Positions 1-64,000 of a stretch of DNA of 64,000 bases are shown in pieces. The notes beneath the pieces are model-generated. The model was not told the origin of the DNA, did not search any database, and saw only the letters and a list, made by a program, of their open reading frames with translations. The position numbers and the translations under genes were made by a program. Origin of the DNA: a virus. Lineage: Duplodnaviria; Caudoviricetes. Positions within the stretch are counted from its first letter, which is position 1; each line of letters starts with the position of its first letter. The DNA is taken from IMG/VR virus record IMGVR_UViG_3300043959_000228; one strand, given 5' to 3'.

Positions 1-335
1 TCATCAATCACGCCATCGCCATTGACGTCTCCAATTTTCTGTTGATTATCATGAGTATATAGACATGATGGATCGTCAACGAAATTACAGATTTGAGCAT
101 TACTAATGTCCTTATCAACACCGGCTGCTCGTAATGATTGTGACGTATCATTAGATAATCCTCTGAAATACTCGATACCTGCTTCGATACTCGTGATATT
201 GTTCACTTTGAGGAAAGCTAATAACGCGCCAATGGCTATTAAGGCTAATAACCATCCTACCATTGGGTGGGCTTGACCATGAGATCCTTTACCTGTTGGT
301 CGCCTCTTCGTTTGACGACGATTATTCGCTGGCAT
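1..335 (-). CDS. Membrane-anchored hypothetical protein (3' end runs off the window)
   Basis: ATG at 335 after AGGGGG RBS; open to the window edge; MPANNRRQTKRR... basic N-terminus followed by one TM helix (WLLALIAIGALLAFL). Absent from the ORF track because it is truncated. Confidence 0.7.
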   Translation of the reverse strand, partial: MPANNRRQTKRRPTGKGSHGQAHPMVGWLLALIAIGALLAFLKVNNITSIEAGIEYFRGLSNDTSQSLRAAGVDKDISNAQICNFVDDPSCLYTHDNQQKIGDVNGDGVID

Positions 336-359
336 ACCGAGCACCCCCTATTGACGATA

Positions 360-737
360 TTATGATCTATGCAGAATCCGATTGATAGCTCTGCGCAACT
401 GATCGGTAACATCCCTTATGACATATCGACATCCTAGCGTCCTAGCTTCTCTTACATATGACATGATTATGAAAGCATTCCAGCCAATGGCGAAGAATAT
501 TAATGTCCAAACAGCGTATATCATACCAAGTATTGATATAACGCCAAGAGACACCCATGTAGATATGACCACACCAACATTATATGCTGTTAATAACAGC
601 ATGATCCAATCATTCAACGTTCTAGGACCACCGAATATCCTCCAATTCCGGAAAGGAAAAACGCCCTTCTTCCAATTATCGGCTGTTAACATGGTGACTA
701 AGGCCGTAAGGATCGTGTTGACTATAAGGTATACCAT
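360..737 (-). CDS. Small multi-pass membrane protein
   Basis: 125 aa, about 3 hydrophobic segments; ATATCT-N7-ATG start. Confidence 0.7.
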   Translation of the reverse strand: MVYLIVNTILTALVTMLTADNWKKGVFPFRNWRIFGGPRTLNDWIMLLLTAYNVGVVISTWVSLGVISILGMIYAVWTLIFFAIGWNAFIIMSYVREARTLGCRYVIRDVTDQLRRAINRILHRS

Positions 738-774
738 ATGAATAAGATATAGGTGCTACACCTTAACATGCCGT

Positions 775-2589
775 CTACAGTCTGTTCCTAATCATCCTTG
801 TACGATACTTCTTGACGTATTGATAACATGACTCCTCATCGTGGAACATAGCTTCTAAGCTGATATCTTTACCAATATCCTTCTCGATACGTAATCTGGC
901 GGCCTTTGAACCGGCTCCACGTAAAGCAGCCTCAAGATCCTTAACTCTATGCTCATTATCCATAAGGCCTTCTCTGGCTTTCAACGCTCGTCTTCTCACA
1001 GCGTCATCAGCTTTCTTAGCGTCAGAGTCAATCATGAACGCTTCATCAGAGAGATCGTGACCCTCCATAATGACATCGTCAATAGATCGACAACGACTTA
1101 AAGCTACATATCCTAATCCACGTTGAAAGCAGTTACTAAGATTAATGACTGCTCCATCTAATGTCTGACCCTGAGATTTATGGACAGTGATTGCCCAGGC
1201 TAATCGTAACGGAAGGTACCGCACGAGAGCATCGGTAATCTCAACTTCCTTCAGTATTGTTGATCCATCATCAGCAATCACCGGTTTCACCTCAGTGTGC
1301 GTCTTAGTCGCGTCGATATAGTGAATCGTCACCTCTCTGAGCTCTTCATCTAATGATGGATCTAAGTTCTCAATATCCATATCATCTGATGATCTACTGT
1401 TCATTCTGACCTTGATAATTGGAATTTTCTGACCAGAACCATCCACAGAGGATCCTAATGATGTGACCACGCCCATCGATCCGTTTACATATCCTGGGAG
1501 AGCGTTATTTGATGTCAACATGATCACAGCGCCCTCCTTCAATTCTACGAATTTCAGATGTCCATTCTTAATGATTTCCTTACAATCATCTGGATCACCA
1601 TGACGTTGCAACGGATATCGATGTAATTCTGATGGTAATTCATCCAATCGATTCTGATTGTACTCATCAACACTTCTATTCACCGTGCGTAATCTCGTAT
1701 ACACTTTATCAGATGCTGGCTGTACATGGAATCTTGGATAGATGATTGGTCTCAACGTGTCAACATCAACGCCATCTCTGATACCATTGAGAAGATCGTT
1801 AAGTCTCATATCCTTAGATCTTCTGATCCTATCAAGATAGCAGAATTTGAAACCAGCTGATGAGAATAGTTTCTTACCATCTGTTCCCCTAGCGTGGAAG
1901 CAATATCCACTGTCGACTGGTTGACCAGAGCTGTCCAGCTGATGCGTATCGACTGGTGGTAACTGGAGGAAATCGCCAACTAAAACGATCTGTAATCCAC
2001 CAAAAGGTTGGTCCTTACCCCTAGCCTTACGACAAGCAGCGTCCAAATTAGACAGGAAATATGATGGCAGCATTGACACCTCATCAATAATCAAAATATC
2101 AGTGGCTTTAATGCGCTGCTTCGCTTTATACCATATCCTTTTCTGTTTCTCCGTCATTGTTGTCTCGTCAAAAGGGTCAACACTGATACCAAGACCTGAC
2201 CATGAGTGAATGGTCTTACCAAAAATCAAAGAGGCGGCGACGCCAGTACTAGCCGTAGCAGCAATTTCGATATTCCTGTATTCATTATTAAGACGAGGCC
2301 TAAATGAACAGATAATATCCTGGTACTTATCGATGACCCATGATTTTCCAGCACCCGCAGATCCGCAAAGAACAACATTATCACCGTGTAACAGCCAGTA
2401 AAGAGCCTCCTCTTGACTGGTGTACACGCTATTTGACAATTCATCATGCTCGTCAAAGACAGGTACGTACTGATGTAATCCAGCAGCATATGCTGCTTGT
2501 TGGATACTGGACGGTGATGACTCTATGGCCATATCATCAGAGAATAAATCAATCACGCTTCCTATAACCTCCATATTCAACCATCGCAT
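775..2589 (-). CDS. PIF1/RecD-like SF1B DNA helicase
   Basis: GSAGAGKS, ASTGVAA, DEVSM, GDFLQLPPV, AWAITVHKSQGQTLD, YVALSR motifs; start uncertain. Confidence 0.92.
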   Translation of the reverse strand: MRWLNMEVIGSVIDLFSDDMAIESSPSSIQQAAYAAGLHQYVPVFDEHDELSNSVYTSQEEALYWLLHGDNVVLCGSAGAGKSWVIDKYQDIICSFRPRLNNEYRNIEIAATASTGVAASLIFGKTIHSWSGLGISVDPFDETTMTEKQKRIWYKAKQRIKATDILIIDEVSMLPSYFLSNLDAACRKARGKDQPFGGLQIVLVGDFLQLPPVDTHQLDSSGQPVDSGYCFHARGTDGKKLFSSAGFKFCYLDRIRRSKDMRLNDLLNGIRDGVDVDTLRPIIYPRFHVQPASDKVYTRLRTVNRSVDEYNQNRLDELPSELHRYPLQRHGDPDDCKEIIKNGHLKFVELKEGAVIMLTSNNALPGYVNGSMGVVTSLGSSVDGSGQKIPIIKVRMNSRSSDDMDIENLDPSLDEELREVTIHYIDATKTHTEVKPVIADDGSTILKEVEITDALVRYLPLRLAWAITVHKSQGQTLDGAVINLSNCFQRGLGYVALSRCRSIDDVIMEGHDLSDEAFMIDSDAKKADDAVRRRALKAREGLMDNEHRVKDLEAALRGAGSKAARLRIEKDIGKDISLEAMFHDEESCYQYVKKYRTRMIRNRL

Positions 2590-2609
2590 GCATTCAGAAG
2601 CATTACGCC

Positions 2610-2770
2610 TAATAGAATCTATTGTTACTAAAAGTTGTAGTAAATTGTATCACGTTTTTTATGGCGGTACAAAAGTGAACTTTTAGCTGTACCTCCTGCG
2701 GAGGGCCGCAGTCCCGAGTAAGATTCGGGTGATTGCGGCGGGAGCTCGACAATTTGCGAGCTCCTCTTTA
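2610..2770 (-). ncRNA. Putative omega RNA (reRNA) scaffold overlapping the tnpB 3' end
   Basis: Three consecutive hairpins (2663-2696, 2705-2739, 2741-2764) at the position expected for TnpB omega RNA; limits approximate. Confidence 0.55.
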
Positions 2771-4136
2771 CTAGCTGCTTAAATTCTTGTCTGATATGAT
2801 TACGGTAAGATTTGGGTATCCTCACCTGACGCGGCGTCGGATGCCTCTTCTTAAGTTTCAGGATTTTATTCCTAGTCCTGCGTTTGTTCCGAACGGCGAG
2901 ATTCACCGCGGCCAGGGTGTCCCGGTCAATGGTTTTACCATCACTGAAAGTAACGGTTCTCCCTGATTTGACACCCTTATCCAGCGTGACCTGGTGCTGA
3001 GAAGAGGAATTCATCGCTGAGACCCGCTCCACGGTGATACCAGCCCGCTCCGCGGACGCAACGATCCGCTCATGAATCTCGGCGTGATTCCATTTACCGC
3101 CCTGGGATTTCAGCCACCGTAAGTCTTCAATATGGATCGTTGAGCAGTGTTGCTGCTTCGCAACGCAAACCACGGCTCGGCCGACCAAGTTGGCTAATTC
3201 TTGATGCTGATTCGTGATTTTCGATCTTACACGATTATATTCTGTCAAGAGCGTGGCTTCCCGGCCCGACAGTGCCGGGTTCTTTAAAGCTCGTATCCTG
3301 GAGATTTTTTCGTAGAGAGAATCCTTGTTCCTCTGAAGACGGCGAATCTTGTCGGCCAGTCGTTTCAGGTAACGATTCTGTATGTATTCATTACCATACC
3401 GGCCGGACGGGTATAAGGCCACCGCACTGAAAATCTTCACTCTACCAATATCTACGCCCAGAATACCGTTGCCTTCCGTCCGGCCCGGTGTGTATTCGAA
3501 GGCACATGTACCGATGAGTCTTCCGTCTCTTCTGCGACGGAAGAACCGTGGCTTTGCAATTTTGCCTGTCGGCTTCTCACTCAACGTATACGGGAACAAA
3601 ATGTCGTAGTCAAGCCACTTCCCGTCAAGAAGTTGGATTCGACAGGATGTACCCGTGAGCGTGAAATTCTGTGGAGCACTCACCGTGTAATCGAGTTGAA
3701 ATGTAGCCTCGCGAGCCATCTCGGGTTTAAGTTTACCTGAAAGAATATTCTCTACGCGACCCGAGGTCGCGTAGATTCTATGCTTCTTAGCTAAATTATT
3801 AAAAAGCTCAGGCGTAATTTTATCGTCATTATTCTTCAACTCATCAAAAATGATCTGGTTCTCAATCTTCGATTGCACCTCACGCCTGATGTTCTCGAAC
3901 AACATGATCCCGTACCAGGCGCGATTAGAAATAGGCCAGGTCTTCACACGCGCGCCTAGTTTCTTATTCATCTCGCGCCAAACATTACCCCTGTGTTGGG
4001 TGTAATCCACGGAAGCGATGAGCTTCCGTGATTCCTCATCCGAGAGGAAGAAGATGAGTTCCTTCTGGAGGAAATCGTATAGGGGTAGTAATTCGTCAGG
4101 GAATCTGATGTTGAAGGCTAGCCAGTGTTGCTTCAT
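2628..4136 (-). CDS. tnpB: RNA-guided endonuclease TnpB
   Basis: RuvC-I GVDIG, RuvC-II IHIEDL, RuvC-III DRDTLAAVNL; GGAGG RBS before ATG 4136; TGATATAAT upstream; Zn-finger cysteines absent. Confidence 0.9.
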   Translation of the reverse strand: MKQHWLAFNIRFPDELLPLYDFLQKELIFFLSDEESRKLIASVDYTQHRGNVWREMNKKLGARVKTWPISNRAWYGIMLFENIRREVQSKIENQIIFDELKNNDDKITPELFNNLAKKHRIYATSGRVENILSGKLKPEMAREATFQLDYTVSAPQNFTLTGTSCRIQLLDGKWLDYDILFPYTLSEKPTGKIAKPRFFRRRRDGRLIGTCAFEYTPGRTEGNGILGVDIGRVKIFSAVALYPSGRYGNEYIQNRYLKRLADKIRRLQRNKDSLYEKISRIRALKNPALSGREATLLTEYNRVRSKITNQHQELANLVGRAVVCVAKQQHCSTIHIEDLRWLKSQGGKWNHAEIHERIVASAERAGITVERVSAMNSSSQHQVTLDKGVKSGRTVTFSDGKTIDRDTLAAVNLAVRNKRRTRNKILKLKKRHPTPRQVRIPKSYRNHIRQEFKQLVKRSSQIVELPPQSPESYSGLRPSAGGTAKSSLLYRHKKRDTIYYNF

Positions 4137-4289
4137 TCTTCCTCCAAACCTGTATATATATATTATATCAAGAATCACGATGATTGACGAGATTCAATAA
4201 TTGTTAACGATGATATCATGTATGTTACCATAAATATCAATTATAAGAAATTATTGTTATTATACCATTCAATGGCTGTCTTGTAGGTG

Positions 4290-5522
4290 TTACATCAACG
4301 TGATCATGGTTCTATCCGTCATAAACTCAGGGCTGATGGCCGTTGATGTAGACATTTTGAAAGCATTATCATAGGCAGCACTACATACGGTAATAATACC
4401 ATCACGAGGATTCACCGCTGAACGATACACATCCGAGCCAATAAGCCAATGGAGATCATCGGGCAATGATCCCGCAATGATTCTTACTTGGATTTGAGGC
4501 ATCAGTGGTATCAGCACTGGTATTGAACCATCAGACACTAAAACAATTAAGAATCCGCTAGATGCAGCTATAGTCATTAACGTATATAAATTCATCATGA
4601 ATTGTCTCGATGGTCCATCCAGACTAGCAAACGGATCATACGATGGTCGTAGAACAGCAATAGCCTTTTTAACTTGGTCAGCTGAACCGGAATATTCAAT
4701 ATTCAGACCCAATCCCGGTCCAGAGCGGAAGAATGACGGAGCAGCTTCAACGGCTAAACGATTATATCGAAGACGAGAGGCAAAAATAAATAATGGCTCT
4801 CCCTCTACCTGCGACATTAGTAATGCCACTGACAAGGCTACATCTTCTCCGCATTCATTGCTGATGCTCTCAATCGTCAATATGTCCTTATCGTCTGACT
4901 GTTGATCAATCATAGATAAGGCTAGCAGACATACTGATGCACTAGTCGTATTAGGACACGGGGCGTGAAGAGCGTCACTATCAGATCCTGGTTGAATAAA
5001 ATCAATAATTGCCGTCAGTACATCCTGTGATAAGACCATAGCTGATAATCTCTGTGCAGTCGACCAACAATCCTGGTCATAATGTTGATCTGTCCCTTGA
5101 TCGCTATGATTCTCCTCAGCGTTCTTTAGACTAGCCTCCCATCCCTCAAGCACGAGGAGATGGTTAACCTGCTGGTCATGATCATCACTAGGTGTCGCCT
5201 TCGTCATGGATAGTAAAGCGTCATGAGTCATAATGGAAACAGATGATTGTAAATCATGGTCAGACCAATCATGAACACCATCTATCTGATCGCTCCTCGT
5301 CATAATGTCTTCTTGAATATTGAGTTCATGAAGAGCTGATATGACTTTACGAGCCACATCAATACGATCCTCACCAGCTATGATCATATTCTTCTTCGAC
5401 GATGGAGACATATCAATCGTCCAGTTCGTATTATTCTGATCGAATCGTAAGCCATGTTTGAAACCATTGTTCTTACGAGGCTTGTATTCTCGCTCTCTGC
5501 GCTTCTTTCCAAAACCAAACAT
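4290..5522 (-). CDS. Degenerate FtsK-like protein without Walker A
   Basis: NMIIAGED where PHxLIAGxTGxGKS is expected, LLVLEG, IAASSGFLIVLVS, QVRIIAG; TATAAT-N7-ATG supports start 5522. Confidence 0.45.
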   Translation of the reverse strand: MFGFGKKRREREYKPRKNNGFKHGLRFDQNNTNWTIDMSPSSKKNMIIAGEDRIDVARKVISALHELNIQEDIMTRSDQIDGVHDWSDHDLQSSVSIMTHDALLSMTKATPSDDHDQQVNHLLVLEGWEASLKNAEENHSDQGTDQHYDQDCWSTAQRLSAMVLSQDVLTAIIDFIQPGSDSDALHAPCPNTTSASVCLLALSMIDQQSDDKDILTIESISNECGEDVALSVALLMSQVEGEPLFIFASRLRYNRLAVEAAPSFFRSGPGLGLNIEYSGSADQVKKAIAVLRPSYDPFASLDGPSRQFMMNLYTLMTIAASSGFLIVLVSDGSIPVLIPLMPQIQVRIIAGSLPDDLHWLIGSDVYRSAVNPRDGIITVCSAAYDNAFKMSTSTAISPEFMTDRTMITLM

Positions 5523-5608
5523 ACAATATATTATATCATTCGATCTTAGGTCTTGATATCTTATTGTCACTACAGTAGAAGCACACCTGTACGAGAGGAG
5601 GATAGTTC

Positions 5609-6163
5609 ATGAGTGATAAGAATACAACACGTAAGGATGATCAGGTAGAGGATAAGAATTCTCAAGACGAATCTAGGCCTGTATTATCAGAAGGATTGAA
5701 CGACGATCATGATACCAATGCTACCGATCAACCATCGTCTACGAAGAAGAAGCATGTTGACATTCCTAGTCATCAAGGAGGAAAGTTGCCCTCATTCGAT
5801 GCTCTGAGAAAAGAGCATGATATGATTATTGTTATTAGGATTATCATGTTAATTGCAGTAGCTGTCATTCTCATGATTCCAATCCCCATTGCCTTTGTGG
5901 GTATGAAATTCGTCATCTTCGCATTCTTAGCTTACGCATCGATCTATAATGAGATTGAATTACGTAAAGAATCAGCTATGCGAGGTGATAAATTCTCGAA
6001 ACGCGCTCATACCGCATCGTATGCTGCTTTCATCATTGTCCTCATCCTATTCATCACGCTGTGTCTTATGGTAGGATCAAAGGTAAATATGATGGTTGAT
6101 GTTACGAATCAAGCCGTATCAACCTTACAGCAACTAGGATACGGAACCGTTATCATTAAATAA
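5609..6163 (+). CDS. Membrane protein
   Basis: Hydrophilic N-terminus and about 3 TM helices; GAGGAGG RBS. Confidence 0.75.
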   Translation: MSDKNTTRKDDQVEDKNSQDESRPVLSEGLNDDHDTNATDQPSSTKKKHVDIPSHQGGKLPSFDALRKEHDMIIVIRIIMLIAVAVILMIPIPIAFVGMKFVIFAFLAYASIYNEIELRKESAMRGDKFSKRAHTASYAAFIIVLILFITLCLMVGSKVNMMVDVTNQAVSTLQQLGYGTVIIK

Positions 6164-6195
6164 TGTCGTCAATTTTTGATTGATCCTCGTTACTA

Positions 6196-7656
6196 CTACT
6201 TGACCAGCCTGTTCTCATATAATCGATATCCGCTGCCAGTACCAACTGGCTGCAGATTAAGATTTTGAGCGCAGGCTGTATCTAAATTCGATCCAATAGG
6301 ATACAAATACCATCGAACATCATGTTGCAATGACGCGATATATCGACTCGATGTTGATCCACCATCAAGTAAGGCATCGGCATAATCCATCCAATCGCGA
6401 TGACCATTATGCGTGATGGTGTTAGATGATAATTCTGGACGAGCATCAATAGCTGTCTTCAATCCCATCCAGATGATCATGTTCCCATAATCCTCGGTTG
6501 AAGCCACCGGTCCTGGTTGATTCATCACGATATTGGCAAGACGATGGTTAATAACTGGCTGTTCTGTATAGGACGATTGTTGCATGCCAAGCGTTAATAT
6601 GATCATCATAACGCTAACTGATAAAGCAATCGTTATGTTCAATGAACGATGATCGTGGGGAAGTCGATGGCCATATCGTTGTTCAAATAGGACGGATGCA
6701 AGAAGCATAGGAATAACGATAAGCAAATAATTACGTATTGACCAGCAGGTTCCAATTATCACGAGTATCGAGAATAATAGCGTCGACCACCATAACGATG
6801 ATGATCTATAAGAGATGATTAGTGCTAGCATCATGATCGCTATGATGCCCATCAGCAATACAATGTCCATACTAGCCAAACTGGATATAGGCCGCATTTC
6901 TCGTATCACGTTTCTATATGCAGCCACGCCATATGATTGGAAGACGAAAATGAATCCACGCCATCCATATGGATTGATGATTAACGATATAATTTGGATG
7001 CAGCCGAGTAGACATATACCTTTAGCCGACCATATTGACGCTTGACGATGTACGATAACATCAATGATCATGTATCCAATAGGTATGGCAACGGTTAAAA
7101 TAGCCATAGCCATATGGAGATTACCGGCTAGTACGGTAACGGAAAGGAGCATAATAGCATAGTGATTATGATGACCTTCACGCCAGCTGACCACGATTAG
7201 TATCGAGAGCATGGCCGTGATGATGCTCCATATTGATGGTCGCATGGATGTGATCATCATGAGTATCACATATGATGCGCTAATGCCTATGATTGTAGGA
7301 ATACTGATTTGATGGTTAACGATGATTACTATCCTATACATGATTAGAATTAGTATGGATAATTGTAATCCGTGAATGCAAGCCAATCCGAATTGTCCAG
7401 CTAAATGATACGCTCCGTATGATATGACGGCTGATAGCCATTGTTCAATAATAACTGAACCACCATGGATAGTCCATGGATTCGTGGATGGGAATCCATG
7501 AGTGAGTATCCATCGACCATTCTCCAGAATGAACCATTGATCAGTTGCATAGGCTCCATTGCGTAAAGCTGACCATGTAATACTCATCATCGTTACGATG
7601 AGAGCGATCATTATTGGCTTCATGATTGCTCGATGATGCATGCTCAATATTCTCAT
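6196..7656 (-). CDS. Polytopic membrane protein, probable GT-C fold glycosyltransferase
   Basis: More than 10 TM helices, DQWFILENGRWIL loop after TM1, extracellular C-terminal domain; ATATCT-N7-ATG start. Confidence 0.55.
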   Translation of the reverse strand: MRILSMHHRAIMKPIMIALIVTMMSITWSALRNGAYATDQWFILENGRWILTHGFPSTNPWTIHGGSVIIEQWLSAVISYGAYHLAGQFGLACIHGLQLSILILIMYRIVIIVNHQISIPTIIGISASYVILMMITSMRPSIWSIITAMLSILIVVSWREGHHNHYAIMLLSVTVLAGNLHMAMAILTVAIPIGYMIIDVIVHRQASIWSAKGICLLGCIQIISLIINPYGWRGFIFVFQSYGVAAYRNVIREMRPISSLASMDIVLLMGIIAIMMLALIISYRSSSLWWSTLLFSILVIIGTCWSIRNYLLIVIPMLLASVLFEQRYGHRLPHDHRSLNITIALSVSVMMIILTLGMQQSSYTEQPVINHRLANIVMNQPGPVASTEDYGNMIIWMGLKTAIDARPELSSNTITHNGHRDWMDYADALLDGGSTSSRYIASLQHDVRWYLYPIGSNLDTACAQNLNLQPVGTGSGYRLYENRLVK

Positions 7657-7725
7657 ATGCTGTAGATATGGCTGAGAGTATATCTTATTTATGAAGATTA
7701 TAGGCTCTACTGATATAGGGGTATT

Positions 7726-8934
7726 ATGGCTAGAAAAACTCCAAAGAGAGGCGCCCGTGCATTCGGGAAGTCCTCGTCGTTCAAAGACACAAAAATGATT
7801 TGGGTTCTCATCGTCCTAGTGGCGTTGGTCATCGGATCTGGTGTGTTCTATATTCTGAATTCTATCATGAAGCAGGATACGTATTACGTCTTAAACGTGA
7901 ATGTACCTTCAAGAACTCAGATTACAACTGATTATCTGACACCAGTGACCACCAGTCATGGATCAGCTCCTCAAAATGCGTTAGGGTTAAGTGAGGTACA
8001 GAGTGGAACTCTGTATTCAAAATATCCACTGAATGCTGGCGACGTCATAGCCGCATCAAACTCTGGTGCGCTAGACTCAATTAATGAGGGCGTACCTGAT
8101 AATTGGGTCATCACGTCGTTCAATCCTGGAAGCTCAGATCCTATAGTACAGAACTTGCAGCGTGGAGATTACTTCGATCTCATGGTTACGAACATGAAGA
8201 AAGAGGATCAAACCACGACCGATGATCAGAATAATGTGACGAAGAACATTAAGGTTGGACAATGGCTCTTCAGGAATCTTATGATTCTTGATAATCCGAA
8301 TGCCACGGTGACATCGAAGACATCTGATTCAGCTAATTCAGCGACTACATCAACTCAAAACAGCACGACGATGTTCATGCTGGGTATGAGCCCACAGAAT
8401 GCTAGCATTCTTGCAATGGCCGCTAATCAATACGACATGAAGATCGTCATTAGCCCACGTCAGAATTCATACGCCAATCCTAAGACTCTTGACGCCTTAT
8501 ATCAGAGCTTCGATTTCAACGACGTCATTGGTAAGAATCCTACTGGTATCATAGCCAGCAATTGTGTGAGCTCCAAGACTGGACAAGAGGAACAAAAGGA
8601 TTGTACTGATAATACCTTCTCCGCTCAGCAGAGAGATAAATTCGGTGTGCCATACAGCTATAACGCCTCTGATGGTGATACACTCGACGAGAACGGTAAC
8701 CCACAGCCATTGACCGCTCATGAAATTGAATGGTGTGAACAACTGTTCGACGGAGCAGACGGTTACTACTCCAACTCTAAGTGGACGGATGAGAAGGAAT
8801 ACTGCGCTAAGCATTCCACGAAGGATCATAACTTCAAATCTCAACTAGCCGATGAGAACAAAGCTAAGAAGGAGGCCGCTAATGACTCAGCTGCAAACAG
8901 TCTTGGTGACACGTCCTCAAAGACTTCTCAGTGA
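7726..8934 (+). CDS. cpaB: Flp/Tad pilus assembly protein, CpaB/RcpC-like (SAF domain)
   Basis: N-terminal TM, SAF-like segment (VPSRTQIT...YPLNAGDVI), LQRGDYFDL motif; adjacent to a CpaE-like gene. Confidence 0.7.
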   Translation: MARKTPKRGARAFGKSSSFKDTKMIWVLIVLVALVIGSGVFYILNSIMKQDTYYVLNVNVPSRTQITTDYLTPVTTSHGSAPQNALGLSEVQSGTLYSKYPLNAGDVIAASNSGALDSINEGVPDNWVITSFNPGSSDPIVQNLQRGDYFDLMVTNMKKEDQTTTDDQNNVTKNIKVGQWLFRNLMILDNPNATVTSKTSDSANSATTSTQNSTTMFMLGMSPQNASILAMAANQYDMKIVISPRQNSYANPKTLDALYQSFDFNDVIGKNPTGIIASNCVSSKTGQEEQKDCTDNTFSAQQRDKFGVPYSYNASDGDTLDENGNPQPLTAHEIEWCEQLFDGADGYYSNSKWTDEKEYCAKHSTKDHNFKSQLADENKAKKEAANDSAANSLGDTSSKTSQ

Positions 8935-8961
8935 GGCGTAATCAGTAATTAGAGTCACGCC

Positions 8962-9008
8962 ATGCGATACTCAGCCGCGTAGTAATACGTTCTGAGTATC
9001 GCATTTTA
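8962..9008 (+). terminator. Intrinsic terminator
   Basis: ATGCGATACTCAG/CTGAGTATCGCAT stem followed by a T run. Confidence 0.7.
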
Positions 9009-9108
9009 TATTAGTTAATCATGCCTAAAGATCATCATGACCCGTAAACGGCGTCTTGATATCTAATTATCAGCAACAAGGCATCAACTTCACGAAGAGA
9101 GGCACAGA

Positions 9109-10578
9109 GTGGAAGCAGTGTTTATTGGTAACCAAGGTACCTATGATTTTCTCAGGCAGAACATCAAGCCTGATTGGAATTGGCAGATTCCTATAACCAG
9201 TATAGCCGATTTCTGGAAGGCCATGGATGAAGAGAAACTCAGTGATGATACTAATGTAATCATCGTTTCAGACGAATTCTATAATCAAGCTAGAAGATCA
9301 CATAATGAAGCCCTCCGGGACGCCTTCCTAGAATTGGTCTTTATCAGCACTCAGTCAGCATTGACCATGGTCGTCGAGTATTATCAGGATAAAGATCTCA
9401 TCGAAGGTGACCTTCTGAAATACGCTGGTGGACATCAAGAGGATGGAGAGATATTACACGACTACTGGTGGATAGACCCGAACAGGCCAAACCCATCTAT
9501 TGACTCTGCGATTAAATCGTACATCAACTCTAACGAAGCAGATCCAGATAATGTCAAAATGATAGCAGATGCTGAAAACATCCCAATGATGCATTATCAG
9601 GAAGAGGAAGAACCAGTAGATGACACGATAGAAGAGACATCATGGGCTGGTATTGAACAACCAGAAGAACAATACACGAATAATTATGGTAAGAAAGCCC
9701 GTATTATCTGTGTTACATCAACCAAAGGCGGCGTCGGAAAGACGACAACCGCTCTTGGTGGAGGCTCATGGCTAGCAGCATCAAGCTTGCAGTCAGAGGA
9801 AGCTGGCACGATGAAGGCTCGGCTAAAGGTCTGTGTCGTTGACCTTGACGTTGCTGATGCTCAGATAGGGTCTACCATTGGTAAGGCCTCACCGAATATT
9901 CTGCAGATAGCCATTAGTGAGGAAATCAACCAGGATGTGGTTGCTAAGAATCTAATTTATTCTGACAGAATGAAATGTTGGTTCTTACTAGCTCCTAAAC
10001 TTCCAACCTCGTCGGATAATATCCCCACCAGCAAATTCGCTGAAACCATCGACACGCTACAATACATGTTTGATGTGGTCATCCTGGACACCTCAGTGAA
10101 TTATAAGTCACAATTATTGAGCACGGTAGCCTATCCCAAGGCCGATAAGATTCTATTCGTCACCAGCCTTGACCGCAGGGCTGTCATTGGTATGATGAAA
10201 TGGATCATTTACAGTGGATCAAGTAAGGAAGCAAATGGTTCTGAAATTGATCTAGGAAAAACGTGTGTCGTTGTGAATATGAGTAGGAAGGGCGTTAAGA
10301 TGACTCGTAAAGAGCTCATCTCATCCATTAATAGTTCTACTCAACGGGCATACTCTTCATTGGATAGAAGCATTAACCCAGATGATTATAAGACCCCTGC
10401 CTTGATTGGCGCTGTACCAGACATTCCTGATGGCATGTTGATGCGACTATCGAATATGCAGCAATTCCAATTAGCCTTGGGCATACCTCCATTCGAGGGG
10501 CCCATCGGTGAGATCTTCAGGCAGCTAATGCCAAAGGCCTTCCAATCTGTTCTGCCGGCCGTTAAAATAGAGAATTAG
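9109..10578 (+). CDS. cpaE: CpaE/TadZ-like MinD/ParA family ATPase
   Basis: Receiver-like N-domain, deviant Walker A STKGGVGKTT, VVDLD, DVVILDT. Confidence 0.75.
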   Translation: MEAVFIGNQGTYDFLRQNIKPDWNWQIPITSIADFWKAMDEEKLSDDTNVIIVSDEFYNQARRSHNEALRDAFLELVFISTQSALTMVVEYYQDKDLIEGDLLKYAGGHQEDGEILHDYWWIDPNRPNPSIDSAIKSYINSNEADPDNVKMIADAENIPMMHYQEEEEPVDDTIEETSWAGIEQPEEQYTNNYGKKARIICVTSTKGGVGKTTTALGGGSWLAASSLQSEEAGTMKARLKVCVVDLDVADAQIGSTIGKASPNILQIAISEEINQDVVAKNLIYSDRMKCWFLLAPKLPTSSDNIPTSKFAETIDTLQYMFDVVILDTSVNYKSQLLSTVAYPKADKILFVTSLDRRAVIGMMKWIIYSGSSKEANGSEIDLGKTCVVVNMSRKGVKMTRKELISSINSSTQRAYSSLDRSINPDDYKTPALIGAVPDIPDGMLMRLSNMQQFQLALGIPPFEGPIGEIFRQLMPKAFQSVLPAVKIEN

Positions 10579-10621
10579 TCAGCTGCATAGTAGTAGCCTA
10601 GGAAACGAAGAGGACGATAGG

Positions 10622-11524
10622 ATGAGTTCAGAAGAGGAAGAGGATAAGGTTATATCACCTATTCCGCTTATTAACTGGCGCGATGTTACGATCCGACCAT
10701 TCACGTCTTGTCATCATGTCAATGATCGACAAGGACAGATTGTGTATGATGCTCTCATGCATGGTAAACGTCATTTCGGCGTATCATCAGCTTCGTTATC
10801 ATGGATGAAATCGGATAAGATGAAGAATAAGCTTCCAGAAGGATGGAAGCCAGAGGTCGTTGATGTGGCTATAGATGCTGAGCATCGTACCACAAGGACG
10901 ATCATAAACTGGATGAAGAACAAACCAGCGGCCGTACTTATCGACTCAGTTCATATACCTGGCGTAGGAAAAGAGACAGTAGACGAGGAGACTGGATTAA
11001 TTGAGGGTGGAGACACAGATCATATTTTGATTATTGGGTCGAATATCTATGTTATCGACACTAAGAATTGGAAGAAGAAATCTCGATACACAATTGACGA
11101 TGATGGTAAGATTCTTCGGAATGGCAAATCCTTTCCGGGTGGTAAAGTCCATATGGACGCAGCCATTAAGATGTGGTATAAGTACATTGACGCTAATGTT
11201 GATAATGGCGCAGAATTAGCCGGAGCTATCTATATTGACAATGAGGATAAGCCAGATCCCAAAACGAAAGAATGGACGACGAGTGTTTTCCGCGACCAGA
11301 ATTGGTATCAACACTTTTGGTATCTCATTGAGGAGAGACGATGGATTGATTGGCTAGACAGCAAATATGTTGAACAAGCCGGATATGACAAGGATACTGG
11401 AGAAATCATGAATCCAGAGGCTATCAACACTATCTATCCATCATTGATAGCGCAGGTAGCTGTAACTTGCGTTAAACCCTATAATCGGAGAGAGGGTCTC
11501 ATTAATATGGCCGCTCTTAAATAG
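10622..11524 (+). CDS. NERD-domain (PD-(D/E)xK) nuclease
   Basis: DTDHILI...IYVIDTKNWK signature. Confidence 0.75.
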   Translation: MSSEEEEDKVISPIPLINWRDVTIRPFTSCHHVNDRQGQIVYDALMHGKRHFGVSSASLSWMKSDKMKNKLPEGWKPEVVDVAIDAEHRTTRTIINWMKNKPAAVLIDSVHIPGVGKETVDEETGLIEGGDTDHILIIGSNIYVIDTKNWKKKSRYTIDDDGKILRNGKSFPGGKVHMDAAIKMWYKYIDANVDNGAELAGAIYIDNEDKPDPKTKEWTTSVFRDQNWYQHFWYLIEERRWIDWLDSKYVEQAGYDKDTGEIMNPEAINTIYPSLIAQVAVTCVKPYNRREGLINMAALK

Positions 11525-11590
11525 AATGCATCATCCTCGTTATATTTGAAGTGAATGCTTTTATGATGACTCTCCTTTTCCGCATTCATG

Positions 11591-11612
11591 GTAGCCCACA
11601 ATTGTGGGCTAC
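11591..11612. repeat. Perfect 22-bp palindrome (terminator or operator)
   Basis: GTAGCCCACAATTGTGGGCTAC. Confidence 0.7.
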
Positions 11613-11652
11613 TTGCCATTTTAGATCATATATCCTACATATAAAACGACGC

Positions 11653-11786
11653 TTAGATCTAGTTAGGTTCAGAACACAAGTAAAGAGTCATGTTCTGAAC
11701 CCATTAAAATTGGTACTGGCCGTAAAAGCCCTCAGATGATACGTTATACTAGATGACTAGTTCTAGCTAATTAGAAGCGAGATCTA
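11653..11786 (-). repeat. 134-bp structured intergenic element, copy A
   Basis: 109/134 identical, ungapped, to 35331-35464; conserved hairpins. Confidence 0.9.
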
Positions 11787-11807
11787 GGTCATCATTATCA
11801 TATGAAA

Positions 11808-11845
11808 ATAGCATTGGCGTTACCAACTGGTAACGCCAATGCTAT
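11808..11845. terminator. Terminator hairpin between convergent genes
   Basis: ATAGCATTGGCGTTACCA/TGGTAACGCCAATGCTAT perfect inverted repeat. Confidence 0.8.
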
Positions 11846-11862
11846 CATTTATACGATAAGGG

Positions 11863-14661
11863 TCAGATTGATTCCGACACTGACTGCTTACGCTTGCTGG
11901 TCACCTCAAATCCAATTCCGAGAAGCAAGGCGGCAGCGGCAGACACAGCAAGGATGCTGACATCAGAGCCTGTTTTACCAAGTTCCTTAGTGACCTTACC
12001 ATTACCGGTGGTCTTATATACCGTAGATGCCGGAGCAATCTTCGGCGTTGGCTTGGTGGTATCACGATTCACCAGATTGTTCACATAGGCCGCCGTTGAT
12101 GTCTGAGCCGATGAGGTGTCTGATGCATGAGACGCTGATCCACTAGTAGAGGAAGATCCGTTAGACGATCCCTGCTGATTGTTACCAGTATCAGATCCAT
12201 TCTGCTGATTGACAAGAGCATCAAGCTTTGCCTGAGCGTCAGCGAGATTAGCCTTAGCGGTATTCAATGCCGCAAGAGCCAATTGCAATTCCTCATTCGA
12301 GGTGTCGGCCTTAGCTTTGGCGGCAGTATATGCTTCGGTAGCTGTATCATAGGCCTTCTGAGCATCAGCAAGTTTCGCCTGAGCCTTTTCTAAGGCGTTC
12401 AGCTTCGACAGTGCATCAGCGTACTTTGACTCAGCAGCTGTTGCAGCCGCCTTAGCCTTATTCAGATCAGCTTCAGACGCCTTCACAGTGTCAGCGGCCT
12501 TTGCAGATGCGGCGGCCGTAGTAGCCACGGTGTCCTTAGCCTTGGCAAGAACAGTATTAGCATCGTTCAACTTGGTCTGTGCAGTATCGGCTGCTGTCTT
12601 CGCTGCTGCGAATTTGGTCTGAGCATCGGAAAGAGCCTGCTTAGCTGCGGCCAGACGATTAGCCGCATTATGGACGTTCTGAGCATGAGTCTCAGCAGCC
12701 GTAGCCTTGGCAAGAGCATTAGTCAGGTCAGATGACGCCTTGGCAAGAGCATCCTTAGTGGTTGTCACTGCAGCCGCTTTCGCCTCAGCGTCCGATGTAG
12801 CAGTAGTGAGAGCCTGCTTAGCTGCATCTGCTTCGGCATGAGCCTGAGTCTGAGCGTTAGACACCTTCTCGAAATTCGCCTCAGCGGCAGTAAGAGCAGC
12901 TTTAGCTTCATCCAGTGAAACTGCCGTCGAATTCTCCACGTAATCCTTATACTGCTGGAGGAGACTCAAATAATCAGCAACGGTGATTGATGTTGTGTAG
13001 CCATAACTCGACGCCTTAAAGATCTGTGTAGATCCATATGTCTGACCAGGCTGGTCGTTATAAGCCATTCCGAACACGGTCGTTCCCTTAGCCATGAAGT
13101 TCAGATAATGGCCGACCTTCTCGAACTCACCTGGATACGCCTTATACATCTGGTACGAGGTCATGTTCGCAGCATCAGGATGCGTCTTTACGAACTCCTC
13201 AAACTCAGCCTTCTCCTCGTCATACCAACCTGAGTAAGGCCATGCATGAGTACCATCGGCATTATTCGCGTATTCACCTGGACCGCCCCAAGCAAGATTC
13301 TCCACAGAATCGTCGTAATACATAAACGAACCGGCGTGAAGAGTATGATTAGCTGAATAATCTCCGTTCAGCATAGATACGGCCATCATCGTCAGGGTGA
13401 CATTCATTTCAGGAAGTCCATTCGCCCTACGAATAGCATTTACCTCATTCAAATACGAGGCAGCTTTGAACAAATTCTCGTAACTGGTCGTATCACCAGT
13501 TGCACCGAGCTTGACGTAATCGTTATACCATGTAGCACCTGAATTGACAGCATATCCATTATGATTAGTAATGAAATACAATGCACGAGTAGCGTCAGCA
13601 AGCTGGGCGCTAGTCACACCAGGTCGCTTGGACATCCAGTCAAAGAAAGCCTGTGCGCCACCGGCCTTCAACTGAGCAGACTGATCTGAAGTAGATGTAC
13701 CATTCTCAATCTTAGCAATAGTGTCCTTCGCCTTCTGGACGTCATTGTACGCATTTACAAGGTCCTGATCCGACTGATCGGACTGTGCGGCCTTAGCGTC
13801 AGCAGTCTTCTGTGCGGCCTCCTTGGCGGCGGCCGCTTCATCCGACGCGGCCTTAGCAGCGTCAGCGTCCTTCTGAGCCGAGTCCTTCTGAGCCTGAGCA
13901 GTATTAGCAGCGTCCTTAGCGTCTGACGCAGCCTTGTCGGCGGTTGCTGGATCTTCCTTGGCGTCATTAGCTGCCTGATCCGCGGTCTTCTGAGCATTGT
14001 CAACATCAGTCTGAGCAGATGACTGATTCTTGTCAGCAGCTGCCTTGTCAGCAGCTGCCTGATCCTTTGCCTTCTGTGCGGCTTCCTGGTCTGCGGCGGC
14101 CTTCTGAGCGGCCTGATCCGCGGCAGCCTGCGCTGCCTTATCAGCTTCGGCCTTCTGTGCGGCTTCATCGGCCGCTTTCTGAGCAGCGTCCTTCTGAGCC
14201 TGAGCATTGTCCACATCGGACTGCGAGGTAGATCCACCTGGCTGAGCGGCCTTGTTCACATCGGTCTGAGCGTTGTTGACATCGGTCTGAGCAGACGACT
14301 GATTAGCTTTAGCGGCGTCAGCGGCCGCGTTATTCTGATTGGCTGTCTGCTGAGCGGTGTTAGCGGCAGACTGAGCATTGTTCACATCGGTCTGAGCATT
14401 ATCAACATTCGTCTTAGCGTCCTGTACCGGATCAACCGCAGGAGTAGATGCCGCATTGGTCGTCTCAGTAGTTGGCGAATCACTGGTCTGAGAAGTTTGA
14501 GTAGGTGCCTGATCCGTAGGCGTAGCTTCATCAGCCATGGCCGTCTGACCGAACAGCATGCTCGAACCGGCAAGAGCGAGGGCGCCAGAAGCGATCACCA
14601 AGCCAGTCTTCGTACTACTCTTCATGCGATTATTCGCTGGATCATTGTATTCTGTTTTCAT
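11863..14661 (-). CDS. Sortase-anchored CAP-domain coiled-coil surface protein (PrgA/Sea1-like architecture)
   Basis: Signal peptide; Ala/Lys/Asp/Gln coiled-coil arms flank a CAP domain (VNAIRRANGL, ENLAWG, WYDEE, GHYLN); LGKTG + TM + KRK tail; AAAGGA RBS before ATG 14661. Confidence 0.8.
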   Translation of the reverse strand: MKTEYNDPANNRMKSSTKTGLVIASGALALAGSSMLFGQTAMADEATPTDQAPTQTSQTSDSPTTETTNAASTPAVDPVQDAKTNVDNAQTDVNNAQSAANTAQQTANQNNAAADAAKANQSSAQTDVNNAQTDVNKAAQPGGSTSQSDVDNAQAQKDAAQKAADEAAQKAEADKAAQAAADQAAQKAAADQEAAQKAKDQAAADKAAADKNQSSAQTDVDNAQKTADQAANDAKEDPATADKAASDAKDAANTAQAQKDSAQKDADAAKAASDEAAAAKEAAQKTADAKAAQSDQSDQDLVNAYNDVQKAKDTIAKIENGTSTSDQSAQLKAGGAQAFFDWMSKRPGVTSAQLADATRALYFITNHNGYAVNSGATWYNDYVKLGATGDTTSYENLFKAASYLNEVNAIRRANGLPEMNVTLTMMAVSMLNGDYSANHTLHAGSFMYYDDSVENLAWGGPGEYANNADGTHAWPYSGWYDEEKAEFEEFVKTHPDAANMTSYQMYKAYPGEFEKVGHYLNFMAKGTTVFGMAYNDQPGQTYGSTQIFKASSYGYTTSITVADYLSLLQQYKDYVENSTAVSLDEAKAALTAAEANFEKVSNAQTQAHAEADAAKQALTTATSDAEAKAAAVTTTKDALAKASSDLTNALAKATAAETHAQNVHNAANRLAAAKQALSDAQTKFAAAKTAADTAQTKLNDANTVLAKAKDTVATTAAASAKAADTVKASEADLNKAKAAATAAESKYADALSKLNALEKAQAKLADAQKAYDTATEAYTAAKAKADTSNEELQLALAALNTAKANLADAQAKLDALVNQQNGSDTGNNQQGSSNGSSSTSGSASHASDTSSAQTSTAAYVNNLVNRDTTKPTPKIAPASTVYKTTGNGKVTKELGKTGSDVSILAVSAAAALLLGIGFEVTSKRKQSVSESI

Positions 14662-14876
14662 TGTCATCCTTTGATTTAGACGTGTATGATCTGCATAGCT
14701 CTTAATGCAAACTATGATTACATAATAACACAATATTAGATATGTACAATTTTTGTCAATATGACTGGCGTGTCGAAAATCGTATCATCGTTCTAACGTT
14801 GACTGATATGCTATTCATCTTCTGTCATGGTACAATGATCCATATAATTAATCATTGATGTAGGAGGTCATGATTC

Positions 14877-17800
14877 ATGTCGTCTGACGGTTCAGGATTC
14901 GTCAATCTTCACACTCATTCTCATTATTCTATCCTTGATGGATACGCTACACCAGAGGAGTATCTGCGCCGGGCGTCATCACTAGGTCAGTCTGCTCTCG
15001 GTCTTACTGATCATGGTAATCTTTATGGCGTGCACGAACTCATTAAAACCGCTAGGGACCTTTCTAGAAGTAAGAACAAGAAAGGCAAGCCGCAGAATCC
15101 TATCTACGTGAAGCCAATTGTTGGTATAGAGGCCTACGTCGCGCCGTTGAATGAGGATGGGGCACGACATAAGGGTCCTATTTACTACGGTCAAGGCGAT
15201 CATGAATCTGATGTATCGGCCAGTGGAGCGTATCTCCACTTGACCCTGTTGGCCATTAACGATATAGGATTCCACAATCTTATCAAACTCAGCACGGAAT
15301 CATTCAAACGAGAGAACTTTTACTATAAGAATCGTATTGACCAGGACATGCTGGCCAAGTGGAATGAAGGCATCGTCGCTTTCACTGGATGTCCTTCAGG
15401 AGAGATCCAAACACGATTACGATTAGGTCAGAAGAAGGAGGCCTATGACTACGCTCGAAGAATGATGGACTTATTCCCAGATCGATATTATGTCGAGATC
15501 ATGCAACATCATATGAAACGCGGATTAGAGAGGGAAATTCTACCAGAGCTGGTTACACTAGCTGATGATCTTAATCTGCCCTTAGTGGCCACGAATGATG
15601 CTCATTACTCTGCTCCAGAGGACGCCCTACACCAGGATGAAATGTTATGCATCCAGACCAACACGACCGGTGGTTCCTCCTATATGAACGACGCTACTAA
15701 AGATGAGGGAGGCCCACGATTCTCATTTGATGGAGACGACTATTATCTAAAATCAGAAGAAGAAATGTTATCAGTCTTTCCAGATGACCAGTATCCCAAT
15801 GCCGTGAGTAATACTGTTCGCATAGCGAACATGGTCGGTGACTGGTGGTCGAACGACGACGCTCTTATTGATCTACCTCATGCTCATGGTGGCATCGATG
15901 AACATATGAATCCATCTGGAAAAGGATTCACTTATTTCTCATCAACTACGTCAAACGTCAATGGATTCCAACATACTGATCGTAAGAGAATGCAGAGTCT
16001 TATTGATGATGGATCCATAGCACTTGGCCCATATGATCTCAGTCTGACAAAAGGCATTAGGCCAAAGATCACCATACCTGAGGGCTGGTCTGAAACTGAT
16101 TGGTTCAAGAAGAAGATTAATGATGGCTATGAGAATCGTCGTGTTATGGCCGGTGATAGCCCAGAGGTCTTAGCTGAATCGAAGAGGCGCATCAATGAGG
16201 AGATGCCCGTCTTCGTTAATAACGATTTCACGCAATATATGCTGGTCGTTCAGGATTATATCAATGCTGCTCGTCAAGCCGGCATATCCATAGGATATGG
16301 CCGAGGATCTGTTGGAGGCAGTGAGATAGCCTATCTGTTAGATATCTCAAGGACTGATCCTATCAAGCACGATCTGCTGTTCGAGAGGTTCTTGAATCCT
16401 GAGCGAGTGAGCCCACCAGATGTGGACACTGACTTTCAATCAAGCCGTAAGAACGAAGTCCTCGTCTACGCCAAATCTAAGTATGGTTCAGACAAGGTTG
16501 CTAATATCATTACCTTTGGCACGTTTGGCTGTAAGCAGGCTTTCCGTGACGCTGCTAAGATCTATCATATGCTACCGAATGAGGTCAATCTCGTATCAGG
16601 TATGATACCTGATGGAAGCACTGAGGAAGGCAATCCGACTATGGAGGCCATGTACGACCCAGAGTCTAAATGGTATCCTCTTGCTGGTGATTTTCGGAAG
16701 GCGGTTGCCGACGGTGGTGACAAATGGTCGAAGATCGGTGATGCAGCCATCGCTCTACAGGGGCGGATCAAATCTCTTGGTACGCATGCTTGTGGCGTAA
16801 TCATGAGTGATGAACCAATTAGTGATCGCGTGCCATTATGTTGGGAAAGCAACGAGAAGAAAGCCGCGGAGAATGTCTGGGTTGATTGCAGAGTGCAATG
16901 GGGATATGAGGCTTGTGAATCTATGGGCCTTATCAAGATGGACTTCCTATCCTTATCCGATCTTGATGTGGTTCAGGATACGCTACATAACATTGACAAT
17001 ATCGAGAATGCTGAGGAGGGGCTTAGTCATGTTGATGGTGTAGTCGATCAGATTGTTCGTGCACACAAGGATCCGCCTGACTTTGACGCTATTGTTCATG
17101 GAGATATGGATGATATTGATACGTATGCTATGCTGAGTAAAGGTGATTCTATTGGATGCTTCCAGCTAGGTAGTGAGGGCCAGCAAGATCTGCTCCGATT
17201 AATGCGGCCAACTGAGTTCAATGACATCGTTGCTATCAATGCTCTATATCGTCCTGGACCTATGAAGCAGAACGCTCATCTAGCATACTCGAACAGGAAG
17301 AACGGTCGAGAGCCTGTATACGTCATTAATAAGGACTTGGATCGCGCGTTCAAGGGCACGCCAGTTGAAGACATTCTTAGTACAACATGGGGATGCATGG
17401 TCTACCAGGAGCAGATCATGCAGATATCCAGGAGATTGTCTGGATATTCTAGAGGCGAGGCCGATTCTCTTCGTAAGGCCATTGGTCATAAGATTCCCGC
17501 TGAGATGGAGAGGAATAAGACTAAATTCATTGAAGGCGCTATGACGAATAACGCTGATCATAAATATCATTATACGAAATCTGATGTGGAGAATCTTTGG
17601 TCATTCATCGAAGGATTTGCTAAGTACGGATTCAATAAGAGCCATTCAGTGTCATACGCTATCACAGCCTATGAGACGGCCTATTTGAAAGCCCATTATC
17701 CTTCTGAATTCTATGCTGCTCTGATGACTGAGAAGATCGGTAAGAAGGACGATCTAGCAAAACTGTTAGCGTCTCTACGGGCACGGGGTTTGAACATTGG

Positions 17801-18983
17801 CGCTATTAACATTAATAACTCTACATCATTAATCACATCAGCCGTCAAAATTCACCCAGATGATCCTGATATCGTATTCGGTTTTGCCATGATTAAGAAG
17901 ATCAGCGCGAATATTGGTGACGAGATCGTAGCAGCTCGTAAAGCTAATGGTGGACGATTTAAAGATTTTGACGACTTCATCAAACATGCTCCTGATAAAG
18001 TCTTGAAGAAGGGTGTTCTCGAGAGATTGGCAGATGTAGGTGCGTTTGATTGTCTAGGCATGACGAGAAAAGGCATAGCTGATAACGCCGAGGCCATAAC
18101 TATTGCGGAGAACAAGCGTCGCTCAGTATCAAAGCAAATGGCTGGTTCCCTATTCTCTATGATTGGTAATAGCGCGTCTACGACTAAGGAAACCCATTTT
18201 GATATTCCTAACACCAAGGATCTTCCATGGTTGCAACGCCTTGACTTAGAATCAGATCTACTGGGTATGACCATATCCGGTGAGCCGATGGATCACATTG
18301 GAGAGGGTCTGAACTTCTATATGTCAGCTGAACCAGACCATTCCCTATATACGACCGTCAAAACGTTGAATGAGGCGGCTGCTGTTCATCGAGAAGCCAT
18401 GAGGAACGTACAATCTGATGGCGTGTTTAGACGAAGAGCGCGGAAACCGGTGGTTCTTGCTGGATCGCTCGTTGACGTCGAGAAGAAGAAGCTGAAAAGC
18501 GGTAATGGCTTCTGGCTCTCCTGTAAGATCAAGGACTCTACTGGCGTCATATCAGCGCGAATGGGCTCTAAGCAGATTGATGAGATTAGTAAGCGTTTAG
18601 GATCTGATCCAATAGAGAACGTCATTTACTGTATTCATGGATCAGCTGGAGACGATTCCGTTAGCATACAGGATCTCGAAATCATACCTGTAGACGATGA
18701 GGGACGAGTACCCATCTTTGTTCGCATCAGCGAGGGATCCTCACAGAATCAGAAGATTAAGGATCTTAAGCTAGCTTTTAATAGGCATCCCGGGAACACA
18801 CCAGTATGTTTTAACATCAGAAAAAAGAATAATAGTGGCCTATGGAATTACGATCAGGAACAATTAGCTGGATACATTGCTCTTGATGAGGACGCCATCA
18901 TTGATTACGAGGCTATCGTTGGAAGAAGTCGTCTATGTTCATGGGTACAACATCTTAAACAACGCGATCAGGACATGTCATGA
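14877..18983 (+). CDS. dnaE: DNA polymerase III alpha subunit
   Basis: PHP motifs HTHSHYS, TDHGN, TNDAHY; GRGS; PDVDTD; KMDFL; FNKSHS; clamp-like GSLF; AGGAGG RBS. Confidence 0.97.
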   Translation: MSSDGSGFVNLHTHSHYSILDGYATPEEYLRRASSLGQSALGLTDHGNLYGVHELIKTARDLSRSKNKKGKPQNPIYVKPIVGIEAYVAPLNEDGARHKGPIYYGQGDHESDVSASGAYLHLTLLAINDIGFHNLIKLSTESFKRENFYYKNRIDQDMLAKWNEGIVAFTGCPSGEIQTRLRLGQKKEAYDYARRMMDLFPDRYYVEIMQHHMKRGLEREILPELVTLADDLNLPLVATNDAHYSAPEDALHQDEMLCIQTNTTGGSSYMNDATKDEGGPRFSFDGDDYYLKSEEEMLSVFPDDQYPNAVSNTVRIANMVGDWWSNDDALIDLPHAHGGIDEHMNPSGKGFTYFSSTTSNVNGFQHTDRKRMQSLIDDGSIALGPYDLSLTKGIRPKITIPEGWSETDWFKKKINDGYENRRVMAGDSPEVLAESKRRINEEMPVFVNNDFTQYMLVVQDYINAARQAGISIGYGRGSVGGSEIAYLLDISRTDPIKHDLLFERFLNPERVSPPDVDTDFQSSRKNEVLVYAKSKYGSDKVANIITFGTFGCKQAFRDAAKIYHMLPNEVNLVSGMIPDGSTEEGNPTMEAMYDPESKWYPLAGDFRKAVADGGDKWSKIGDAAIALQGRIKSLGTHACGVIMSDEPISDRVPLCWESNEKKAAENVWVDCRVQWGYEACESMGLIKMDFLSLSDLDVVQDTLHNIDNIENAEEGLSHVDGVVDQIVRAHKDPPDFDAIVHGDMDDIDTYAMLSKGDSIGCFQLGSEGQQDLLRLMRPTEFNDIVAINALYRPGPMKQNAHLAYSNRKNGREPVYVINKDLDRAFKGTPVEDILSTTWGCMVYQEQIMQISRRLSGYSRGEADSLRKAIGHKIPAEMERNKTKFIEGAMTNNADHKYHYTKSDVENLWSFIEGFAKYGFNKSHSVSYAITAYETAYLKAHYPSEFYAALMTEKIGKKDDLAKLLASLRARGLNIGAININNSTSLITSAVKIHPDDPDIVFGFAMIKKISANIGDEIVAARKANGGRFKDFDDFIKHAPDKVLKKGVLERLADVGAFDCLGMTRKGIADNAEAITIAENKRRSVSKQMAGSLFSMIGNSASTTKETHFDIPNTKDLPWLQRLDLESDLLGMTISGEPMDHIGEGLNFYMSAEPDHSLYTTVKTLNEAAAVHREAMRNVQSDGVFRRRARKPVVLAGSLVDVEKKKLKSGNGFWLSCKIKDSTGVISARMGSKQIDEISKRLGSDPIENVIYCIHGSAGDDSVSIQDLEIIPVDDEGRVPIFVRISEGSSQNQKIKDLKLAFNRHPGNTPVCFNIRKKNNSGLWNYDQEQLAGYIALDEDAIIDYEAIVGRSRLCSWVQHLKQRDQDMS

Positions 18984-19040
18984 ACACGATACACCGATAT
19001 CTTACTCATATCGTAGGAAACTTATCATTATGCTAAGGAG

Positions 19041-20618
19041 ATGTTCGTGGTTAGGAAGAGATTTGATGACTTCTCCTCATGGGATACGCCATCAACATCA
19101 ACAACCAGAAAAGCGTCAAAGTATAGTATTGACGCTTGGGATGATGATACTCCGAATCAACCGCCAGAACCAGTACAACGACATCGCGTTCTTCCTACGG
19201 CTACTCCTGCAACCAAGCAAGCCGCTAAGCCGAATCATATTACACCAGTAGATTCTCCATCATCGCAACAAGTTGCTCCTCATCATGAGAAGCCTAAGGA
19301 AGATCAAGAATCGTTTATTACGCCATTCGAGGATTTCCTGGGTACAGATGAGGACATCCAAGACGAGGAATTATTACAACCAAAATCTACAGACGATCAA
19401 CCATCTAATGATTTAGAAAACCGTCAGAAAGCAGCTAGTGAGAATCGTCATCATGGTCTTAGCGCCATGATGAGGAAACACGCCATAAGCCATCATACCG
19501 CTATACCCGCATCTAATCAGACGACTCCTGCTGAGGTGCCTGACACGGCCTATAATCAACAGTTAGACACAGACCATCCATCAAATCAAATAGACGATAT
19601 AGGTACTGATACCACCTCTGCGTCCTCATCTCCATACGATTTCAATGATTACGATATCGAGCCTGATTTCAAACAACCAATCGTTGAAGATCAACCCCAA
19701 TTGACATCTGAAAGCATAGAACCAGCTGATTATTTCACCTCTGATGAGGGCAAGCCTATCGATCCTGAATCTGATGAAAATCTCCCCTGGTCTATACCAG
19801 ATGGACACGTTCAGGATGATAACTTCGTTTTTGATGATTCCTCAACGCCAAGTGATGATCACGTAGACGGCAATGCAGACGAGTATGAGATGGCTACTGA
19901 TCCATCTAATGATAATGAACAGGATGACCCTACCGATGACGCAGATGAGGTCCCAATTCAGGAACCAGAGGATAGTGATCAATCATCAGACGATGAGCCT
20001 AATCAGGATGATATGAAACATCGGCTTGGATCATTATGGCATCAGATTAAATCTGATTTAACTGGTGGAGACGATCAGTCATCCCATCAGGGTGGAGAGA
20101 ATAATCAGAATGATCGTCATCCTAAACAAATCGGATCTGGTACAAGTCATCCTTCTATCCATCCTATCCATTGGCTGAGAAGCATTATTAATGCAGTATT
20201 CTCATTACTGCATATTACTGGTAGAATCGCTAAGATAGGCATATCATTAGGATTCATCCTTATACTAGCTTGGCTAGTGCTCAATATTATCACAGCATTT
20301 GATAAGGGATCCTCAATTCATGAGAGTCATGATGAGGGTGTGGTATCCGTCGTGTCAACGTCCTGGCATGATGCATCATTATCTACGAGGGTGACCAATC
20401 ACTCAGATCTTATCGCTCATATCACTGGTAAGGCTATAGTCAAAGCATGGTCACCGAATCTTAATCCTATATCACTCGTCAATCCTAGTGTGATAGCAAC
20501 ATGCTCGTTCACATCTCTTGACGTGAATCCTGGAGCTACGGTTGATTGGCCGTCAACGTGCTCTAAACAAGGATCTGGCTTATGGAATAGGATATCAGTC
20601 ACGATTGAATATCAGTGA
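19041..20618 (+). CDS. Acidic disordered protein with a C-terminal TM and small extracellular domain
   Basis: D/E/P-rich 525 aa, one TM near residue 400, AAGGAG RBS. Confidence 0.7.
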   Translation: MFVVRKRFDDFSSWDTPSTSTTRKASKYSIDAWDDDTPNQPPEPVQRHRVLPTATPATKQAAKPNHITPVDSPSSQQVAPHHEKPKEDQESFITPFEDFLGTDEDIQDEELLQPKSTDDQPSNDLENRQKAASENRHHGLSAMMRKHAISHHTAIPASNQTTPAEVPDTAYNQQLDTDHPSNQIDDIGTDTTSASSSPYDFNDYDIEPDFKQPIVEDQPQLTSESIEPADYFTSDEGKPIDPESDENLPWSIPDGHVQDDNFVFDDSSTPSDDHVDGNADEYEMATDPSNDNEQDDPTDDADEVPIQEPEDSDQSSDDEPNQDDMKHRLGSLWHQIKSDLTGGDDQSSHQGGENNQNDRHPKQIGSGTSHPSIHPIHWLRSIINAVFSLLHITGRIAKIGISLGFILILAWLVLNIITAFDKGSSIHESHDEGVVSVVSTSWHDASLSTRVTNHSDLIAHITGKAIVKAWSPNLNPISLVNPSVIATCSFTSLDVNPGATVDWPSTCSKQGSGLWNRISVTIEYQ

Positions 20619-21454
20619 CGGTCACGAAGTAGATTCCTACCGACTTTCTGAAGAGTTTGTTCCTTCAATGAACTCTTGGCTGTCTTACTGGCTTTCGTGT
20701 TATCAATGGTCTGTCCCCACCAGTTTGATCCAACAACCCTGGAGTGGACACCATGATTTGAACAGGACGCACCAGTCCCATCATGCTCTGCTTCACTGAT
20801 AATCCAGCACTCAGTCCTGCTTAGTATATCAGGTGTAAGATCATGCTGTCGAGGATCGTCACTCGGAATCATTTCTTTGATTTGTTGAAGGATGACCTCA
20901 ACCTGTCCATCTCGTTCTGCATTCAGAATAGCCTCCTGATACCGTAGAACCTGATAGACATCGTTCTTCTTTGCTCGCCTCTTGACTTCGACAATAATCA
21001 ATGATTGAGTTGACTGACGATATCCTATAAGATCAATACTGCCGTTCACGGTTTTCAGTTCTCGTCCAAGACAATATGAATCTTGACCAACGTATTCAGA
21101 CCAATGATCGTCGCGTGACAGCCATTCCTGTAATTGCCGTTCAGTCCCATTCACCATGCTCTTAGCCGTGTCAGTAGTCATTGGAATGGTCATATCAAGA
21201 AAGATCTCATAAATTGTGACATCAATGATCTCACCCTTCTTGCTTTCCACGCTAATAATCGATTGGCCGTCGGTAGACGCTGATTCTGTAACGTTAATCA
21301 CATCAGTCATGTAATTGACTGGCTTCACACCAGTAGATCGATGGATGAGGAACGATCCATCGTCCTTCAATATCAGCAGTCTGACACCACGACCTCTACG
21401 TGTTGATCCACGACCGTCATAATCAACTTCACAATCTACTTTCAGGAGCCTCAT
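20612..21454 (-). CDS. nucS: Mismatch endonuclease NucS/EndoMS
   Basis: CEVDYDGR, LLILKDDGSFLIH, KPVNYM, ERQLQ, GSIDL, VEVKR, QVLRY; TATAAT-N7-ATG gives start 21454. Confidence 0.9.
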   Translation of the reverse strand: MRLLKVDCEVDYDGRGSTRRGRGVRLLILKDDGSFLIHRSTGVKPVNYMTDVINVTESASTDGQSIISVESKKGEIIDVTIYEIFLDMTIPMTTDTAKSMVNGTERQLQEWLSRDDHWSEYVGQDSYCLGRELKTVNGSIDLIGYRQSTQSLIIVEVKRRAKKNDVYQVLRYQEAILNAERDGQVEVILQQIKEMIPSDDPRQHDLTPDILSRTECWIISEAEHDGTGASCSNHGVHSRVVGSNWWGQTIDNTKASKTAKSSLKEQTLQKVGRNLLRDRH

Positions 21455-21506
21455 ATGGCGCATTATACCTACGGTAGAGTGACCTGTAATGGCATATCTA
21501 TATCAT

Positions 21507-23474
21507 ATGAGCCATATATCATCAACCGCATTCGACGATTTGGGAAGACGCAAACCAGGAACATATGCTAATGGCGATGAAGCAAGATTAGGTCATCGCA
21601 AACAACCATCAACCATTCATCATGCATCCAATAGTTATCCTCAGCAGAATGCGCCCGATGCGGCTAAATCAAACCGACGAACCGTTCTCGAGGTCCCTTT
21701 TGAGGATCGGTACGAGGCTCGGAACGCTGGTGTCAAATATGACGCTAAGTTAAAGATGAGTTATGTTGAGGGCGACGTACCAAATCGTTTACAACGATGG
21801 GCGTCTCTTGATTATTCATATCCAAGATGGATTGAGGATCAAATGAATGGACGGTTAGCTCCTGTCGCTTTAGGTCCGACATTGTTCTCACCATATCCTC
21901 ATCAGGAGCGGGCAGCTAAAGCAATTCTAGGGGCATACACGAAAGGGTTACCCGGTTTTCTCATTGCTGACAGCACCGGACTAGGAAAGACGCTGAGCAT
22001 CGTAGCGGGCATAGCCGATATTGCTAAACAACGTGGAGCATCATCGAAGAGACGATTGAAAGTCCTCATATCGTGTCCTAAGGGAGCCATGCCAGTATGG
22101 CGTCAGACATTGAAATCATATGCTGATAGTCAGTTACTCAGACCCATGATTCTTAATTATCAACAATTACAGAAATTATTGAAAGAGCCCTCCTCTATGA
22201 AGAAGGAATCGAGTAAAGCCCGTAAGGCTAAGACGGGTACAGGACGTAAACACGCTAAGAGTAGAGCCGCCAGGAATCTTACTCGTGATGGAGAGCCAAG
22301 AATTAATTTTGACATTATCGTATATGATGAATCGCACTATTTAAAGAACTATGGTTCCAGTAATATGAGCATGGCCGCAGCGAACATTGCTAAGCTGCAT
22401 CAACCATATCATCGCGGTAAGAGTCCATTTATCGTGTATTCAACCGCAACACCAGGAAGCACGCCGTTACATCTTGCTATTATGAGCCCGTTGCTATCTA
22501 GGCTTATTGATCCTTCATTGTCTAAGCATATCGATCCTAAGCAATGGGGCTCATTCCTCCACGATGAGGGTTTTCACGTATCACGGAAAAACGCATCAAG
22601 CCCATGGTCGTGGATTAGTGTCCCCTGGTATGGTGCGCATTCTACTGATCCTAAGGAACGCAAGAAATACGAGGACGCTAAAAAGAAGACACTAGCGATT
22701 CAGAATGCTGACACTGAGCGCATAGGGTCAGCGTGGTCGTCCTCGTCTGGATACATAGCCAGGGACCCATCAGATCTTAAGGGCTGGCCATTACAACAAG
22801 TCGAGCCGTATTACATCGAATTAGACGCACAGGGCCGAGAAGCATACGATGAGGCTTGGACGAGATTCAGATCGTTCCTACGATTGAAGTCGAAGGGGCA
22901 GTCAGATCCTAAAAGCGCATTGACAGAGAATCTCCGATTCAGACAGAAGGCCTCATTATTGAAAGCTCCAACGATAGCTGAGCATGCCCTTGATCTTGTT
23001 GATGAGGGTAAGCAGGTATTCATTGGATGCCAATTCTTAGAGACTGTGGACACCATAGAGAAGATCCTAACAGCGAGAAAAGCTAAGTGGACTGAGGTCA
23101 GTGGACGAGTTGACGATAAGGTGGCTAATAGGCTGATATTCCAGCGAGGTGAAGCCAATATCGTGCTCTGCACCGTTACTGAGGCCGTGTCCTTCCATGC
23201 TGGTGAGACGTTACCTGATGGATCTAAAGCTACGATGAATGACCGTGTAACCATTATGGCCGATATCAGACAGAATCCTAATGATTGTATCCAGCAAATG
23301 GGCAGATGCCATCGTGAAGGTCGACATTCCCTCTGCGAGTTCCCTGTGATTCTGGACACCGTCGATGTGAAGGTTATGGAGTCATTCATTACGAAAGCAC
23401 GGAATTTGAAAAAGATGAAGCAGGAATCAGATCCAGATTATCTTGACCGAGTCTTTGAGGAGATGCCTGCATGA
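21507..23474 (+). CDS. SNF2-like SF2 helicase with N-terminal DUF5710-like segment
   Basis: ADSTGLGKT, DESH, TATPG, QQMGRCHR; LEVPFEDRYEARNAGVKYD; ATATCT-N7-ATG gives start 21507. Confidence 0.85.
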   Translation: MSHISSTAFDDLGRRKPGTYANGDEARLGHRKQPSTIHHASNSYPQQNAPDAAKSNRRTVLEVPFEDRYEARNAGVKYDAKLKMSYVEGDVPNRLQRWASLDYSYPRWIEDQMNGRLAPVALGPTLFSPYPHQERAAKAILGAYTKGLPGFLIADSTGLGKTLSIVAGIADIAKQRGASSKRRLKVLISCPKGAMPVWRQTLKSYADSQLLRPMILNYQQLQKLLKEPSSMKKESSKARKAKTGTGRKHAKSRAARNLTRDGEPRINFDIIVYDESHYLKNYGSSNMSMAAANIAKLHQPYHRGKSPFIVYSTATPGSTPLHLAIMSPLLSRLIDPSLSKHIDPKQWGSFLHDEGFHVSRKNASSPWSWISVPWYGAHSTDPKERKKYEDAKKKTLAIQNADTERIGSAWSSSSGYIARDPSDLKGWPLQQVEPYYIELDAQGREAYDEAWTRFRSFLRLKSKGQSDPKSALTENLRFRQKASLLKAPTIAEHALDLVDEGKQVFIGCQFLETVDTIEKILTARKAKWTEVSGRVDDKVANRLIFQRGEANIVLCTVTEAVSFHAGETLPDGSKATMNDRVTIMADIRQNPNDCIQQMGRCHREGRHSLCEFPVILDTVDVKVMESFITKARNLKKMKQESDPDYLDRVFEEMPA

Positions 23475-24928
23475 TCAACACGATGACGCGACGAGTGATG
23501 CATGGTTGTCGGAAATTAGTTCAGCATCGGTATGCACCATACGTCATAGCGTCTATGCCACAATTGATTTGTCTGCTCATTTTCTGGCCAGGCGTTCTAC
23601 AATTTGATCACACGGTCAGCATGCTTGGTATCGAATATGGGCAGCCTAATGCTTGGCATAGCGTGCTCTGGGGATATATGGCCGCACCATTCGTCTATGA
23701 TGCACCCTCATATGGTGTCTATGGGCTTATCCAGGTTAGTATACAGGTGGCTATTGTCTGTTACTCATTGAAAGCGATGATGAATATGGGTATTGTTCAT
23801 CGCAGAGGACAATACGTCTTAGCCTTCATATACGGGCTCAGTCCATGTTATCTCATGTATGGTCTCCTATGGGGAACAGATACGTTATTCGGTTTGATGA
23901 TGCTGCTCTTAACGACACAATTAATGATGATCCATCACGATGATAACATCATTACGAAGCGATCGTGGATATTCATTATGATCGTTAATCTGTTCCTCCT
24001 GGAGGAGTTCCGGAAGAACGCTATTCTTCTTATCTTCATCGTAGGCATAACCCTGCTGATCCATTATAAACGGCGGCATCTTATCCGGACCATGGCCATA
24101 TTACTGATACCCTTGATGATGAGTATAGGATTGTCAGCTATTTTTACGACTATCGGGGTCATACCCTCCCCAACGCAAGAAGCATTATCCGTTCCTGCTC
24201 AGCAAATCGCGAGGGTATCGTCTACTGGTGGTACGGTGTCTCCATGGGCGAAACATGTTTTTGAAAAGACGAGATCATGGGAATCTTGGGGTAAAGAGTA
24301 CCTGCCAACATTCGCCGATCCAGAGAAGAAGAACCTGCATGTTGACGCTGACTTCTACAAGGCCTGGTTAGACACGGGATTGAAGAATCCTATGGTGTAT
24401 TTCCAAGCATGGCGTGATCTTATGTTCCCATACTGGCAGATGGGAACCGATCGTCTTCACACCGTACGAGTAGATGATGTCATACAGGATTTTAATCAAT
24501 ACCGCTTATTCAAAGACGTCTGTATTCCTACAGGAACGATCTGCTATAATGACAATAGCATTAATCAACGCTTGACAAGTCGTCATTCACCAGCTTTAGT
24601 GCTCCTACAAAACTCCTATGGCTACATAGTCTATGGTCATGTTCCTGTAGTGTCAGAAGCCTATATGCTCATATTCTTCAATAATGCTCTACCATTATGG
24701 GTTCTTATCATATCCTTCATTATGGTGAGACGAAAGCGATCGTGGTTCATGATTGGTCTGCCATTATTGTATATCATGTTGAGCCTATTAGCGTTCTCCC
24801 CGGTGGCGTTATTTAGATACGCCATCCAATTATACTGGTCACTTCCAGTATTCATTGCTTGGGCTATGCATGAAAGGAGGACGTCAAATGGTCGACGCGT
24901 CAATCGTCATCATCATTCCTTGTCTTAA
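23471..24928 (+). CDS. Polytopic membrane protein (DUF6020-like, probable GT-C glycosyltransferase)
   Basis: FWPGVLQFD, WHSVL, FRKNA, QEALSVPAQQIAR, FRY; many TM helices; overlaps a GT2 gene. Confidence 0.6.
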   Translation: MINTMTRRVMHGCRKLVQHRYAPYVIASMPQLICLLIFWPGVLQFDHTVSMLGIEYGQPNAWHSVLWGYMAAPFVYDAPSYGVYGLIQVSIQVAIVCYSLKAMMNMGIVHRRGQYVLAFIYGLSPCYLMYGLLWGTDTLFGLMMLLLTTQLMMIHHDDNIITKRSWIFIMIVNLFLLEEFRKNAILLIFIVGITLLIHYKRRHLIRTMAILLIPLMMSIGLSAIFTTIGVIPSPTQEALSVPAQQIARVSSTGGTVSPWAKHVFEKTRSWESWGKEYLPTFADPEKKNLHVDADFYKAWLDTGLKNPMVYFQAWRDLMFPYWQMGTDRLHTVRVDDVIQDFNQYRLFKDVCIPTGTICYNDNSINQRLTSRHSPALVLLQNSYGYIVYGHVPVVSEAYMLIFFNNALPLWVLIISFIMVRRKRSWFMIGLPLLYIMLSLLAFSPVALFRYAIQLYWSLPVFIAWAMHERRTSNGRRVNRHHHSLS

Positions 24929-25565
24929 TGAAGAATTGACTATAGGATCGGTCATCGACGATTTCGCTGACGCCGTTCCACAAGCTGACATCGTGGTATA
25001 CGATAACGGATCGACGGATCGTACTGCTGACATTGCTAGAGATCATCATGCTCGAATCGTTACCGTATCGGAACGAGGAAAAGGATTAGTCCTTAGACAG
25101 GCCTTCACGGAACTTGACTATGATATTTACGTGATGGTTGATGGTGACGCGACGTATCCGGCAGGGCCTTGCGTCCAAATGATTCACGATCTCTGCAAGC
25201 ATCATGCTGATATGATCGTTGGTGACAGATTATCATCAACTTATTTCACAGAGAATAAAAGGCCGTTGCACGGATTCGGTAATCGTATCGTCCGATGGAT
25301 GATTAATACTATCTTTCACGGATCGATAAAAGACGTTATGAGCGGATATCGAGTTCTGAGTAGGCGCATGGTGAAGTCAATATCAATTCGTCATGACGGC
25401 TTCGAGGTGGAGACTGAACTCACTATTTATGCTCTTCAGCATCATCTGATGGTAATGGAGCAGCCAGTGAATTATGTTGATCGACCTGAGGGATCAACGA
25501 GTAAACTCCATACGATAAAAGATGGGTTCAGGGTGATGAGAACCATCTTTCAATGTTGGATATAG
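24888..25565 (+). CDS. Glycosyltransferase family 2 (polyprenol-phosphate glycosyltransferase-like)
   Basis: IIPCLNEE, DNGSTD, GKG, VDGDATY, DVMSGYR, FEVETE; AAGGAGG RBS before 24888. Confidence 0.9.
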   Translation: MVDASIVIIIPCLNEELTIGSVIDDFADAVPQADIVVYDNGSTDRTADIARDHHARIVTVSERGKGLVLRQAFTELDYDIYVMVDGDATYPAGPCVQMIHDLCKHHADMIVGDRLSSTYFTENKRPLHGFGNRIVRWMINTIFHGSIKDVMSGYRVLSRRMVKSISIRHDGFEVETELTIYALQHHLMVMEQPVNYVDRPEGSTSKLHTIKDGFRVMRTIFQCWI

Positions 25566-25823
25566 ACTCATTGTGACACCACGAACAATATAATCCTATC
25601 CATATAAAATCTTCATCTCAGCCATTATTCGTCATAAATGATCGTTTTTCTCGTCAGAAGACCGTTATGAGATAACAATGATTATTGTTGACAATCTGCA
25701 AAACGTTGCTATAGCAACGTTCGTTTATATGACCCTGATATCTTTATTGCATGGGAACGTGCTTTTTGCGCGTTTCCACGGACAAAATAGAAACGCGCAA
25801 AAATCCATATGGAGGTTCCTACA

Positions 25824-26084
25824 ATGAAGGAATATTTTTCTGACAAGGTGAAGTCTGAGGACGGAGCTGAGACGATCGAGATCATCATCGGTATCGTGGT
25901 CTTCGTGGTCTTCGGTTTGACTGTGTTCGGAATGATCACCAAGGCCGGTGGCAACAAGGCTGCCAGCATTTCCAACTGTTTCGCTAAGTCAGGAAACATT
26001 TTGAGTCAGACATCTGACAACGCTAGCACGAAGACTACGTGCAACGATGACAGTGACACTGCCTCATACTCTTACAACAAGTGA
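25824..26084 (+). CDS. flp: Flp-type (type IV/Tad) pilin
   Basis: Short leader, EDG|AETIE (Gly -1, Glu +5), hydrophobic helix, two Cys; GGAGG RBS; own terminator. Confidence 0.75.
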   Translation: MKEYFSDKVKSEDGAETIEIIIGIVVFVVFGLTVFGMITKAGGNKAASISNCFAKSGNILSQTSDNASTKTTCNDDSDTASYSYNK

Positions 26085-26123
26085 GAGTAATCATTTAGAA
26101 GAGCCTCTCTTCTGAATGATGCC

Positions 26124-26163
26124 AATTTAGCCCACGAGTATACTATTATTCGTGGGCTAAATT
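26124..26163 (+). terminator. Terminator hairpin after the pilin gene
   Basis: AATTTAGCCCACGA/TCGTGGGCTAAATT. Confidence 0.75.
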
Positions 26164-26204
26164 TATGCCCGACGCCGAGAAAGACCCAGGAAACGTATGG
26201 GCTG

Positions 26205-26210
26205 ATATCT
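26205..26210 (+). promoter_or_regulatory. ATATCT promoter-like box (representative, tadC)
   Basis: 7 nt before the ATG; same spacing at 745-750(-), 7664-7669(-), 21494-21499, 29454-29459, 45303-45308(-), 48696-48701, 60941-60946, 62218-62223. Confidence 0.75.
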
Positions 26211-26217
26211 TTACCTC

Positions 26218-27132
26218 ATGAACGTTTTCACACCGAAGCTGCTAGCAGTATTAGTATTCATTATGATTATTCTAATCGGATACGCCTTCACCGTCAGGAA
26301 ATCGTCTATTGATGCCCATTTTGACACTCTAGAAAAATCGAAGGGCATGACGAAATACCTCGCTTTACTCGGTCAGGAAACCGTTAAGATTATTCCTGAA
26401 CGTATCGTTAGGACTGATCGAGTCAAAGAGGGATCTATTAATGCTCGCCTCCGACGAGCTGGTAATCCATGGGGTGTGAATGCCACCGAGTTTATGGTTC
26501 TTAAAGTCGGATCGTGCGTCGCTGGACTAATTCTAGGTGCTGTGTTATGGTTCTTAATGAAGGATTACATGTCCATACCTGTGTATGTATTCATGATAGC
26601 ATGCGCACTATTTGGATACATCTATCCTGACCGCGTATTATCAAAACGTGAGAAGCAGCGAGTCATTTCTTTCAGAAAAGAGCTTCCTGAGGCTCTGGAA
26701 TTACTAGTCGACTCGATGTCCGTATCGAACTCTATGGAAATCGCCATGCCTAAGATTACACCATTGTTAAAGGATGGATTAGTCAAGCAGGAATTCACCA
26801 GAGTCTGTGATGATTTGAAAGCTAAGCGTGGACTAGTCGAGGCGTTAACCGATTTATCTGAACGTGCGCCATCAGCCGATATTGAAGCTTTCGTGAATAT
26901 CGTTATCCAAGCACGACGAACAGGTACAGACATCACGGCAGCCTTGCTGAGAAGATCGAAGACATCACGACAAGAATACATTGCTCTTCTTGATAATCGT
27001 ATTGCTTCCCTTGAATCAAAGATCATGGCCATGCTAATGCCTACCATGACTGGTGCATTAATCTGCGTATCAGTTGGACCATCGTTAGTGTCCATCTTCG
27101 GCGCACTTGGTGGCAGTGGAAGCGTCATCTAA
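26218..27132 (+). CDS. tadC: TadC-like type II secretion F-family platform protein
   Basis: RLRRAG, ELPEALELL, EALTDLSER, GTDITAAL and TM pattern; ATATCT-N7-ATG. Confidence 0.85.
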   Translation: MNVFTPKLLAVLVFIMIILIGYAFTVRKSSIDAHFDTLEKSKGMTKYLALLGQETVKIIPERIVRTDRVKEGSINARLRRAGNPWGVNATEFMVLKVGSCVAGLILGAVLWFLMKDYMSIPVYVFMIACALFGYIYPDRVLSKREKQRVISFRKELPEALELLVDSMSVSNSMEIAMPKITPLLKDGLVKQEFTRVCDDLKAKRGLVEALTDLSERAPSADIEAFVNIVIQARRTGTDITAALLRRSKTSRQEYIALLDNRIASLESKIMAMLMPTMTGALICVSVGPSLVSIFGALGGSGSVI

Positions 27133-27214
27133 CACATTTTATCATCTATTGATATCCTAATCATGAACAGGTCATGAGAACCTATTAGCAGCAATCATAA
27201 AGGAGAGCCTCTAA

Positions 27215-28696
27215 ATGACATTCGACACTATTAAGAGTGAATTGCAATCACGAACGCAATTCAGCCACGTCACCTTCCGTCCTAGTAATAGTGACTTGGG
27301 TTTGTACGTAGTTCTCATCAAAGATGGGTCAATTGTTGGAGCGTATAACACTAACAATAAATTCAGAGCAAATATCAGAGCTGGGTTTAGTCTTGACCCA
27401 GAAATCGTCAAGACATCATTAGATCCAGGAGCTCTTCAAATCAAGTTAGCAGACGACCCTGAGACACTAGCTGATTGGAGGGAGAATTATCTGACAGAGA
27501 CGCTAGCTGAATTATCTAAGATCAACGATGTAGGTTTGACTATTGAGACCGATACTGAACCATTCACGTCAAACGAGGAGTCCATTCTCATTGAGCCTGT
27601 ATCCATTGAGGACATCGAATACGCCGTCAATGATGAGCTCAACGACATTGAGGCGGCTAATCGCAGAATCGGATTGAATGGTCTGCAGGATGTCACTATC
27701 AAGATAATTAACGATTATACGCCGTCAAGTGATGAACAGAAGTTCATTTATCTAGCTACGCAGACCAATGGCAAAAGCTTTAACGATATTCTGAAATTCT
27801 CTAATGGATTCCTATTAAGCAAACTTCTAGAATCAGCTGTAGCATTGACTCTGAATGGATCGATTGAATTTGCTGAGATCCTGTCTGACGGGTCAGTCGG
27901 TGAGAAAGTCGAAATCTCAGCTGAGAAGCCAGAGCCTAAAGTTGATGGTGATTCACTCAGCAAGTACGTTGATGATACGCTTGATGATGGATCTGACAGC
28001 AAGATGGCCGAAGCGATCATTAACGAGGGCCTTCAGGAAGAGGATTACCCTGAACACGATCAATCCAATGATATTCCGATTATTGATCTTCCACAGACTG
28101 ATGACGCCGAACAAGATGAAGAGGTACAGGAACCAGCACAGGTCGATCACAAGGATTCAGATGGTCAGCAATATGACGACGATCTGAGTGTGCCAGTACT
28201 CACGCCAGTTGACATGAATGAAACCGTTAGTGTCGATCAACTGTTACCGCAGGAAGCCGATGAGGATAATCATGAGGACACAGAGAATGCTGATCCAGAT
28301 GACGATTCAGAGGTTGAGTCTATGCTCGATAAGGTTGTTGATACTGCTGATCATGGAGACAATGTTGATGAATTAGTGTCATATGTCGAGCACGCTAAGC
28401 AGAAACTTGTCGAACTGAAGGATCGTAAGGAAGAGGTTGATTCAGACATTAACGACCTACCGGTTGAGGAAGCCGCCAAGATCGATAAGGAGATTGACTC
28501 CTTGAAGGAGGATCGACTCGAATTAGATCGAAGAATCACCGATCTTCGAGCCCAGAAATCAGATATCGATAGTCAGATATCTGACGCCCGTCAAAGGAGA
28601 TCTGATGTTGACGAGGCTCTATCCCATAAGGATGAGTTAGAGGCCGAACAGGCCGAGCTATCTGATAAGATCTCATCATTGGAAAGCGTTCTCTAA
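27215..28696 (+). CDS. Acidic protein with C-terminal coiled coil
   Basis: 493 aa, AAAGGAG RBS, heptad-rich C-terminus. Confidence 0.75.
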   Translation: MTFDTIKSELQSRTQFSHVTFRPSNSDLGLYVVLIKDGSIVGAYNTNNKFRANIRAGFSLDPEIVKTSLDPGALQIKLADDPETLADWRENYLTETLAELSKINDVGLTIETDTEPFTSNEESILIEPVSIEDIEYAVNDELNDIEAANRRIGLNGLQDVTIKIINDYTPSSDEQKFIYLATQTNGKSFNDILKFSNGFLLSKLLESAVALTLNGSIEFAEILSDGSVGEKVEISAEKPEPKVDGDSLSKYVDDTLDDGSDSKMAEAIINEGLQEEDYPEHDQSNDIPIIDLPQTDDAEQDEEVQEPAQVDHKDSDGQQYDDDLSVPVLTPVDMNETVSVDQLLPQEADEDNHEDTENADPDDDSEVESMLDKVVDTADHGDNVDELVSYVEHAKQKLVELKDRKEEVDSDINDLPVEEAAKIDKEIDSLKEDRLELDRRITDLRAQKSDIDSQISDARQRRSDVDEALSHKDELEAEQAELSDKISSLESVL

Positions 28697-28731
28697 ACAC
28701 TGAGATTCCTTAATTAGATAATGATGAAGAG

Positions 28732-28773
28732 CATATGGCTCCATGGTGACAACAACGACCATGGAGCCATATG
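28732..28773. terminator. Intergenic hairpin
   Basis: CATATGGCTCCATGGT/ACCATGGAGCCATATG perfect stem. Confidence 0.65.
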
Positions 28774-28795
28774 ACGATAATAAAGAGGTCGTACT

Positions 28796-29446
28796 ATGGA
28801 TGAAGATGTAGAACCAGTATACATTAACGTATACACGAGTTTCTTCAAGAAGGATCTTCAGATCTATGCTCTGGGTGATATTCGATTCCAAAAGCCTAAG
28901 AGTATTAAGGCCGTTGGATACACGATTATTCTTATGGCTATCTGGTCATTACCAATGTTAATGCTCATTGGGGCTGACAGAGTATTGTCAAATGTCGTGT
29001 GGACCACCATCGTTGTTGGACCACCAATTCTTTTAGGTATGGTCATGAGTAAACCTGTATTCCATAATAAACCTCTCATAAAGGATCTCGTCAGTATCTT
29101 CAGATACGTTGGACAGGCTAGGAAATACACTGATTTTGTCTCCTATGATTATGGAAAGGACGTCTCAACGAATTTTTCCTTATGGACCGCTGATTGGGAT
29201 TGCTACGGCCAAGAGGAGAAGGATTTTGATGAGCCAGATGGAGGACTACGATCAGCGAAATCACTACGCCGGTCTATGAAACATCAGTCTGTAAGAGCAC
29301 CTAAACAAAAGGCGGCTAAAAGACAGAAACCTCCACGCAATCATAAACAGAAGTCAGATCGCCCGTTGGCTATTCCGTTGAATGATTCGGCGCGAAAGTT
29401 AATAAACGATGCTCAAATAAATCACAATCAATCGGACAATGCATGA
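28796..29446 (+). CDS. TcpE-family conjugal transfer membrane protein (VirB3-like)
   Basis: VYTSFFKKDLQIYALGDIRF N-terminus, 2 TMs, KPVFHNK; precedes the VirB4 ATPase half. Confidence 0.65.
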   Translation: MDEDVEPVYINVYTSFFKKDLQIYALGDIRFQKPKSIKAVGYTIILMAIWSLPMLMLIGADRVLSNVVWTTIVVGPPILLGMVMSKPVFHNKPLIKDLVSIFRYVGQARKYTDFVSYDYGKDVSTNFSLWTADWDCYGQEEKDFDEPDGGLRSAKSLRRSMKHQSVRAPKQKAAKRQKPPRNHKQKSDRPLAIPLNDSARKLINDAQINHNQSDNA

Positions 29447-29466
29447 TATAGACATATCTACATCAT

Positions 29467-30690
29467 ATGAGTAATGATAAGAAAACGACGCCATGGAAGG
29501 GCCCTGTCATTGGTTTGAATCAGCAGGGATATCCTACGCCAGTGTTTTTCGACACTCATACAGCAATTAATATGAAATCAAAATCTGGTGGCATTGTTAT
29601 TGTCGGTGCGCCTGGATCTGGTAAGACGCAATTAGGCGAATCATTAGCTGTCATGAGCGGACTCTCTGGTAAGAAGACTATCTATGTCGATCCGAAGAAC
29701 GACGCTGTGGGTCTGAGTGAATTGAAAGACGAGTTTGACGGTCATCTCGATATTAGGGATCTAAATAGTGGTAAGAAGGATGGATCAATGGATCCATTGA
29801 TTACAGAAATAGATCCAGCGAAGAAAGTTGCCAAGACACTGGCACTTATTGAGATTCTCGTCGGGGAACTAAGCGAAGAACAAAAGATATCCTTACCGCC
29901 AATTGTAACTGACGTTGCCTACGGCGATGACCCATCATTGACATTACTCGTCCAACGACTTCAACGTCATAAGGATAATGCATTAGCAGCCATTGGATCG
30001 ACTTTAAGAACAATGGAGATATCGAACCCCATCTCCGGATTACTCTTTAAACGATCGAGAGAGAAAACGGTCATCAAAGACTTTAACGATGGTCTTACCG
30101 TTTTAATCATCCTTGGACTCAAGATGCCATCACCAGGTTCAGATCCTAAGCAATATAAGTCCGAGGAGCGACTATCACTCGGCATTATGTATCTTATCGT
30201 CGAATTCCTTCTGAGCACAATGTCTGATCAGAATCATAAGCTTGAGCCTAAGACCATTCTTATTGATGAGGCTTGGGCGTTCATTGCCTCCGCTGCTGGT
30301 AGGAATGCTGTTAGCAGTATGTTCCGATTAGGCCGTTCCATGAATACAGCCTGCATCCTCATGACGCAGAATTTATCTGATCTTCAGGCACCTGGTGATG
30401 AATCGGAGAATAATTCATTATTGAATTCCGCTGTGACCAAGTTTGCGTTTAGGACAGACGATCCTAACGAAATCAAAAAGCTCTGTGAGAATTTAGGCAT
30501 TAGCTACGCTGCATTTGGAGAGCAATTCCAAGAATTAGAGTCAGGATGCTGTATTATGAAGGATTATTTAGGACGAGTAAGCAGAATATACATCATCCAA
30601 CAGAATGAACGATGGAAACACGCTTTTGAAACGAATCCATTGAAGAAGCAACAGCAACAGGAAGCCATTGCGTCACAGGAGGAAGAGTAA
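29467..30690 (+). CDS. VirB4/TcpF-like ATPase, C-terminal (P-loop) half only
   Basis: PVFFD, GAPGSGKT, VDPKND, IDEAWAF, RLGRSMN, TQN, KDYLGR; no N-terminal domain. Confidence 0.85.
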   Translation: MSNDKKTTPWKGPVIGLNQQGYPTPVFFDTHTAINMKSKSGGIVIVGAPGSGKTQLGESLAVMSGLSGKKTIYVDPKNDAVGLSELKDEFDGHLDIRDLNSGKKDGSMDPLITEIDPAKKVAKTLALIEILVGELSEEQKISLPPIVTDVAYGDDPSLTLLVQRLQRHKDNALAAIGSTLRTMEISNPISGLLFKRSREKTVIKDFNDGLTVLIILGLKMPSPGSDPKQYKSEERLSLGIMYLIVEFLLSTMSDQNHKLEPKTILIDEAWAFIASAAGRNAVSSMFRLGRSMNTACILMTQNLSDLQAPGDESENNSLLNSAVTKFAFRTDDPNEIKKLCENLGISYAAFGEQFQELESGCCIMKDYLGRVSRIYIIQQNERWKHAFETNPLKKQQQQEAIASQEEE

Positions 30691-30692
30691 TC

Positions 30693-31547
30693 ATGCCTCG
30701 ACAACGACTTATTAAAACCAAGAAGGACATGATTCTAGCTGGAGTGATCATTATCGTCATTGCCATCTTCGTCATTGTGACTATTGTCTCCTCATTATCG
30801 TCATCATCGTCATCAAAACCATCATATACCATTAGTAAGGATGACAAGACAGCGATGAATACGACCATCACTACATTCATATCAAAGGATGGCACCTTTG
30901 GTCTTGATTGGTCTAAAGTTGATGAGCATGTTGACATCTCGGCTCTCCGCAGCGCTATGATTGTATCTACGTCTACCCGACAAGATATTGATGCTGCATA
31001 TAGCTCACTGGTAACCACAAGAACGATGGCTATAGCGGGACTTCTCCAACAACGTGATAACGGTCATCCTTCAGTTTTATCACCATCAAGTTCTATGGCG
31101 AAATTAGATGGAGATGGTCTTAATGTTTTAAGCGACGCCTTATGGTTGTCGAAGATTGAAACGAGATCATCTGATGTTCATATTCACTGGAATACCGCTC
31201 ATGCTACTGCCGGCGACGATGGAAAGCCTGTAACCAAGGTGACTATAGATTGGACGGCTAATTGGACACGATCAATGAAGACGCCCGACGCCTATAAGAA
31301 TACGACTAAGAGTGATTGGAATGTCACCTCTGATAAGATATCTATGAAGAGTATCGAGGTTACGTTGCAACAAGCGGACAATGGTCATCAATGGCAGGTC
31401 ATCAGTATTAACGATACGAATGGACATACTGATCTTAATGATCATGGCTTCGTGTTAGCGACCGCTGGAGACATATCTTATAATCAGCACGGTATTATAA
31501 CTGCCCATAACGTGAATAAAAACCAAGATAACAACGATGCGAGCTGA
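30693..31547 (+). CDS. Single-TM extracytoplasmic protein (possible T4SS channel subunit)
   Basis: N-terminal TM, follows the virB4 C-half; function inferred from context only. Confidence 0.55.
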   Translation: MPRQRLIKTKKDMILAGVIIIVIAIFVIVTIVSSLSSSSSSKPSYTISKDDKTAMNTTITTFISKDGTFGLDWSKVDEHVDISALRSAMIVSTSTRQDIDAAYSSLVTTRTMAIAGLLQQRDNGHPSVLSPSSSMAKLDGDGLNVLSDALWLSKIETRSSDVHIHWNTAHATAGDDGKPVTKVTIDWTANWTRSMKTPDAYKNTTKSDWNVTSDKISMKSIEVTLQQADNGHQWQVISINDTNGHTDLNDHGFVLATAGDISYNQHGIITAHNVNKNQDNNDAS

Positions 31548-32247
31548 TATGACGACTACACAATCATCAAATGACCGTTCATCACAGGATTACGATGACA
31601 CGATCAATCGTCTCCAAGCAGAGTTAGATGCTCTGAAGAAGGATAGAACCATCGTACCGTCTATTACGACGGACACTGATGATTTAGACCCTATATCTGA
31701 TGAAGACGAGGCTCTAGATCGTGAAGAAGAAACATCGTCATCCGAGGATCAGGTTGATGATGAATCCGAGCATGAGGAACTCGATGATAGCACATACGAG
31801 GATCTTATTAATGATACTGATCCCAAGGACGATCATGATGAGATGATTCTAGAGTCAGTCGATAACGCCGCTTTCCGAATACTAGGATCAATGGTATATT
31901 ACGATACGAAGAATTGGATCAATCCAGCAACGGGCAAACCGTATAATCGACTGCATCTTAATAAGGACTTGCCTAAATTTACGATCAGACAACATCAAGA
32001 TGATGATATTATGGCCGAATTCGTCATTAACCGACAACTAGCAGATCATTTAGCCACATTATTCTCTAATATTCGTAAATCATTTGACGGTGAACCATTG
32101 GATAGAAAACGACAGCCATTCTCGATTGATCGTATTAAGAAGAGTTTTGCCGACACCTGGAAATACGAGCCATTGAAAATCGTATTGACTACCCTATTAG
32201 TCGTCATCGTTATAGCCGTCATTGTCTATGGATTTATCGTAGGATAA
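31537..32247 (+). CDS. Acidic protein with C-terminal TM anchor
   Basis: Overlaps the upstream gene; D/E-rich; hydrophobic tail. Confidence 0.7.
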   Translation: MRADMTTTQSSNDRSSQDYDDTINRLQAELDALKKDRTIVPSITTDTDDLDPISDEDEALDREEETSSSEDQVDDESEHEELDDSTYEDLINDTDPKDDHDEMILESVDNAAFRILGSMVYYDTKNWINPATGKPYNRLHLNKDLPKFTIRQHQDDDIMAEFVINRQLADHLATLFSNIRKSFDGEPLDRKRQPFSIDRIKKSFADTWKYEPLKIVLTTLLVVIVIAVIVYGFIVG

Positions 32248-32256
32248 GGACTGATT

Positions 32257-33144
32257 ATGGAACATGTAGGATTACCTGATCTTAACGTCATGAAAAGTGC
32301 AACGATCTTCGAGGATGACGGACTGCTCAAGATCAGAGTCATCAATATTTTTGATCTGACGACAGAATACGAACATGAGATTGATCTTAAGAATCATAAT
32401 GATCTTCATGAAATCATCGATCAAGCATCACATTTACTCGATGGCGCGCCATCCGTGAAAATCAGAAGATTGATGGTTGATGCACCAGTAAAAGACGGTA
32501 AGATTCTAAAACCATTATATGGTCAGAGCGCAGATGAAATCTATCTCGACTTCACGATGAAACTCGGTTATAAGAACATTCAGTTGATGTCTACTGATGA
32601 CGCTATAGCGATGGCCGCATGGGAGTCTATAGGATCAAACCTCAAGAATGACCCAGTGAGGCAATTACACTGGAGTCAGAAAAGCAGACTCCTATCCTTA
32701 CAATCATCATATGATCACGTTGGTCTTAGTCTTATCGAGAATGGACGACTGCTGACAGGATTATCCTTACCATATGACGATTACACGGCGTCGTGGTGTT
32801 CTCAATCACGATTACAGAACGCTGACGATACCGATCTTGACTATTATCAATATCGAATCAATGCATTGATGCATGATCATATGACCCAATGGTCTCCGGA
32901 CATTATCGTTATGACCATCCCCGGATACACGGCGCGTCAAATGGATCAACTTGAACAGGATCACACTATGATCGTTACTACGCCGGATGATAATGGTTAT
33001 ACACGATCTGACATGATCGCCATAGGATCCGCTCTCATCGAACGTAAAAACACGTTTGGATGGACGCCAAAATTCATTCACGACGCTAATCATGAGGATC
33101 CTGACGAGGACGACGAGCTACTAGAATATGAAATCGACGCGTGA
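32257..33144 (+). CDS. Hypothetical protein (weak ROK/actin-like fold resemblance)
   Basis: AAGGA RBS; DDAIAMAAWE, SPDIIV, AIGSAL loosely resemble ROK motifs. Confidence 0.55.
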   Translation: MEHVGLPDLNVMKSATIFEDDGLLKIRVINIFDLTTEYEHEIDLKNHNDLHEIIDQASHLLDGAPSVKIRRLMVDAPVKDGKILKPLYGQSADEIYLDFTMKLGYKNIQLMSTDDAIAMAAWESIGSNLKNDPVRQLHWSQKSRLLSLQSSYDHVGLSLIENGRLLTGLSLPYDDYTASWCSQSRLQNADDTDLDYYQYRINALMHDHMTQWSPDIIVMTIPGYTARQMDQLEQDHTMIVTTPDDNGYTRSDMIAIGSALIERKNTFGWTPKFIHDANHEDPDEDDELLEYEIDA

Positions 33145-33210
33145 CGAGATCATAGAAAACCGCCTCTAACTATATCTTTCTCATAACTAATATTTTTCTG
33201 AGGAGCACGT

Positions 33211-34041
33211 ATGACAATAGAGGCCAGCATCATCATCGCCATTAGCGTAATGATCATCTTCCTATCAGCCTGGATAATTCCTAAAACCCGATTACAGAAA
33301 CTCGTGAATGACGTCCAACAGGATGACGGAACATTCAAACGAGTAGAATCTGCACGATCAATTGATTGGATGAAGGGAACAGCGCTAGGAGATCATTGGT
33401 TGATCTTCAACATCGTATCAGCCTTATCATCGGTCATCATTGCCGTTATCGTAGCGATAAGCCCACTTGGTGCACAGCTCATGAGCAAGGATCATGTCAT
33501 GTGGATGTTCTTCCTTATGACCGCCGCCATGTTTGGGTATCATCTGATATGGTCATCCTCTCTTGATTGGAGATTCCATAAGATACCACGATGGGTCATG
33601 GTCTTCCACATGGCTATCATCCTAGCGGCCTCAATATACGCTACAGTAAACTCAACCAGCTTCCAATGGGTGACACTCTCAGTCATCATCGTATCGATTA
33701 TGTGCTGGTTAATAGGAACTGTTCCAGGATCAGGTATGTCAGACGGAAGATTATACGTCATTATAGCTGCTGGCGCTGTGCCATTCCTATCAACAGCAGC
33801 CATATGGCCAACATTACTAGCTGGCGGATTAGCCGTTGTGAACGCCGTCATCGTCGCGGTGGGCCCAGGAAAAAGACTTGATAGGGGCGATACGAAGAAG
33901 CCAATCATCAATCGTATCATGAAAGCTGGATCACCAATGGGTCCATTCGTCATCGTATCTTTCACCATAGGCCTCATTCTCGTATCATATATGATCTGGG
34001 GATCACCATCAGTATCTATTCTTAATGGATCACTATCATGA
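33211..34041 (+). CDS. Prepilin peptidase (A24, TadV/CpaA-like)
   Basis: SSLDWRFHKIP (first Asp), GMSDGRL (GxGD variant), PMGPF; multi-TM. Confidence 0.75.
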   Translation: MTIEASIIIAISVMIIFLSAWIIPKTRLQKLVNDVQQDDGTFKRVESARSIDWMKGTALGDHWLIFNIVSALSSVIIAVIVAISPLGAQLMSKDHVMWMFFLMTAAMFGYHLIWSSSLDWRFHKIPRWVMVFHMAIILAASIYATVNSTSFQWVTLSVIIVSIMCWLIGTVPGSGMSDGRLYVIIAAGAVPFLSTAAIWPTLLAGGLAVVNAVIVAVGPGKRLDRGDTKKPIINRIMKAGSPMGPFVIVSFTIGLILVSYMIWGSPSVSILNGSLS

Positions 34042-34528
34042 GAGATCGTATCGAACAACGTGCTGACAGATTATTGAAGGCGGTGATTAACAGTCAAGAA
34101 TCATCGTTCAGCACAATCAATCATGATGAGCAGCAAATGTTGATCATGCTCAGAATTTTAGACGCTTAAACGTTTGGTCAAGAAATAAGGCTCTAAGATT
34201 AGTAAACGATTCATCAGGATGGATGCAGAAACAGGAGGTCTTTCGATTCTTAACACTTGTCGAAGAGCAGCACTGGCAACAGGCTCTGAATCTAGTAGAG
34301 TACTGCGGAACTGCTGATTTATCATTCAATAGTGGTATCCTTAACAGTATCCTATCCAAAGCAGAACGCATGAGGGTGCCACCAGAGTGGATAGCTGATG
34401 AGGAATTACATGATCTGAAACCATTACAGGATGGAGATCAAAAGTCATCAGCGATCAACCTTCCACATCATGCTAAGCCGTCATCAAAGCCATCTACATT
34501 CGTGATTCATAAGGACGCATTGAAGTGA
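34038..34528 (+). pseudogene. Probable frameshifted hypothetical gene
   Basis: ATG 34038 overlaps the upstream TGA and stops at 34169 (43 aa); the -1 frame is open from 34130 into ORF 34223..34528. Confidence 0.5.
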
Positions 34529-35304
34529 GCCTACCAAAACGAAGAAACCAATCACACTCGAGCACGGTGCAGGAACATCATCAGACCAGTCTTCCTCTAC
34601 CAATGCCCAAACCGATACCAGAGCGAGCATTACCAGAACCGTCGATAAGTTTGCCAATGCCAACACCAGATTATCAAGTAACGAATCCTGGTCATGACGA
34701 ACCGGCGAATGATCAATCATCGAATCATTGTGAGGCACCTTCCAATTATAATCAGGTATCGCCAGAATCGTCTCCAGAACATCATCTTTCATCATCTGAG
34801 AATAGTCAGCTTCATGTATTAGACGGATTACCTACGACGCGTTACAATAGCAAACGACAGGAAGAGCGACCTGTAGCTCCAGCACATAGGCCATTCCATT
34901 ATCCAGGATGGGATGGCCCAGGATATCCCAAGGGTCTTGGTCATGGTCCTATTGTCTGGAGATACGACAATAAGAAGAATAAAATGATGAAGATCGAGGG
35001 CATGTCTTACGAAAGTCTTAAAAAGATAGGTTCATCGGAACGATCGGCTTGGCAGAAAATGCTTGATGAGCAACCATATGATGCGGCCGGGCAGTTACGT
35101 ATCATGAGAAGAGGAGTCAGTGGTACACAATTAATCGTTGAATGGAATTCAGATCAGGCGGCTTTGATCTATCAACGCGATATGAACCAACGCGCATCAG
35201 GTCTTAATGATAGCAGCATTGATGTATCATATACGCATAGACCCCGTGTTGATGATAGGGATTCCGATGATAAGATGATGTGGCCATCTCCGAACAAGAA
35301 ATAG
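34525..35304 (+). CDS. Hypothetical Pro/Ser-rich protein
   Basis: GTGA overlap with the upstream stop; 259 aa. Confidence 0.65.
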   Translation: MSLPKRRNQSHSSTVQEHHQTSLPLPMPKPIPERALPEPSISLPMPTPDYQVTNPGHDEPANDQSSNHCEAPSNYNQVSPESSPEHHLSSSENSQLHVLDGLPTTRYNSKRQEERPVAPAHRPFHYPGWDGPGYPKGLGHGPIVWRYDNKKNKMMKIEGMSYESLKKIGSSERSAWQKMLDEQPYDAAGQLRIMRRGVSGTQLIVEWNSDQAALIYQRDMNQRASGLNDSSIDVSYTHRPRVDDRDSDDKMMWPSPNKK

Positions 35305-35330
35305 TCATAATCGCATATTAACAAGATTCA

Positions 35331-35464
35331 TTAGATCTAGTTAGGCTCAGAACATGAGTAAAGATTCATGTTCTGAGCCTATTCAGATTGGAACTGGCTG
35401 TAAAAACCTTCAGATGATACGTTATACTAGATGAGACGAGAATCAGGATTAGACGCGAGATCTA
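35331..35464 (-). repeat. 134-bp structured intergenic element, copy B
   Basis: Homologous to 11653-11786; perfect 16-bp stem at 35342-35381. Confidence 0.9.
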
Positions 35465-35510
35465 TCAATAACGGTATAATGCATTATATGATAATAGGGA
35501 GACGATATTG

Positions 35511-36449
35511 ATGAGTAAGGAAGCTGTCCTAATAGTTGATGGCAATAATATCGCATGGAGAGCCGCGGCTGTTATTGAGCGTGATCGTTTTAAGGATGAG
35601 GGTGATCATCTGAGTCTAGGTCTACTTGATGTTATGCTGAATAAGAGAATGCGAGAGATGCAAGAACGTGATGGATATAGCGTTGTGGTGCCTATGGTTG
35701 CTTTTGACGCTGGCAAGCAGGATATCAATAATGACGCTAAAATCAATCGATTCACCTATTATCAGCAGTATAAGGCCAACAGAAAAGACACGGGAGAAGA
35801 TCCGGAGAAGACCGAATTCAATGCATTGAGAGAACAGTGGAAGGATCGTTGGCGTGATCAACTGCTAGATCAAGGCATAGCCGTAGTAGAGCATCCATGC
35901 GTTGAAGGTGATGATATTTTATCATACGGATCCCATCTTATCGCGCATCGTACTGACGCTAATGTTGATGTTGCCCTATGGACCGTCGACAAGGATTTGA
36001 TGCAATGCGTCAATGATGATGAGAGTCATCGAGTGATTATGTATCGTAAACGCTTCTCTAAAGATCCCGTGACTGGTCGCAAAACATCAGAGGAACGTAT
36101 GGTTAACGGAACTGAGGTCATGAATGAGAAGGGTGTCCCTCCAGAAAAAGTCAGGATGCAATTAGCTCTTGCCGGTGATTCAGCTGACGATTACAAGGGC
36201 GTTAAAGGATATGGAGGCGTCAGAGGAGTGAAACTAGTAAATGTGTCACAGAACATTGACGATCTAAGAGCACGACTTTGTGCAGATCTACAAGCTAAGA
36301 AGACGCCACCATCAGACGATGAGTTAGCGTCATATGTATCAGACTTAGATCGTAATTGGACGTTAGCCGGCTGTGGCCGTGATTGGATGCCGACATCGGC
36401 TATTACTGGCGTCGAATTAGGTGTTCATCACGTACTTAATCAGCTATGA
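35511..36449 (+). CDS. 5'-3' exonuclease / flap endonuclease (Pol I N-domain-like)
   Basis: LIVDGNN, AFD, YKANR, EGDD, DKDL, GDSADDYKGVKG. Confidence 0.92.
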   Translation: MSKEAVLIVDGNNIAWRAAAVIERDRFKDEGDHLSLGLLDVMLNKRMREMQERDGYSVVVPMVAFDAGKQDINNDAKINRFTYYQQYKANRKDTGEDPEKTEFNALREQWKDRWRDQLLDQGIAVVEHPCVEGDDILSYGSHLIAHRTDANVDVALWTVDKDLMQCVNDDESHRVIMYRKRFSKDPVTGRKTSEERMVNGTEVMNEKGVPPEKVRMQLALAGDSADDYKGVKGYGGVRGVKLVNVSQNIDDLRARLCADLQAKKTPPSDDELASYVSDLDRNWTLAGCGRDWMPTSAITGVELGVHHVLNQL

Positions 36450-36522
36450 CATTCGGTTCTTTGACATATATGATATAATGATTATATATGATGCTAAATT
36501 ATTCTAAGGATTGGTGGATATT

Positions 36523-37860
36523 ATGACTGATGCCGTACAATCGGCTTCTGAGGACACATTCGACGACTCAGTACTAAATGGTGTTACAGAACCGTCTCAA
36601 TCTCAAAGTCAGGAGGCCGTCAAATCAAAGGTTAACGATGCTGATAATGACCTTCTCGTGACGACTACGAATGATACTCAGATGTCTATGTCCTTTTACA
36701 ATGCGCTTAGTCCTAAAACTCGGGCTATTCTTGACCAAGAGGCTGCAAAGAGTTTCTCAGCGTTCATGGATAGCGACGATAAAATTGTTGATTTTGGCAA
36801 GGATTCCGTCGAGGGTTTGAATAACGTCGTACGACAGCTTCTTGAGAATCAAAAGAAGATGCACATACCAGAAATTGATAGTCTACTAACCGAGGCTAAT
36901 AGAGCTATTGATGGATACGCGGCTAAATATAAAGACCAGATTGTTGATAAGAAGCCGAGTAAGATCGTTGTGTGGTTCAAATCGAAGAAACGACAACTTG
37001 AGGACATGAATTATGACCGTAAGGACGTTCTCACGAAGATTGATAAACTCGATGGTAAGATCATGGGTAAACGTGAGGATCTTAAAGAGTCGACAATCTA
37101 TATTAAGCGTCTGCTGGTAGCGAATAAGGAAGCTATGAACAAGATGGTTGGCGTTCTAGCGGCATTGGAGGCCATTCACCTTCTAGCTCAGCAGAAAGCT
37201 ATCGAGAAAAGGGCGCTTCTCGAAAAGACCAATAAGGATACGCCTCAATGGCAGGACATCCAGGATGATTTGGCAAGGATTTCCGAGGTGAGTAACGCGG
37301 TCGAACAGCAACATTCGAATTATATGTCACGATCAGCTGTTGCTAGGTTCACTAATAGTCAGGTCCGTAATCTGATTCGCACATCGTCTAATGTCATTAT
37401 GAATATGAACGTGGTGCATCAATACACGATTCCATTGATGCAACAGTCGATCGCCCAGATTGGCTACGCGGATACGCTGAACAACGCTAGTGAAGCTAGT
37501 GAAGCCGTCAAGGATGCGAATGAACACTCCTTGAATATCCTTGCGAATTTCAATTCTAAGGTTCTTCCTGGTATCGAATTACAAGCACAGAAGCCTGTTA
37601 TCTCTGCTGACGCTATCAATAAGCTGTCTGATTCAGCTGTAGCCGGTAATGCGAATGTCGTTGAGGCGATTCGAAGAGGGCGTGAAGCTAGAATCGAACT
37701 GGAGAAAGCTGTTGAATCAGCTAATGCTAAGATCCAAGAATCCGATATGCTGCGAGATCAGGAGCTTGTCAAGGCTTTACTGAATGAGAAACAAGCTGAC
37801 GATCAGGCTGTGGACAGATTCGATCAGATTGCTTCAGATGCATATCATAGCGCTAAGTAG
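36523..37860 (+). CDS. telA: Toxic anion resistance protein (TelA family)
   Basis: IVDFG, helical coiled-coil body, TIPL motif; size typical of TelA. Confidence 0.75.
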   Translation: MTDAVQSASEDTFDDSVLNGVTEPSQSQSQEAVKSKVNDADNDLLVTTTNDTQMSMSFYNALSPKTRAILDQEAAKSFSAFMDSDDKIVDFGKDSVEGLNNVVRQLLENQKKMHIPEIDSLLTEANRAIDGYAAKYKDQIVDKKPSKIVVWFKSKKRQLEDMNYDRKDVLTKIDKLDGKIMGKREDLKESTIYIKRLLVANKEAMNKMVGVLAALEAIHLLAQQKAIEKRALLEKTNKDTPQWQDIQDDLARISEVSNAVEQQHSNYMSRSAVARFTNSQVRNLIRTSSNVIMNMNVVHQYTIPLMQQSIAQIGYADTLNNASEASEAVKDANEHSLNILANFNSKVLPGIELQAQKPVISADAINKLSDSAVAGNANVVEAIRRGREARIELEKAVESANAKIQESDMLRDQELVKALLNEKQADDQAVDRFDQIASDAYHSAK

Positions 37861-37905
37861 TAAAATAGCTTTAACCATCATCAACATTATAGGAGGATAT
37901 GACAA

Positions 37906-38283
37906 ATGAGTAGAATTGATTATGGCGCATTAGCGTCAAAAGCGGCGAATAGTCTCGGTAAGGTGACGCGTAAGATTGTGGATACTGGCGTCTCTTTAGT
38001 TGATCCAGAAAATCTTAAGGCTGTTGGAGAGGGCGTTAAGAACGTCGCAGGCTCTGTAGCTGAGGGATGGAAGACTGCGGGCGAGGAGTCGAACACCAAG
38101 GATCCCCTGGTTAGTGTCTCTGAGGCCGCTAAGACCGCAGGAGAAGCCATCAAAACGAAAGTCAACGACGTGAAGAAGGGCTTCGAACAGCCTGAGGACA
38201 CTACTGAGCAAGCTGATGCCACCTCCGAGGATAAGCCGGCTGACCCATCAGTTAATGTTCACGATGATCTCCCAGATGTGTGA
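37906..38283 (+). CDS. Small hydrophilic hypothetical protein
   Basis: AGGAGG RBS; terminator follows. Confidence 0.7.
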   Translation: MSRIDYGALASKAANSLGKVTRKIVDTGVSLVDPENLKAVGEGVKNVAGSVAEGWKTAGEESNTKDPLVSVSEAAKTAGEAIKTKVNDVKKGFEQPEDTTEQADATSEDKPADPSVNVHDDLPDV

Positions 38284-38304
38284 TCCTCGCATCTAACACG
38301 TAGT

Positions 38305-38342
38305 AGAATATGGCCCAAATCATGTGATTTGGGCCATATTCT
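38305..38342. terminator. Terminator hairpin
   Basis: AGAATATGGCCCAAATCA/TGATTTGGGCCATATTCT. Confidence 0.8.
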
Positions 38343-38408
38343 TATGACAAGACGGTATTATGTCTAATGTTGTAGTATATACATAAGAAACGTAACTGGA
38401 GGTCATAC

Positions 38409-39596
38409 ATGGCTAGAATTAAGAAATCTGAAACACCTACTTCTACTAATGACGTCGACGCGCCAACTGTTGAAGCGTCAAGATTGAAAGCCATTGCTAA
38501 AGCAACGAACGGCATTAATGATAAGTATGGAGAGATGTCCGCGTTCTTCCTAGGAAGCAATCCTAGAGTTGAAGTCAAACGAGTCAGCACCGGATCCCTG
38601 GCGCTTGATTATGTCATTGGTGGCGGTGTGGCTAATGGTCGTATCCATGAGTTCTTCGGACCAGAAGGATCCGGTAAGACATCAGCGGCCCTACAGACTG
38701 TTGGCAATGTGCAGAAAGAAGGCGGTGTCGCCGTTTATGTTGATGTGGAGCACGCTATGGATCCTAAGCAAGCTCATCGTTTAGGTGTTGATATTAATAA
38801 GCTGATTTTCAGTCAGCCAAATAGTGCTGAACAGGCCTTGAATATCATGGCCACCTATATCAAGGCCGGTGTTGACATTATCGTGTTGGACTCGATTGCA
38901 TCCCTCGTTCCACAGGCTGTTATGGATGGAGAAGCCGAGGATCAAACCGTGGCGTTAGTGGCGAGGCTCATGAGTAAGAGCCTATCGAAGATTGCTACCC
39001 TAGCTGGAGAATCTGGCACTAAGGTCATCTTCATCAATCAGGTACGAGCGGCTATCGGTGGATATGGCAATCCAGAGACAACAACAGGTGGAAAAGCTCT
39101 CCCCTTCTATTCGTCTATCCGAGTACGAATCAGTAAGGGCCAGCAGATTAAGAAGAAGGTCCGTGGAGAGGAACGTCCTATTGGTCAGAAGGTTTTCTTC
39201 CGATGCAAGAAGAACAAGGTGTCCACGCCATTCCTCAATGCTGAATCAGAATTCTACTGGAAGGATGGCTATAACACACCATACGATATTGTCACGTTCG
39301 GTAAGAAGTACGGTGTCTTCAATTCTACCTGCTCAAAGGATCTTACCGAGAATCCTGAGGGTGAACAGATCATGTGGAATGGACAGAAGGTCACCAAGAC
39401 AGATATGCTCGCAGATGCTATTCGTGATAAGTCTTCAGGTCTCGAGGAAAAGTATTATCCCATCGTCTTGAAGCGTATGCTTGAGGATCAGAATTTCGAT
39501 GATGATGACGATGATGACGCCACGAAGGACGAGAACGAGGAAGCCTCACAGGACGTTGCGATATCTGAGGACGCTATTGAGGATGTAGTTGATTAA
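38409..39596 (+). CDS. recA: Recombinase RecA
   Basis: STGSLALD, GPEGSGKT, DVEHAMD, DSIASL, FINQVR, GNPETTTGGKALPFYSS, KNKV. Confidence 0.97.
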   Translation: MARIKKSETPTSTNDVDAPTVEASRLKAIAKATNGINDKYGEMSAFFLGSNPRVEVKRVSTGSLALDYVIGGGVANGRIHEFFGPEGSGKTSAALQTVGNVQKEGGVAVYVDVEHAMDPKQAHRLGVDINKLIFSQPNSAEQALNIMATYIKAGVDIIVLDSIASLVPQAVMDGEAEDQTVALVARLMSKSLSKIATLAGESGTKVIFINQVRAAIGGYGNPETTTGGKALPFYSSIRVRISKGQQIKKKVRGEERPIGQKVFFRCKKNKVSTPFLNAESEFYWKDGYNTPYDIVTFGKKYGVFNSTCSKDLTENPEGEQIMWNGQKVTKTDMLADAIRDKSSGLEEKYYPIVLKRMLEDQNFDDDDDDDATKDENEEASQDVAISEDAIEDVVD

Positions 39597-39617
39597 CGCT
39601 TTTTTCATGTAGTGTGA

Positions 39618-39648
39618 AATGGCTCTACCCATTATGAGTAGAGCCATT
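39618..39648 (+). terminator. Terminator hairpin
   Basis: AATGGCTCTAC/GTAGAGCCATT. Confidence 0.65.
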
Positions 39649-39678
39649 GTCATATATGAAACCAATAATCAAATATGG

Positions 39679-39684
39679 TATAAT
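39679..39684 (+). promoter_or_regulatory. Housekeeping-type -10 box TATAAT (representative, dnaG)
   Basis: TGG-TATAAT-N7-ATG; equivalents at 5530-5535(-), 21462-21467(-), 50548-50553, 58577-58582; also upstream of dnaE (14831), the exonuclease (35475) and telA (36474). Confidence 0.75.
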
Positions 39685-39691
39685 ATCTATT

Positions 39692-41800
39692 ATGGGCAAA
39701 AGAGTGAATTTCGATGAAGCTAAGCGCATTATCAAAGAACGAATTAATCTTGTATCATTCTTTGAGGAAAAAGGATATGACTTACGAGCCTCTGGATCGT
39801 CGAGATATGTGACGCTATGTCCATTCCATCAGGAGAAAACGCCATCATTCAGTATCAGTGAGACGAGAAACAATTGGAAATGCTATGGCTGTGGTAAGAG
39901 CGGCGATGTCTTCACCTATCTCATGGACAAGGAGGGATTGACTTTCCCGGAGGCTATCGAGCAATTAGCCGAGCAATTAGGATTAGACATTGCCAGGGAC
40001 GATAAGGCCGCGGAGGAGAGCAAGCAACGATCAAGGTTGATGCGGATTCTTGCAGACACCTGGTCATGGTTCCGCGCACAATATGATCAACTACCAGAGG
40101 ATCATATCGTGAAGGCCCATGAGATTAGAGAGAAGCGTGGCATTAGCTCGGACGCGAAAGACAATCATATGCTTTTCGGATGGGCTCCTGAGAATGGACA
40201 TCTTCTGCTCAACTATCTACAGGGTGAGAAGTACAGTCTTGAGGACATTTTGGCCGCTGGCGTCATCGACAAGTCTGACCGAGATGGATCGTTATATTGT
40301 CCATGGCGTGGTCGATTGATGTTCCCGGTATGTGATGTTCTAGGTAAGCCATTAGGATTCGTCGGTCGACAGGTCTTCTATAAGCCAGACGAGAAGATCA
40401 AGCGTAAATACATTAACAGTAAGGAGAATGACGTCTATCATAAGCGAGACTTGCTCTTCTGTCAGTCTATAGCGAGGGAGCAAGCTCGAAGAGATCATGA
40501 GTTGTTCGTCGTTGAGGGTCAATTTGATGTCATAGCCATGCAGCATGCTGGCCATGATAATACGGTAGCGTCATCAGGCACAGCTTTAACCGAACAGCAA
40601 GCGCAATCCATGCGACGAATGGTCGGTGCTGATGGTAAAGTCATCTTCATGTTTGATGCTGATGCAGCTGGTCAGAAAGCCGCGTTACGAACATTAGCCT
40701 TACTGGGTCCTATCCAGGCTCAATCATACGCTAGTATTACCGAGGGTAAGGACCCGTCCGATATGTATAAGGATGAGGGGAAAGAAGGCCTCGATCGACA
40801 GGCTCATCAGTACATCGAACTGTGGAGGCACGTGGTCATTCATCTTGCTCAGAATTACGATTTGACAAGACCAGATCAACGTCAAGCATTCCTAGCCACG
40901 TTTAAAGATTCAGTATGGACTCATCTGAATGATGCGAACATCAGTGAACAGGCCGCACGATTAGCCGCTCTGCTATCTGGCATGTCATATTCATCATTAA
41001 TTCAACAGTTAGGCAATAGACAACACGATACCGTTGAACCAAATCGCGACATCATCGTAACCGATCTTTCTCATGATCAGGATCTATCGTCAAATCCTCC
41101 GGCCGCCGCTCTCCTAGCCAATACACTAGAGCATCCTGAATTACGAATCATCCTATCGAAAGTCAGAATGAGTGGATTAGATGAACAAATGAGGACCATC
41201 ATTCTTGAATCAGGTGACAAGAAAATCGTAGCAGAATCATATGACAAGGACTTACACGATTATATTAATCGTTTAGACAGAATCATTGATAAGATGCATG
41301 AGATGGAAAGAGCTGCTCCTATCTTAACCGATCCTTCACAACTCGCCGCACAACAGACACAGGCTCTTCTCAAGGAGAGGATGCAACAACGTAAGGAGAG
41401 CGTCATTGCAAAGAACACGGCGGCGGGTCAAAGTATGAATGCAAGCATTGCAAGAACATATGATGACACCATCCGTCAAGCTATGAGCCATATTGAAGAT
41501 GTCTATCATAAGAACCTTGAAACAGCGAATGAACTCATATCGAAGATCGCTGACGAGCATCAATACAGCCAGCAATTGCGTAAAACGAATGACGATGATT
41601 ATAAGGACATCAAACCACGTCCATACGTCATTCAATTACAGGATGAGATGAAACGTCGTAGGGAAGTTCATATCACGGAATCAATTGATGTCAACGAACC
41701 GGTATTCTCAACCACACCAATGTATAATCATGATACGCCATTCTACGATCCGTCAGACTATGATGATCGTCATGAGGACTGGGCTCCAGACGAGGAGTAA
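39692..41800 (+). CDS. dnaG: DNA primase DnaG
   Basis: CHC2 finger CPFHQEKTPSF...CYGC, RLMFP, KYINS, VEGQFD, FDADAAG; TATAAT-N7-ATG gives start 39692. Confidence 0.95.
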   Translation: MGKRVNFDEAKRIIKERINLVSFFEEKGYDLRASGSSRYVTLCPFHQEKTPSFSISETRNNWKCYGCGKSGDVFTYLMDKEGLTFPEAIEQLAEQLGLDIARDDKAAEESKQRSRLMRILADTWSWFRAQYDQLPEDHIVKAHEIREKRGISSDAKDNHMLFGWAPENGHLLLNYLQGEKYSLEDILAAGVIDKSDRDGSLYCPWRGRLMFPVCDVLGKPLGFVGRQVFYKPDEKIKRKYINSKENDVYHKRDLLFCQSIAREQARRDHELFVVEGQFDVIAMQHAGHDNTVASSGTALTEQQAQSMRRMVGADGKVIFMFDADAAGQKAALRTLALLGPIQAQSYASITEGKDPSDMYKDEGKEGLDRQAHQYIELWRHVVIHLAQNYDLTRPDQRQAFLATFKDSVWTHLNDANISEQAARLAALLSGMSYSSLIQQLGNRQHDTVEPNRDIIVTDLSHDQDLSSNPPAAALLANTLEHPELRIILSKVRMSGLDEQMRTIILESGDKKIVAESYDKDLHDYINRLDRIIDKMHEMERAAPILTDPSQLAAQQTQALLKERMQQRKESVIAKNTAAGQSMNASIARTYDDTIRQAMSHIEDVYHKNLETANELISKIADEHQYSQQLRKTNDDDYKDIKPRPYVIQLQDEMKRRREVHITESIDVNEPVFSTTPMYNHDTPFYDPSDYDDRHEDWAPDEE

Positions 41801-41811
41801 TAAGAATACGA

Positions 41812-43248
41812 TTAAGCGTTCGTGTAAATCATAGCTGGTGCGTCACTCGGTAGTAATCCGTGCTTGTCGTGGATAAGTTCTGTCGCTGGTTCATCGTCAT
41901 GATGATCCTCGTCATCATCATTAACCAGCGTCCATACCAGAGTATGCACATCTAATGGTACAAGGCTCATAGGACAAGTGATGCCAGCCTGCTCTGATTG
42001 ATGCTTATCATCTGGGACAGGCTTACCGTTAGGACCAATAACTGTTTGTAGAACGCCATGATCATCCCTTTCCTTCTTGGCACCCCAACCCTGTCCGGAG
42101 AGATCCCATGTCACCTCTCCATTCACCGAACGGCCTAATCTGATGATATTCCAAGGCGTTTCATCAAGATCCTCAGGCAGTGAGGCAATACTTGGAAGAG
42201 GCGGCATAGCCTTCAACCACACTTGGAGCTTATTGAAATCCCAGCCATTCTTACTGACAATACGACCATTCTTATTCACATCTCTCTGAGCTATCCATTC
42301 GACGGTGTTACCACCAATGGACTGATTAAGGTGTTTGATGAATGCGGGTATGGATTCTTGCATGAAATTCGCGTCAAAGGTAATAACCATTGATGATGGA
42401 ATATCCCTGAAATTCGAGATACGAGGCTTGATGATATGTCCACGTTTATCCTTCGGATGAATAATACTCTCAGCCTCATCAACCTTGCCAATCTCATTTG
42501 CATATACGGTTGCGTCGGCCACGGCCTGAGATTCACCCTTAGCCTCCCATCCAGTGATATTAACCATGTCTTTAATTGTAGCGCCATCGGGGATTGATCC
42601 AAAGTACTTGCGATAGAGAATCTCAATCTTATCCCAAGTCGCCTTGTTCGCATCTAAACAGGCTTTTCCTTCACGCCGCATAATCGAGGCGATGATAGTC
42701 GTCATGATGATAGGAATCAGGAAACCGACATACACATGGATCATCGATATCAAAACACTCACGATACATGATGCTAACAATCCTATCTTATAGGTGGTAT
42801 TCCATGAAGGTATTTTCTTCCCTGGATCAACTGGAAGAGGATTCTTCTCCTTCAGATGAGGATTGCAATAATCTTCATTAAACGCATCAAATCGGTATTC
42901 CTTAATGACCTTATCGTCATCATCCTTAGCCGTGACCATGGCGGCATCATTCGGATCATCGACAATATTGCCCTTAGCGTCTACAGGATTACCGTTATCG
43001 TCCTCTTTAGGAACCATGACCTTCTTTTGAAGACCGATAAGACGATCGTCTTTAAGCGCCATTCCCCAACGACTGGTAAGATCCCTCTTATGGGTTGCCG
43101 TCGTCATGAGATCATCGTATTCTCGAGCATTGCCCTTACGAGCCTTGCTCTTAATCATCGCATCCTTCAGAGCCTCTATACCCCATAACACGATAAATGG
43201 GCTGAATGCCACAATGACGCCTATAATCACTGCGATCATGATATTCAC
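41812..43248 (-). CDS. N-terminal part of an FtsK/TcpA-like coupling protein ending in a putative split-intein N fragment
   Basis: TM segments, PPLP..A, WNIIRLG...VTWD, TCPMSLV and then PLDVHTLVWT in place of the Walker A loop. Confidence 0.6.
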   Translation of the reverse strand: MNIMIAVIIGVIVAFSPFIVLWGIEALKDAMIKSKARKGNAREYDDLMTTATHKRDLTSRWGMALKDDRLIGLQKKVMVPKEDDNGNPVDAKGNIVDDPNDAAMVTAKDDDDKVIKEYRFDAFNEDYCNPHLKEKNPLPVDPGKKIPSWNTTYKIGLLASCIVSVLISMIHVYVGFLIPIIMTTIIASIMRREGKACLDANKATWDKIEILYRKYFGSIPDGATIKDMVNITGWEAKGESQAVADATVYANEIGKVDEAESIIHPKDKRGHIIKPRISNFRDIPSSMVITFDANFMQESIPAFIKHLNQSIGGNTVEWIAQRDVNKNGRIVSKNGWDFNKLQVWLKAMPPLPSIASLPEDLDETPWNIIRLGRSVNGEVTWDLSGQGWGAKKERDDHGVLQTVIGPNGKPVPDDKHQSEQAGITCPMSLVPLDVHTLVWTLVNDDDEDHHDDEPATELIHDKHGLLPSDAPAMIYTNA

Positions 43249-43868
43249 GACGTACCTCCAATCATTGTCCGACGGACCATGGCTGTTGCCCGTCCAATAC
43301 CTATAGATGCGTGAACACGCATACGCAATCCACTCATTGATACCAACGGATCCTCATGATGACAATAAGCATACCTACTATCATACGAGGCGTCAACGTT
43401 ATCCCCTCGAAGCCAGACATATCCATCAGGTATGCGAATAGATGTGCGATCAGTGATCGTACATCCACCAGTATACGCGTTCTCACGCTGATCAAATCCA
43501 GTATGATCTGACGAGCAACCATGCCATGACGATATGACGCCATTCCCTTCAATACACAGAATATCACCAGGAACGGCTATAACTCGCTTCACTAGGTTCT
43601 CATCGTTCGCAATCTTACCAATTGACCATGACTTCGGCCTATCAATGACCACGACATCACCTCTCTGTATGCGGTCATTACGACCAATGAGTATGTCCCC
43701 GTCCTCATACGTATCATGCATTGATGAACCAGACACCGTCCAATACGAGTATGATGTGACTATGGCGTAGCCACATCCGACGACAACAATGATAGCCAGT
43801 ATGCATGCCACAGCTATGATTCGTGACGATAGTCGATACGATCGTTGATGGGCAGCATCCACTATCAA
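43245..43868 (-). CDS. Signal peptidase I (S26)
   Basis: SGSSM, LVKRVIAVPGD, GDN...SYDSR; ATGA overlaps with both neighbours. Confidence 0.92.
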   Translation of the reverse strand: MIVDAAHQRSYRLSSRIIAVACILAIIVVVGCGYAIVTSYSYWTVSGSSMHDTYEDGDILIGRNDRIQRGDVVVIDRPKSWSIGKIANDENLVKRVIAVPGDILCIEGNGVISSWHGCSSDHTGFDQRENAYTGGCTITDRTSIRIPDGYVWLRGDNVDASYDSRYAYCHHEDPLVSMSGLRMRVHASIGIGRATAMVRRTMIGGTS

Positions 43869-45295
43869 TCACCGACTTGATTCAAGACATTGAAACCACT
43901 AGCGCTAAGCATCTCAATATTCGTCGTCTGCATGAAGCTATTCTCTCGAAGGTGATCACCAGGAACCGATTCTAGCATTAAGTCTAGTTGATCATGGAAG
44001 GTCCTGACCAATTTGATGTTGTTCATTGATTCATCATAGAACGAAGTCATCAATTTACAATACTCATTTAATTGATCCTTGGTATCAGCAGTGATAACTA
44101 GACGATACGTACCACTCAGCCAGGGATCCTTGTTCTTGGTTACTTGAGCTTGCATCTGACGACCCTGTTGGACCTCTTCGGTTAAAGCAATGCCGGGATC
44201 GCTGCCAGCCCCCATGGCGTTATCATAGGCGTCAATGGATTGGGCAATGCCCTTCTCGATGTCCTTCTTGATCTTCTTAGCTGGTACGAGGCTAACCCAT
44301 GCTTCCACGTCGAATGGTACGGCCACCTCGGAGAAAATACTCGCGTATATCCATGGAAGCCCATACGGTACGTTCATAGAGTCCTCGGGGAATTGTTTGA
44401 ACGTTAACGTGGTCCTATATCCCGTCATCAAATCGCCATTAATTGATTGCGTGACCTTGACACAGGTAGGATCACTGGTGTCAATGATGCCTCCAATGCT
44501 CTTCATGATGTCACCCCTTCCCCAGACATCATCGTTAATATCGAGGTATGGTGTAGGCATGGCTGGATGGAAGACCTTATTGGTTATCAGGGCAATGTCC
44601 TCAGTTGTTGCTCGGAAACCATTCAACGACGATGATTTCAATGTCGTGTAAATATCCTTCTCCTGAGCCTGCGCATGTCGCAACTCTGACTCTTTAACAG
44701 ATTTATCCACAAATTGCAATGCTTGATCTAAGTATCCTGTAGCGTATCTAAGAGCATCTTTAATGCCAGCATTGAAAGGATTGACCATATCGGTATCTAA
44801 TTCATGTCGCTTACCAAGAACCACACCAAGATACACTCTCTTCTCATAGAAGACGCCATTCTCTAATAACTCTACCTGTTCATTCAAGAACCGCTGAAAA
44901 CCAGATTTACGATGATAATTCTTCGTGACTTCGAGATAGTTGCTCTCCCACTCGTCAACGTTAATAGGCGTATTCGTCACTTTAAGTTTCATATCAAGAA
45001 CCCGCTCTTGATTCTTATTCAAACCAATAATAGCAGAATTTAATCGATTCACATAAGCGACTTTTTTCTCATTCGACAGGAAATCGTAGATCGTAGTGGG
45101 GATCTCATAAAACGCCGTGACCCTATCAGCTGAGAACACGATATTACCAATGACTGACTCTGTACAAAAATCAAGAGCCTTCTTAGGCTGCCTGATACTC
45201 TGACGATTCTTCGCTATGGCCGTAGCCTCGTCAGCTGTAGATGCACGATCATCAGTATCATCGGCATCATGACTCTTCTTGGTATTCCAGAACAT
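43865..45295 (-). CDS. VirB4/TcpF-like protein, N-terminal half only
   Basis: IGNIVFS, YDFLS, RVYLGV, DQLDLMLESVPGD, ends ...NQVGD where the ATPase domain normally begins; no P-loop; ATATCT-N7-ATG. Confidence 0.7.
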   Translation of the reverse strand: MFWNTKKSHDADDTDDRASTADEATAIAKNRQSIRQPKKALDFCTESVIGNIVFSADRVTAFYEIPTTIYDFLSNEKKVAYVNRLNSAIIGLNKNQERVLDMKLKVTNTPINVDEWESNYLEVTKNYHRKSGFQRFLNEQVELLENGVFYEKRVYLGVVLGKRHELDTDMVNPFNAGIKDALRYATGYLDQALQFVDKSVKESELRHAQAQEKDIYTTLKSSSLNGFRATTEDIALITNKVFHPAMPTPYLDINDDVWGRGDIMKSIGGIIDTSDPTCVKVTQSINGDLMTGYRTTLTFKQFPEDSMNVPYGLPWIYASIFSEVAVPFDVEAWVSLVPAKKIKKDIEKGIAQSIDAYDNAMGAGSDPGIALTEEVQQGRQMQAQVTKNKDPWLSGTYRLVITADTKDQLNEYCKLMTSFYDESMNNIKLVRTFHDQLDLMLESVPGDHLRENSFMQTTNIEMLSASGFNVLNQVGD

Positions 45296-45419
45296 AACAT
45301 TAAGATATGTCTACAAGCCATTCTTAGAGCATCGTCATCACGAAGGAATAAAACCCTGGATAATAGTGTTATGCATAATGCTACCACATACTGGTAAAGG
45401 ATATTCAAGGAGGCCTATT

Positions 45420-45917
45420 ATGGATAGCAAAAACACTAAGGATATAATCTCAAGGAACGCTCAATCTGACACAGCGTTAGACAATTATGCGACAAGAGCA
45501 TTCAGGGATATGAATCAATTCATGAAAAGATGGTATGACGAAGATATGGACGGATTCTTCACAGGACTATCCTTCCCATCATTTGCGTCGACAGTATCTA
45601 ATCCCTCATCGTCTACATATGACAATGAGGATGGAAGCAGAGACGTCGTCTACGAGATTCCACGAGTCACTAATGACGAGATTACCGTAACCAGTCCATC
45701 TGATGGTATAGTTACCGTATCCATCAAGGATAATCAGAAGGACGAACAGTACGAACGTCATACATCGTATAATAACACCTTCGCTGTAGACAAGAAGAGA
45801 TTCAACGTTGATGATATGACCGTCACTCATAAGAATGGAGTTCTAAGACTGCATATTCCGAGAAACGAACAGAAGGACGAGGATCAACAACCAAAGACCT
45901 TCAGGATCGAATCATAA
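45420..45917 (+). CDS. Small heat-shock protein (Hsp20/alpha-crystallin)
   Basis: NGVLRLHIP and C-terminal FRI; AGGAGG RBS before 45420. Confidence 0.85.
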   Translation: MDSKNTKDIISRNAQSDTALDNYATRAFRDMNQFMKRWYDEDMDGFFTGLSFPSFASTVSNPSSSTYDNEDGSRDVVYEIPRVTNDEITVTSPSDGIVTVSIKDNQKDEQYERHTSYNNTFAVDKKRFNVDDMTVTHKNGVLRLHIPRNEQKDEDQQPKTFRIES

Positions 45918-45934
45918 TCTGAGTAATTATCTCC

Positions 45935-45971
45935 ATAATGGCTGCCCAATATTAATTTGGGCAGCCATTAT
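45935..45971. terminator. Terminator hairpin
   Basis: ATAATGGCTGCCCAA/TTGGGCAGCCATTAT. Confidence 0.8.
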
Positions 45972-45974
45972 TAT

Positions 45975-46432
45975 TTAGACGGCACGAATAAATAATGAAT
46001 CTAAGCCGCCATCCTCGGACGCAACCGCGCAGACCCATAATTACGCCAGTAAAGGGTCTGCATCCGTTAGACCGGCGGTTCTGTCCATCTGAAACGTCCT
46101 TGTACACCAATACAGCTATCCTATGAGGAAGTGCATCTACATCATATTGAAAAGGAGGACTTGGTGAGGGTATAGGTGCTATCCAGGGGGGGGGTGTAGG
46201 TCATAGAAAATTGGCGAATGGCCGAGCACTATGTGTAGTACGGGAGAAATGGAACCGCTAGATTGCAACGATAGATCGTGTCCATGAGGAAGCATATCCT
46301 AGGAATACGCTCTAGGGTTGACCCCTGAGGCTTCTTCCTTCAAACCCTTGGTACACTGATCTCCATCACGATCAAACGGTTAGATCTATCCTAGGCCCAG
46401 CCCAGCCACCACGACCATCAATTGGAGGACTC
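45975..46432. other. Putative replication origin / repA control region
   Basis: Largest non-coding gap, directly upstream of the replicase; GC-rich stem-loop at about 46005-46080, four TATCC(T)A-type repeats, G9 tract. Confidence 0.5.
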
Positions 46433-48682
46433 ATGCATCAAGCTACTAGTCAACAACGTGATTATCTTCTCCGACTAGTAGCTCAGCGTCTTAAAGCTCC
46501 ATCCAATGCACTGAATCTTGGCATTAGCTTGGATCATGACCTTCAGTGGTTTTCCTCTATTATTCCTTGTAACTTTCCTCATAAGACAGCGTCTACTCAT
46601 CAATTTAAGCGTGATTACGATGAACTTTGTGAGGGTCTTAGTCGTGGCCGATTTTTCGCATCTGATTGGTCTGATGTTGGATTGACCTCAGATGATGTTC
46701 AACGTGTGTATCGATTGTCCTCATCGAGTGTACGATCGTATATTGATGGTCAAGTCATGAAATCTCGATGGTCTATTCTCGCTCAGTATCAGGCTGACAC
46801 CTGGATGACGTCTAAAGTACAGCAATTATTGCTTAATATCACGTCCTCTACGGTGCATAGAATTCTGGGTAAATGGTTGTCATCATTAGGTATTGACCGA
46901 GTTATGGAGTCATATCATCAACCATCGACTGATTGGATTGCTTCATGGTCAGATCGTGATGGAGGATTACATCTTAGCCCTGTTGATCATCATCTTCAGC
47001 AATCACTTAGCCAACATGATCGTGCACAGCGTTGGTGTGGTCCTGTCGACTTACGAGCACTCCCTATGATGAGCAATTTTACTGACGAGCATGATCGTAG
47101 GGTTGATGGTCATCAATTAGATGATCATACCATAGTATCATCATCTCTGATTCGTTCGTCAGTGAAGAGTGTCGCTAATCGGAAGAACAGTGTGATTCAG
47201 CCATCTGACCGTCATGTTGATGTTCGTTGTTCGTCGTTCTGGTCATATTGGACTGCTGATACATCAAGGACATCGTATCCTGGTGTCCTCATTGATGTTG
47301 ATCGTGATGATGCTATGACGTCAGTGAATCAATTGATTCATGATGGTAAGATTCCTACGTATTCTTGGGCTATTGTCAATCATGTGAATGGTCACGCCCA
47401 ATTCTGCTGGCAGACACCAGCATGGTCTAAGCAGAACGCTGGTGTCATGAAGCTGTACTCGGCCGTGTATCATACGTTGTCCTTCATTATGGGCGGTGAT
47501 CGTTGCTTTGTTGGATCGAGGAGTCAGAATCCACTATGGTCTGGTCTTGGAAAACGATCATCTCATCGTGAGATGGTCATACCTACTGGTGTGTATCGAC
47601 TCTATGCTCTTGATGGTTTGAAGCAATGGTTCGTCCAGCATGAATCCTGGTGTCCTCGTGGTTCTATGCAACGCCATCATGATCGTTATGTCGTGTTTGA
47701 TGGTCGTTCGAAGGCTACAGCCGTGGCGAATGGTGATGCATCTCCAGTTCTCGATGATCATGGTATGGCTCCTGAGGAATTGAAGCGAATGTACGGATCT
47801 AAGGCTGATCATATCTTCAACGATACGTTGACTGCACTCGATCCTCGGCTTCTTGATGGCGTGATCATTCCTAAGGGATGGCGTAACGCGATTGTTTTCA
47901 GAGTAGCCACATGGCTGATCTGGCATAATAGGAGACCGGAGACGGTTACTGATTATGTGCATTTTCATGACGACGAGCATCTTTCCGCACGTGAGATTGC
48001 CTCCGTTTGTCGTAAGGTCACGAGATATTATCGTCGTAGATTTAATCCTAAGTATCGTTCAGCGTCAAATCATGCATTGTTAGATGTATGCAGAATCATG
48101 GGTCGTAAAGGTGGACTGAAGAGGTCGAAGGCTCAGATAGAGACATCTGATGTGAATCTTCAGCGTGGACGTGATCAGTCATCAGCCATGGCTTCTGATA
48201 GGGATGCCAGTATCTGGGTGGCCGTGTTAACTCGTGGTCAGGAGTCGCGGCGTTCGGTGTCTGTAAGGATGTTGGTCTCGTATTCTACTCTTCGTAGAGC
48301 TTTACAGAGGGTTCGTGGTGTGATTCTTGGTATGATCAAGCGTAAGCAAGTGGTATGTGATCATCCTATTCTCGACGCTAATGGTCAGGCTATCAGTGAG
48401 TTGAGTGATTGTTGGAGGACGCCATTGGTCATGAGAACCATGACCATCGGGTATCGTGGCGTTATGGACGCGATCATGCATCATGATGATGAGTTAGTAG
48501 CATCAAGACTGTCAGCATGGCATGACGATCTATGGATGAGCATGGCTCTCGGATCGAGGGCGCCTGCATCGTTCATGAGACGACTTGATCTTGCTGAGCG
48601 TCGTAATGATGGTCGTATTCCGAAGCTGAATCAACATGAACGTCAATTGTTATTCGATGTCCAGCCTGCATTGACCTCCTAA
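46433..48682 (+). CDS. repA: Plasmid replicase RepA (ColE2/pAL5000-type primase-replicase) with long N- and C-terminal extensions
   Basis: LIDVD, P..WAIVN..NGHAQ, GD..F.G..SQNP, PriCT-like GWRN...F, GRKGG, C-terminal HTH-like segment; GGAGG RBS. Confidence 0.85.
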   Translation: MHQATSQQRDYLLRLVAQRLKAPSNALNLGISLDHDLQWFSSIIPCNFPHKTASTHQFKRDYDELCEGLSRGRFFASDWSDVGLTSDDVQRVYRLSSSSVRSYIDGQVMKSRWSILAQYQADTWMTSKVQQLLLNITSSTVHRILGKWLSSLGIDRVMESYHQPSTDWIASWSDRDGGLHLSPVDHHLQQSLSQHDRAQRWCGPVDLRALPMMSNFTDEHDRRVDGHQLDDHTIVSSSLIRSSVKSVANRKNSVIQPSDRHVDVRCSSFWSYWTADTSRTSYPGVLIDVDRDDAMTSVNQLIHDGKIPTYSWAIVNHVNGHAQFCWQTPAWSKQNAGVMKLYSAVYHTLSFIMGGDRCFVGSRSQNPLWSGLGKRSSHREMVIPTGVYRLYALDGLKQWFVQHESWCPRGSMQRHHDRYVVFDGRSKATAVANGDASPVLDDHGMAPEELKRMYGSKADHIFNDTLTALDPRLLDGVIIPKGWRNAIVFRVATWLIWHNRRPETVTDYVHFHDDEHLSAREIASVCRKVTRYYRRRFNPKYRSASNHALLDVCRIMGRKGGLKRSKAQIETSDVNLQRGRDQSSAMASDRDASIWVAVLTRGQESRRSVSVRMLVSYSTLRRALQRVRGVILGMIKRKQVVCDHPILDANGQAISELSDCWRTPLVMRTMTIGYRGVMDAIMHHDDELVASRLSAWHDDLWMSMALGSRAPASFMRRLDLAERRNDGRIPKLNQHERQLLFDVQPALTS

Positions 48683-48708
48683 GCTTGATCGTAGCATATC
48701 TTCATTGC

Positions 48709-49581
48709 ATGTCAGATCCTCAGTTAGTAGTGCATCATCCAAAGGCTACGACCAATGAGCGTCATGATCGAGTGGTAAGTATTATCGTATCATTCATCAT
48801 GTTCCTAGTCATGGTCGTAGCCGCGTCAATTCCTGCTGTAATTATCAGCGTTATCTGGTTGATGAGTCAATCATCAGATCCATTGGTCACGTCAACATCT
48901 GCTGGTATGACGTTCAATCCCGATCTCTTGACGTTATCCACATTATGGACCATGGTGTTCACACCGGTCTTATCCTTGTTAGCCCTATGCCCGTCCCCTG
49001 TGCGCAGGGCAATATCATGGAATCATGGCTTAGGAACAAGCCTATCCATGCGAGTGTCTATGAGGACGTCATCTGAATGGATGGGATGGTTGAAGGCTAC
49101 TGGTATTGGTGTAATGGTTAGCGTCATCGTGTTCATGTTACTCCAAGTTATGGGATGGGCGGTTAAGCTTTGGCATCCAACAGTAGCTACGTCTAATGAT
49201 ATGACGCAGCAAATCGTATCAGCTATTAAGACTGGTCCATGGTATCAGGGACTGATTTTCATTGTTTGCTCTGGTGTGCTTGCGCCCATTGTAGAGGAGC
49301 TTGTATTCAGGGGAGTCATAGCTAGATCGTGGCTTCGATTAGCCACGTCCAATAGGGGGCGTTGGTTGGCCATTCTTGGATCAGGCTCGCTTTTCGCATC
49401 AGCTCATTTTCTATCAGCCGGGTTCAGCCTTGATCCAAGTGTCATTCTCACTATTCTAATTACCTGGCTATTAGGATCTGTTCTTGCATGGATGATGGAT
49501 CGTTATGATTCTATATGGCCTGGTGTCATTGCCCATGTCGTGTATAACACTGCCGGTTTGATGATTGCTATTCTAGTATGA
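48709..49581 (+). CDS. CPBP (CAAX/Abi) intramembrane metalloprotease
   Basis: EELVFRG, FASAH, AHVVYN; ATATCT-N7-ATG gives start 48709. Confidence 0.92.
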   Translation: MSDPQLVVHHPKATTNERHDRVVSIIVSFIMFLVMVVAASIPAVIISVIWLMSQSSDPLVTSTSAGMTFNPDLLTLSTLWTMVFTPVLSLLALCPSPVRRAISWNHGLGTSLSMRVSMRTSSEWMGWLKATGIGVMVSVIVFMLLQVMGWAVKLWHPTVATSNDMTQQIVSAIKTGPWYQGLIFIVCSGVLAPIVEELVFRGVIARSWLRLATSNRGRWLAILGSGSLFASAHFLSAGFSLDPSVILTILITWLLGSVLAWMMDRYDSIWPGVIAHVVYNTAGLMIAILV

Positions 49582-49601
49582 CGGTAAGAGGATAAAGACA
49601 T

Positions 49602-50528
49602 ATGTCACCATTACTGATGTTTACAGTTAAGGCCAAGCTAGCTATTCGATCAATGATTGAGAAGCTGCTGTCCTCTGATGAGGCAGATCGATGGGGTGTC
49701 ATCTTATCATCAGTTCTGCTTTGGCTTGTTTGTAATGTTGCTCTTCAGATGGGCATGGTCTTCATTGGTGGAGGATTATGGTGGATGATCGATGGTGTCC
49801 AGCCTCCAGTGTTCACTGGTGATGGTTCTGATCCTCGGGTAAAAGCCTTCCTCCTACTCATGGGTCCATTAGCTTCAGTGCTTGCGTATATTCCTGTACT
49901 TCTGATGATTCCTTTCATCAGAGTAAAAATGACGTCTTCTCCTATCATCAAGCATGATGATCATCGTAATCACCGGCGTTCATGGGTATCATGGGTGTTG
50001 GTGACCATCTTTACTATCATCGGGCTTTTTGGTGTCATGCAACTCATTGGAGGCCTCTTCAGATGGATGGGATGGTCGTCAAATCATGCTCATCAGGAGA
50101 CGACGACGTTCGTAACATTAATCATTGATTTGATGCATGGCCATGTGATATGGCCATTCTGGACGATAGTGACGATAGGCATTGTGGTCATCGTTGCACC
50201 TATTCTTGAGGAGTTATTGTTCCGGGTTATTATCACCGGTCAGTTACGTGATAGTGTCTTTACGAATCGATATGACGCGGATGGTCGTCCTTATCAATCA
50301 CAGTCATTAACCATGTTGATGTATGTGGTTGGTGGTCTTATTTTCGCATCGGTTCATCTTATAGGATCAAATGACAATATGTTGTTGACAATGGTGTCGA
50401 TGACCGTCTTCGGTACGGTCTTATCATGGCTTGATTACGATGTTTTCCGTTCTTTCAAGATTGGTTGTTTGATTCATTGTGGGTATAATATGCTGACTAT
50501 TGGCATTGGCGTCGCATTACTGATCTAA
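49602..50528 (+). CDS. CPBP (CAAX/Abi) intramembrane metalloprotease
   Basis: EELLFR, FASVH, HCGYN. Confidence 0.9.
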   Translation: MSPLLMFTVKAKLAIRSMIEKLLSSDEADRWGVILSSVLLWLVCNVALQMGMVFIGGGLWWMIDGVQPPVFTGDGSDPRVKAFLLLMGPLASVLAYIPVLLMIPFIRVKMTSSPIIKHDDHRNHRRSWVSWVLVTIFTIIGLFGVMQLIGGLFRWMGWSSNHAHQETTTFVTLIIDLMHGHVIWPFWTIVTIGIVVIVAPILEELLFRVIITGQLRDSVFTNRYDADGRPYQSQSLTMLMYVVGGLIFASVHLIGSNDNMLLTMVSMTVFGTVLSWLDYDVFRSFKIGCLIHCGYNMLTIGIGVALLI

Positions 50529-50560
50529 GGCGTTAGAGGCTGATTGGTACAATGCTTTCT

Positions 50561-53245
50561 ATGGATGTTGAGATAACCATAACGACGGACACTGATCGCA
50601 GGATGATTCATGTCATGCTGAGTAAGCCAGTGGGCGAGGATATTGGTCTCACGGACATACCTACATGTCATGAGGGATTAGCCTTTGGTGGGACATGGTC
50701 GTACGATCTTCATCTTGCTCCTGTGGTGTCTTTATCCTTGCGTGACCAGATCGCTATGGCTAAGAGATTAGGCTATACAGTGACGTATGGATCTGATGCT
50801 GATAAAGCCGCATTGAAGGCGTCTGTAGCGGAGAATATCAAACCCTCCCTATCGTGGGACGACCACGCGCATCGAGTTATAGCGGTGTTTCCACAGACTG
50901 AACGATATAAGAAAATTATTCGTTCATTGTACGGCTCTCCTAGAGCTGACGCCTCATGGTCATTCCCCATTACGAGTCTTAACGATTGTATGGCCTGTAA
51001 TGAACGATTACCTAAGAGTATGAGATTCAGTGTTTCCGATGATGTTCAGAAACTCCTCGATGAAACGCTTCCAGATCCATATGATGGAACGGCTGAATCA
51101 TTACGATTGATACCAGTATCAGCTCTTCGTGTGGTTCAATCGAATATCCAGTCCTTTGCTCTTCGTAAGATTGATCCTGCAAGTATAGCTGAGAAGTTAG
51201 AGCGAATGGATGTGCATTCCTTATACGATTTACTCATGATCCGTCCTAGACGATATATTGATCGTTCTAATCCTCAGGATATTCGTGATCTTATTGAGGG
51301 TGAGACAGTAACGGTTGTTGGCAGGGTCACCGAATGGAAGGAGCCTTCATCCCATCTATCCGTAATGGTTGTAGAGGATAAGCGTGGTGCATCTATTCAG
51401 TGTTCATTCTTTAATCAGAGTAGATGGTTTAAGGATCACTATAAGGTGAATGACGAGGTGATCGTCACTGGTGCATATAAACCGTGGAAATCATGGAGTG
51501 GCTATACGGTTGATCAGATAGCTCAGCCTCAGGTTGATCCTATTGAGGCGGCTGGAGCTGTGCCAATCATGCCGGTGTATCATACCCCGGCGAAGGCTGC
51601 ACTTAGCTCGATGATTCTTGTACATTGTGAGCAAGAGCTCGTGTCTCGTTTAGGTCCTGATTTTCGTGGACCGAGCTGGGCCGATCCAGCATTACAGGCT
51701 AATGACATCAGTGGTGCATCATATGGACAGGCTCTGAAGATCATGCATTTCCCTAAGACGACTGATAGTCAAGACGACGCTGAGCAAGCATTAGCTTTCT
51801 GTGAAATGGTCCAGTTATTAGTCTGGATAGAAGCTCATCGTTCTGGTGATGACTCCACACTCGGTGTAGACAATACGAATGATGGATCATATCAACAGGC
51901 CTATGAATCATGTCTTCCGTATGCTCTTACTGGCGCGCAACATCGATCCATCACGACTATTACAAGTGGCATGAGCTCTCAGAAGAATCTTCATGCTCTT
52001 CTTGTTGGTGACGTCGGATCTGGTAAGACGACGGTCATGCATATGGCTGCTCTTAATGCGGTGAATGCTGGGCACCAGGCTGTGATCTGCGCTCCAACTG
52101 AGATTCTAGCGACGCAGTTATATGATGTCTTCATGAGGATACTAGCCTCGATGCCATCATCAATAGCTGATGCTATCCATCCTATCCTTCACGCTGGATA
52201 CACTGGTAAGGGATCAGCTAAGAGACGTCGTGATCATGTGTCTGCCGTTGCTGATGGACAGGCTAACATGATTTTCGGAACGCAGGGTGTGTTAAACCTT
52301 GATTATGCTGATCTTTCCTTTGTCGGTGTTGACGAGCAGCATAAATTTGGCGCTGCACAGCGTAGTAGGTTGCTTGATGTTCGAGATGATGGACATGTTC
52401 CTGATTTTCTCATGCAGACAGCTACGCCTATTCCACGCTCAATGGCCCAGGTATATTATGGGGATGTCACGTATCTTGCACTTGATGAATTACCAGCTGG
52501 TCGGCAGCCAATTACCACCGAGTGGGTGAAGAAGAAGGGATCACAGGTCGTTGCCGATCCTGCTAGCCCTATTTGGGCTGATGTTCTTTCTGAGATTCGC
52601 GCTGGACATGGTGTCTTCATTGTGTGTCCTATGGTTTCAGAATCAGAGAAAACTGACGCGGCGTCAGTAAGAAGAACTGTTAAGGAACTGGCTGATGTGT
52701 TTCCTGATGATGTGCAGATGACAGCCGTATATGGTGGACAGGACAAGAAGAAGCAAGAGGCGGCTATCACTGGATTCAAGGATGGTTCTATCAGTGTCCT
52801 CGTAGCGTCATCTGTAGTCGAGGTTGGCGTGTCTTGTGAATTGGCCACAAGAATGATTATTCTCGATGCGAATCGTTTCGGTATTGCATCATTACATCAG
52901 ATCCGTGGTCGTATTGGTCGTTCAAATCTTCCCAGTAAGTGTTGGCTAGTAGCCATGCCATTCAATGATACAGGATCATCGAGAATGCAGGCTATGTGCA
53001 ACACTCTTGACGGTTGGAAATTGTCAAAGACCGATTTACGGAATAGGGGAACTGGGTCCATCTTTGGTACCGCTCAATCAGGTAAGTCTGATTTGATGTA
53101 CGCTAATCTTGTCAGGGATGCTGCCTGGATAGCTCCAGCTAGACAAACCGCTAAGACCATCCTGAGGAGTGATCATGCTCAGGACGCTATAGATGATGCC
53201 CGAAAGTACTTCTGCGTTGACGAGGATCAGGGGATTCTATCGTAG
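50561..53245 (+). CDS. recG: ATP-dependent DNA helicase RecG with N-terminal extension
   Basis: PRRYIDR, wedge OB fold, GDVGSGKT, APTEILA, DEQHKFG, TATPIPRS, HQIRGRIGR; TACAAT-N7-ATG. Confidence 0.93.
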   Translation: MDVEITITTDTDRRMIHVMLSKPVGEDIGLTDIPTCHEGLAFGGTWSYDLHLAPVVSLSLRDQIAMAKRLGYTVTYGSDADKAALKASVAENIKPSLSWDDHAHRVIAVFPQTERYKKIIRSLYGSPRADASWSFPITSLNDCMACNERLPKSMRFSVSDDVQKLLDETLPDPYDGTAESLRLIPVSALRVVQSNIQSFALRKIDPASIAEKLERMDVHSLYDLLMIRPRRYIDRSNPQDIRDLIEGETVTVVGRVTEWKEPSSHLSVMVVEDKRGASIQCSFFNQSRWFKDHYKVNDEVIVTGAYKPWKSWSGYTVDQIAQPQVDPIEAAGAVPIMPVYHTPAKAALSSMILVHCEQELVSRLGPDFRGPSWADPALQANDISGASYGQALKIMHFPKTTDSQDDAEQALAFCEMVQLLVWIEAHRSGDDSTLGVDNTNDGSYQQAYESCLPYALTGAQHRSITTITSGMSSQKNLHALLVGDVGSGKTTVMHMAALNAVNAGHQAVICAPTEILATQLYDVFMRILASMPSSIADAIHPILHAGYTGKGSAKRRRDHVSAVADGQANMIFGTQGVLNLDYADLSFVGVDEQHKFGAAQRSRLLDVRDDGHVPDFLMQTATPIPRSMAQVYYGDVTYLALDELPAGRQPITTEWVKKKGSQVVADPASPIWADVLSEIRAGHGVFIVCPMVSESEKTDAASVRRTVKELADVFPDDVQMTAVYGGQDKKKQEAAITGFKDGSISVLVASSVVEVGVSCELATRMIILDANRFGIASLHQIRGRIGRSNLPSKCWLVAMPFNDTGSSRMQAMCNTLDGWKLSKTDLRNRGTGSIFGTAQSGKSDLMYANLVRDAAWIAPARQTAKTILRSDHAQDAIDDARKYFCVDEDQGILS

Positions 53246-53312
53246 AATACCATCTGCCTATATCTTTGTTATACTTGATGTGACAATCGGACCCTAAAGG
53301 GGGAATATTTAT

Positions 53313-54377
53313 ATGGCTTCTCGTGTTCATGAGACCAAGGAAGATCATCAATCATGGAATCCATTGATGCGGCCTAAGCAACGTCGCATCGTGATGAGAA
53401 CAGTATGGTCAATGATGCTGGTCAGCGTGATGACCCTATCCCTAGGATCAGTAACAGCTAATGCAGACACCGTCTCATCATCAGGTAAGAGTCAGTCTGG
53501 AACAGTCACATCGTCACGATCATTTAAGAAGGTCGCATCGAACGCTGATCGAAGAAAGATTCTTCAAGAGTCCGTCAGCACGACTGTTGAGAAGGACTCT
53601 AACTGGGGCGGTCTCGGGGATATGCAAGTCCAATATTCTCCATCAACAGATCAGAAAACAGCGAATAAATCGCTACAAGACGCCGTGAATCAAGGCAACG
53701 ATGTCTATAATTCATCAAATGGACTCGGATCAGACGCCACACGATCAAGTTTACATGATGCGTTACAGCAAGCTCCAGCATTATTAGCTAATGAGAAGAC
53801 TACAGCTGCTGATCTTGATAAGGCTACGTCATCGATTACGTCAGCCATTACCGCTGTTCAAACGTCGGTATCGTCTGCTCAAGCGGCAGCAGTCGCGCAG
53901 GCTGATGCATTGACGGCGTCTCGAACGGCCTCTGCTTCTAGATCATCAACTCGTTCACCATCGTCTCCGTCAACGACGTCTTCTTCCGCACCAGATCTAG
54001 GCACGATTACCCTGCCAAATGGTCATAGTGGTTCTGATGTCGTGAATTACGCTCTTCAATATGTCGGCAAGTCACCATATGTCTGGGGAGGAACAGTTCC
54101 GACAGGATGGGATTGCTCTGGTTTTGTCATGTATGTCTACGCACAATTTGGCATTAGTCTTCCCCATTTCTCTGGCTCTCAGGCGGCCATGGGCAGTAAT
54201 GTCTCATCTATCGCTGAAGCTCAGCCGGGAGACATCATTGCTAACAATCAGCACGCTGCTCTATACCTCGGCAATGGATTAGTCGTAAATGCCTTGAATC
54301 CTCGCGTAGGAACCGTGATTACCCCCGTTAATGGGGCATTCCACGGATCATACTCTATCCGTCGTATTATCAATTAA
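53313..54377 (+). CDS. Secreted NlpC/P60 peptidoglycan endopeptidase
   Basis: Signal peptide; PYVWGG, DCSGFV, PGD, H motifs. Confidence 0.93.
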   Translation: MASRVHETKEDHQSWNPLMRPKQRRIVMRTVWSMMLVSVMTLSLGSVTANADTVSSSGKSQSGTVTSSRSFKKVASNADRRKILQESVSTTVEKDSNWGGLGDMQVQYSPSTDQKTANKSLQDAVNQGNDVYNSSNGLGSDATRSSLHDALQQAPALLANEKTTAADLDKATSSITSAITAVQTSVSSAQAAAVAQADALTASRTASASRSSTRSPSSPSTTSSSAPDLGTITLPNGHSGSDVVNYALQYVGKSPYVWGGTVPTGWDCSGFVMYVYAQFGISLPHFSGSQAAMGSNVSSIAEAQPGDIIANNQHAALYLGNGLVVNALNPRVGTVITPVNGAFHGSYSIRRIIN

Positions 54378-54495
54378 TCTGACACCATTGGTATTAGCTT
54401 TCACTTTGTAGTGTGATTGCATTGTTTTGACGTTACACCCTGATATCTTTAGTAATGCTACTATTAGATTTATAGATACCATCGGAGGTTGACGT

Positions 54496-55686
54496 ATGGT
54501 GAATCCATTTGATGATTCTGATGAGGTGAAGAAGGACGCTGAAGATGCGTCATCATCTAATCATGAGAACACCGTTGAGGACAAACCGTTACCGCATGAG
54601 CAGGTCGCGGATTCTTCTGATACCACGGCGTTCTTATCTGAGGACGATGATGATGACGATGCTGCTGTTAATCCTGAGATTGCTCATCTCGTCACGACGA
54701 ATACTGATACAGATGGACCATCGGCTTCATCTACTCATCTCGACGATCTTGACGATGATGATCAGGAGGATACGTATCGTCCTAAGATCAGTAAGCCTGT
54801 CATCGCGGCTATTGTGCTTGTCATTCTGATTATGTTCGGTGTTGGTATATGGCTAACTCAGGGATCGAAGATTCAGAAGATCTTTTCACCGAGCGCTGAT
54901 AACAATTCAAGTATCACTAAGTCTGATGGATCATCACAAACGAAGGCCGGTGTTGGTTCATCGTCGTTCAAAGGACTAAATGTACCTGAGTATTATCAGA
55001 AATCGTATTCATCGTTAAGCGATGATGAAAAATCTGATGCCGATAAGGCCGCTATGGCTAGTCGTCCTGTTGGATCATACGGTGCCCTAGCGTCAACAGC
55101 AGGTAATCCTAACATTACTGATAACCCAGATAAGTATCTGAATGATGATGGGACTATTAATCCTAATTATTCATACTTGACTGATGCTAACGTCATACCA
55201 GTGATTCAGAATGATTTAGAGAGATTAGTCAACCCGGTATATGGTGATTGGACATCATTGCAGAATCTTGGATGGGTGTCATCAGACGGTAAATCAACGA
55301 ATCCTGATGCATGGGAGCATCTGAGGGACATGTTCTCACCATCTATCCAATCAACGATGGTTGATGTGCCTTCGGCCAGGAAAGTCATGTCTATCTACGC
55401 CGATTGGGATCAAAATGCCTTCAACGGCGCATATAATGACAAGGTGTACAATAACGCCGCCGTCGGCGTACCAAGTAATCTAGACTGTGATTATCAGATA
55501 GCTGGTTCGACTGATGATCATATTGATTGTACAGCCGACGTAAAGTATAGTGCTTTGCTTACTGGTGATGATGGCTCCTCAAAGACTGTCACGACCGATA
55601 AGAAGATCACGTTACATTACATAGTGAATTACGATCAAAGACGGGCCAGTAATCGTCGAATATTGCTCACGTCGGTCGAGCAATAA
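54496..55686 (+). CDS. Single-TM protein with acidic cytoplasmic N-terminus and extracellular domain
   Basis: GGAGG RBS; TM near residues 102-120. Confidence 0.75.
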   Translation: MVNPFDDSDEVKKDAEDASSSNHENTVEDKPLPHEQVADSSDTTAFLSEDDDDDDAAVNPEIAHLVTTNTDTDGPSASSTHLDDLDDDDQEDTYRPKISKPVIAAIVLVILIMFGVGIWLTQGSKIQKIFSPSADNNSSITKSDGSSQTKAGVGSSSFKGLNVPEYYQKSYSSLSDDEKSDADKAAMASRPVGSYGALASTAGNPNITDNPDKYLNDDGTINPNYSYLTDANVIPVIQNDLERLVNPVYGDWTSLQNLGWVSSDGKSTNPDAWEHLRDMFSPSIQSTMVDVPSARKVMSIYADWDQNAFNGAYNDKVYNNAAVGVPSNLDCDYQIAGSTDDHIDCTADVKYSALLTGDDGSSKTVTTDKKITLHYIVNYDQRRASNRRILLTSVEQ

Positions 55687-55700
55687 GGAGTATAGCGACT

Positions 55701-58454
55701 ATGAAAGGAAATATGATACGCAGGAATAAGAAACGCATCTTGTACTGCCTCCTAGCGGCGTTCTTCGTGCTAACGGGATCATTCATCTTCGTTTATCACG
55801 CTAACGCTGGACAAGGTGGTGGATCTGGTGATGGAAGCTGTGCTAACGGATGTCATTCGGGTGTACCAGTAGCCAAGATACAGGTAGGCAATTGGGGTTC
55901 ATGGCGTGAAGTCAACTTCGGCGGCGCTCGTGTGGCCTCATGGAGTGGTGACCGGCTAGACGCCTTGATGGATTCTACATTCAATAGAGCTGTCGCTGAT
56001 TGTAAGGCGAAGGCTCAGGCCAGGGGTAAGACGTGTAATAACCCGCGTCTTGTTACCATTGGATACATCGTCAATGGTGGGAACACTTGGGTCACTAGCC
56101 ACTCGACCGTCAAGTTGAATGGTACCGATCCAGGATGCCAGTCCATTAATGTGAACAACCATAACATTACCACCTGTACACCTGACCTCTCAGGTATCTC
56201 AGGAACGATTCGATCTGAGTATAACAACGTTAAGAACAATCAGGTCGTCGCTATGGTCGTCGTCGGAGAGTCTCAATTCCCACAGAAGGGATGGCGAGAG
56301 AATTGGACGAACATACCTGAATCAGATGTGAAATCTGTTAGCACGATTAATTCTGAGGATCTAACGGCCTGCCCAGTGTACTATAGCATACAAGCCAATG
56401 GTTACGATGGTTATGTCAGGAATATGTCCGCTCAGTCAAAGCTCGTCCTCACGCCGTATGGCCAGTTATGGAACGCTATCAATCAAGGTAAGAACACTTG
56501 GACTGACCCCGCCAACGGCAATGTGCTGTCCTGGTTCCAAGTTGAGAAACAACCACAGGGTGATTATAAGACGAATCCTACAGCTGCGGTCAATCGAGCT
56601 GTAGCCGACATAAAACTTGCTCATGACGTTGCTTGCGCTGAGACCTATAAGATGAAGATCGATTATAATCTTGACACTGACGGAGGTATACCAGGTCAGC
56701 AACTTAATAAGCAGTTTGCCCGTGGTGGACAGTATAAGCTTGTGAAGCAGACCAAGAACGCGGTCATTACCGTGAAGAACTTGAATCTTGACTATTATCG
56801 TCGTGATGTCAACTGGGGACAGTGGAACGGTTGGAGCGAGTGCTACCAGGGCGAATCAGGATGTGGCCATATTGGTGAGTCTCGACCAGCTGATCCTTCA
56901 GGTCTAGTCACTGATCTCTATGGAACTGGTCAACGTGGCCGATACTCAGTCGGTGATTGGGTGAAGGGTGACTCGAATGAGATTCAGAATGCTGTCAACA
57001 AGGGTGGTAATGTCAATGTTGCCGGCCGTCGACTCAGCGCAATCTTCGCATCTGATAATTCCATGATTGGTCATAATACTAATAATGGTGTATCTTGGAA
57101 TACTGGTGGAAAAGACAAGTGGATCTTCGGATCAAGTACTGGTATTATTGATGGTACAAAGTTCCATGGTGTAGCTAATGAGTTGCAATCATATGTGGCT
57201 GTTGCTATGCAGGACTTCATTAACATTAATTGTAATCAGGACGACTTCGATACCATCGTCAATTATGTCCGTGGCAGGAAAGACGCTAACGGTAAATCTA
57301 TACTTGATGAATCGTCTGTGAAGAGCACCAAGTATAATGGTTCACTATCCACAGTCGTCATGACCGGATTCCCAGCAGTGCAGAAGATTAATCAACGAGC
57401 ATTAGACATTGTTGCTTCCGCTAATGATGGATCCTATCCAGGTTGGAGTGGAAATAAGGGTGATACCAATGGATGGTCAAGTTCTGACTCTGAAAAGGCC
57501 GGTGACGCCGATCCTATCTATACAAAGGAATGCCCATTTGATTGCTCTGATTCAACATCAGCTAGTACATCAACGTCAACTAACGTCGGTGACAAGTCAA
57601 CGTCAAGCGGATCTGTAAGCTCTGCTGACAAGGCTACCGGTTCATTCGGTATCCTATCATCAAAGCTCAATGCGTCAACGTCAACATTGCTCAGTGGTCT
57701 ACAGGGCAATGATAAGATCAACCAGCCAGTAGCAAACACCGCTGACCCAGTGTTCTTCCGTGATAATGAGTGGAATTACATGAATCTCGATCAGTGGGCA
57801 CCAGTCTCAGCTGCATCAGTGAATTATAATAAGTCCACTACGCCAGTAACGACAACATTCGTTGTTAATACCGATGGATCTCCTTGGTATATTGGAGACA
57901 ATAAGACTCCAGTAACGAAGGTTCAGGCTCTTGATCCTAAGACGAACACTTGGGTTGATATTCTCAATGGTACGCAAGAAGGATCGAGCTCTCAATGGTC
58001 ATCAAGTGAGAACTCAAAGTCTCAGACTGTTACACAGAATTTCGTAAATTCTGATATGAGAACAGCAACCACTCAGCTGGCCACGAATGTCACTAAGATC
58101 AGAATCAAGTCTCCATGGGCATCTGAAAAGAACAGTCCGTTAAAGTTTAACGTCAAGTGGGAGTACACTGCACAGAACTCTGCTCCAGTAGTGTCTACTT
58201 GGTCAACGCAGGGCGACGGATCTGTCAGTGGTAATAGCACAACGAAGGACATGGGAACGTCAACATCAAAGGTTGATGGTAAATGCGACAGTCAATACCA
58301 TCTTCCAGGAGTGTCTTATAACGATCACTCTTCATTCATTCAGCCAGAAACTGGACAAAGTGTGAAGAACAATCTTGATAAGAGTTACCAGGGTGAGGGT
58401 CAGACAATGTCCGGTTGGTTCACTGTGACATTCGTCAGGGCGACTAGTGAGTAA
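55701..58454 (+). CDS. Large secreted Cys/Gly/Ser/Thr-rich protein (putative adhesin)
   Basis: Signal peptide ending HANA; multiple Cys pairs; no sortase motif; AAGGAG RBS. Confidence 0.75.
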   Translation: MKGNMIRRNKKRILYCLLAAFFVLTGSFIFVYHANAGQGGGSGDGSCANGCHSGVPVAKIQVGNWGSWREVNFGGARVASWSGDRLDALMDSTFNRAVADCKAKAQARGKTCNNPRLVTIGYIVNGGNTWVTSHSTVKLNGTDPGCQSINVNNHNITTCTPDLSGISGTIRSEYNNVKNNQVVAMVVVGESQFPQKGWRENWTNIPESDVKSVSTINSEDLTACPVYYSIQANGYDGYVRNMSAQSKLVLTPYGQLWNAINQGKNTWTDPANGNVLSWFQVEKQPQGDYKTNPTAAVNRAVADIKLAHDVACAETYKMKIDYNLDTDGGIPGQQLNKQFARGGQYKLVKQTKNAVITVKNLNLDYYRRDVNWGQWNGWSECYQGESGCGHIGESRPADPSGLVTDLYGTGQRGRYSVGDWVKGDSNEIQNAVNKGGNVNVAGRRLSAIFASDNSMIGHNTNNGVSWNTGGKDKWIFGSSTGIIDGTKFHGVANELQSYVAVAMQDFININCNQDDFDTIVNYVRGRKDANGKSILDESSVKSTKYNGSLSTVVMTGFPAVQKINQRALDIVASANDGSYPGWSGNKGDTNGWSSSDSEKAGDADPIYTKECPFDCSDSTSASTSTSTNVGDKSTSSGSVSSADKATGSFGILSSKLNASTSTLLSGLQGNDKINQPVANTADPVFFRDNEWNYMNLDQWAPVSAASVNYNKSTTPVTTTFVVNTDGSPWYIGDNKTPVTKVQALDPKTNTWVDILNGTQEGSSSQWSSSENSKSQTVTQNFVNSDMRTATTQLATNVTKIRIKSPWASEKNSPLKFNVKWEYTAQNSAPVVSTWSTQGDGSVSGNSTTKDMGTSTSKVDGKCDSQYHLPGVSYNDHSSFIQPETGQSVKNNLDKSYQGEGQTMSGWFTVTFVRATSE

Positions 58455-58485
58455 TCGATGTTGTTAAGATGAATCGATGATGCAT

Positions 58486-58526
58486 CTTGCGGGGTAACAG
58501 ATCGTATAGATCTGTTACCCCGCAAG
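58486..58526. terminator. Terminator hairpin
   Basis: CTTGCGGGGTAACAGATC/GATCTGTTACCCCGCAAG. Confidence 0.8.
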
Positions 58527-58589
58527 TGATTATATACCGTATTCAATAATAAGACAATATTCTCGTTATGACGTGGTATTATATATTGT

Positions 58590-59093
58590 ATGAATGAACA
58601 TAAACAACGTCAAGGAAGATCGGTATCTTCACGTGGCCAGTTTGCTGGGCAACACGATGAGCGGTTAGCTATGATTGCCAAGGAGACTGATCGTAAGCTG
58701 AATCAGGAAGGGCATGATGATATATCTGAACGGTCACACCTATCAGATGCCTCAAACAATATGAGTTTTACCTTGACTAAATTCGGTCTTAAGAGCGCTA
58801 CCTTGCTATCATTGTTCCTAGGTCTTGTCTATGGGCTAGCTGTTATGGGAGCTGGATCTGTTATTACATTTATGATTTCTAGAACATCTATTCTTGATAT
58901 TATCAATCGAATCATGGGTAACGCCATGACATTGACACCGGGAACCTTATATCTTCTTTCAGCGTTGCTGGCTATCGTCGTATCAGTGTTCGCAGCATTG
59001 ATTATCTGGTTTAAGGCGTTATTGTATAATGCTGGTTCGATGGCTTTCGGAGGATTACGTATCACATTAGCGAAGACGGAGGATAAGAATTGA
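58590..59093 (+). CDS. DUF3566-like membrane protein
   Basis: 2 TMs and C-terminal LYN...GGLRITL; TATTAT-N7-ATG. Confidence 0.7.
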   Translation: MNEHKQRQGRSVSSRGQFAGQHDERLAMIAKETDRKLNQEGHDDISERSHLSDASNNMSFTLTKFGLKSATLLSLFLGLVYGLAVMGAGSVITFMISRTSILDIINRIMGNAMTLTPGTLYLLSALLAIVVSVFAALIIWFKALLYNAGSMAFGGLRITLAKTEDKN

Positions 59094-59437
59094 TGGTTAG
59101 CCCGTTACTTGATCCACTTGCAGATGACCCTAAGGATCATCTTATCATGCATCCTAAAGCCGTCCGATTAATTCTGTATCGTCGTCCTACATCTATCAGT
59201 ATGGATGAGGAAATGTATCGTCAGGGAAATTTCAAGGACACACCTTTTAACATGACGTTAGAATCGTCTGTCAATAAACAGGATAACACTATCGAGGAAT
59301 GGTCCTGGATTCTATCTGATCAACAAGGAGGGGACATTGATATGAACCGTCTTACGACGTTCATGGTTCATGTTTTTGATACCATGAGTTCATATTCCCC
59401 TCAAATAGAATTATTAGATCATATACCTCATCATTAA
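59090..59437 (+). CDS. Hypothetical protein
   Basis: Overlaps the upstream stop codon; 115 aa. Confidence 0.65.
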   Translation: MMVSPLLDPLADDPKDHLIMHPKAVRLILYRRPTSISMDEEMYRQGNFKDTPFNMTLESSVNKQDNTIEEWSWILSDQQGGDIDMNRLTTFMVHVFDTMSSYSPQIELLDHIPHH

Positions 59438-59535
59438 GAAGAAGGATGATGAGGATCATGTATATGATATTTGAACATCATAAGTAAGACGACCGGCACA
59501 TAGGATCATACACGGAAATATGGAGGTTTTGACAA

Positions 59536-60936
59536 TTGGGTACGGTCTATAGAAAGCAGAAAGCATTATATACCAATGAGGAGTTCAAGCAACTTGATTT
59601 AAGATTCAGAGTAGGAGCTATTCTCAGTGATGGTCAATGGTATACATCAGATAAGATTCGTCAATGGTCTAAGGAACGTAATCTTGATGAGATTAATCCT
59701 ATTCTCAATGAGATGATGCATCAGCATCAGATTATCAAGAGTAATAATGGCGCGTCATATCGAATGTCTCTACGTCAAATGCAGCAATGGCGGCATGATC
59801 AACATATGAGCATGGACGCTCAGCCAATACCAAAACTCCTTTATCCGAGAGTATTTGGACAAGGTGATCACGCTATGAGTGAAGTAGAGCTCTTCGAATC
59901 AGCTCCATTACACCAAGTAGCTATCTTAACATTCATGCTTAAGAATCCTGATGACATTGACAAGCTGAAAAAGGATTTAGGATATCTCGGAAGATTTAGG
60001 AAATCCCCTACATCTGGTAAATATCAATTATACGCCTTATCAAATAAGGTCACGAAGGATGCCCTCCTCAAATGGGAGGACTCTCATGGCGGGGATATCT
60101 TCGTTCCTGGAAAATTCAATTCTAATAACTCAAGTAGACGAAGAGAACTCATTGAACTCGATAGGCATGTCGTCAATGAGCTCATTACCTTTTATATTCA
60201 ATTCTCTAAATATCTCGTACCATCGATTAAAAAGACTTTTAACGTATACTTAAATGGTAGTATTGGTGCATCAGCATCACAACGAGAAACCACCGACTCA
60301 ATATCCGAGGGTGATAGCATCATCATGCAATGGTTACTCAGTCTTATCAAGACATACGATGAAGGCAGATGCGTACCATTCAGTTACTCTATTGTCATGT
60401 TATTCCCACGTAAGGCCTACGATTACTCCTCTAAGATCATCGGTGATGACTTGAATAGGTTTCAATTAGAGAAGAACAGAGCTATCAAACGTCTTAATGA
60501 ACAGAGTAAAGCGCAGGGTTCGTTGAACTCTATGAAGCACATCGAGAATAGCGTTATCTGTAATGAAATCAATAAGAATGGTAGTATTGATCTTTCTATC
60601 CATGAATATGAGGATCTTGATATGTCCTTGAAGTCATGGCAAAAGTCATATTCACAGGAATCATTAGATTGGACGGAGACAGGAGAGGAACGTGGGTTTG
60701 TCAGTAAGAATGATGAATCCTTCCTCGAAGGTATCGCCAGTAGATCTGATATTCATCATGCTATCATATTAGCTGCTGAGGACACACACGATTGGTCATC
60801 AGAAGTCATCATGTTCAATGCTCTGACCGATTCGAGTATCGCGTCAGCTATGATGAAAGGGAAGATGGATCTCATATCTGACTCATTCAGAGATGCATTA
60901 GCCACATCATTAGCCGAGGTTCGCAGGCTTGGCTGA
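59536..60936 (+). CDS. Divergent sigma70-like factor with N-terminal extension, region 4 not recognisable
   Basis: NELITFY (region 2.1-like), WLLSLIKTYDEGRCVPFSY (cf. GL..AV.KFD..RG.PFSTY, 2.2-2.3), region-3-like helix, SLD; GGAGG RBS with TTG start. Confidence 0.55.
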   Translation: MGTVYRKQKALYTNEEFKQLDLRFRVGAILSDGQWYTSDKIRQWSKERNLDEINPILNEMMHQHQIIKSNNGASYRMSLRQMQQWRHDQHMSMDAQPIPKLLYPRVFGQGDHAMSEVELFESAPLHQVAILTFMLKNPDDIDKLKKDLGYLGRFRKSPTSGKYQLYALSNKVTKDALLKWEDSHGGDIFVPGKFNSNNSSRRRELIELDRHVVNELITFYIQFSKYLVPSIKKTFNVYLNGSIGASASQRETTDSISEGDSIIMQWLLSLIKTYDEGRCVPFSYSIVMLFPRKAYDYSSKIIGDDLNRFQLEKNRAIKRLNEQSKAQGSLNSMKHIENSVICNEINKNGSIDLSIHEYEDLDMSLKSWQKSYSQESLDWTETGEERGFVSKNDESFLEGIASRSDIHHAIILAAEDTHDWSSEVIMFNALTDSSIASAMMKGKMDLISDSFRDALATSLAEVRRLG

Positions 60937-60953
60937 GATGATATCTCAGTATT

Positions 60954-62198
60954 ATGCCATCATTATCAGGAGGACTATCTATGCCAGCTATTCGTCAAGC
61001 GCGATATGAGCTGGTGTCAGATCTGAATTCTGTCAGCAGATTACTGCCATTGAAGAAATTGATATGGGCGTATGGACGATATCACGCTAAGCCAACTGAG
61101 GTTCCAACGGCCGACGGTCTGGCTCAGAGTGGATATAGAGCACTCGTATACGAGGAGCTTACAGAGCGCGATGAATCATGGCGCATTGCCTTGCTCTTTA
61201 GAATCGGACGAGAGAAGAAGAGCGTATGGCATACTGTCGTCAGCATCGATTACGTTCTTATTGATCCTTCTGCCAGAATCACATTTACAAAACTCAGTTC
61301 CTGCGTCAGACTCTTATCGCAATTCTCGTTAAAGCATCTTAAGGCATCGTGCATTGACATTCTTATCAATTTAGAGAATCAGTCTAATCCAGCATTGAAG
61401 AAATACCTGCAACGAGCCTTCATCAATGAGGGTATGACCGTGTCTAATGATGGTTCATCATGTGCTAAGAGATTACGAGACGTCGATGACGATGGTAAGA
61501 ACACAGTCAATCTACCATTACCGAATGTTGTCAAATCTGAGGTAAAGGGTCTACGACCAGCCGTTCAATCAACCATTAAGAGTCAGAATACCAAGGATGG
61601 TGAGCGTGTCATCTTCGTCGGACGTATTCCTAAGGGCAGTAAGAATCATAAGCTCATTCTCTCATTCTGCAAGAAACATGATGGGTGGATGAATCCTAAG
61701 TTAAGTGATCGTACTAGCTATATGCAAACGACATTCACCGGAGAAGGCAATGTGAACGCCTATGTGGAGTCGTTAGTCCAGGATGCACATTTTATCATCG
61801 TACTAGACGCTGACAAGCGTATGACCGGATTTATGGCTTTTATCGCTGGATACTCAATGTCATCGATATCGAATATGCAGAAAGGTGGATTCTCTAATCC
61901 ATCAAAGTACGTATCACCAGAACGAGTGATTTACGTTCCGGCAATTGTCTGTGATTCGAGATTCGGTGGATTATGGACGAAGAAAGGATTGCAACAGGCC
62001 GTTAGCCTATGGAAGATGTTATTCACCATCGTGTCTGATAAGAAGAATCGTAATGAGTACGAGTTAATAGGATCAATCGTCGGTAAGGATAGTGTTCATG
62101 CTCATTTGCTGGAGGCTCTTGGATTCACTTGCAAATCAACGATGAGCAATCTTCCATGGCATGCACGAGCCTCATCAATATACGCTCGACATACATGA
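60954..62198 (+). CDS. Hypothetical protein (possible degenerate tandem GNAT folds)
   Basis: MTGFMAF, YVPAIVCDSRF, LLEALGF resemble GNAT elements; ATATCT-N7-ATG. Confidence 0.6.
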   Translation: MPSLSGGLSMPAIRQARYELVSDLNSVSRLLPLKKLIWAYGRYHAKPTEVPTADGLAQSGYRALVYEELTERDESWRIALLFRIGREKKSVWHTVVSIDYVLIDPSARITFTKLSSCVRLLSQFSLKHLKASCIDILINLENQSNPALKKYLQRAFINEGMTVSNDGSSCAKRLRDVDDDGKNTVNLPLPNVVKSEVKGLRPAVQSTIKSQNTKDGERVIFVGRIPKGSKNHKLILSFCKKHDGWMNPKLSDRTSYMQTTFTGEGNVNAYVESLVQDAHFIIVLDADKRMTGFMAFIAGYSMSSISNMQKGGFSNPSKYVSPERVIYVPAIVCDSRFGGLWTKKGLQQAVSLWKMLFTIVSDKKNRNEYELIGSIVGKDSVHAHLLEALGFTCKSTMSNLPWHARASSIYARHT

Positions 62199-62230
62199 TC
62201 TTCTAATCGTCACCCTGATATCTTCATTGT

Positions 62231-62851
62231 ATGTCAGATGAAAAAGTATCCAGATTAGCTTCCTCTAATGTCCAGGTAAAGACCGGATATGTAATAGGCT
62301 CGTTAATCAAACGTATTATCAAGGCCGTACTGATTATTATGGCTTGTTTGTTTATCGTGTATTCAGTCGTGCTTGTACCAACGGCTGTTCGAGTATTATA
62401 CACGGATAATTTCGGATTAGTCCTGACAAAAGACCCGACCATCAAAATGGGTAAGATACCATCTGGTAAGACAGAATTAGTCATTATTGGATCTGGAATA
62501 AATGCGACTGAAACTGCCAAATCTAAAATCACCGCCGCCTTTACGCCACATCAGTCTACATCTATTGTGAAAATAGCCGGTGGCCCTACTGGTCATCTAA
62601 AGATTGACGACGCGACAGGGCTCGCCAGTATCGATGGTAAGACCATCAATAATTCTAGAAAACCGCTTAATTACGCATCAGTCGTGAAGAATAAGTACCT
62701 TCTTGATAATCAGTATTACGTGCAGTGTCTGAAAGGATCATGTCAACAAGGACAATTCTATGTTATGGATCAAACGGATATTCTTGGTGAAGTAAAGACC
62801 AATGATACTGATCAACCATTGATCGATGTCTTAAAGGAGCAACGCTCATGA
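62231..62851 (+). CDS. Single-TM protein, possibly a degenerate S26-like fold
   Basis: N-terminal TM, IVKIAGGP, NQYYV, DILGEV resemble the S26 layout without a clear catalytic Ser; ATATCT-N7-ATG. Confidence 0.55.
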   Translation: MSDEKVSRLASSNVQVKTGYVIGSLIKRIIKAVLIIMACLFIVYSVVLVPTAVRVLYTDNFGLVLTKDPTIKMGKIPSGKTELVIIGSGINATETAKSKITAAFTPHQSTSIVKIAGGPTGHLKIDDATGLASIDGKTINNSRKPLNYASVVKNKYLLDNQYYVQCLKGSCQQGQFYVMDQTDILGEVKTNDTDQPLIDVLKEQRS

Positions 62852-63093
62852 GCATGAATTTTAATCCATTATACGATAATAAACCTTGGTCTGAACCCAA
62901 GGATAGAGAAACGCCAGAAATTGCTGATAAGCATGACGAGACGATCCTCGATAAGAAACTCCGCCGTAAATCTAAAGATAATCGAGGATCAATAGTGATT
63001 CTTCACAGAATCTTAGGTGGCGTTATTATCATTGCGGCCATATCAGCTATAGGATTATTGCTCTATGGTGGATTCGTATACGCTTTCCTATAA
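62848..63093 (+). CDS. Small protein with C-terminal TM
   Basis: ATGA overlap, AAGGAG RBS. Confidence 0.7.
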   Translation: MSMNFNPLYDNKPWSEPKDRETPEIADKHDETILDKKLRRKSKDNRGSIVILHRILGGVIIIAAISAIGLLLYGGFVYAFL

Positions 63094-63182
63094 ATGGTCT
63101 TCAGATTTTATCGGTGATATCTTCATCTTGTTATATATGTATATGGTATTAAACAGCTTCGCGGCTAAGGGGTAAACAAAAT

Positions 63183-63908
63183 ATGATACAGAGTTTGAGG
63201 TCATTCCTCCATAAGCGACTACGATCTGAGAAAGCTGAGAACACCATTACTTTTCTGATCGCCTTTCCTTTCCTATGGTGTATTATTATGACCATTATCG
63301 ATTTTGGCGTTTATGTCAATAACACGACGACACTTCGATCAGATCTTCGTGATGGCGCTCGAACAGTAGCTATCTTCGGTGGAACAAATACTGTTGTTAG
63401 TGACGCCTATCTGAAGGAATGTACATCAACATCATCTCAAGGTGGATCGTCCAGGGGATATACAACTTCTGATAACGGCATAGCTTGTCTTGTGTCAAAT
63501 AAAATTAATGCTAATACATCGTATGTCAATAATATGGTTATTAGCAATATTCAATGTGGCCCTGTAAGCGGCGTTTCCGTAGGACAATCCACATGGTGTT
63601 CTGCACACTATCTGTACACTGGCATGCCGGGTTCTGCTCTAAGTCTCTTTGGCGGTGGCGTATCTAGTTTCAATACTGGTGGTGGAACGGTTGCCACGAA
63701 GAGCGGTGATGAAGGATGGAATGCAGGTACCATCAAGGCCTCGGCACAATCAGAGGTTAGTACGAATTATGATCAAGAGGATAATTCTAATGACTCTATG
63801 CTCGATTATAACTCGACGCCAACGTCTACGGCAACGCCGACACCAACGACAACATCCGGTCACTTTGGCGGTGGCGGAAACATGTCGACACAACCAAATC
63901 TTAATTAA
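63183..63908 (+). CDS. TadE-like minor pilin
   Basis: Basic leader, FLIAFPFL...IIDFG, RDGARTVAIFGG. Confidence 0.7.
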   Translation: MIQSLRSFLHKRLRSEKAENTITFLIAFPFLWCIIMTIIDFGVYVNNTTTLRSDLRDGARTVAIFGGTNTVVSDAYLKECTSTSSQGGSSRGYTTSDNGIACLVSNKINANTSYVNNMVISNIQCGPVSGVSVGQSTWCSAHYLYTGMPGSALSLFGGGVSSFNTGGGTVATKSGDEGWNAGTIKASAQSEVSTNYDQEDNSNDSMLDYNSTPTSTATPTPTTTSGHFGGGGNMSTQPNLN

Positions 63909-63938
63909 TCAATCGTAGAGGAGTGCAGGAGGTATCAA

Positions 63939-64000
63939 ATGAATCCACGAACGAAACGCTTCCTCACGAAGCTACGATCAGAAGCTGCTGACACCATGTC
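63939..64000 (+). CDS. Start of a second TadE-like prepilin (truncated by the window)
   Basis: AGGAGG RBS; MNPRTKRFLTKLRSEAADTM parallels FLHKRLRSEKAENT of the upstream gene. Confidence 0.55.
   Translation, partial: MNPRTKRFLTKLRSEAADTM

Follow-up and report, generated by a model that had tools for sequence, protein, structure and literature searches.

In a family of giant conjugative plasmid-like elements (0.35-0.68 Mb), to which the stretch of 64,000 nucleotides analysed here (the window) belongs, the hexamer ATATCT behaves as the principal signal for the start of transcription. The explanation that we favour, and hold to be moderately probable, is that ATATCT is a -35-independent promoter element of the extended -10 type, that it constitutes the dominant promoter class of the family, and that a sigma factor encoded by the element itself is the candidate reader. 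Phages and one Bacillus plasmid are known to bring a sigma factor and a promoter code of their own, and no such case is known among conjugative plasmids of half a megabase in uncultured bacteria; a strict code of six to eight bases would here extend over about a quarter of the genes and across the whole element family.

The original prediction placed ATATCT exactly seven nucleotides (N7) before the start codon of nine genes on both strands, and all nine sites are present, each at a gene devoid of a Shine-Dalgarno (SD) sequence. On the plus strand they precede ATG 21507 of an SNF2 helicase (ATATCT at 21494..21499), which lies in an operon with DUF6020 and GT2 genes, ATG 26218 of a T2SSF/TadC-like gene (26205..26210), ATG 29467 of a VirB4-type AAA_10 ATPase (29454..29459), ATG 48709 of an Rce1-like protease (48696..48701), and the ATGs at 60954 (60941..60946) and 62231 (62218..62223). 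The minus-strand sites precede ATG 737 of gene 360-737, encoding 125 aa (745..750), ATG 45295 (45303..45308), which heads an operon running from 45295 to 41812 and comprising a 476-aa protein, a signal peptidase and a coupling-protein fragment, and ATG 7656 of gene 6196-7656 (7664..7669). The last of these forms a divergent back-to-back pair with a plus-strand copy (7680..7685), which is followed by a leader of about 40 nt and gene 7726-8934. The further copies expected in intergenic gaps were likewise located. Leaders with an SD sequence follow plus-strand copies at 5556..5561 (gene 5609-6163), 9059..9064 (ParA/CpaE-like ATPase gene 9109-10578), 18997..19002 (gene 19041-20618), 33172..33177 (prepilin peptidase gene 33211-34041), 53260..53265 (NlpC/P60 gene 53313-54377), 54443..54448 (genes 54496-55686 and 55701-58454) and 63117..63122 (gene 63183-63908), as well as the ATATCC variant at 27152..27157 (plus strand, gene 27215-28696); the minus-strand copy at 14743 (14738..14743) lies upstream of a 956-aa gene (11863-14733) of uncertain start codon. 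The names cpaB, adhesin, virB4-N and tadE, previously attached to some of these genes, find no Pfam support in the window.

Ten of the 51 ATATCT copies in the window stand exactly N7 before an ATG, against 1.4 expected (binomial p=1e-6), and each other spacing from 0 to 15 is represented by at most four copies. The tenth such copy (25738..25743, plus strand) precedes ATG 25751 of an ORF of only 30 aa, the ATG being GTG in one relative, so that we assign the site, with its conserved leader, to the Flp-type pilin gene 25809-26084. In the sense-strand zones from -70 to +25 of 51 ORFs, ATATCT was the most enriched of all hexamers, exceeding GGAGGT and TATAAT: these zones make up 3.6% of positions and contain 19 of its 51 copies (p=5.5e-15). 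Its orientation is 19 sense versus 4 antisense. The total of 51 copies compares with 84 expected from dinucleotide shuffles; this overall shortage is accounted for by a Markov-4 model (32 copies versus 35 outside promoter zones) and does not speak for avoidance of the hexamer.

The same preference is found in three relatives (L001, L015 and L016) of higher GC content and 55-68% protein identity to the window element, in which 15 of 30 copies occupy upstream zones (p=1.4e-12). ATATCT is kept at no fewer than 13 orthologous upstream positions while GC rises from 44% to 53-54% and the flanking DNA is not conserved. It is kept in L015 at the SNF2 helicase and the Flp-type pilin gene, in L015 and L016 at the prepilin peptidase gene and, at N7, at the T2SSF/TadC-like gene, and in L001 at the sites 53260, 54443 (as two copies), 60941, 62218 (at N7) and 63117; the L015 orthologue of the ATATCC site has ATATCT, and more distant relatives carry TATTCT or ATATTT at the position of site 62218. 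The VirB4 orthologues share the same start codon, which is leaderless at N7 in the window and in L015 and, in L016, SD-led and 43 nt behind ATATCT. This switch indicates that ATATCT marks the start of the transcript and is not a translation signal. No relatives were found in two scans of 185,579 species genomes.

To check positional enrichment over a whole replicon, as the original prediction had proposed, we analysed a complete 420-kb relative (G001), in which ATATCT again emerged as the top hexamer, with 73 of 219 copies upstream (p=1e-41) and 73 sense versus 15 antisense. It ranks first among all 4096 hexamers in the window, the three relatives and the complete relative, ahead of ATATAT and TATAAT. 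It also leads all hexamers that stand at N7 from candidate starts in the complete relative (18 copies, p=3e-26), where the octamer TGATATCT lies at promoters in 40 of its 51 copies. ATATCT heads about 107 of the 433 genes (about 25%), including those for ribonucleotide reductase, CRISPR Cse1, thioredoxin, nucleases and a 5'-3' exonuclease. The proposed regulon is not confined to transfer, pilus and membrane genes, as these genes and the SNF2 helicase of the window demonstrate. Used as a rule, the motif finds transcription units and true leaderless starts overlooked by gene callers: for the gene starting at ATG 7656, the public call in L006 gives 475 aa, and the reading that ATATCT predicts is 11 codons longer, at 486 aa.

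In full, the motif reads (T)(G)ATATCT(T), which fits a -10-type promoter element. The base after the hexamer is T in 70% of the window sites and in 88% of those in the complete relative, and TG stands upstream in 9 of 20 and in about 50%, respectively, TG being absent in L016. The base at +7 is A in 16 of the 20 window sites and a purine in 76% of the 90 sites of the complete relative (logo). Neither set of sites has a shared -35 partner, as had been noted at the outset. We infer from position that transcription starts downstream of ATATCT, in agreement with the earlier proposal of a -10-type element with a start about 7 nt away, serving nine leaderless and about ten leadered, SD-bearing genes; the distance from hexamer to start codon is bimodal, at 0-9 nt or 30-70 nt (25-70 nt for GGAGG-bearing genes). 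The description of this -10 element as non-canonical holds less well, since most copies, read one base rightward, fit the extended -10 pattern TGnTAnnnT, a form open in principle to a host housekeeping sigma. T-12 and A-11 do not vary in this register (TATCTN), and T-7 occurs in none of the six coding-strand copies of L016, which keeps ATATCT alone without the following T.

A separate promoter class (Fisher p=1.7e-4 in the window) serves genes of DNA metabolism, and the original prediction of TA(T/C)AAT at N7 was confirmed at nucS (TATAAT, 21462..21467, minus strand, leaderless ATG 21454), dnaG (TATAAT, 39679..39684, plus strand, ATG 39692, overlapping an ATATCT at 39683) and recG (TACAAT, 50548..50553, plus strand, ATG 50561). 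Two further sites of this kind precede ATG 5522 of gene 4290-5522 (TATAAT, 5530..5535, minus strand) and ATG 58590 of a DUF3566 gene (TATTAT, 58577..58582, plus strand). The functional split recurs in the complete relative, which has four motif classes, all without a -35 element. The second class shares the N7 register, in which ATATCT mismatches at five of six positions, and drifts with GC (TATAAT to TACCAT), whereas ATATCT does not. Written TGnTA(Y)NAT, this class, which serves replication, recombination and repair, resembles an ordinary promoter of a housekeeping sigma.

The run of genes that begins with this DUF3566 gene ends in a gene (59536..60936, plus strand) whose 466-aa product is a divergent sigma-70-like protein and the candidate reader of ATATCT. 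Residues 1-95 form a MarR-like winged helix; the protein further has an alpha/beta domain and sigma regions 2-3 (about 211-382), regions 2 and 3 being assigned by transitive homology. The protein by itself has neither a Pfam match nor a PDB sequence match; its 71-member family aligns with seven true sigma factors in hhalign (probability 88%, E=2.9e-6), residues 211-382 falling on sigma regions 2.1-3, and Pfam Sigma70_r3 and Sigma70_r2 match 14 (best E=3e-8) and 11 of the 71 members. The best fold match is SigB (Z 8.9, 151 residues, rmsd 4.0), followed by HrdB (Z 7.8) and sigma-32 (Z 7.3), all spanning regions 2-3, although such Z values are not decisive by themselves for a helical domain; a structure model of the domain alone was poor. 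Its neighbours in a protein language model are phage Sigma70_r2 clusters. No region 4 was detected, profile and fold alignments ending near residue 380 and the last 70 residues being helical; within the family, Sigma70_r4_2 matches a single member of 71 (E=0.021). Since all four motif classes of the complete relative lack a -35, the absence of region 4 does not single out ATATCT. The family, with 112 clusters in metagenomes, was previously unannotated and acquires a putative sigma-like function. Upstream of the gene lie the TATTAT leaderless promoter at 58577 and an ATATTT variant. A second sigma of canonical type, encoded outside the window, is present in the complete relative, where both sigma genes sit behind ATATCT; sequence alone does not pair the two candidate sigmas with the motif classes, of which at least three are non-identical.

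The favoured reading may be set out as follows. ATATCT would be the central part of an extended -10-type promoter that needs no -35, and RNA polymerase would initiate at a purine 7 nt downstream of the hexamer. Where this purine opens an ATG, a leaderless mRNA would result and no SD sequence would be needed; at the other genes the transcript would carry a leader of 25-70 nt with GGAGG. As the dominant class in these giant elements, the promoters would serve around one gene in four, including every transfer, Tad-pilus and envelope gene that can be recognised, together with much accessory cargo, leaving replication, recombination and repair to TGnTA(Y)NAT. The reader would be RNA polymerase with an element-encoded sigma, either the divergent protein of 59536-60936 or the canonical-type factor. 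The promoter of housekeeping type at 58577 would give access to the gene for the former, which in relatives lies behind an ATATCT promoter of its own, an arrangement that would yield a cascade with positive feedback, like phage early/late programmes and SigN of pBS32. A bolder version, which we put forward tentatively and rather doubt, is that the new sigma family, with its winged helix and alpha/beta domain, its regions 2-3 and its lack of a region 4, is a dedicated reader of TGATATCT and, with the second element sigma and the host sigma, sustains a three-tier, -35-less and largely leaderless programme; giant conjugative plasmids would then be transcriptionally semi-autonomous, like jumbo phages. 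One motif and two candidate sigmas make a testable regulatory circuit, and ATATCT offers a way into the timing with which transfer, pili and cargo are switched on in giant elements.

The most serious rival treats the sites as extended -10 promoters of the ordinary kind (TGnTATCTT), which a housekeeping or alternative sigma of the host would read and which would not be private to the element; we regard this as unlikely, though deserving of weight. The register TG-A-TATCT-T keeps T-12, A-11 and usually T-7, the discriminator has the canonical 6 nt, all promoter classes of the complete relative share G(-14)-n-TA-nnn-T, none with a -35, and DnaE, NucS, DUF3566 and DUF6020 suggest an actinobacterial-type host, in which TANNNT promoters and leaderless mRNAs are known. 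Yet the strictest bases, A-13, C-9 and T-8, occupy positions that a housekeeping sigma reads weakly, and L016 keeps ATATCT though T-7 and TG are missing. Between 44% and 54% GC the hexamer stays constant from element to element and the TATAAT-type class does not, the two classes, if both are read as TANNNT, fall into registers one nucleotide apart, and the concentration of TGATATCT at promoters (40 of 51) is unlike a degenerate housekeeping consensus. The elements themselves, moreover, carry two sigma genes.

It is improbable that ATATCT is instead a repressor or activator site overlapping the promoter, bound for instance by the winged helix of 59536-60936. The MarR-like N-terminus of that protein would suit such a role, and some copies partly overlap GATATC-type palindromes; the motif is, however, a non-palindromic 6-8-mer of strict orientation (73 sense, 15 antisense), ATATCTA/G/C copies have no alternative TANNNT at -10, and N7 before leaderless ATGs is fixed, the spacing to the start site being exact across many genes, as operators do not normally keep it. 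A translation initiation signal replacing the SD sequence would lie in the right place, 7 nt before ATGs of genes that lack one, and is nevertheless very improbable: ATATCT also lies 25-70 nt upstream of genes with a good GGAGG, orthologues alternate between leaderless and SD-led arrangements, and the hexamer is not complementary to the conserved 3' end of 16S rRNA. Coincidence, or a side effect of the AT-richness of intergenic DNA, might be invoked for so short a hexamer, whose overall shortage lower-order composition explains, but the counts have already refuted it (window, p=5e-15; three relatives, p=1e-12; complete relative, p=1e-41), the pattern being specific to strand and spacing.

Among known systems, TANNNT precedes the start codon by 6-7 nt in leaderless genes of Actinobacteria and Deinococcus, and the ATATCT genes resemble them in having a -10 hexamer at a fixed distance from an SD-less ATG. 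It is the second class (TATAAT, TACAAT, TATTAT at N7) that is exactly of this kind, whereas ATATCT misfits in its register and is far more strictly conserved. Extended -10 promoters (TGnTATAAT), including the -35-less middle and late promoters of the Thermus phage P23-45, share with ATATCT the lack of a -35, a TG one base upstream in about half of the sites, T-12, A-11, usually T-7 and the canonical discriminator length; they differ in that ATATCT (-13 to -8) is invariant, C-9 and T-8 included, TG and T-7 being dispensable in some relatives. The late promoters of Bacillus phage SPO1, read by a mobile-element sigma (gp33/gp34), have a -10 GATATT whose GATAT core resembles GATATCT and also the GATATT(T) variants of the distant relatives L004 and L046, but they require a -35 CGTTAGA, a box that ATATCT promoters lack. 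Late promoters of phage T4 (TATAAATA) are read by gp55, a minimal sigma of 185 aa without region 4 that needs gp33 and the sliding clamp. They too form a -10-only class of strict consensus, serving late structural genes through a very divergent sigma without the -35-reading domain; the candidate here, in contrast, is 466 aa long and carries regions 2-3 behind a winged helix at its N-terminus, its proposed motif is a different one, and a link to the clamp is not known.

The closest plasmid counterpart is SigN (ZpdN) of the Bacillus subtilis plasmid pBS32, a plasmid-encoded sigma with a regulon confined to the plasmid, which activates its own gene after initial synthesis from housekeeping-type promoters (PMC6751061). 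Its promoters have -35 and -10 boxes, and its regulon is small and tied to DNA damage and cell death (PMC6751061); ATATCT promoters, unlike these, have no -35, are often leaderless and serve approximately a quarter of the genes of an element of 0.4-0.5 Mb, with a reader that is a candidate only. As with pBS32, a large element here encodes its own sigma-type proteins and bears on the element itself the ATATCT class of promoters, which one of them may read.

In the window the hexamer ATATCT lies exactly 7 nt before the start codon (N7) of nine genes, as the original prediction had stated, and its coordinates for the ATATCT sites all proved correct when checked in the sequence; a Shine-Dalgarno (SD) sequence is absent from all nine. 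Over both strands an ATG stands at exactly N7 for 10 of the 51 ATATCT copies, against 1.4 expected, while no other spacing between 0 and 15 is represented by more than 4 copies. When all hexamers were tested blind in the sense-strand zones from -70 to +25 of 51 ORFs, ATATCT was the most enriched: these zones cover 3.6% of positions and hold 19 of its 51 copies (p=5.5e-15), which puts it above both the Shine-Dalgarno words and TATAAT; 19 copies were in sense and 4 in antisense orientation. The logo of 20 window sites, B-ATATCT-T(70%)-W-W-T-N-W-Y-A(80%), is nearly devoid of G in the 7-nt spacer, and the originally noted lack of a -35 element holds both here and in the logo of 90 sites from G001, the complete relative described below.

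Syntenic contigs of related elements, reached via homologues of two window proteins, give the same picture at greater distance. In L001 and L015 (67-68% protein identity to the window, 53% GC) together with L016 (55%, 54.5% GC), ATATCT once more leads all hexamers in upstream enrichment (15 of 30 pooled, p=1.4e-12), and the DNA flanking it shows no conservation between window and relatives. The SNF2, T2SSF and VirB4 orthologues carry ATATCT at exact N7, and it also heads the orthologues of window genes 54496, 60954, 62231 and 63183, that of 62231 having it at N7 in L001, as well as those encoding the pilin, the prepilin peptidase and NlpC/P60. The VirB4 orthologues share their start codon (MSNDKK.., MANKD.., MAKND..), and both the window and L015 have the gene in leaderless form; in L016 ATATCT is found 43 nt upstream and GGAG precedes the ATG. 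From this switch we infer that ATATCT marks the transcript start and is not a ribosome signal. Since ATATCT in L016 is followed by G or C in five of six coding-strand copies and by A in the sixth, with no TG ahead, the invariant unit is ATATCT alone.

Replicon-wide positional enrichment could be assessed in G001, obtained from a viral-contig scan: it is complete, with terminal repeats, at 419,707 bp and 49.5% GC, and encodes an orthologue, 62% identical, of the sigma-like product of window gene 59536-60936 (+). Here ATATCT comes first of 4096 hexamers, with 73 of 219 copies in 4.6% of positions (p=1e-41; 433 ORFs), and 40 of the 51 copies of the octamer TGATATCT fall within upstream zones. Two hexamers stand out 7 nt before candidate starts, ATATCT (18, p=3e-26) and TACCAT (11, p=1e-12). 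The G001 logo reads t-G-ATATCT-T(88%)-a, and 76% of its sites have a purine 7 nt downstream; the distance to the start codon is bimodal, at 0-9 or 30-70 nt, and the motif occurs within -100 to +30 of 107 of the 433 genes, scattered over the entire replicon. Taken together, the counts from window, relatives and G001 confirm the original observation and rule out chance or AT-richness as the source of the pattern. ATATCT is very likely a promoter element, and the class may plausibly be private to the element. The total of 51 copies falls short of the 84 given by dinucleotide shuffles; selective avoidance inside genes was considered and dropped, because a Markov-4 model predicts the observed count, and no inference is drawn from the shortage.

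Individual sites show how the element is deployed. A tenth N7-ATG, at 25751, opens an ORF of only 30 codons and is replaced by GTG at the same place in a relative, so that this ATATCT copy instead serves the Flp-type pilin gene as a promoter with a leader. The leader of this gene, alone among the leaders, is kept in a relative (window 25744-25808, L015 6442-6506; tcattgc[a/g]tggaacgtgc...) and may be a regulatory 5' UTR. At 7657-7725 two copies, 7664-7669 (-) and 7680-7685 (+), lie back to back and 10 nt apart in a compact divergent pair serving one leaderless and one leadered gene. Promoter words overlap or abut before dnaG (39679-39688, TATAATATCT) and at 31473-31484 (ATATCTTATAAT), the latter within gene 30693-31547 and 53 nt ahead of gene 31537; such sites may act as promoters of both classes or as internal ones. 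The promoter-to-ATG rule disagrees with longest-ORF starts or those of the public L006 gene calls at several window genes (6196-7656 (-), 21489/21507, 48685/48709, 50552/50561): gene callers systematically misplace the leaderless starts of these elements.

The TA(T/C)AAT set originally noted before DNA-metabolism genes is likewise upheld, as TATAAT, TACAAT or TATTAT, mostly after GG or TGG, and in the window five genes of this second class are leaderless at N7 (5522-, nucS, dnaG, recG and the DUF3566 gene). In GC-richer relatives the corresponding box is GGTACCAT or GGTACTAT; the second class drifts with composition like a TANNNT element, while ATATCT stays fixed. G001 has additional classes, TGTTATAAT(GGAATCGT) and G(T/A)TAGAT(T), both lacking a -35. 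Two distant relatives, L004 and L005, share TAGAT, of which the window has a single good copy at most, at 46379, ahead of the replicase gene. The idea that TAGAT in L004 and L005 is drifted ATATCT was rejected, because G001 has both; it is a class of its own. Directly before several promoters of G001 (L019-L039), for example several class T/E/G promoters, lies a hairpin, TTCCCCGCG(TT)GCGGGGTTCATCC, which resembles a type I-E CRISPR repeat; G001 also has a Cse1 gene under an ATATCT promoter. The window, searched for this hairpin, lacks it.

Every class fits G(-14)-n-TA-nnn-T. Read as TG-A-TATCT-T, the ATATCT element has canonical geometry (T-12, A-11, 6-nt discriminator) in a register one base off that of the TATAAT class, whose boxes are at N7. 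The constancy of this offset suggests, short of proof, a holoenzyme other than that of the TATAAT class, and the fact that A-13, C-9 and T-8 are strictly conserved, positions weakly read by a housekeeping sigma, points, again without proving it, in the same direction.

DNA-metabolism genes make up 8 of 11 TATAAT-class units in the window and 1 of 20 ATATCT units (Fisher p=1.7e-4). In G001 the TATAAT or TACCAT boxes head RecA, DnaG, GyrB, topoisomerase, RuvB-like, MgsA, pol III delta', DEAD helicase, TelA, Clp, PBP and IF3, and ATATCT heads VirB4, TadA (T2SSE), TcpE, FtsK, NlpC/P60, Rce1, LemA, Bax1-I, YdjM and DUF805, but also ribonucleotide reductase small chain, CRISPR Cse1, thioredoxin, lyase, nucleases, SNF2 and 5'-3' exonuclease. 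The functional split implied by the proposed transfer, pilus and membrane regulon thus stands, and the restriction to transfer genes does not, given that G001 cargo is also ATATCT-headed: ATATCT is a general promoter for "everything else" on the element. G001 encodes a translation initiation factor IF3 of its own, behind a housekeeping-type promoter; as IF3 discriminates against leaderless mRNAs, this copy could adjust how strongly the many leaderless genes are translated.

The window (44% GC, from a contig of 491,046 bp) intersperses replication and repair genes (dnaE, nucS, dnaG, recA, recG, 5'-3' exonuclease, PIF1 helicase) with Gram-positive-type transfer, Tad-pilus and envelope genes (TcpE, AAA_10 VirB4-type ATPase, T2SSF, prepilin peptidase, NlpC/P60, signal peptidase, Rce1-like proteases), all by Pfam, which matches only about half of its ORFs. 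DnaE has its best matches among actinobacterial plasmids and actinophages (~34% identity), and these, with NucS, DUF3566 and DUF6020, suggest, though they fall short of proving, an actinobacterial-type host. Searches with the window DNA returned no close relative among known plasmids and phages, the window contains no Rfam families or tRNAs, and species-genome scans with RecA and with the sigma-like family gave no match. At 2628-4178 (-) a TnpB/Cas12f-like ORF (weak TNB-domain match) is preceded by two TATAAT boxes, and no transposase adjoins it. Twice, two different family members share one sample (L001 and L006, SRR16378897; L004 and L015, JGI 3300046047), with differing GC (e.g. 44% and 53%), so that related giant elements co-exist within one community.

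Taken by itself, the product of 59536-60936 matches nothing in Pfam or, by sequence, in PDB, and Foldseek with its full model (pLDDT 75) found nothing at E<=0.001; a domain-only model (pLDDT 54) was too poor for use. An exhaustive structural search has SigB of S. aureus as its top match (Z 8.9, 151 residues), lists HrdB and sigma-32 too, and likens the N-terminal 95 residues to MarR-type winged helices; by language model, residues 200-466 lie nearest to phage Sigma70_r2 clusters. By profile search the family comprises 112 clusters. Aligned by hhalign to seven true sigmas (L008-L014, unrelated sigmas that were all the WWIRHY pattern scans yielded), 11 close homologues gave an insignificant E=0.06, and 71 members 88% probability and E=2.9e-6 over regions 2.1-3; Pfam detects Sigma70_r3 in 14 and Sigma70_r2 in 11 of the 71, and region 4 essentially in none. 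These results lead us to see in the protein a divergent relative of sigma-70, for which binding to core RNA polymerase is predicted.

Which factor reads ATATCT is then a matter of weighing candidates. The sigma-like protein, whose gene stands behind ATATCT in G001 and L001, is a tentative choice. The window gene lies after a run of genes that starts with DUF3566 and is headed by TATTAT, and after an ATATTT variant; in a distant relative (25% identity, 37% GC), where the sigma genes are two genes apart, the local motif is TGATATT. The canonical sigma of the element, whose probable counterpart in G001 has the WWIRHY-type signature (FSTYAIWWVRHYIQR; Sigma70_r2 E=1.5e-11, phrog_351 E=2e-35) and likewise lies behind ATATCT, is a somewhat weaker candidate. 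In the distant relative L046 (8499-11287) just one 101-aa ORF splits the two sigma genes, inside a TrbL/SLT transfer cluster, and this proximity hints that the two might act jointly. That both together read ATATCT seems very unlikely. A host factor is improbable, if less so. Co-variation does not separate the element sigmas: TGATAT is retained by every relative, even at 25% identity, and the variants of the downstream half (CT, TCT, TT) track neither sigma clearly.

The ATATCT/TATTAT layout upstream of the sigma genes would be compatible with a cascade with feedback, which has been shown for SigN of pBS32 (PMC6751061); this would agree with either sigma as the reader of ATATCT. Promoter codes of mobile elements that bring their own sigmas are already known in kind, and what sets the ATATCT code apart is its scale, its strictness, its tie to leaderless translation and the unannotated sigma-like family that it has brought to light.

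Follow-up and report, generated by a model that had tools for sequence, protein, structure and literature searches.

A TcpA/FtsK-type coupling ATPase fragment ending in a short class 3 intein stub, probably completed by trans-splicing of separately encoded pieces

Introduction

Among the tools for protein ligation, split inteins hold a central place. To our knowledge, only a few occur naturally, and almost all of these are class 1 inteins cut at the canonical site. Class 3 inteins are marked by a triplet of Trp at block B:12, Cys at block F:4 and Thr at block G:5 (PMC2807308, PMC7891396). Their N-junction is opened by the block F Cys, which is located in the C-terminal intein fragment (IntC) (PMC7891396), and a short N-terminal fragment (IntN) therefore needs no catalytic residue.

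The first natural split class 3 intein, AceL NrdHF, was reported in 2020. It consists of 98 + 48 aa divided at the canonical site, has an atypical MCT triplet and is missing both conserved histidines; no other split form was found among the 1701 class 3 inteins surveyed (PMC7891396). AceL NrdHF shares with the system described here a natural split, a first residue that is not a nucleophile, a block F (C2:4) Cys inside the intein and an origin in metagenomic mobile DNA. It differs in its MCT triplet and in dividing its host gene into two pieces, whereas the present system has the canonical W-C-T triplet with THN, an IntN-a with ~11 conserved residues and, as predicted, three split inteins in one host protein. 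Contiguous class 3 inteins are known from MP-Be DnaB, the Pro1 prototype, and from the type IV coupling protein Bvi IcmO (PMC2807308, PMC5222942). They share Pro1, the WCT triplet and insertion into an ATPase P-loop with the inteins considered here, and Bvi IcmO also has Cys+1; unlike them, these inteins are split and their host is a TcpA/FtsK-type coupling protein rather than DnaB or IcmO.

IntN fragments of 10–12 aa have been engineered by cutting inteins at the S1 site, between strands 2 and 3, and such splits were functional in 4 of the 14 inteins tested (PMC3620165). Natural atypically split inteins have an IntN of 25 aa (AceL-TerL) or 37 aa (GOS-TerL) (PMC11766414, PMC2677866), and charge pairing between fragments has been described for other split inteins (PMC2677866). 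In the fractured genes as outlined by Dassa et al. 2009, each gene is broken in two by a split intein (PMC2677866). Our literature search returned no report of a split intein in FtsK, TcpA, or a coupling or conjugation protein, and the titles and abstracts that it covered mentioned no natural protein joined from more than two pieces by split inteins. Here we describe a virus-listed locus whose coupling protein ORF probably encodes the first piece of such an assembly.

Results

The coupling protein ORF stops before Walker A

The window analysed here is the whole stretch of 64,000 nucleotides from IMG/VR record IMGVR_UViG_3300043959_000228. An earlier note, made from the letters alone, had read one of its ORFs as an FtsK/TcpA-like coupling protein in which PLDVHTLVWT and an acidic tail, 48 aa from position 41958, take the place of Walker A. 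This description of the sequence holds. In the 478-aa ORF, V430 is followed by Pro431, whose codon begins at base 41958, and 48 aa separate this junction from the stop codon at 41812–41814. The ORF, here called piece 1, can be divided as follows (a slash marks a predicted splice junction throughout).

41812..43248, minus strand: proposed piece 1 of the coupling ATPase, 478-aa ORF comprising N-extein, IntN-a, tail and stop codon (from the ORF list)
41959..43248, minus strand: N-extein, residues 1–430, delimited by alignment with P0028 and P0027 up to ...PMSL[IV]
41926..41958, minus strand: IntN-a core, residues 431–441, PLDVHTLVWTL, with P431, L432 and T436 invariant in 18 sequences
41815..41925, minus strand: acidic variable tail, residues 442–478, net charge -10

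A DnaG-type primase gene on the opposite strand converges on piece 1 and ends at 41800, 11 nt from the piece 1 stop, and there is therefore no space downstream for the ATPase half. Scanning the window for a C-half, a Hint C-fragment or an FtsK ATPase (P-loop scan, tblastn and motif scan) gave none.

Taken by itself, the ORF had no match in Pfam, in NCBIfam or in a profile comparison with PDB sequences. Foldseek with its AF2 model returned only non-significant matches, among which TcpA was present four times with E values of 0.5–0.8. The model contains long hydrophobic helices at residues 2–37 and 149–215 and is of low confidence over the last 65 residues. Within the N-extein, two helical segments are hydrophobic; it also contains a soluble domain and ends with ...AGITCPMSLV, which in unsplit relatives is the strand preceding Walker A. 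Its N-domain matches no described family; pCW3 TcpA (6o1z), in contrast to the proposed assembly, is a single polypeptide with no inteins. Pfam did not find the FtsK_SpoIIIE P-loop ATPase domain in the ORF; this domain occurs only in unsplit homologues and in the separate pieces described below. The ORF is to be seen as a fragment of a TcpA/FtsK-type coupling protein and not, alone, as a member of that family.

Piece 1 is the last gene of a three-gene operon in which the ORF ends overlap. Its other elements are:

43245..43868, minus strand: S26 signal peptidase gene, middle of the operon, overlapping both neighbours (Pfam Peptidase_S26, 2.7e-22)
43865..45295, minus strand: TcpF/VirB4-like N-terminal half, operon gene 1 (NCBIfam TcpF, profile positions 9–428 of 813)
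45303..45308, minus strand: ATATCT motif, exactly 7 nt ahead of the operon ATG

The order TcpF N-half, S26 peptidase, piece 1 also occurs in the independent contigs L001, L002, L003 and L005. Elsewhere the window encodes TcpE, both TcpF/VirB4 halves, a T2SSF-like protein and an NlpC/P60 protein. The window ORF thus has two attributes of such a coupling protein, a type IV secretion gene context and an N-terminal membrane anchor. In L002, the ORF adjoining the N-half codes for a surface protein of the LPxTG type and was rejected as a partner.

The break point is conserved and coincides with the start of a contiguous intein in unsplit relatives

Searching 5.8 billion proteins yielded 19 homologues of piece 1, mostly 467–535 aa long and 35–62% identical, none of which had a Pfam domain; GTDB species genomes contained no relative of the piece 1 N-half. 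The alignment of homologues called for in the earlier note revealed both the motif and the break point to be conserved. All of the 18 aligned sequences terminate alike, with ...PM[SGA]L[VI] / PL...T followed by a variable tail. P431, L432 and T436 are invariant, V430 and D433 are conserved in at least 90%, and AGITCPMSLV / PLDVxTLVW is the best-conserved portion of the piece 1 C-terminus. Past the motif, the tails are 10–79 aa long, mostly acidic and not conserved in sequence. In P0016 and P0018 the entire post-junction sequence is just 21 aa, and in the subgroup P0014–P0018 the W is replaced by F and the tail is non-acidic.

A profile search with no length limits against 1.8 billion representatives retrieved longer relatives of piece 1. 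P0028 (859 aa) and P0027 (1106 aa) read ...PMSL[IV] / PLxxxT.IW ... PTHN / CGSTGGGKS and continue into a Pfam FtsK_SpoIIIE domain. Their intein is ~190 aa long, starts with PLSVSTMIWV... or PLAIDTLIWK..., contains block B (..GNHLW..) and block F (..VMCIGV..), and ends with ..IPTHN. The IntN-a core motif opens the contiguous inteins of P0027–P0030, and residue 1, which is non-nucleophilic in class 3 inteins, is Pro in these four as it is in the 18 aligned homologues. When P0028 was compared with the window by tblastn, its residues 1–345 aligned, running 13 residues into the P0028 intein. P0036, a more distant relative, has a canonical Cys1 intein at the equal site.

Since a Pro-start intein lies between ...LV and CG(S/G)TGGGKS in these relatives, PLDVHTLVWTL is homologous to its first strands, and the earlier proposal of a Pro-start class 3 IntN is supported by a contiguous intein at the exact site. 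Judged by its sequence, PLDVHTLVWTL is the first-strand stub of a class 3 intein split at an S1-like site. The conserved part amounts to 11 residues, in keeping with the IntN of about a dozen residues that characterizes S1-type splits, and IntC-a (the partner fragment, described below) begins at the equivalent of approximately residue 13 of the contiguous intein. The FtsK/TcpA-like identity claimed earlier was likewise borne out, through homologues and not from the ORF directly: the C-terminal part of the full-length relatives is FtsK_SpoIIIE, and among solved structures the ATPase part of P0028 is closest to pCW3 TcpA (6o1z, E 6e-15), followed by FtsK.

A complete relative encodes the ATPase in four pieces

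G001 is 419,707 bp long with direct terminal repeats, is rated complete and is listed as viral in IMG/VR; it gave no HK97 capsid match and merely a sub-threshold TerL match. Its piece 1 protein, P0002, shares 60% identity with the window protein, and the gene neighbourhoods of the two match. Four pieces of the coupling ATPase were located in it:

208552-209979, plus strand: piece 1, ...PMSLI / PLDVDTMVWTL + acidic tail
104776-105639, minus strand: piece 2, IntC-a / CGG / IntN-b
100859-101818, minus strand: piece 3, IntC-b / TGGGKS...Walker B / IntN-d
91616-92668, minus strand: piece 4, IntC-d / remainder of the ATPase

Piece 2 starts with MRWMMMPKR.., has block B (..DAGHVWPLD..) and block F (..VQCLRVDSPTHTF..), and reads ..GVPTHN / CGG / PLTLDTIIPL.. 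before ~75 aa more. In piece 3, an IntC-b of 87 aa (..CDEEHLWTV.., ..VRCIRVEH.., ..LLTHN) precedes the extein TGGGKSVAQRN ... VMVDEAGELLDTSSPAK, which includes DEAGELL..SPAK just before an IntN-d of ~120 aa (/ ALAAATIVP.. ..GAQHSWTV..). Piece 4 begins with a 46-aa IntC-d (..IYCIRVDSPNHEF..GVPTHN) / SDDAKAQ..., after which it completes the ATPase. The partner pieces are all intact. The class 3 signature of these inteins is Pro1 or Ala1, block B H.W, block F Cys and THN, and the +1 residues are Cys190 after THN in piece 2, Thr after IntC-b and Ser after IntC-d. IntN and IntC thus lie on separate ORFs, each fused to a part of the host protein.

We joined the four exteins in silico (430 + 3 + 109 + 304 aa) and compared them with the exteins of P0028. 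A single HSP covered all junctions with 39% identity (E 6e-147), and the alignment was collinear, with no gap and no duplicated part. The IntC-a ORF is 103 kb from piece 1 and the four pieces are spread over 118 kb, which agrees with the earlier claim that the partner of the window ORF is encoded outside the window. The accompanying claim, that IntC is fused directly to the ATPase, stands only in part. It is true of a close relative, P0170 (IntC / CGGTGSGKS...ATPase), but in G001, and presumably in the window's replicon, where P0161 would be the corresponding protein, the arrangement is IntC-a / CGG / IntN-b and the ATPase is split again.

The ATATCT motif found ahead of the window operon recurs at these genes. 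G001 contains 25 copies of ATATCT-N7-ATG, compared to ~3 expected by chance, and three of the 25 belong precisely to the start codons of pieces 2, 3 and 4. In L036, a 5.2-kb contig, the motif is found at the ATGs of pieces 2 and 3. Its presence at the piece starts fixes the true N-termini of the IntC fragments, and its placement suggests that the operon and the other pieces may be co-regulated.

The piece 2 family retains the catalytic residues of a class 3 intein

We found 25 homologues of piece 2, of which 21 were aligned (213–427 aa; mean column identity 32%). Invariant in these 21 sequences, P0161 included, are H61 and W63 in block B, C133 in block F, T187-H188-N189 and C190-G191-G192, as well as the glycines of the Hint core. 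The three-residue extein CGG is fixed throughout the family, and at least 90% conservation was found for P193, L194 and T198 at the start of IntN-b. It is this partner family, and not the window ORF, that carries the WCT triplet. Of its 21 aligned members, 10 are matched by Pfam Hint-type models. For P0161, the best PDB folds found with its AF2 model (pLDDT 83.5) were the class 3 inteins MchDnaB-1 (6riy, 6rix) and Msm DnaB (6bs8), with E values of 5e-6 to 2e-4, TM scores of 0.70–0.75 and 17–20% identity.

These data bear on an alternative that we consider improbable, namely that the Hint fragments are splicing-dead and act as non-covalent docking modules in a four-subunit motor whose P-loop is contributed by separate chains. 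The piece 1 tails have net charges of -11 to +3 and are mostly acidic and the IntC-a N-termini have net charges of -1 to +7 and are mostly basic (M.W..RKKR), so that the fragments would be expected to associate in any case. Against this alternative, every residue that serves only the chemistry (block B His, block F Cys, THN and Cys+1) is invariant in the 21 piece 2 sequences at 32% mean column identity, and IntC-b and IntC-d also retain Cys, THN and Thr/Ser+1. Moreover, a Walker A loop that is broken twice by an intein of ~100–280 aa is unlikely to bind nucleotide.

The window's replicon and the layouts found in the family

The piece 2-type protein P0161 (277 aa) and the window protein, P0001, are both listed on contigs with a length of 491,046 bp. 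The same kind of match in size links P0002 and P0157, and these were confirmed to be on one contig. In L036, a P0161 gene identical to the listed one is followed by a DUF4379 gene on the other strand and then by the start of piece 3, which reads MTETTTVTCDERHLWTV...VYTHN / TGGGKSVAQRN.... Pieces 2–4 of the window's replicon are probably laid out as in G001.

Other layouts coexist in the family. P0030 (L005) has intein-a in cis, followed by CGS / PLALDT.., a split IntN-b. Its partner is P0156 (IntC-b / TGGGKS...), located 8.4 kb downstream on the same contig, with restriction-modification genes and a DUF4379 gene between the two. P0170 corresponds to pieces 2 and 3 fused (IntC-a / CGGTGSGKS...SSAK / IntN-d); it and the N-half P0003 are each listed on a contig of 349,703 bp. 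Because P0170 ends with IntN-d, a piece 4 is implied, and none was found for the P0003/P0170 system. The relatives thus form a graded series in which the ATPase is encoded by one ORF (P0028, P0027), two ORFs (P0030/P0156), apparently three (P0003/P0170) or four (G001), and the window's replicon probably belongs with G001 in the four-ORF class. A further type of C-half consists of a 40-aa IntC / Ser of GKS (P0081 and P0100 type), for which the searches gave no N partner. We considered it as a partner of the piece 1 family through a hypothetical middle piece ending in GGGK, and this pairing was ruled out by G001.

That the window's replicon is arranged differently from G001, for example through fusion of pieces 2 and 3, as seen in P0170, or through cuts at other positions, is conceivable given that several layouts coexist and that the 40-aa IntC / Ser-of-GKS type exists. 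We regard it as unlikely because P0161, with its IntC-a / CGG / IntN-b architecture, and the window protein share the contig size of 491,046 bp, and because in L036 IntC-b / TGGGKS comes after the identical P0161 gene.

Far less probable still is the reading, left open in the earlier note, of piece 1 as the product of truncation, decay or faulty assembly, with PL...T.V a leftover or a chance match: no family model matches the ORF by itself and its last 65 residues are modelled with low confidence, but 18 aligned homologues from independent assemblies share the end point and the invariant motif residues, and the gene order recurs on independent contigs, which excludes a one-off truncation or misassembly, the ORF ends overlap inside the operon, P0027 and P0028 have a contiguous intein at the very site, and the G001 partner pieces are all intact.

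Discussion

The window ORF is probably piece 1 of a multi-gene, trans-spliced coupling ATPase of the TcpA/FtsK type that serves type IV secretion. Relatives of the window protein show homology to contiguous class 3 inteins, the architecture of the pieces, collinear exteins and conserved catalytic residues; from these we infer that the pieces are actually spliced.

In the assembly that we propose, piece 1 would provide the membrane anchor, the soluble N-domain and the pre-P-loop strand (...CPMSLV). Its acidic, disordered tail would draw in the basic N-terminus of IntC-a on a P0161-like adapter of 277 aa, and the IntN-a stub would then slot in to supply the first strands that the Hint fold lacks. 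The V430-P431 bond would be attacked by the IntC-a block F cysteine in a class 3 reaction with the branch on the internal Cys, the N-extein would move onto Cys+1, and cyclisation of Asn would free the intein. The adapter would add just Cys-Gly-Gly of Walker A and would be joined to piece 3 through IntN-b. Piece 3 (IntC-b / TGGGKS...Walker B / IntN-d) would in turn be joined to piece 4 (IntC-d / rest of the ATPase).

Each of the three homologous inteins is cut at a different position of the fold, after ~11, ~75 and ~120 aa. Since wrong pairs would lack or duplicate parts of the fold, these different cut positions should avoid mis-pairing, and they would likewise prevent cyclisation of pieces 2 and 3. 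It is possible, though we put it forward only tentatively, that one motor is made from four gene products by three mutually orthogonal natural split class 3 inteins, with a nucleophile-free IntN of ~11 residues, an adapter that contributes CGG only, a putative promoter motif common and private to the genes, and a P-loop that works as a four-input AND gate. In that case the P-loop would be complete only once the four products meet, which would place an AND gate on DNA-transfer activity, and it would show that four dispersed genes can encode a conjugation-type motor, with one of them supplying just three residues.

IntN-a resembles the engineered S1 and the natural TerL fragments in that a very short IntN would dock into a big IntC, and its split position is the S1 site. 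The S1 splits are man-made, belong to class 1 and need Cys1 or Ser1 in the short peptide, whereas IntN-a is natural and has no catalytic nucleophile. In the shortest piece 1 homologues, 21 residues follow the junction, compared to the 25-aa IntN of AceL-TerL. An IntN of ~11 residues without a nucleophile would be the shortest natural one known to us. Because Cys1 is not needed, IntN-a would suit labelling with synthetic peptides. Should the proposed assembly be correct, it would add three more natural split class 3 inteins, with the canonical WCT signature, and together these would offer a candidate orthogonal set, available without further design, for joining multiple fragments by ligation.

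The fractured genes, in the account of Dassa et al., have two adjacent pieces on one strand, in contrast to the four pieces of G001, which extend over 118 kb and include one with a three-residue extein. The two systems are alike in that a free-standing endonuclease-like gene is found between the parts, here the gene for a DUF4379 zinc-finger protein between pieces 2 and 3. The series from unsplit to two-, three- and four-piece forms would allow gene fracture by inteins and endonuclease-like genes to be studied.

As a minor observation, the DUF4379 zinc-finger protein gene was seen between pieces 2 and 3 in L036, and L005 encodes a protein related to it that has a weak REase-like match.

A candidate endonuclease gene beside a split intein

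The gene that opens with IntC-b, the intein C fragment that begins piece 3 of the coupling ATPase, is always adjoined on the opposite strand by a large protein of DUF4379 treble-clef zinc-finger repeats. This arrangement was seen in the complete relative G001 and in the related contigs L036 and L005:

L036:1774-4536, minus strand, DUF4379-repeat protein
G001, about 102-104.8 kb, between pieces 2 and 3, DUF4379-repeat protein
L005:17949-19688, minus strand, DUF4379-repeat protein with a weak REase_MTES_1575 match

The repeat protein is a candidate free-standing homing endonuclease, and its position beside IntC-b resembles the "fractured genes", in which a host gene is broken by a split intein with a free-standing endonuclease-like gene between the halves (Dassa et al, 2009; PMC2677866).

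Further inteins and a fourth insertion site

Stand-alone C-halves of a separate, abundant type (P0081, P0085, P0100, P0121, P0132 and others) open with a 40-aa IntC (..RCIEVDS.DRLFAAGG..[ST]HN) and then resume at the Ser of GKS. Counting this junction, four insertion sites fall inside a stretch of nine P-loop residues. In many of them, Walker B is also followed by an Ala1 intein in contiguous form. We did not find the N partner of these C-halves.

The unsplit homologue P0027 (1106 aa) has a contiguous intein with a low-complexity, Ser/Thr/Asn-rich insert of ~250 aa at the place usually occupied by a homing endonuclease domain. In the N-half homologue P0024 (486 aa), the PLDVNT motif is followed by a tail of ~100 aa whose first ~20 residues are still similar to the contiguous intein; judged by this similarity, the tail may represent an IntN that is longer or in decay. 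Near the unsplit homologue P0028, an NrdD gene (L003:6450-10100, plus strand) has weak precomputed Pfam matches to intein and LAGLIDADG, so several inteins may be present in these elements.

A second divided ATPase gene

The TcpF/VirB4-like ATPase is likewise encoded in two genes, which lie on opposite strands of the window ~13 kb apart:

43865-45295, minus strand, N-half, matching positions 9-428 of the 813-position TcpF profile
29467-30690, plus strand, AAA_10 ATPase half (407 aa), adjoining TcpE

Because no Hint motif was seen at the ends of either half, this gene appears to be split without an intein.

A promoter-like motif, RecA and primase

Throughout G001, ATATCT occurs exactly 7 nt ahead of ATG in 25 cases, versus ~3 expected by chance, and this arrangement is found where pieces 2, 3, and 4 each begin. 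The motif was also located at:

window 45303-45308
L036, 943 and 4659

Its presence at the starts of the three pieces in G001 suggests a private promoter class giving leaderless transcripts.

The element also encodes its own RecA and primase:

window 38409-39596, plus strand, RecA
window 39647-41800, plus strand, DnaG-type primase (717 aa)

Both proteins have acidic C-terminal tails resembling those of the intein-bearing pieces.

Follow-up and report, generated by a model that had tools for sequence, protein, structure and literature searches.

A giant plasmid-like element, represented here by a stretch of 64,000 nucleotides of virus-annotated DNA (hereinafter, the window; IMG/VR record IMGVR_UViG_3300043959_000228), encodes a protein, P0001, that the comparisons described below support as a strongly diverged member of the sigma-70 family retaining the sigma-2 and sigma-3 domains. 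We consider descent of P0001 from this family very likely; the best explanation of its remaining features is that the canonical region 2.4 and the helix-turn-helix (HTH) of sigma-4 were lost or remodelled. Upstream of many genes of the window, the hexamer ATATCT occurs in what appears to be a distinct class of promoters, and it is plausible, with a probability of roughly 45%, that P0001 is the factor that reads this motif, the link between the two being circumstantial.

The window (GC content 44%) combines genes for replication and repair proteins, namely, DNA polymerase III alpha, RecA, DnaG, a 5'-3' exonuclease, NucS, RecG, PIF1 helicase and a Replicase-family protein, with transfer and envelope genes encoding TcpE, a VirB4-like ATPase, TadC, prepilin peptidase, TadE and NlpC/P60. 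DNA of this element was seen in four sequencing runs, all of them bioreactor sludge metagenomes. The RecA of the window is identical to that of a 491,046 bp contig, and a related IMG/VR record with terminal repeats (G001), 419,707 bp in length, encodes a sigma-like protein 62% identical to P0001. The carrier of P0001 is a giant plasmid-like element of roughly 0.4-0.5 Mb; the preliminary description of this DNA had spoken simply of a plasmid. A RecA-based scan for the host produced no match, and the closest cellular RecA proteins show only ~45% identity to the RecA of the window.

The TTG start codon of the P0001 gene is preceded, at ~9 nt, by GGAGG and is consistent with the N-termini of the homologs in an alignment of 12 close relatives (A1). 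Conservation of P0001 is documented by the 79 cluster representatives that an exhaustive phmmer search recovered from 1.84 billion, so that, at 50% identity, the family numbers 79 clusters or more; a word search for relatives retrieved 14 clusters, and a metagenome scan with A1 yielded two extra loci. Neither the GTDB species genomes nor, in a tblastn search, the PLSDB plasmids and INPHARED phages contained a relative. Taken alone, P0001 matched no Pfam or NCBIfam family above the threshold and no PDB sequence in a phmmer search, and a search of the window for paralogs of P0001 or of the other sigma factors found none.

The affinity with sigma factors emerges when the family is examined through an alignment of 67 diverse relatives (A2). 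Compared with all PDB sequences, the A2 profile produced 11 matches at E≤10, and all 11 are sigma factors, headed by E. coli sigma-28 (FliA, 6pmi_F; E 0.0046, spanning FliA residues 53-204). When the 67 relatives were scanned singly, 10 matched Sigma70_r3 (PF04539) and 5 matched Sigma70_r2 (PF04542), and three relatives of P0001 matched PHROG families annotated 'RNA polymerase sigma factor'. A comparison of A2 with an alignment of 20 canonical sigma factors (A3) using hhalign brought residues 264-363 of P0001 into register with regions 2.2-3.1 (Prob 82.7, E 9.6e-6).

Structural comparison leads in the same direction. Among 48,161 chains compared by VIA-align with the AF2 model of P0001 (pLDDT 77), the first and second ranks are occupied by SigB (8x6g_H; Z 7.5, rmsd 3.3 Å over 145 residues) and sigma-28 (1rp3_A; Z 7.5 over 134 residues), both at middling Z scores. 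Similarity to sigma domain 2, on which the earlier proposal hinged, is borne out by these matches. Among the ESM Atlas look-alikes are Sigma70_r2 'SigF' clusters and an Actinomycetota cluster automatically named FliA. A Foldseek search with the full model found nothing at E≤0.001 in PDB and BFVD, and the predicted complex of P0001 residues 200-466 with residues 1-420 of the B. subtilis beta-prime subunit scored 0.16, below the mark, and carries no weight in either direction. The segment NELITFYIQF (residues 213-222), previously picked out by eye, sits in the region 2.1 helix, because residues 206-373 of the model land on residues 4-144 of sigma-28 and residues 105-370 superpose on residues 13-162 of SigB. 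More generally, hhalign and VIA-align put the sigma regions in the same places of the C-terminal half where sigma70-like segments had been suspected, and the putative region-3-like part corresponds to regions 3.0-3.1, as recovered through the Sigma70_r3 matches and the alignments with FliA and SigA.

The architecture of P0001 (Table 1) departs from that of canonical sigma factors at both ends. The approximately 200 extra N-terminal residues already pointed out in the preliminary description consist of a winged HTH (wHTH) and an alpha/beta domain that replace region 1. The winged helix, also anticipated there, matches MarR/ArsR-type domains with Z ~7 and rmsd of 2.2-2.8 Å over 66-73 residues (VIA-align); it contains the most conserved motifs of the entire family, LSDGQWY and SYRM (A1 and A2), and carries no net positive charge. 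The alpha/beta domain resembles GvpF, the ACT region of aspartokinase and other proteins (Z 6.6-6.9), and the N-terminal module as a whole weakly matches the Lrp/AsnC-type protein ST1022 (Foldseek prob 0.33-0.54).

In E. coli sigma-70, Y430, W433, W434, Q437 and T440 of regions 2.3-2.4 are the residues responsible for melting and for reading position -12. F282 and a nearby tyrosine are kept across the P0001 family (A2). The suspicion of an altered region 2.4 proved accurate: a 10-column gap in the hhalign alignment marks a shortening by ~10 residues, and no residues of the P0001 family align with W433/W434 or Q437/T440 of the canonical sigma factors. The absence of these equivalents, along with the failure of P0001 to reach any Pfam threshold, speaks against P0001 as a promoter reader. 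Downstream of sigma-3, the acidic linker, with the invariant residues W379, T382 and E384 (A1) and pLDDT below 50 at residues 373-400, may, judging by position only, take the place of the sigma finger (region 3.2). No region 4 was detected in P0001 by hhalign against the canonical sigma factors. The C-terminal domain modelled alone (residues 388-466; pLDDT 77.5) produced no Foldseek match, and its resemblance to sigma-4 of sigma-28 (Z 4.8) and of HrdB (Z 4.6) is at noise level, in agreement with the initial impression that no HTH of region 4.2 is recognizable. The net charge of this domain is -6 (family median, -2) versus +3 in the 70 C-terminal residues of canonical sigma factors. The top structural match of the domain, RbcX (Z 7.3), was rejected as an identification given that the similarity reflects a generic helical arrangement.

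Table 1. The P0001 gene, its domains and the neighbouring genes and promoter motifs in the window
Feature	Coordinates	Strand	Remarks
Class I -10 element GGTATTAT	58575..58582	+	7 nt 5' of the leaderless ATG of 58590
DUF3566-type membrane protein gene	58590..59093	+	probable operon head
~100-aa partner gene (candidate)	59090..59437	+	directly upstream of the sigma-like gene, conserved
TGATATTT	59465..59472	+	class II motif with one base changed; 63 nt 5' of the P0001 start codon
Sigma-like ORF, P0001	59536..60936	+	466 aa; TTG start at 59536, stop at 60936
Winged helix-turn-helix	59593..59820	+	residues 20-95; MarR/ArsR-type matches, invariant columns
Small alpha/beta, ferredoxin/ACT-like domain	59914..60138	+	residues 127-201; structural matches
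Sigma-2-like domain, regions 2.1-2.3	60151..60435	+	residues 206-300; profile and structure
Sigma-3-like domain, regions 3.0-3.1	60436..60651	+	residues 301-372; profile and structure
Acidic linker L-x-W-x-E-T-G-E-E	60652..60714	+	residues 373-393; predicted disordered, conserved
Acidic five-helix C-terminal domain	60715..60933	+	residues 394-466; sigma-4 position, no recognizable HTH
ATATCT	60941..60946	+	7 nt 5' of the ATG of the next gene (60954-62198)
ATATCT	62218..62223	+	7 nt 5' of the ATG of 62231-62851
ATATCT	63117..63122	+	60 nt 5' of the TadE-like gene (63183-63908)

The ATATCT hexamer is under-represented in the window (51 copies versus 84 expected). It is also the most strongly enriched hexamer in the 70-nt stretches that precede the 49 ORFs, where 17 of the 51 copies reside (13.4-fold, p 4.7e-14), and its upstream enrichment exceeds that of GGAGG or TATAAT; the promoters that had been presumed to contain ATATCT thus have statistical backing. 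All 14 intergenic copies are oriented toward the downstream gene, and seven copies are located exactly 7 nt 5' of an ATG that lacks a Shine-Dalgarno sequence. In the aligned sites, the hexamer is preceded by a non-A base and is followed by T in 12 of the 17 cases and, seven bases 3' of the hexamer, by A in 13 of the 17. From the sequence of these sites, which we denote class II, the motif can be read as a -10 element of the form T-15 G-14 A-13 T-12 A-11 T-10 C-9 T-8 T-7, with transcription probably starting ~7 nt downstream of the hexamer, often at the A of a leaderless ATG. Replication and repair genes are preceded by another class (class I), (T/C)GGTATAAT-like and of the TATAAT type. Nothing is conserved at the -35 position among the 17 aligned ATATCT sites, as expected under the earlier notion of a -10-type motif without a -35 element. 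The accompanying argument, that the lack of region 4 accounts for the lack of -35, turned out to be non-discriminating: class I promoters show no clear -35 either, so the missing -35 is not special to class II.

The order of the genes around the P0001 gene is conserved: Replicase, Rce1-like, RecG, NlpC/P60, DUF3566, a small gene, the sigma-like gene and genes for ~410-, 200- and 81-aa proteins, and the neighbourhood of the sigma-like gene includes NlpC/P60, TrbL-like and VirB4-like genes. In every element compared, the sigma-like gene lies within the transfer module and is followed directly 3' by motif-driven genes, a fixed placement that favours P0001 as the reader. In three divergent elements, the operon is headed by a leaderless class I -10 element, L002 and L004 having the arrangement seen in the window, and this is a further observation in favour of P0001. 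The ~100-aa partner gene adjoins the sigma-like gene in 14 of the 15 loci; its product matched no family and may be a co-factor or an anti-sigma factor of P0001. A GATATTT variant of the motif had been noticed near position 59466, and it is present at 59466-59472.

Comparison of related elements shows that the P0001 family and a GATAT[C/T] -10-type motif travel together and that the variant of the motif follows the lineage, in two clades only, and the co-occurrence of gene and motif suggested earlier as a check is therefore observed within this range. ATATCT is concentrated upstream of genes in the two closest elements (5 of 11 copies in L011 and 7 of 13 in L001) and, most clearly, in the complete G001 sequence, where 74 of the 219 copies are upstream (p 1e-45), preceding 74 of the 398 ORFs, with 16 copies at a spacing of exactly 7 nt (N7). 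Where the sigma-like protein is 31-51% identical to P0001, the element has no upstream ATATCT and uses GATATT instead; 20 of the 22 GATATT sites have a purine spaced downstream as in the ATATCT sites, position -8 is not conserved, and -7 is conserved only weakly (T in 10 of the 22). In the distant element L014 (37% GC), TGATATT precedes 4 of 14 genes. The variant tracks the lineage of the element over GC contents of 37-53%. Several residues of the protein, including Y284 of region 2.3 in the ATATCT clade, are clade-specific, a pattern that is confounded by phylogeny; that the covariation of motif and protein comes from two clades only counts against P0001 as the reader.

P0001 is not the only sigma-type protein of these elements. 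G001 additionally encodes a canonical 276-aa sigma factor and a 361-aa sigma-like protein, and the 491 kb contig encodes a canonical sigma factor of 324 aa (P0093) with the region 2.4 sequence WWIRHYIQR and a clear sigma-4 HTH; in distant relatives, the canonical sigma gene is located two genes upstream, in the order canonical sigma, small protein, sigma-like protein. In G001, the ortholog of P0001 has an exact ATATCT upstream of the start, the 361-aa gene is preceded by ATATCT at N7, and the canonical sigma gene has a copy ~285 nt 5' of its annotated ATG. Because all three sigma-type genes of G001 have upstream ATATCT and the families co-occur, co-occurrence and promoter placement cannot single out the reader. 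Accordingly, of the original proposal that a sigma factor encoded here reads ATATCT, the derivation of P0001 from sigma-70 stands, and its role as the reader is weakened by the other sigma genes that share the upstream motif.

The canonical sigma of the element (P0093/P0091 type) is the main rival as the reader, a substantially less probable one in our estimate. Under this alternative, P0001 would be sigma-derived and have another job, at some other, unrecognized promoter class, in competition for the core polymerase or in accessory regulation of the transfer module. The positions equivalent to Q437 and T440 set specificity at -12 in E. coli sigma-70, and in both G001 and the 491 kb contig that shares its RecA with the window, the canonical sigma has H and Q at these positions. 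These changes in region 2.4 do not predict class II, however, because T at -12 is common to both promoter classes. The ATATCT upstream of the canonical sigma gene in G001 is what would be expected of an autoregulated alternative sigma factor, yet the identical canonical sigma gene of L008 has no ATATCT within 270 nt upstream and is found among replication genes (gyrase, ligase), outside the transfer module. In L014-L016, the canonical sigma gene neighbours the sigma-like gene, and TGATATT also occurs in L014. Finally, the canonical sigma possesses a sigma-4 HTH, whereas the class II motif has no -35 partner.

Distinctly less probable is the possibility that class II is an ordinary extended -10 element (TGn-TAnnnT) read by the primary sigma factor of the host, with P0001 acting as a winged-helix regulator and the uniformity of the motif stemming from recent common descent or from binding of a repressor or activator. 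The motif does fit T-15 G-14 n T-12 A-11 n n n T-7, and its agreement with TANNNT or an extended -10, perhaps readable by the primary sigma of some hosts, is an observation against P0001 as the reader; the lack of -35 in both promoter classes points to a host in which -10-only promoters are tolerated. Against this reading, an unconserved -8 and a weak -7, as in the GATATT-type elements, are not what a primary sigma usually reads; the two -10 classes occur side by side, differ sharply and are partitioned by function; and the tracking of lineage by the motif variant persists across the range of GC content. The regulator role would agree with the winged helix being conserved more strongly than any other part of the family; the lack of net positive charge on the winged helix and the conservation of the sigma-2/3 core across the family argue otherwise. 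That P0001 is a sigma-fold relic that does not bind RNA polymerase, for example, an accessory of the conjugation relaxosome or of DNA processing, appears very improbable: the gene is embedded among transfer genes, the canonical melting and -12 residues are missing and sigma-4 is not recognizable, but sigma-2, sigma-3 and the acidic linker are kept collinear in at least 79 cluster representatives, and no search pointed to relaxase or oriT-binding families.

Under the preferred reading, with P0001 as the reader of class II, expression of the protein would begin at a leaderless promoter, of the host type or the TATAAT type, that heads the operon of the DUF3566, small protein and sigma-like genes. 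We infer that P0001 would bind the core RNA polymerase through sigma-2 and, as the factor reading the motif, would direct initiation at the -10-only class II promoters, with the small protein encoded upstream probably acting as its partner, be it as co-factor or as anti-sigma factor. These promoters would drive the genes for the Tad pilus, Tcp/VirB4-type transfer, the cell-wall hydrolase and envelope proteins without assigned function, and the motif variant 5' of the P0001 gene would provide positive feedback. A protein with no recognizable sigma-4 HTH and with a remodelled helix at the place where -10 is read fits a motif with a loosely conserved 3' half. If P0001 is indeed the reader, giant plasmid-like elements would possess phage-style transcription programmes, with a sigma set of their own and their own -10 code for conjugation and pilus genes, which would explain how costly transfer genes are kept silent and how dozens of scattered units, each with its own promoter, are then fired together. 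In that case, P0001 would also represent a sigma architecture with a winged helix in place of regions 1 and 2.4 and without a sigma-4 HTH, which would bear on the recognition of -10-only promoters. The P0001 family, unannotated in Pfam, can be labelled sigma-derived even if another factor reads the motif, and the gene pair and its promoter motif jointly offer a simple metagenome marker for this uncultured element family.

A more radical version of this scenario, which we regard as unlikely, would make P0001 the prototype of a new, -35-independent sigma architecture, in which a core without region 2.4 and the sigma-4 HTH is combined with a winged helix that reads duplex TGATAT, and with the ~100-aa protein as an obligatory, gp33-like or anti-sigma-like partner. 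Such a system would constitute a private code of 0.35-0.5 Mb elements and one tier of a multi-sigma cascade. If true, the private code, which in one complete element would cover about 74 promoters, would insulate the transfer and pilus genes from host control.

Among known sigma factors, the Group 3 proteins (sigma-28/FliA, SigB and SigF) are the best sequence-profile and structural matches of P0001, with collinear sigma-2 and sigma-3 and with aligned FSxY core (region 2.3) and region 3.0-3.1 helices. Unlike these, P0001 has the ~200 additional N-terminal residues (wHTH and alpha/beta) in place of region 1, a region 2.4 that is ~10 residues shorter and an acidic C-terminus without a recognizable HTH. 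With respect to the carrier, the nearest parallel is with the Inocles, giant extrachromosomal elements of oral Streptococcus that are reported to be circular, plasmid-like, 395 kb in size and 24-32% in GC, to derive from saliva and to encode a DNA polymerase III of their own as well as repair proteins and a sigma factor annotated as RpoS (PMC12340149). Identity with the Inocles was rejected, given the GC content of 44% versus 24-32% and the bioreactor sludge versus saliva origin; a private promoter code is not described for the Inocles in that work.

Both components of the proposed system have precedents, sigma-4-less -10-only systems in T4 gp55/gp33 and plasmid sigma factors with plasmid regulons in SigN. 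In the late transcription system of T4, gp55, a diverged sigma, lacks DNA reading by sigma-4 and, with the small, separately encoded co-activator gp33, serves -10-only promoters (PMC2988020, PMC7892883). By analogy, P0001 may work similarly, with the ~100-aa upstream protein as the candidate partner. No match of P0001 to gp55 or gp33 was detected by sequence or by fold (PDB, BFVD). Unlike gp55, P0001 is 2.5 times larger and keeps sigma-3, and, unlike the T4 system, it has no known link to a sliding clamp and resides on a plasmid-like element rather than in a lytic phage. The preliminary description held that a dedicated sigma for a conjugation/Tad regulon on a plasmid would be unusual; SigN (ZpdN) of the B. 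subtilis plasmid pBS32 is a plasmid-encoded sigma with a plasmid-borne regulon (PMC6751061, PMC10601692). SigN is weakly ECF-like, its promoters carry both -35 and -10 boxes, and its own gene is served by host-sigma promoters and an autoactivated promoter (PMC6751061, PMC10601692). The class I -10 at the head of the P0001 operon and the class II-like motif directly before the P0001 gene resemble this arrangement. Unlike SigN as described, P0001 belongs to an element of 0.4-0.5 Mb with a transfer and pilus regulon and two more sigma-type genes.

The window contains a second class of promoters (class I, TATAAT-type) with the motif (T/C)GGTA(T/C)(A/T)AT, which lies before genes for DNA replication and repair (those of PolIII alpha, an exonuclease, RecA and RecG) and also precedes the operon that holds the gene for the diverged sigma-70-family protein. 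As for the class II (ATATCT) promoters, no clear -35 element was seen for these sites. Directly upstream of the class I promoter of the gene at 58590, a GC-rich sequence forms a perfect hairpin (CGGGGTAACAGATC...GATCTGTTACCCCG), probably a terminator that fixes the operon boundary.

Within this operon, a gene for a protein of about 100 amino acids adjoins the sigma-like gene on the 5' side in 14 of the 15 loci, including those of distant elements. The small protein, which may act as a partner or as an anti-sigma, matches no known family and retains a Y-x-P-Q-I-E-L motif in its C-terminal part.

Features of the window and of the related 419,707-bp element G001 (IMG/VR)
Feature	Location	Strand	Remark
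TnpB/Cas12f-like gene	window 2628-4178	-	TNB domain
NucS endonuclease gene	window 20612-21463	-	
RecA gene	window 38409-39596	+	
(T/C)GGTA(T/C)(A/T)AT sites	window 58575-58582; 5' of 14877, 35508, 38409, 50552		examples
Hairpin	window 58490-58522		3' of gene 55701-58454
Gene for ~100-aa protein	window 59090-59437	+	immediately 5' of sigma-like gene
Third sigma-like gene	G001, L007 817-1902	-	361 aa
Canonical sigma	G001, L006 934-1764	-	annotated 276 aa

The 5' leaders that follow class II promoters in G001 and in the loci L001 and L003 show an enrichment of the hexamers AGATTG, GATTGA and TAGATT, for example, TTAGATTGAGATTGA upstream of G001 194281-195546; these hexamers may represent a shared leader element. 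G001 encodes further sigma-type proteins. The third sigma-like gene carries ATATCT exactly 7 nt upstream of its ATG; its Sigma70_r2 match is weak (E 0.025), and the search with the protein gave no Pfam match. In the canonical sigma, a conserved N-terminal segment (FFDLDEELFLGK) extends in frame upstream of the annotated ATG, so that either the start is wrongly placed or a non-canonical start is used.

The cargo of the window's element includes the TnpB/Cas12f-like and NucS genes. Among the matches listed, no named cellular RecA protein exceeds about 45% identity to the RecA of this element; the latter shares 71% identity with the RecA on a 349.7 kb contig and is identical to that on a 491 kb contig. 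These sequence identities point to a sludge-derived family of 0.35-0.5 Mb elements that would include the one studied here.
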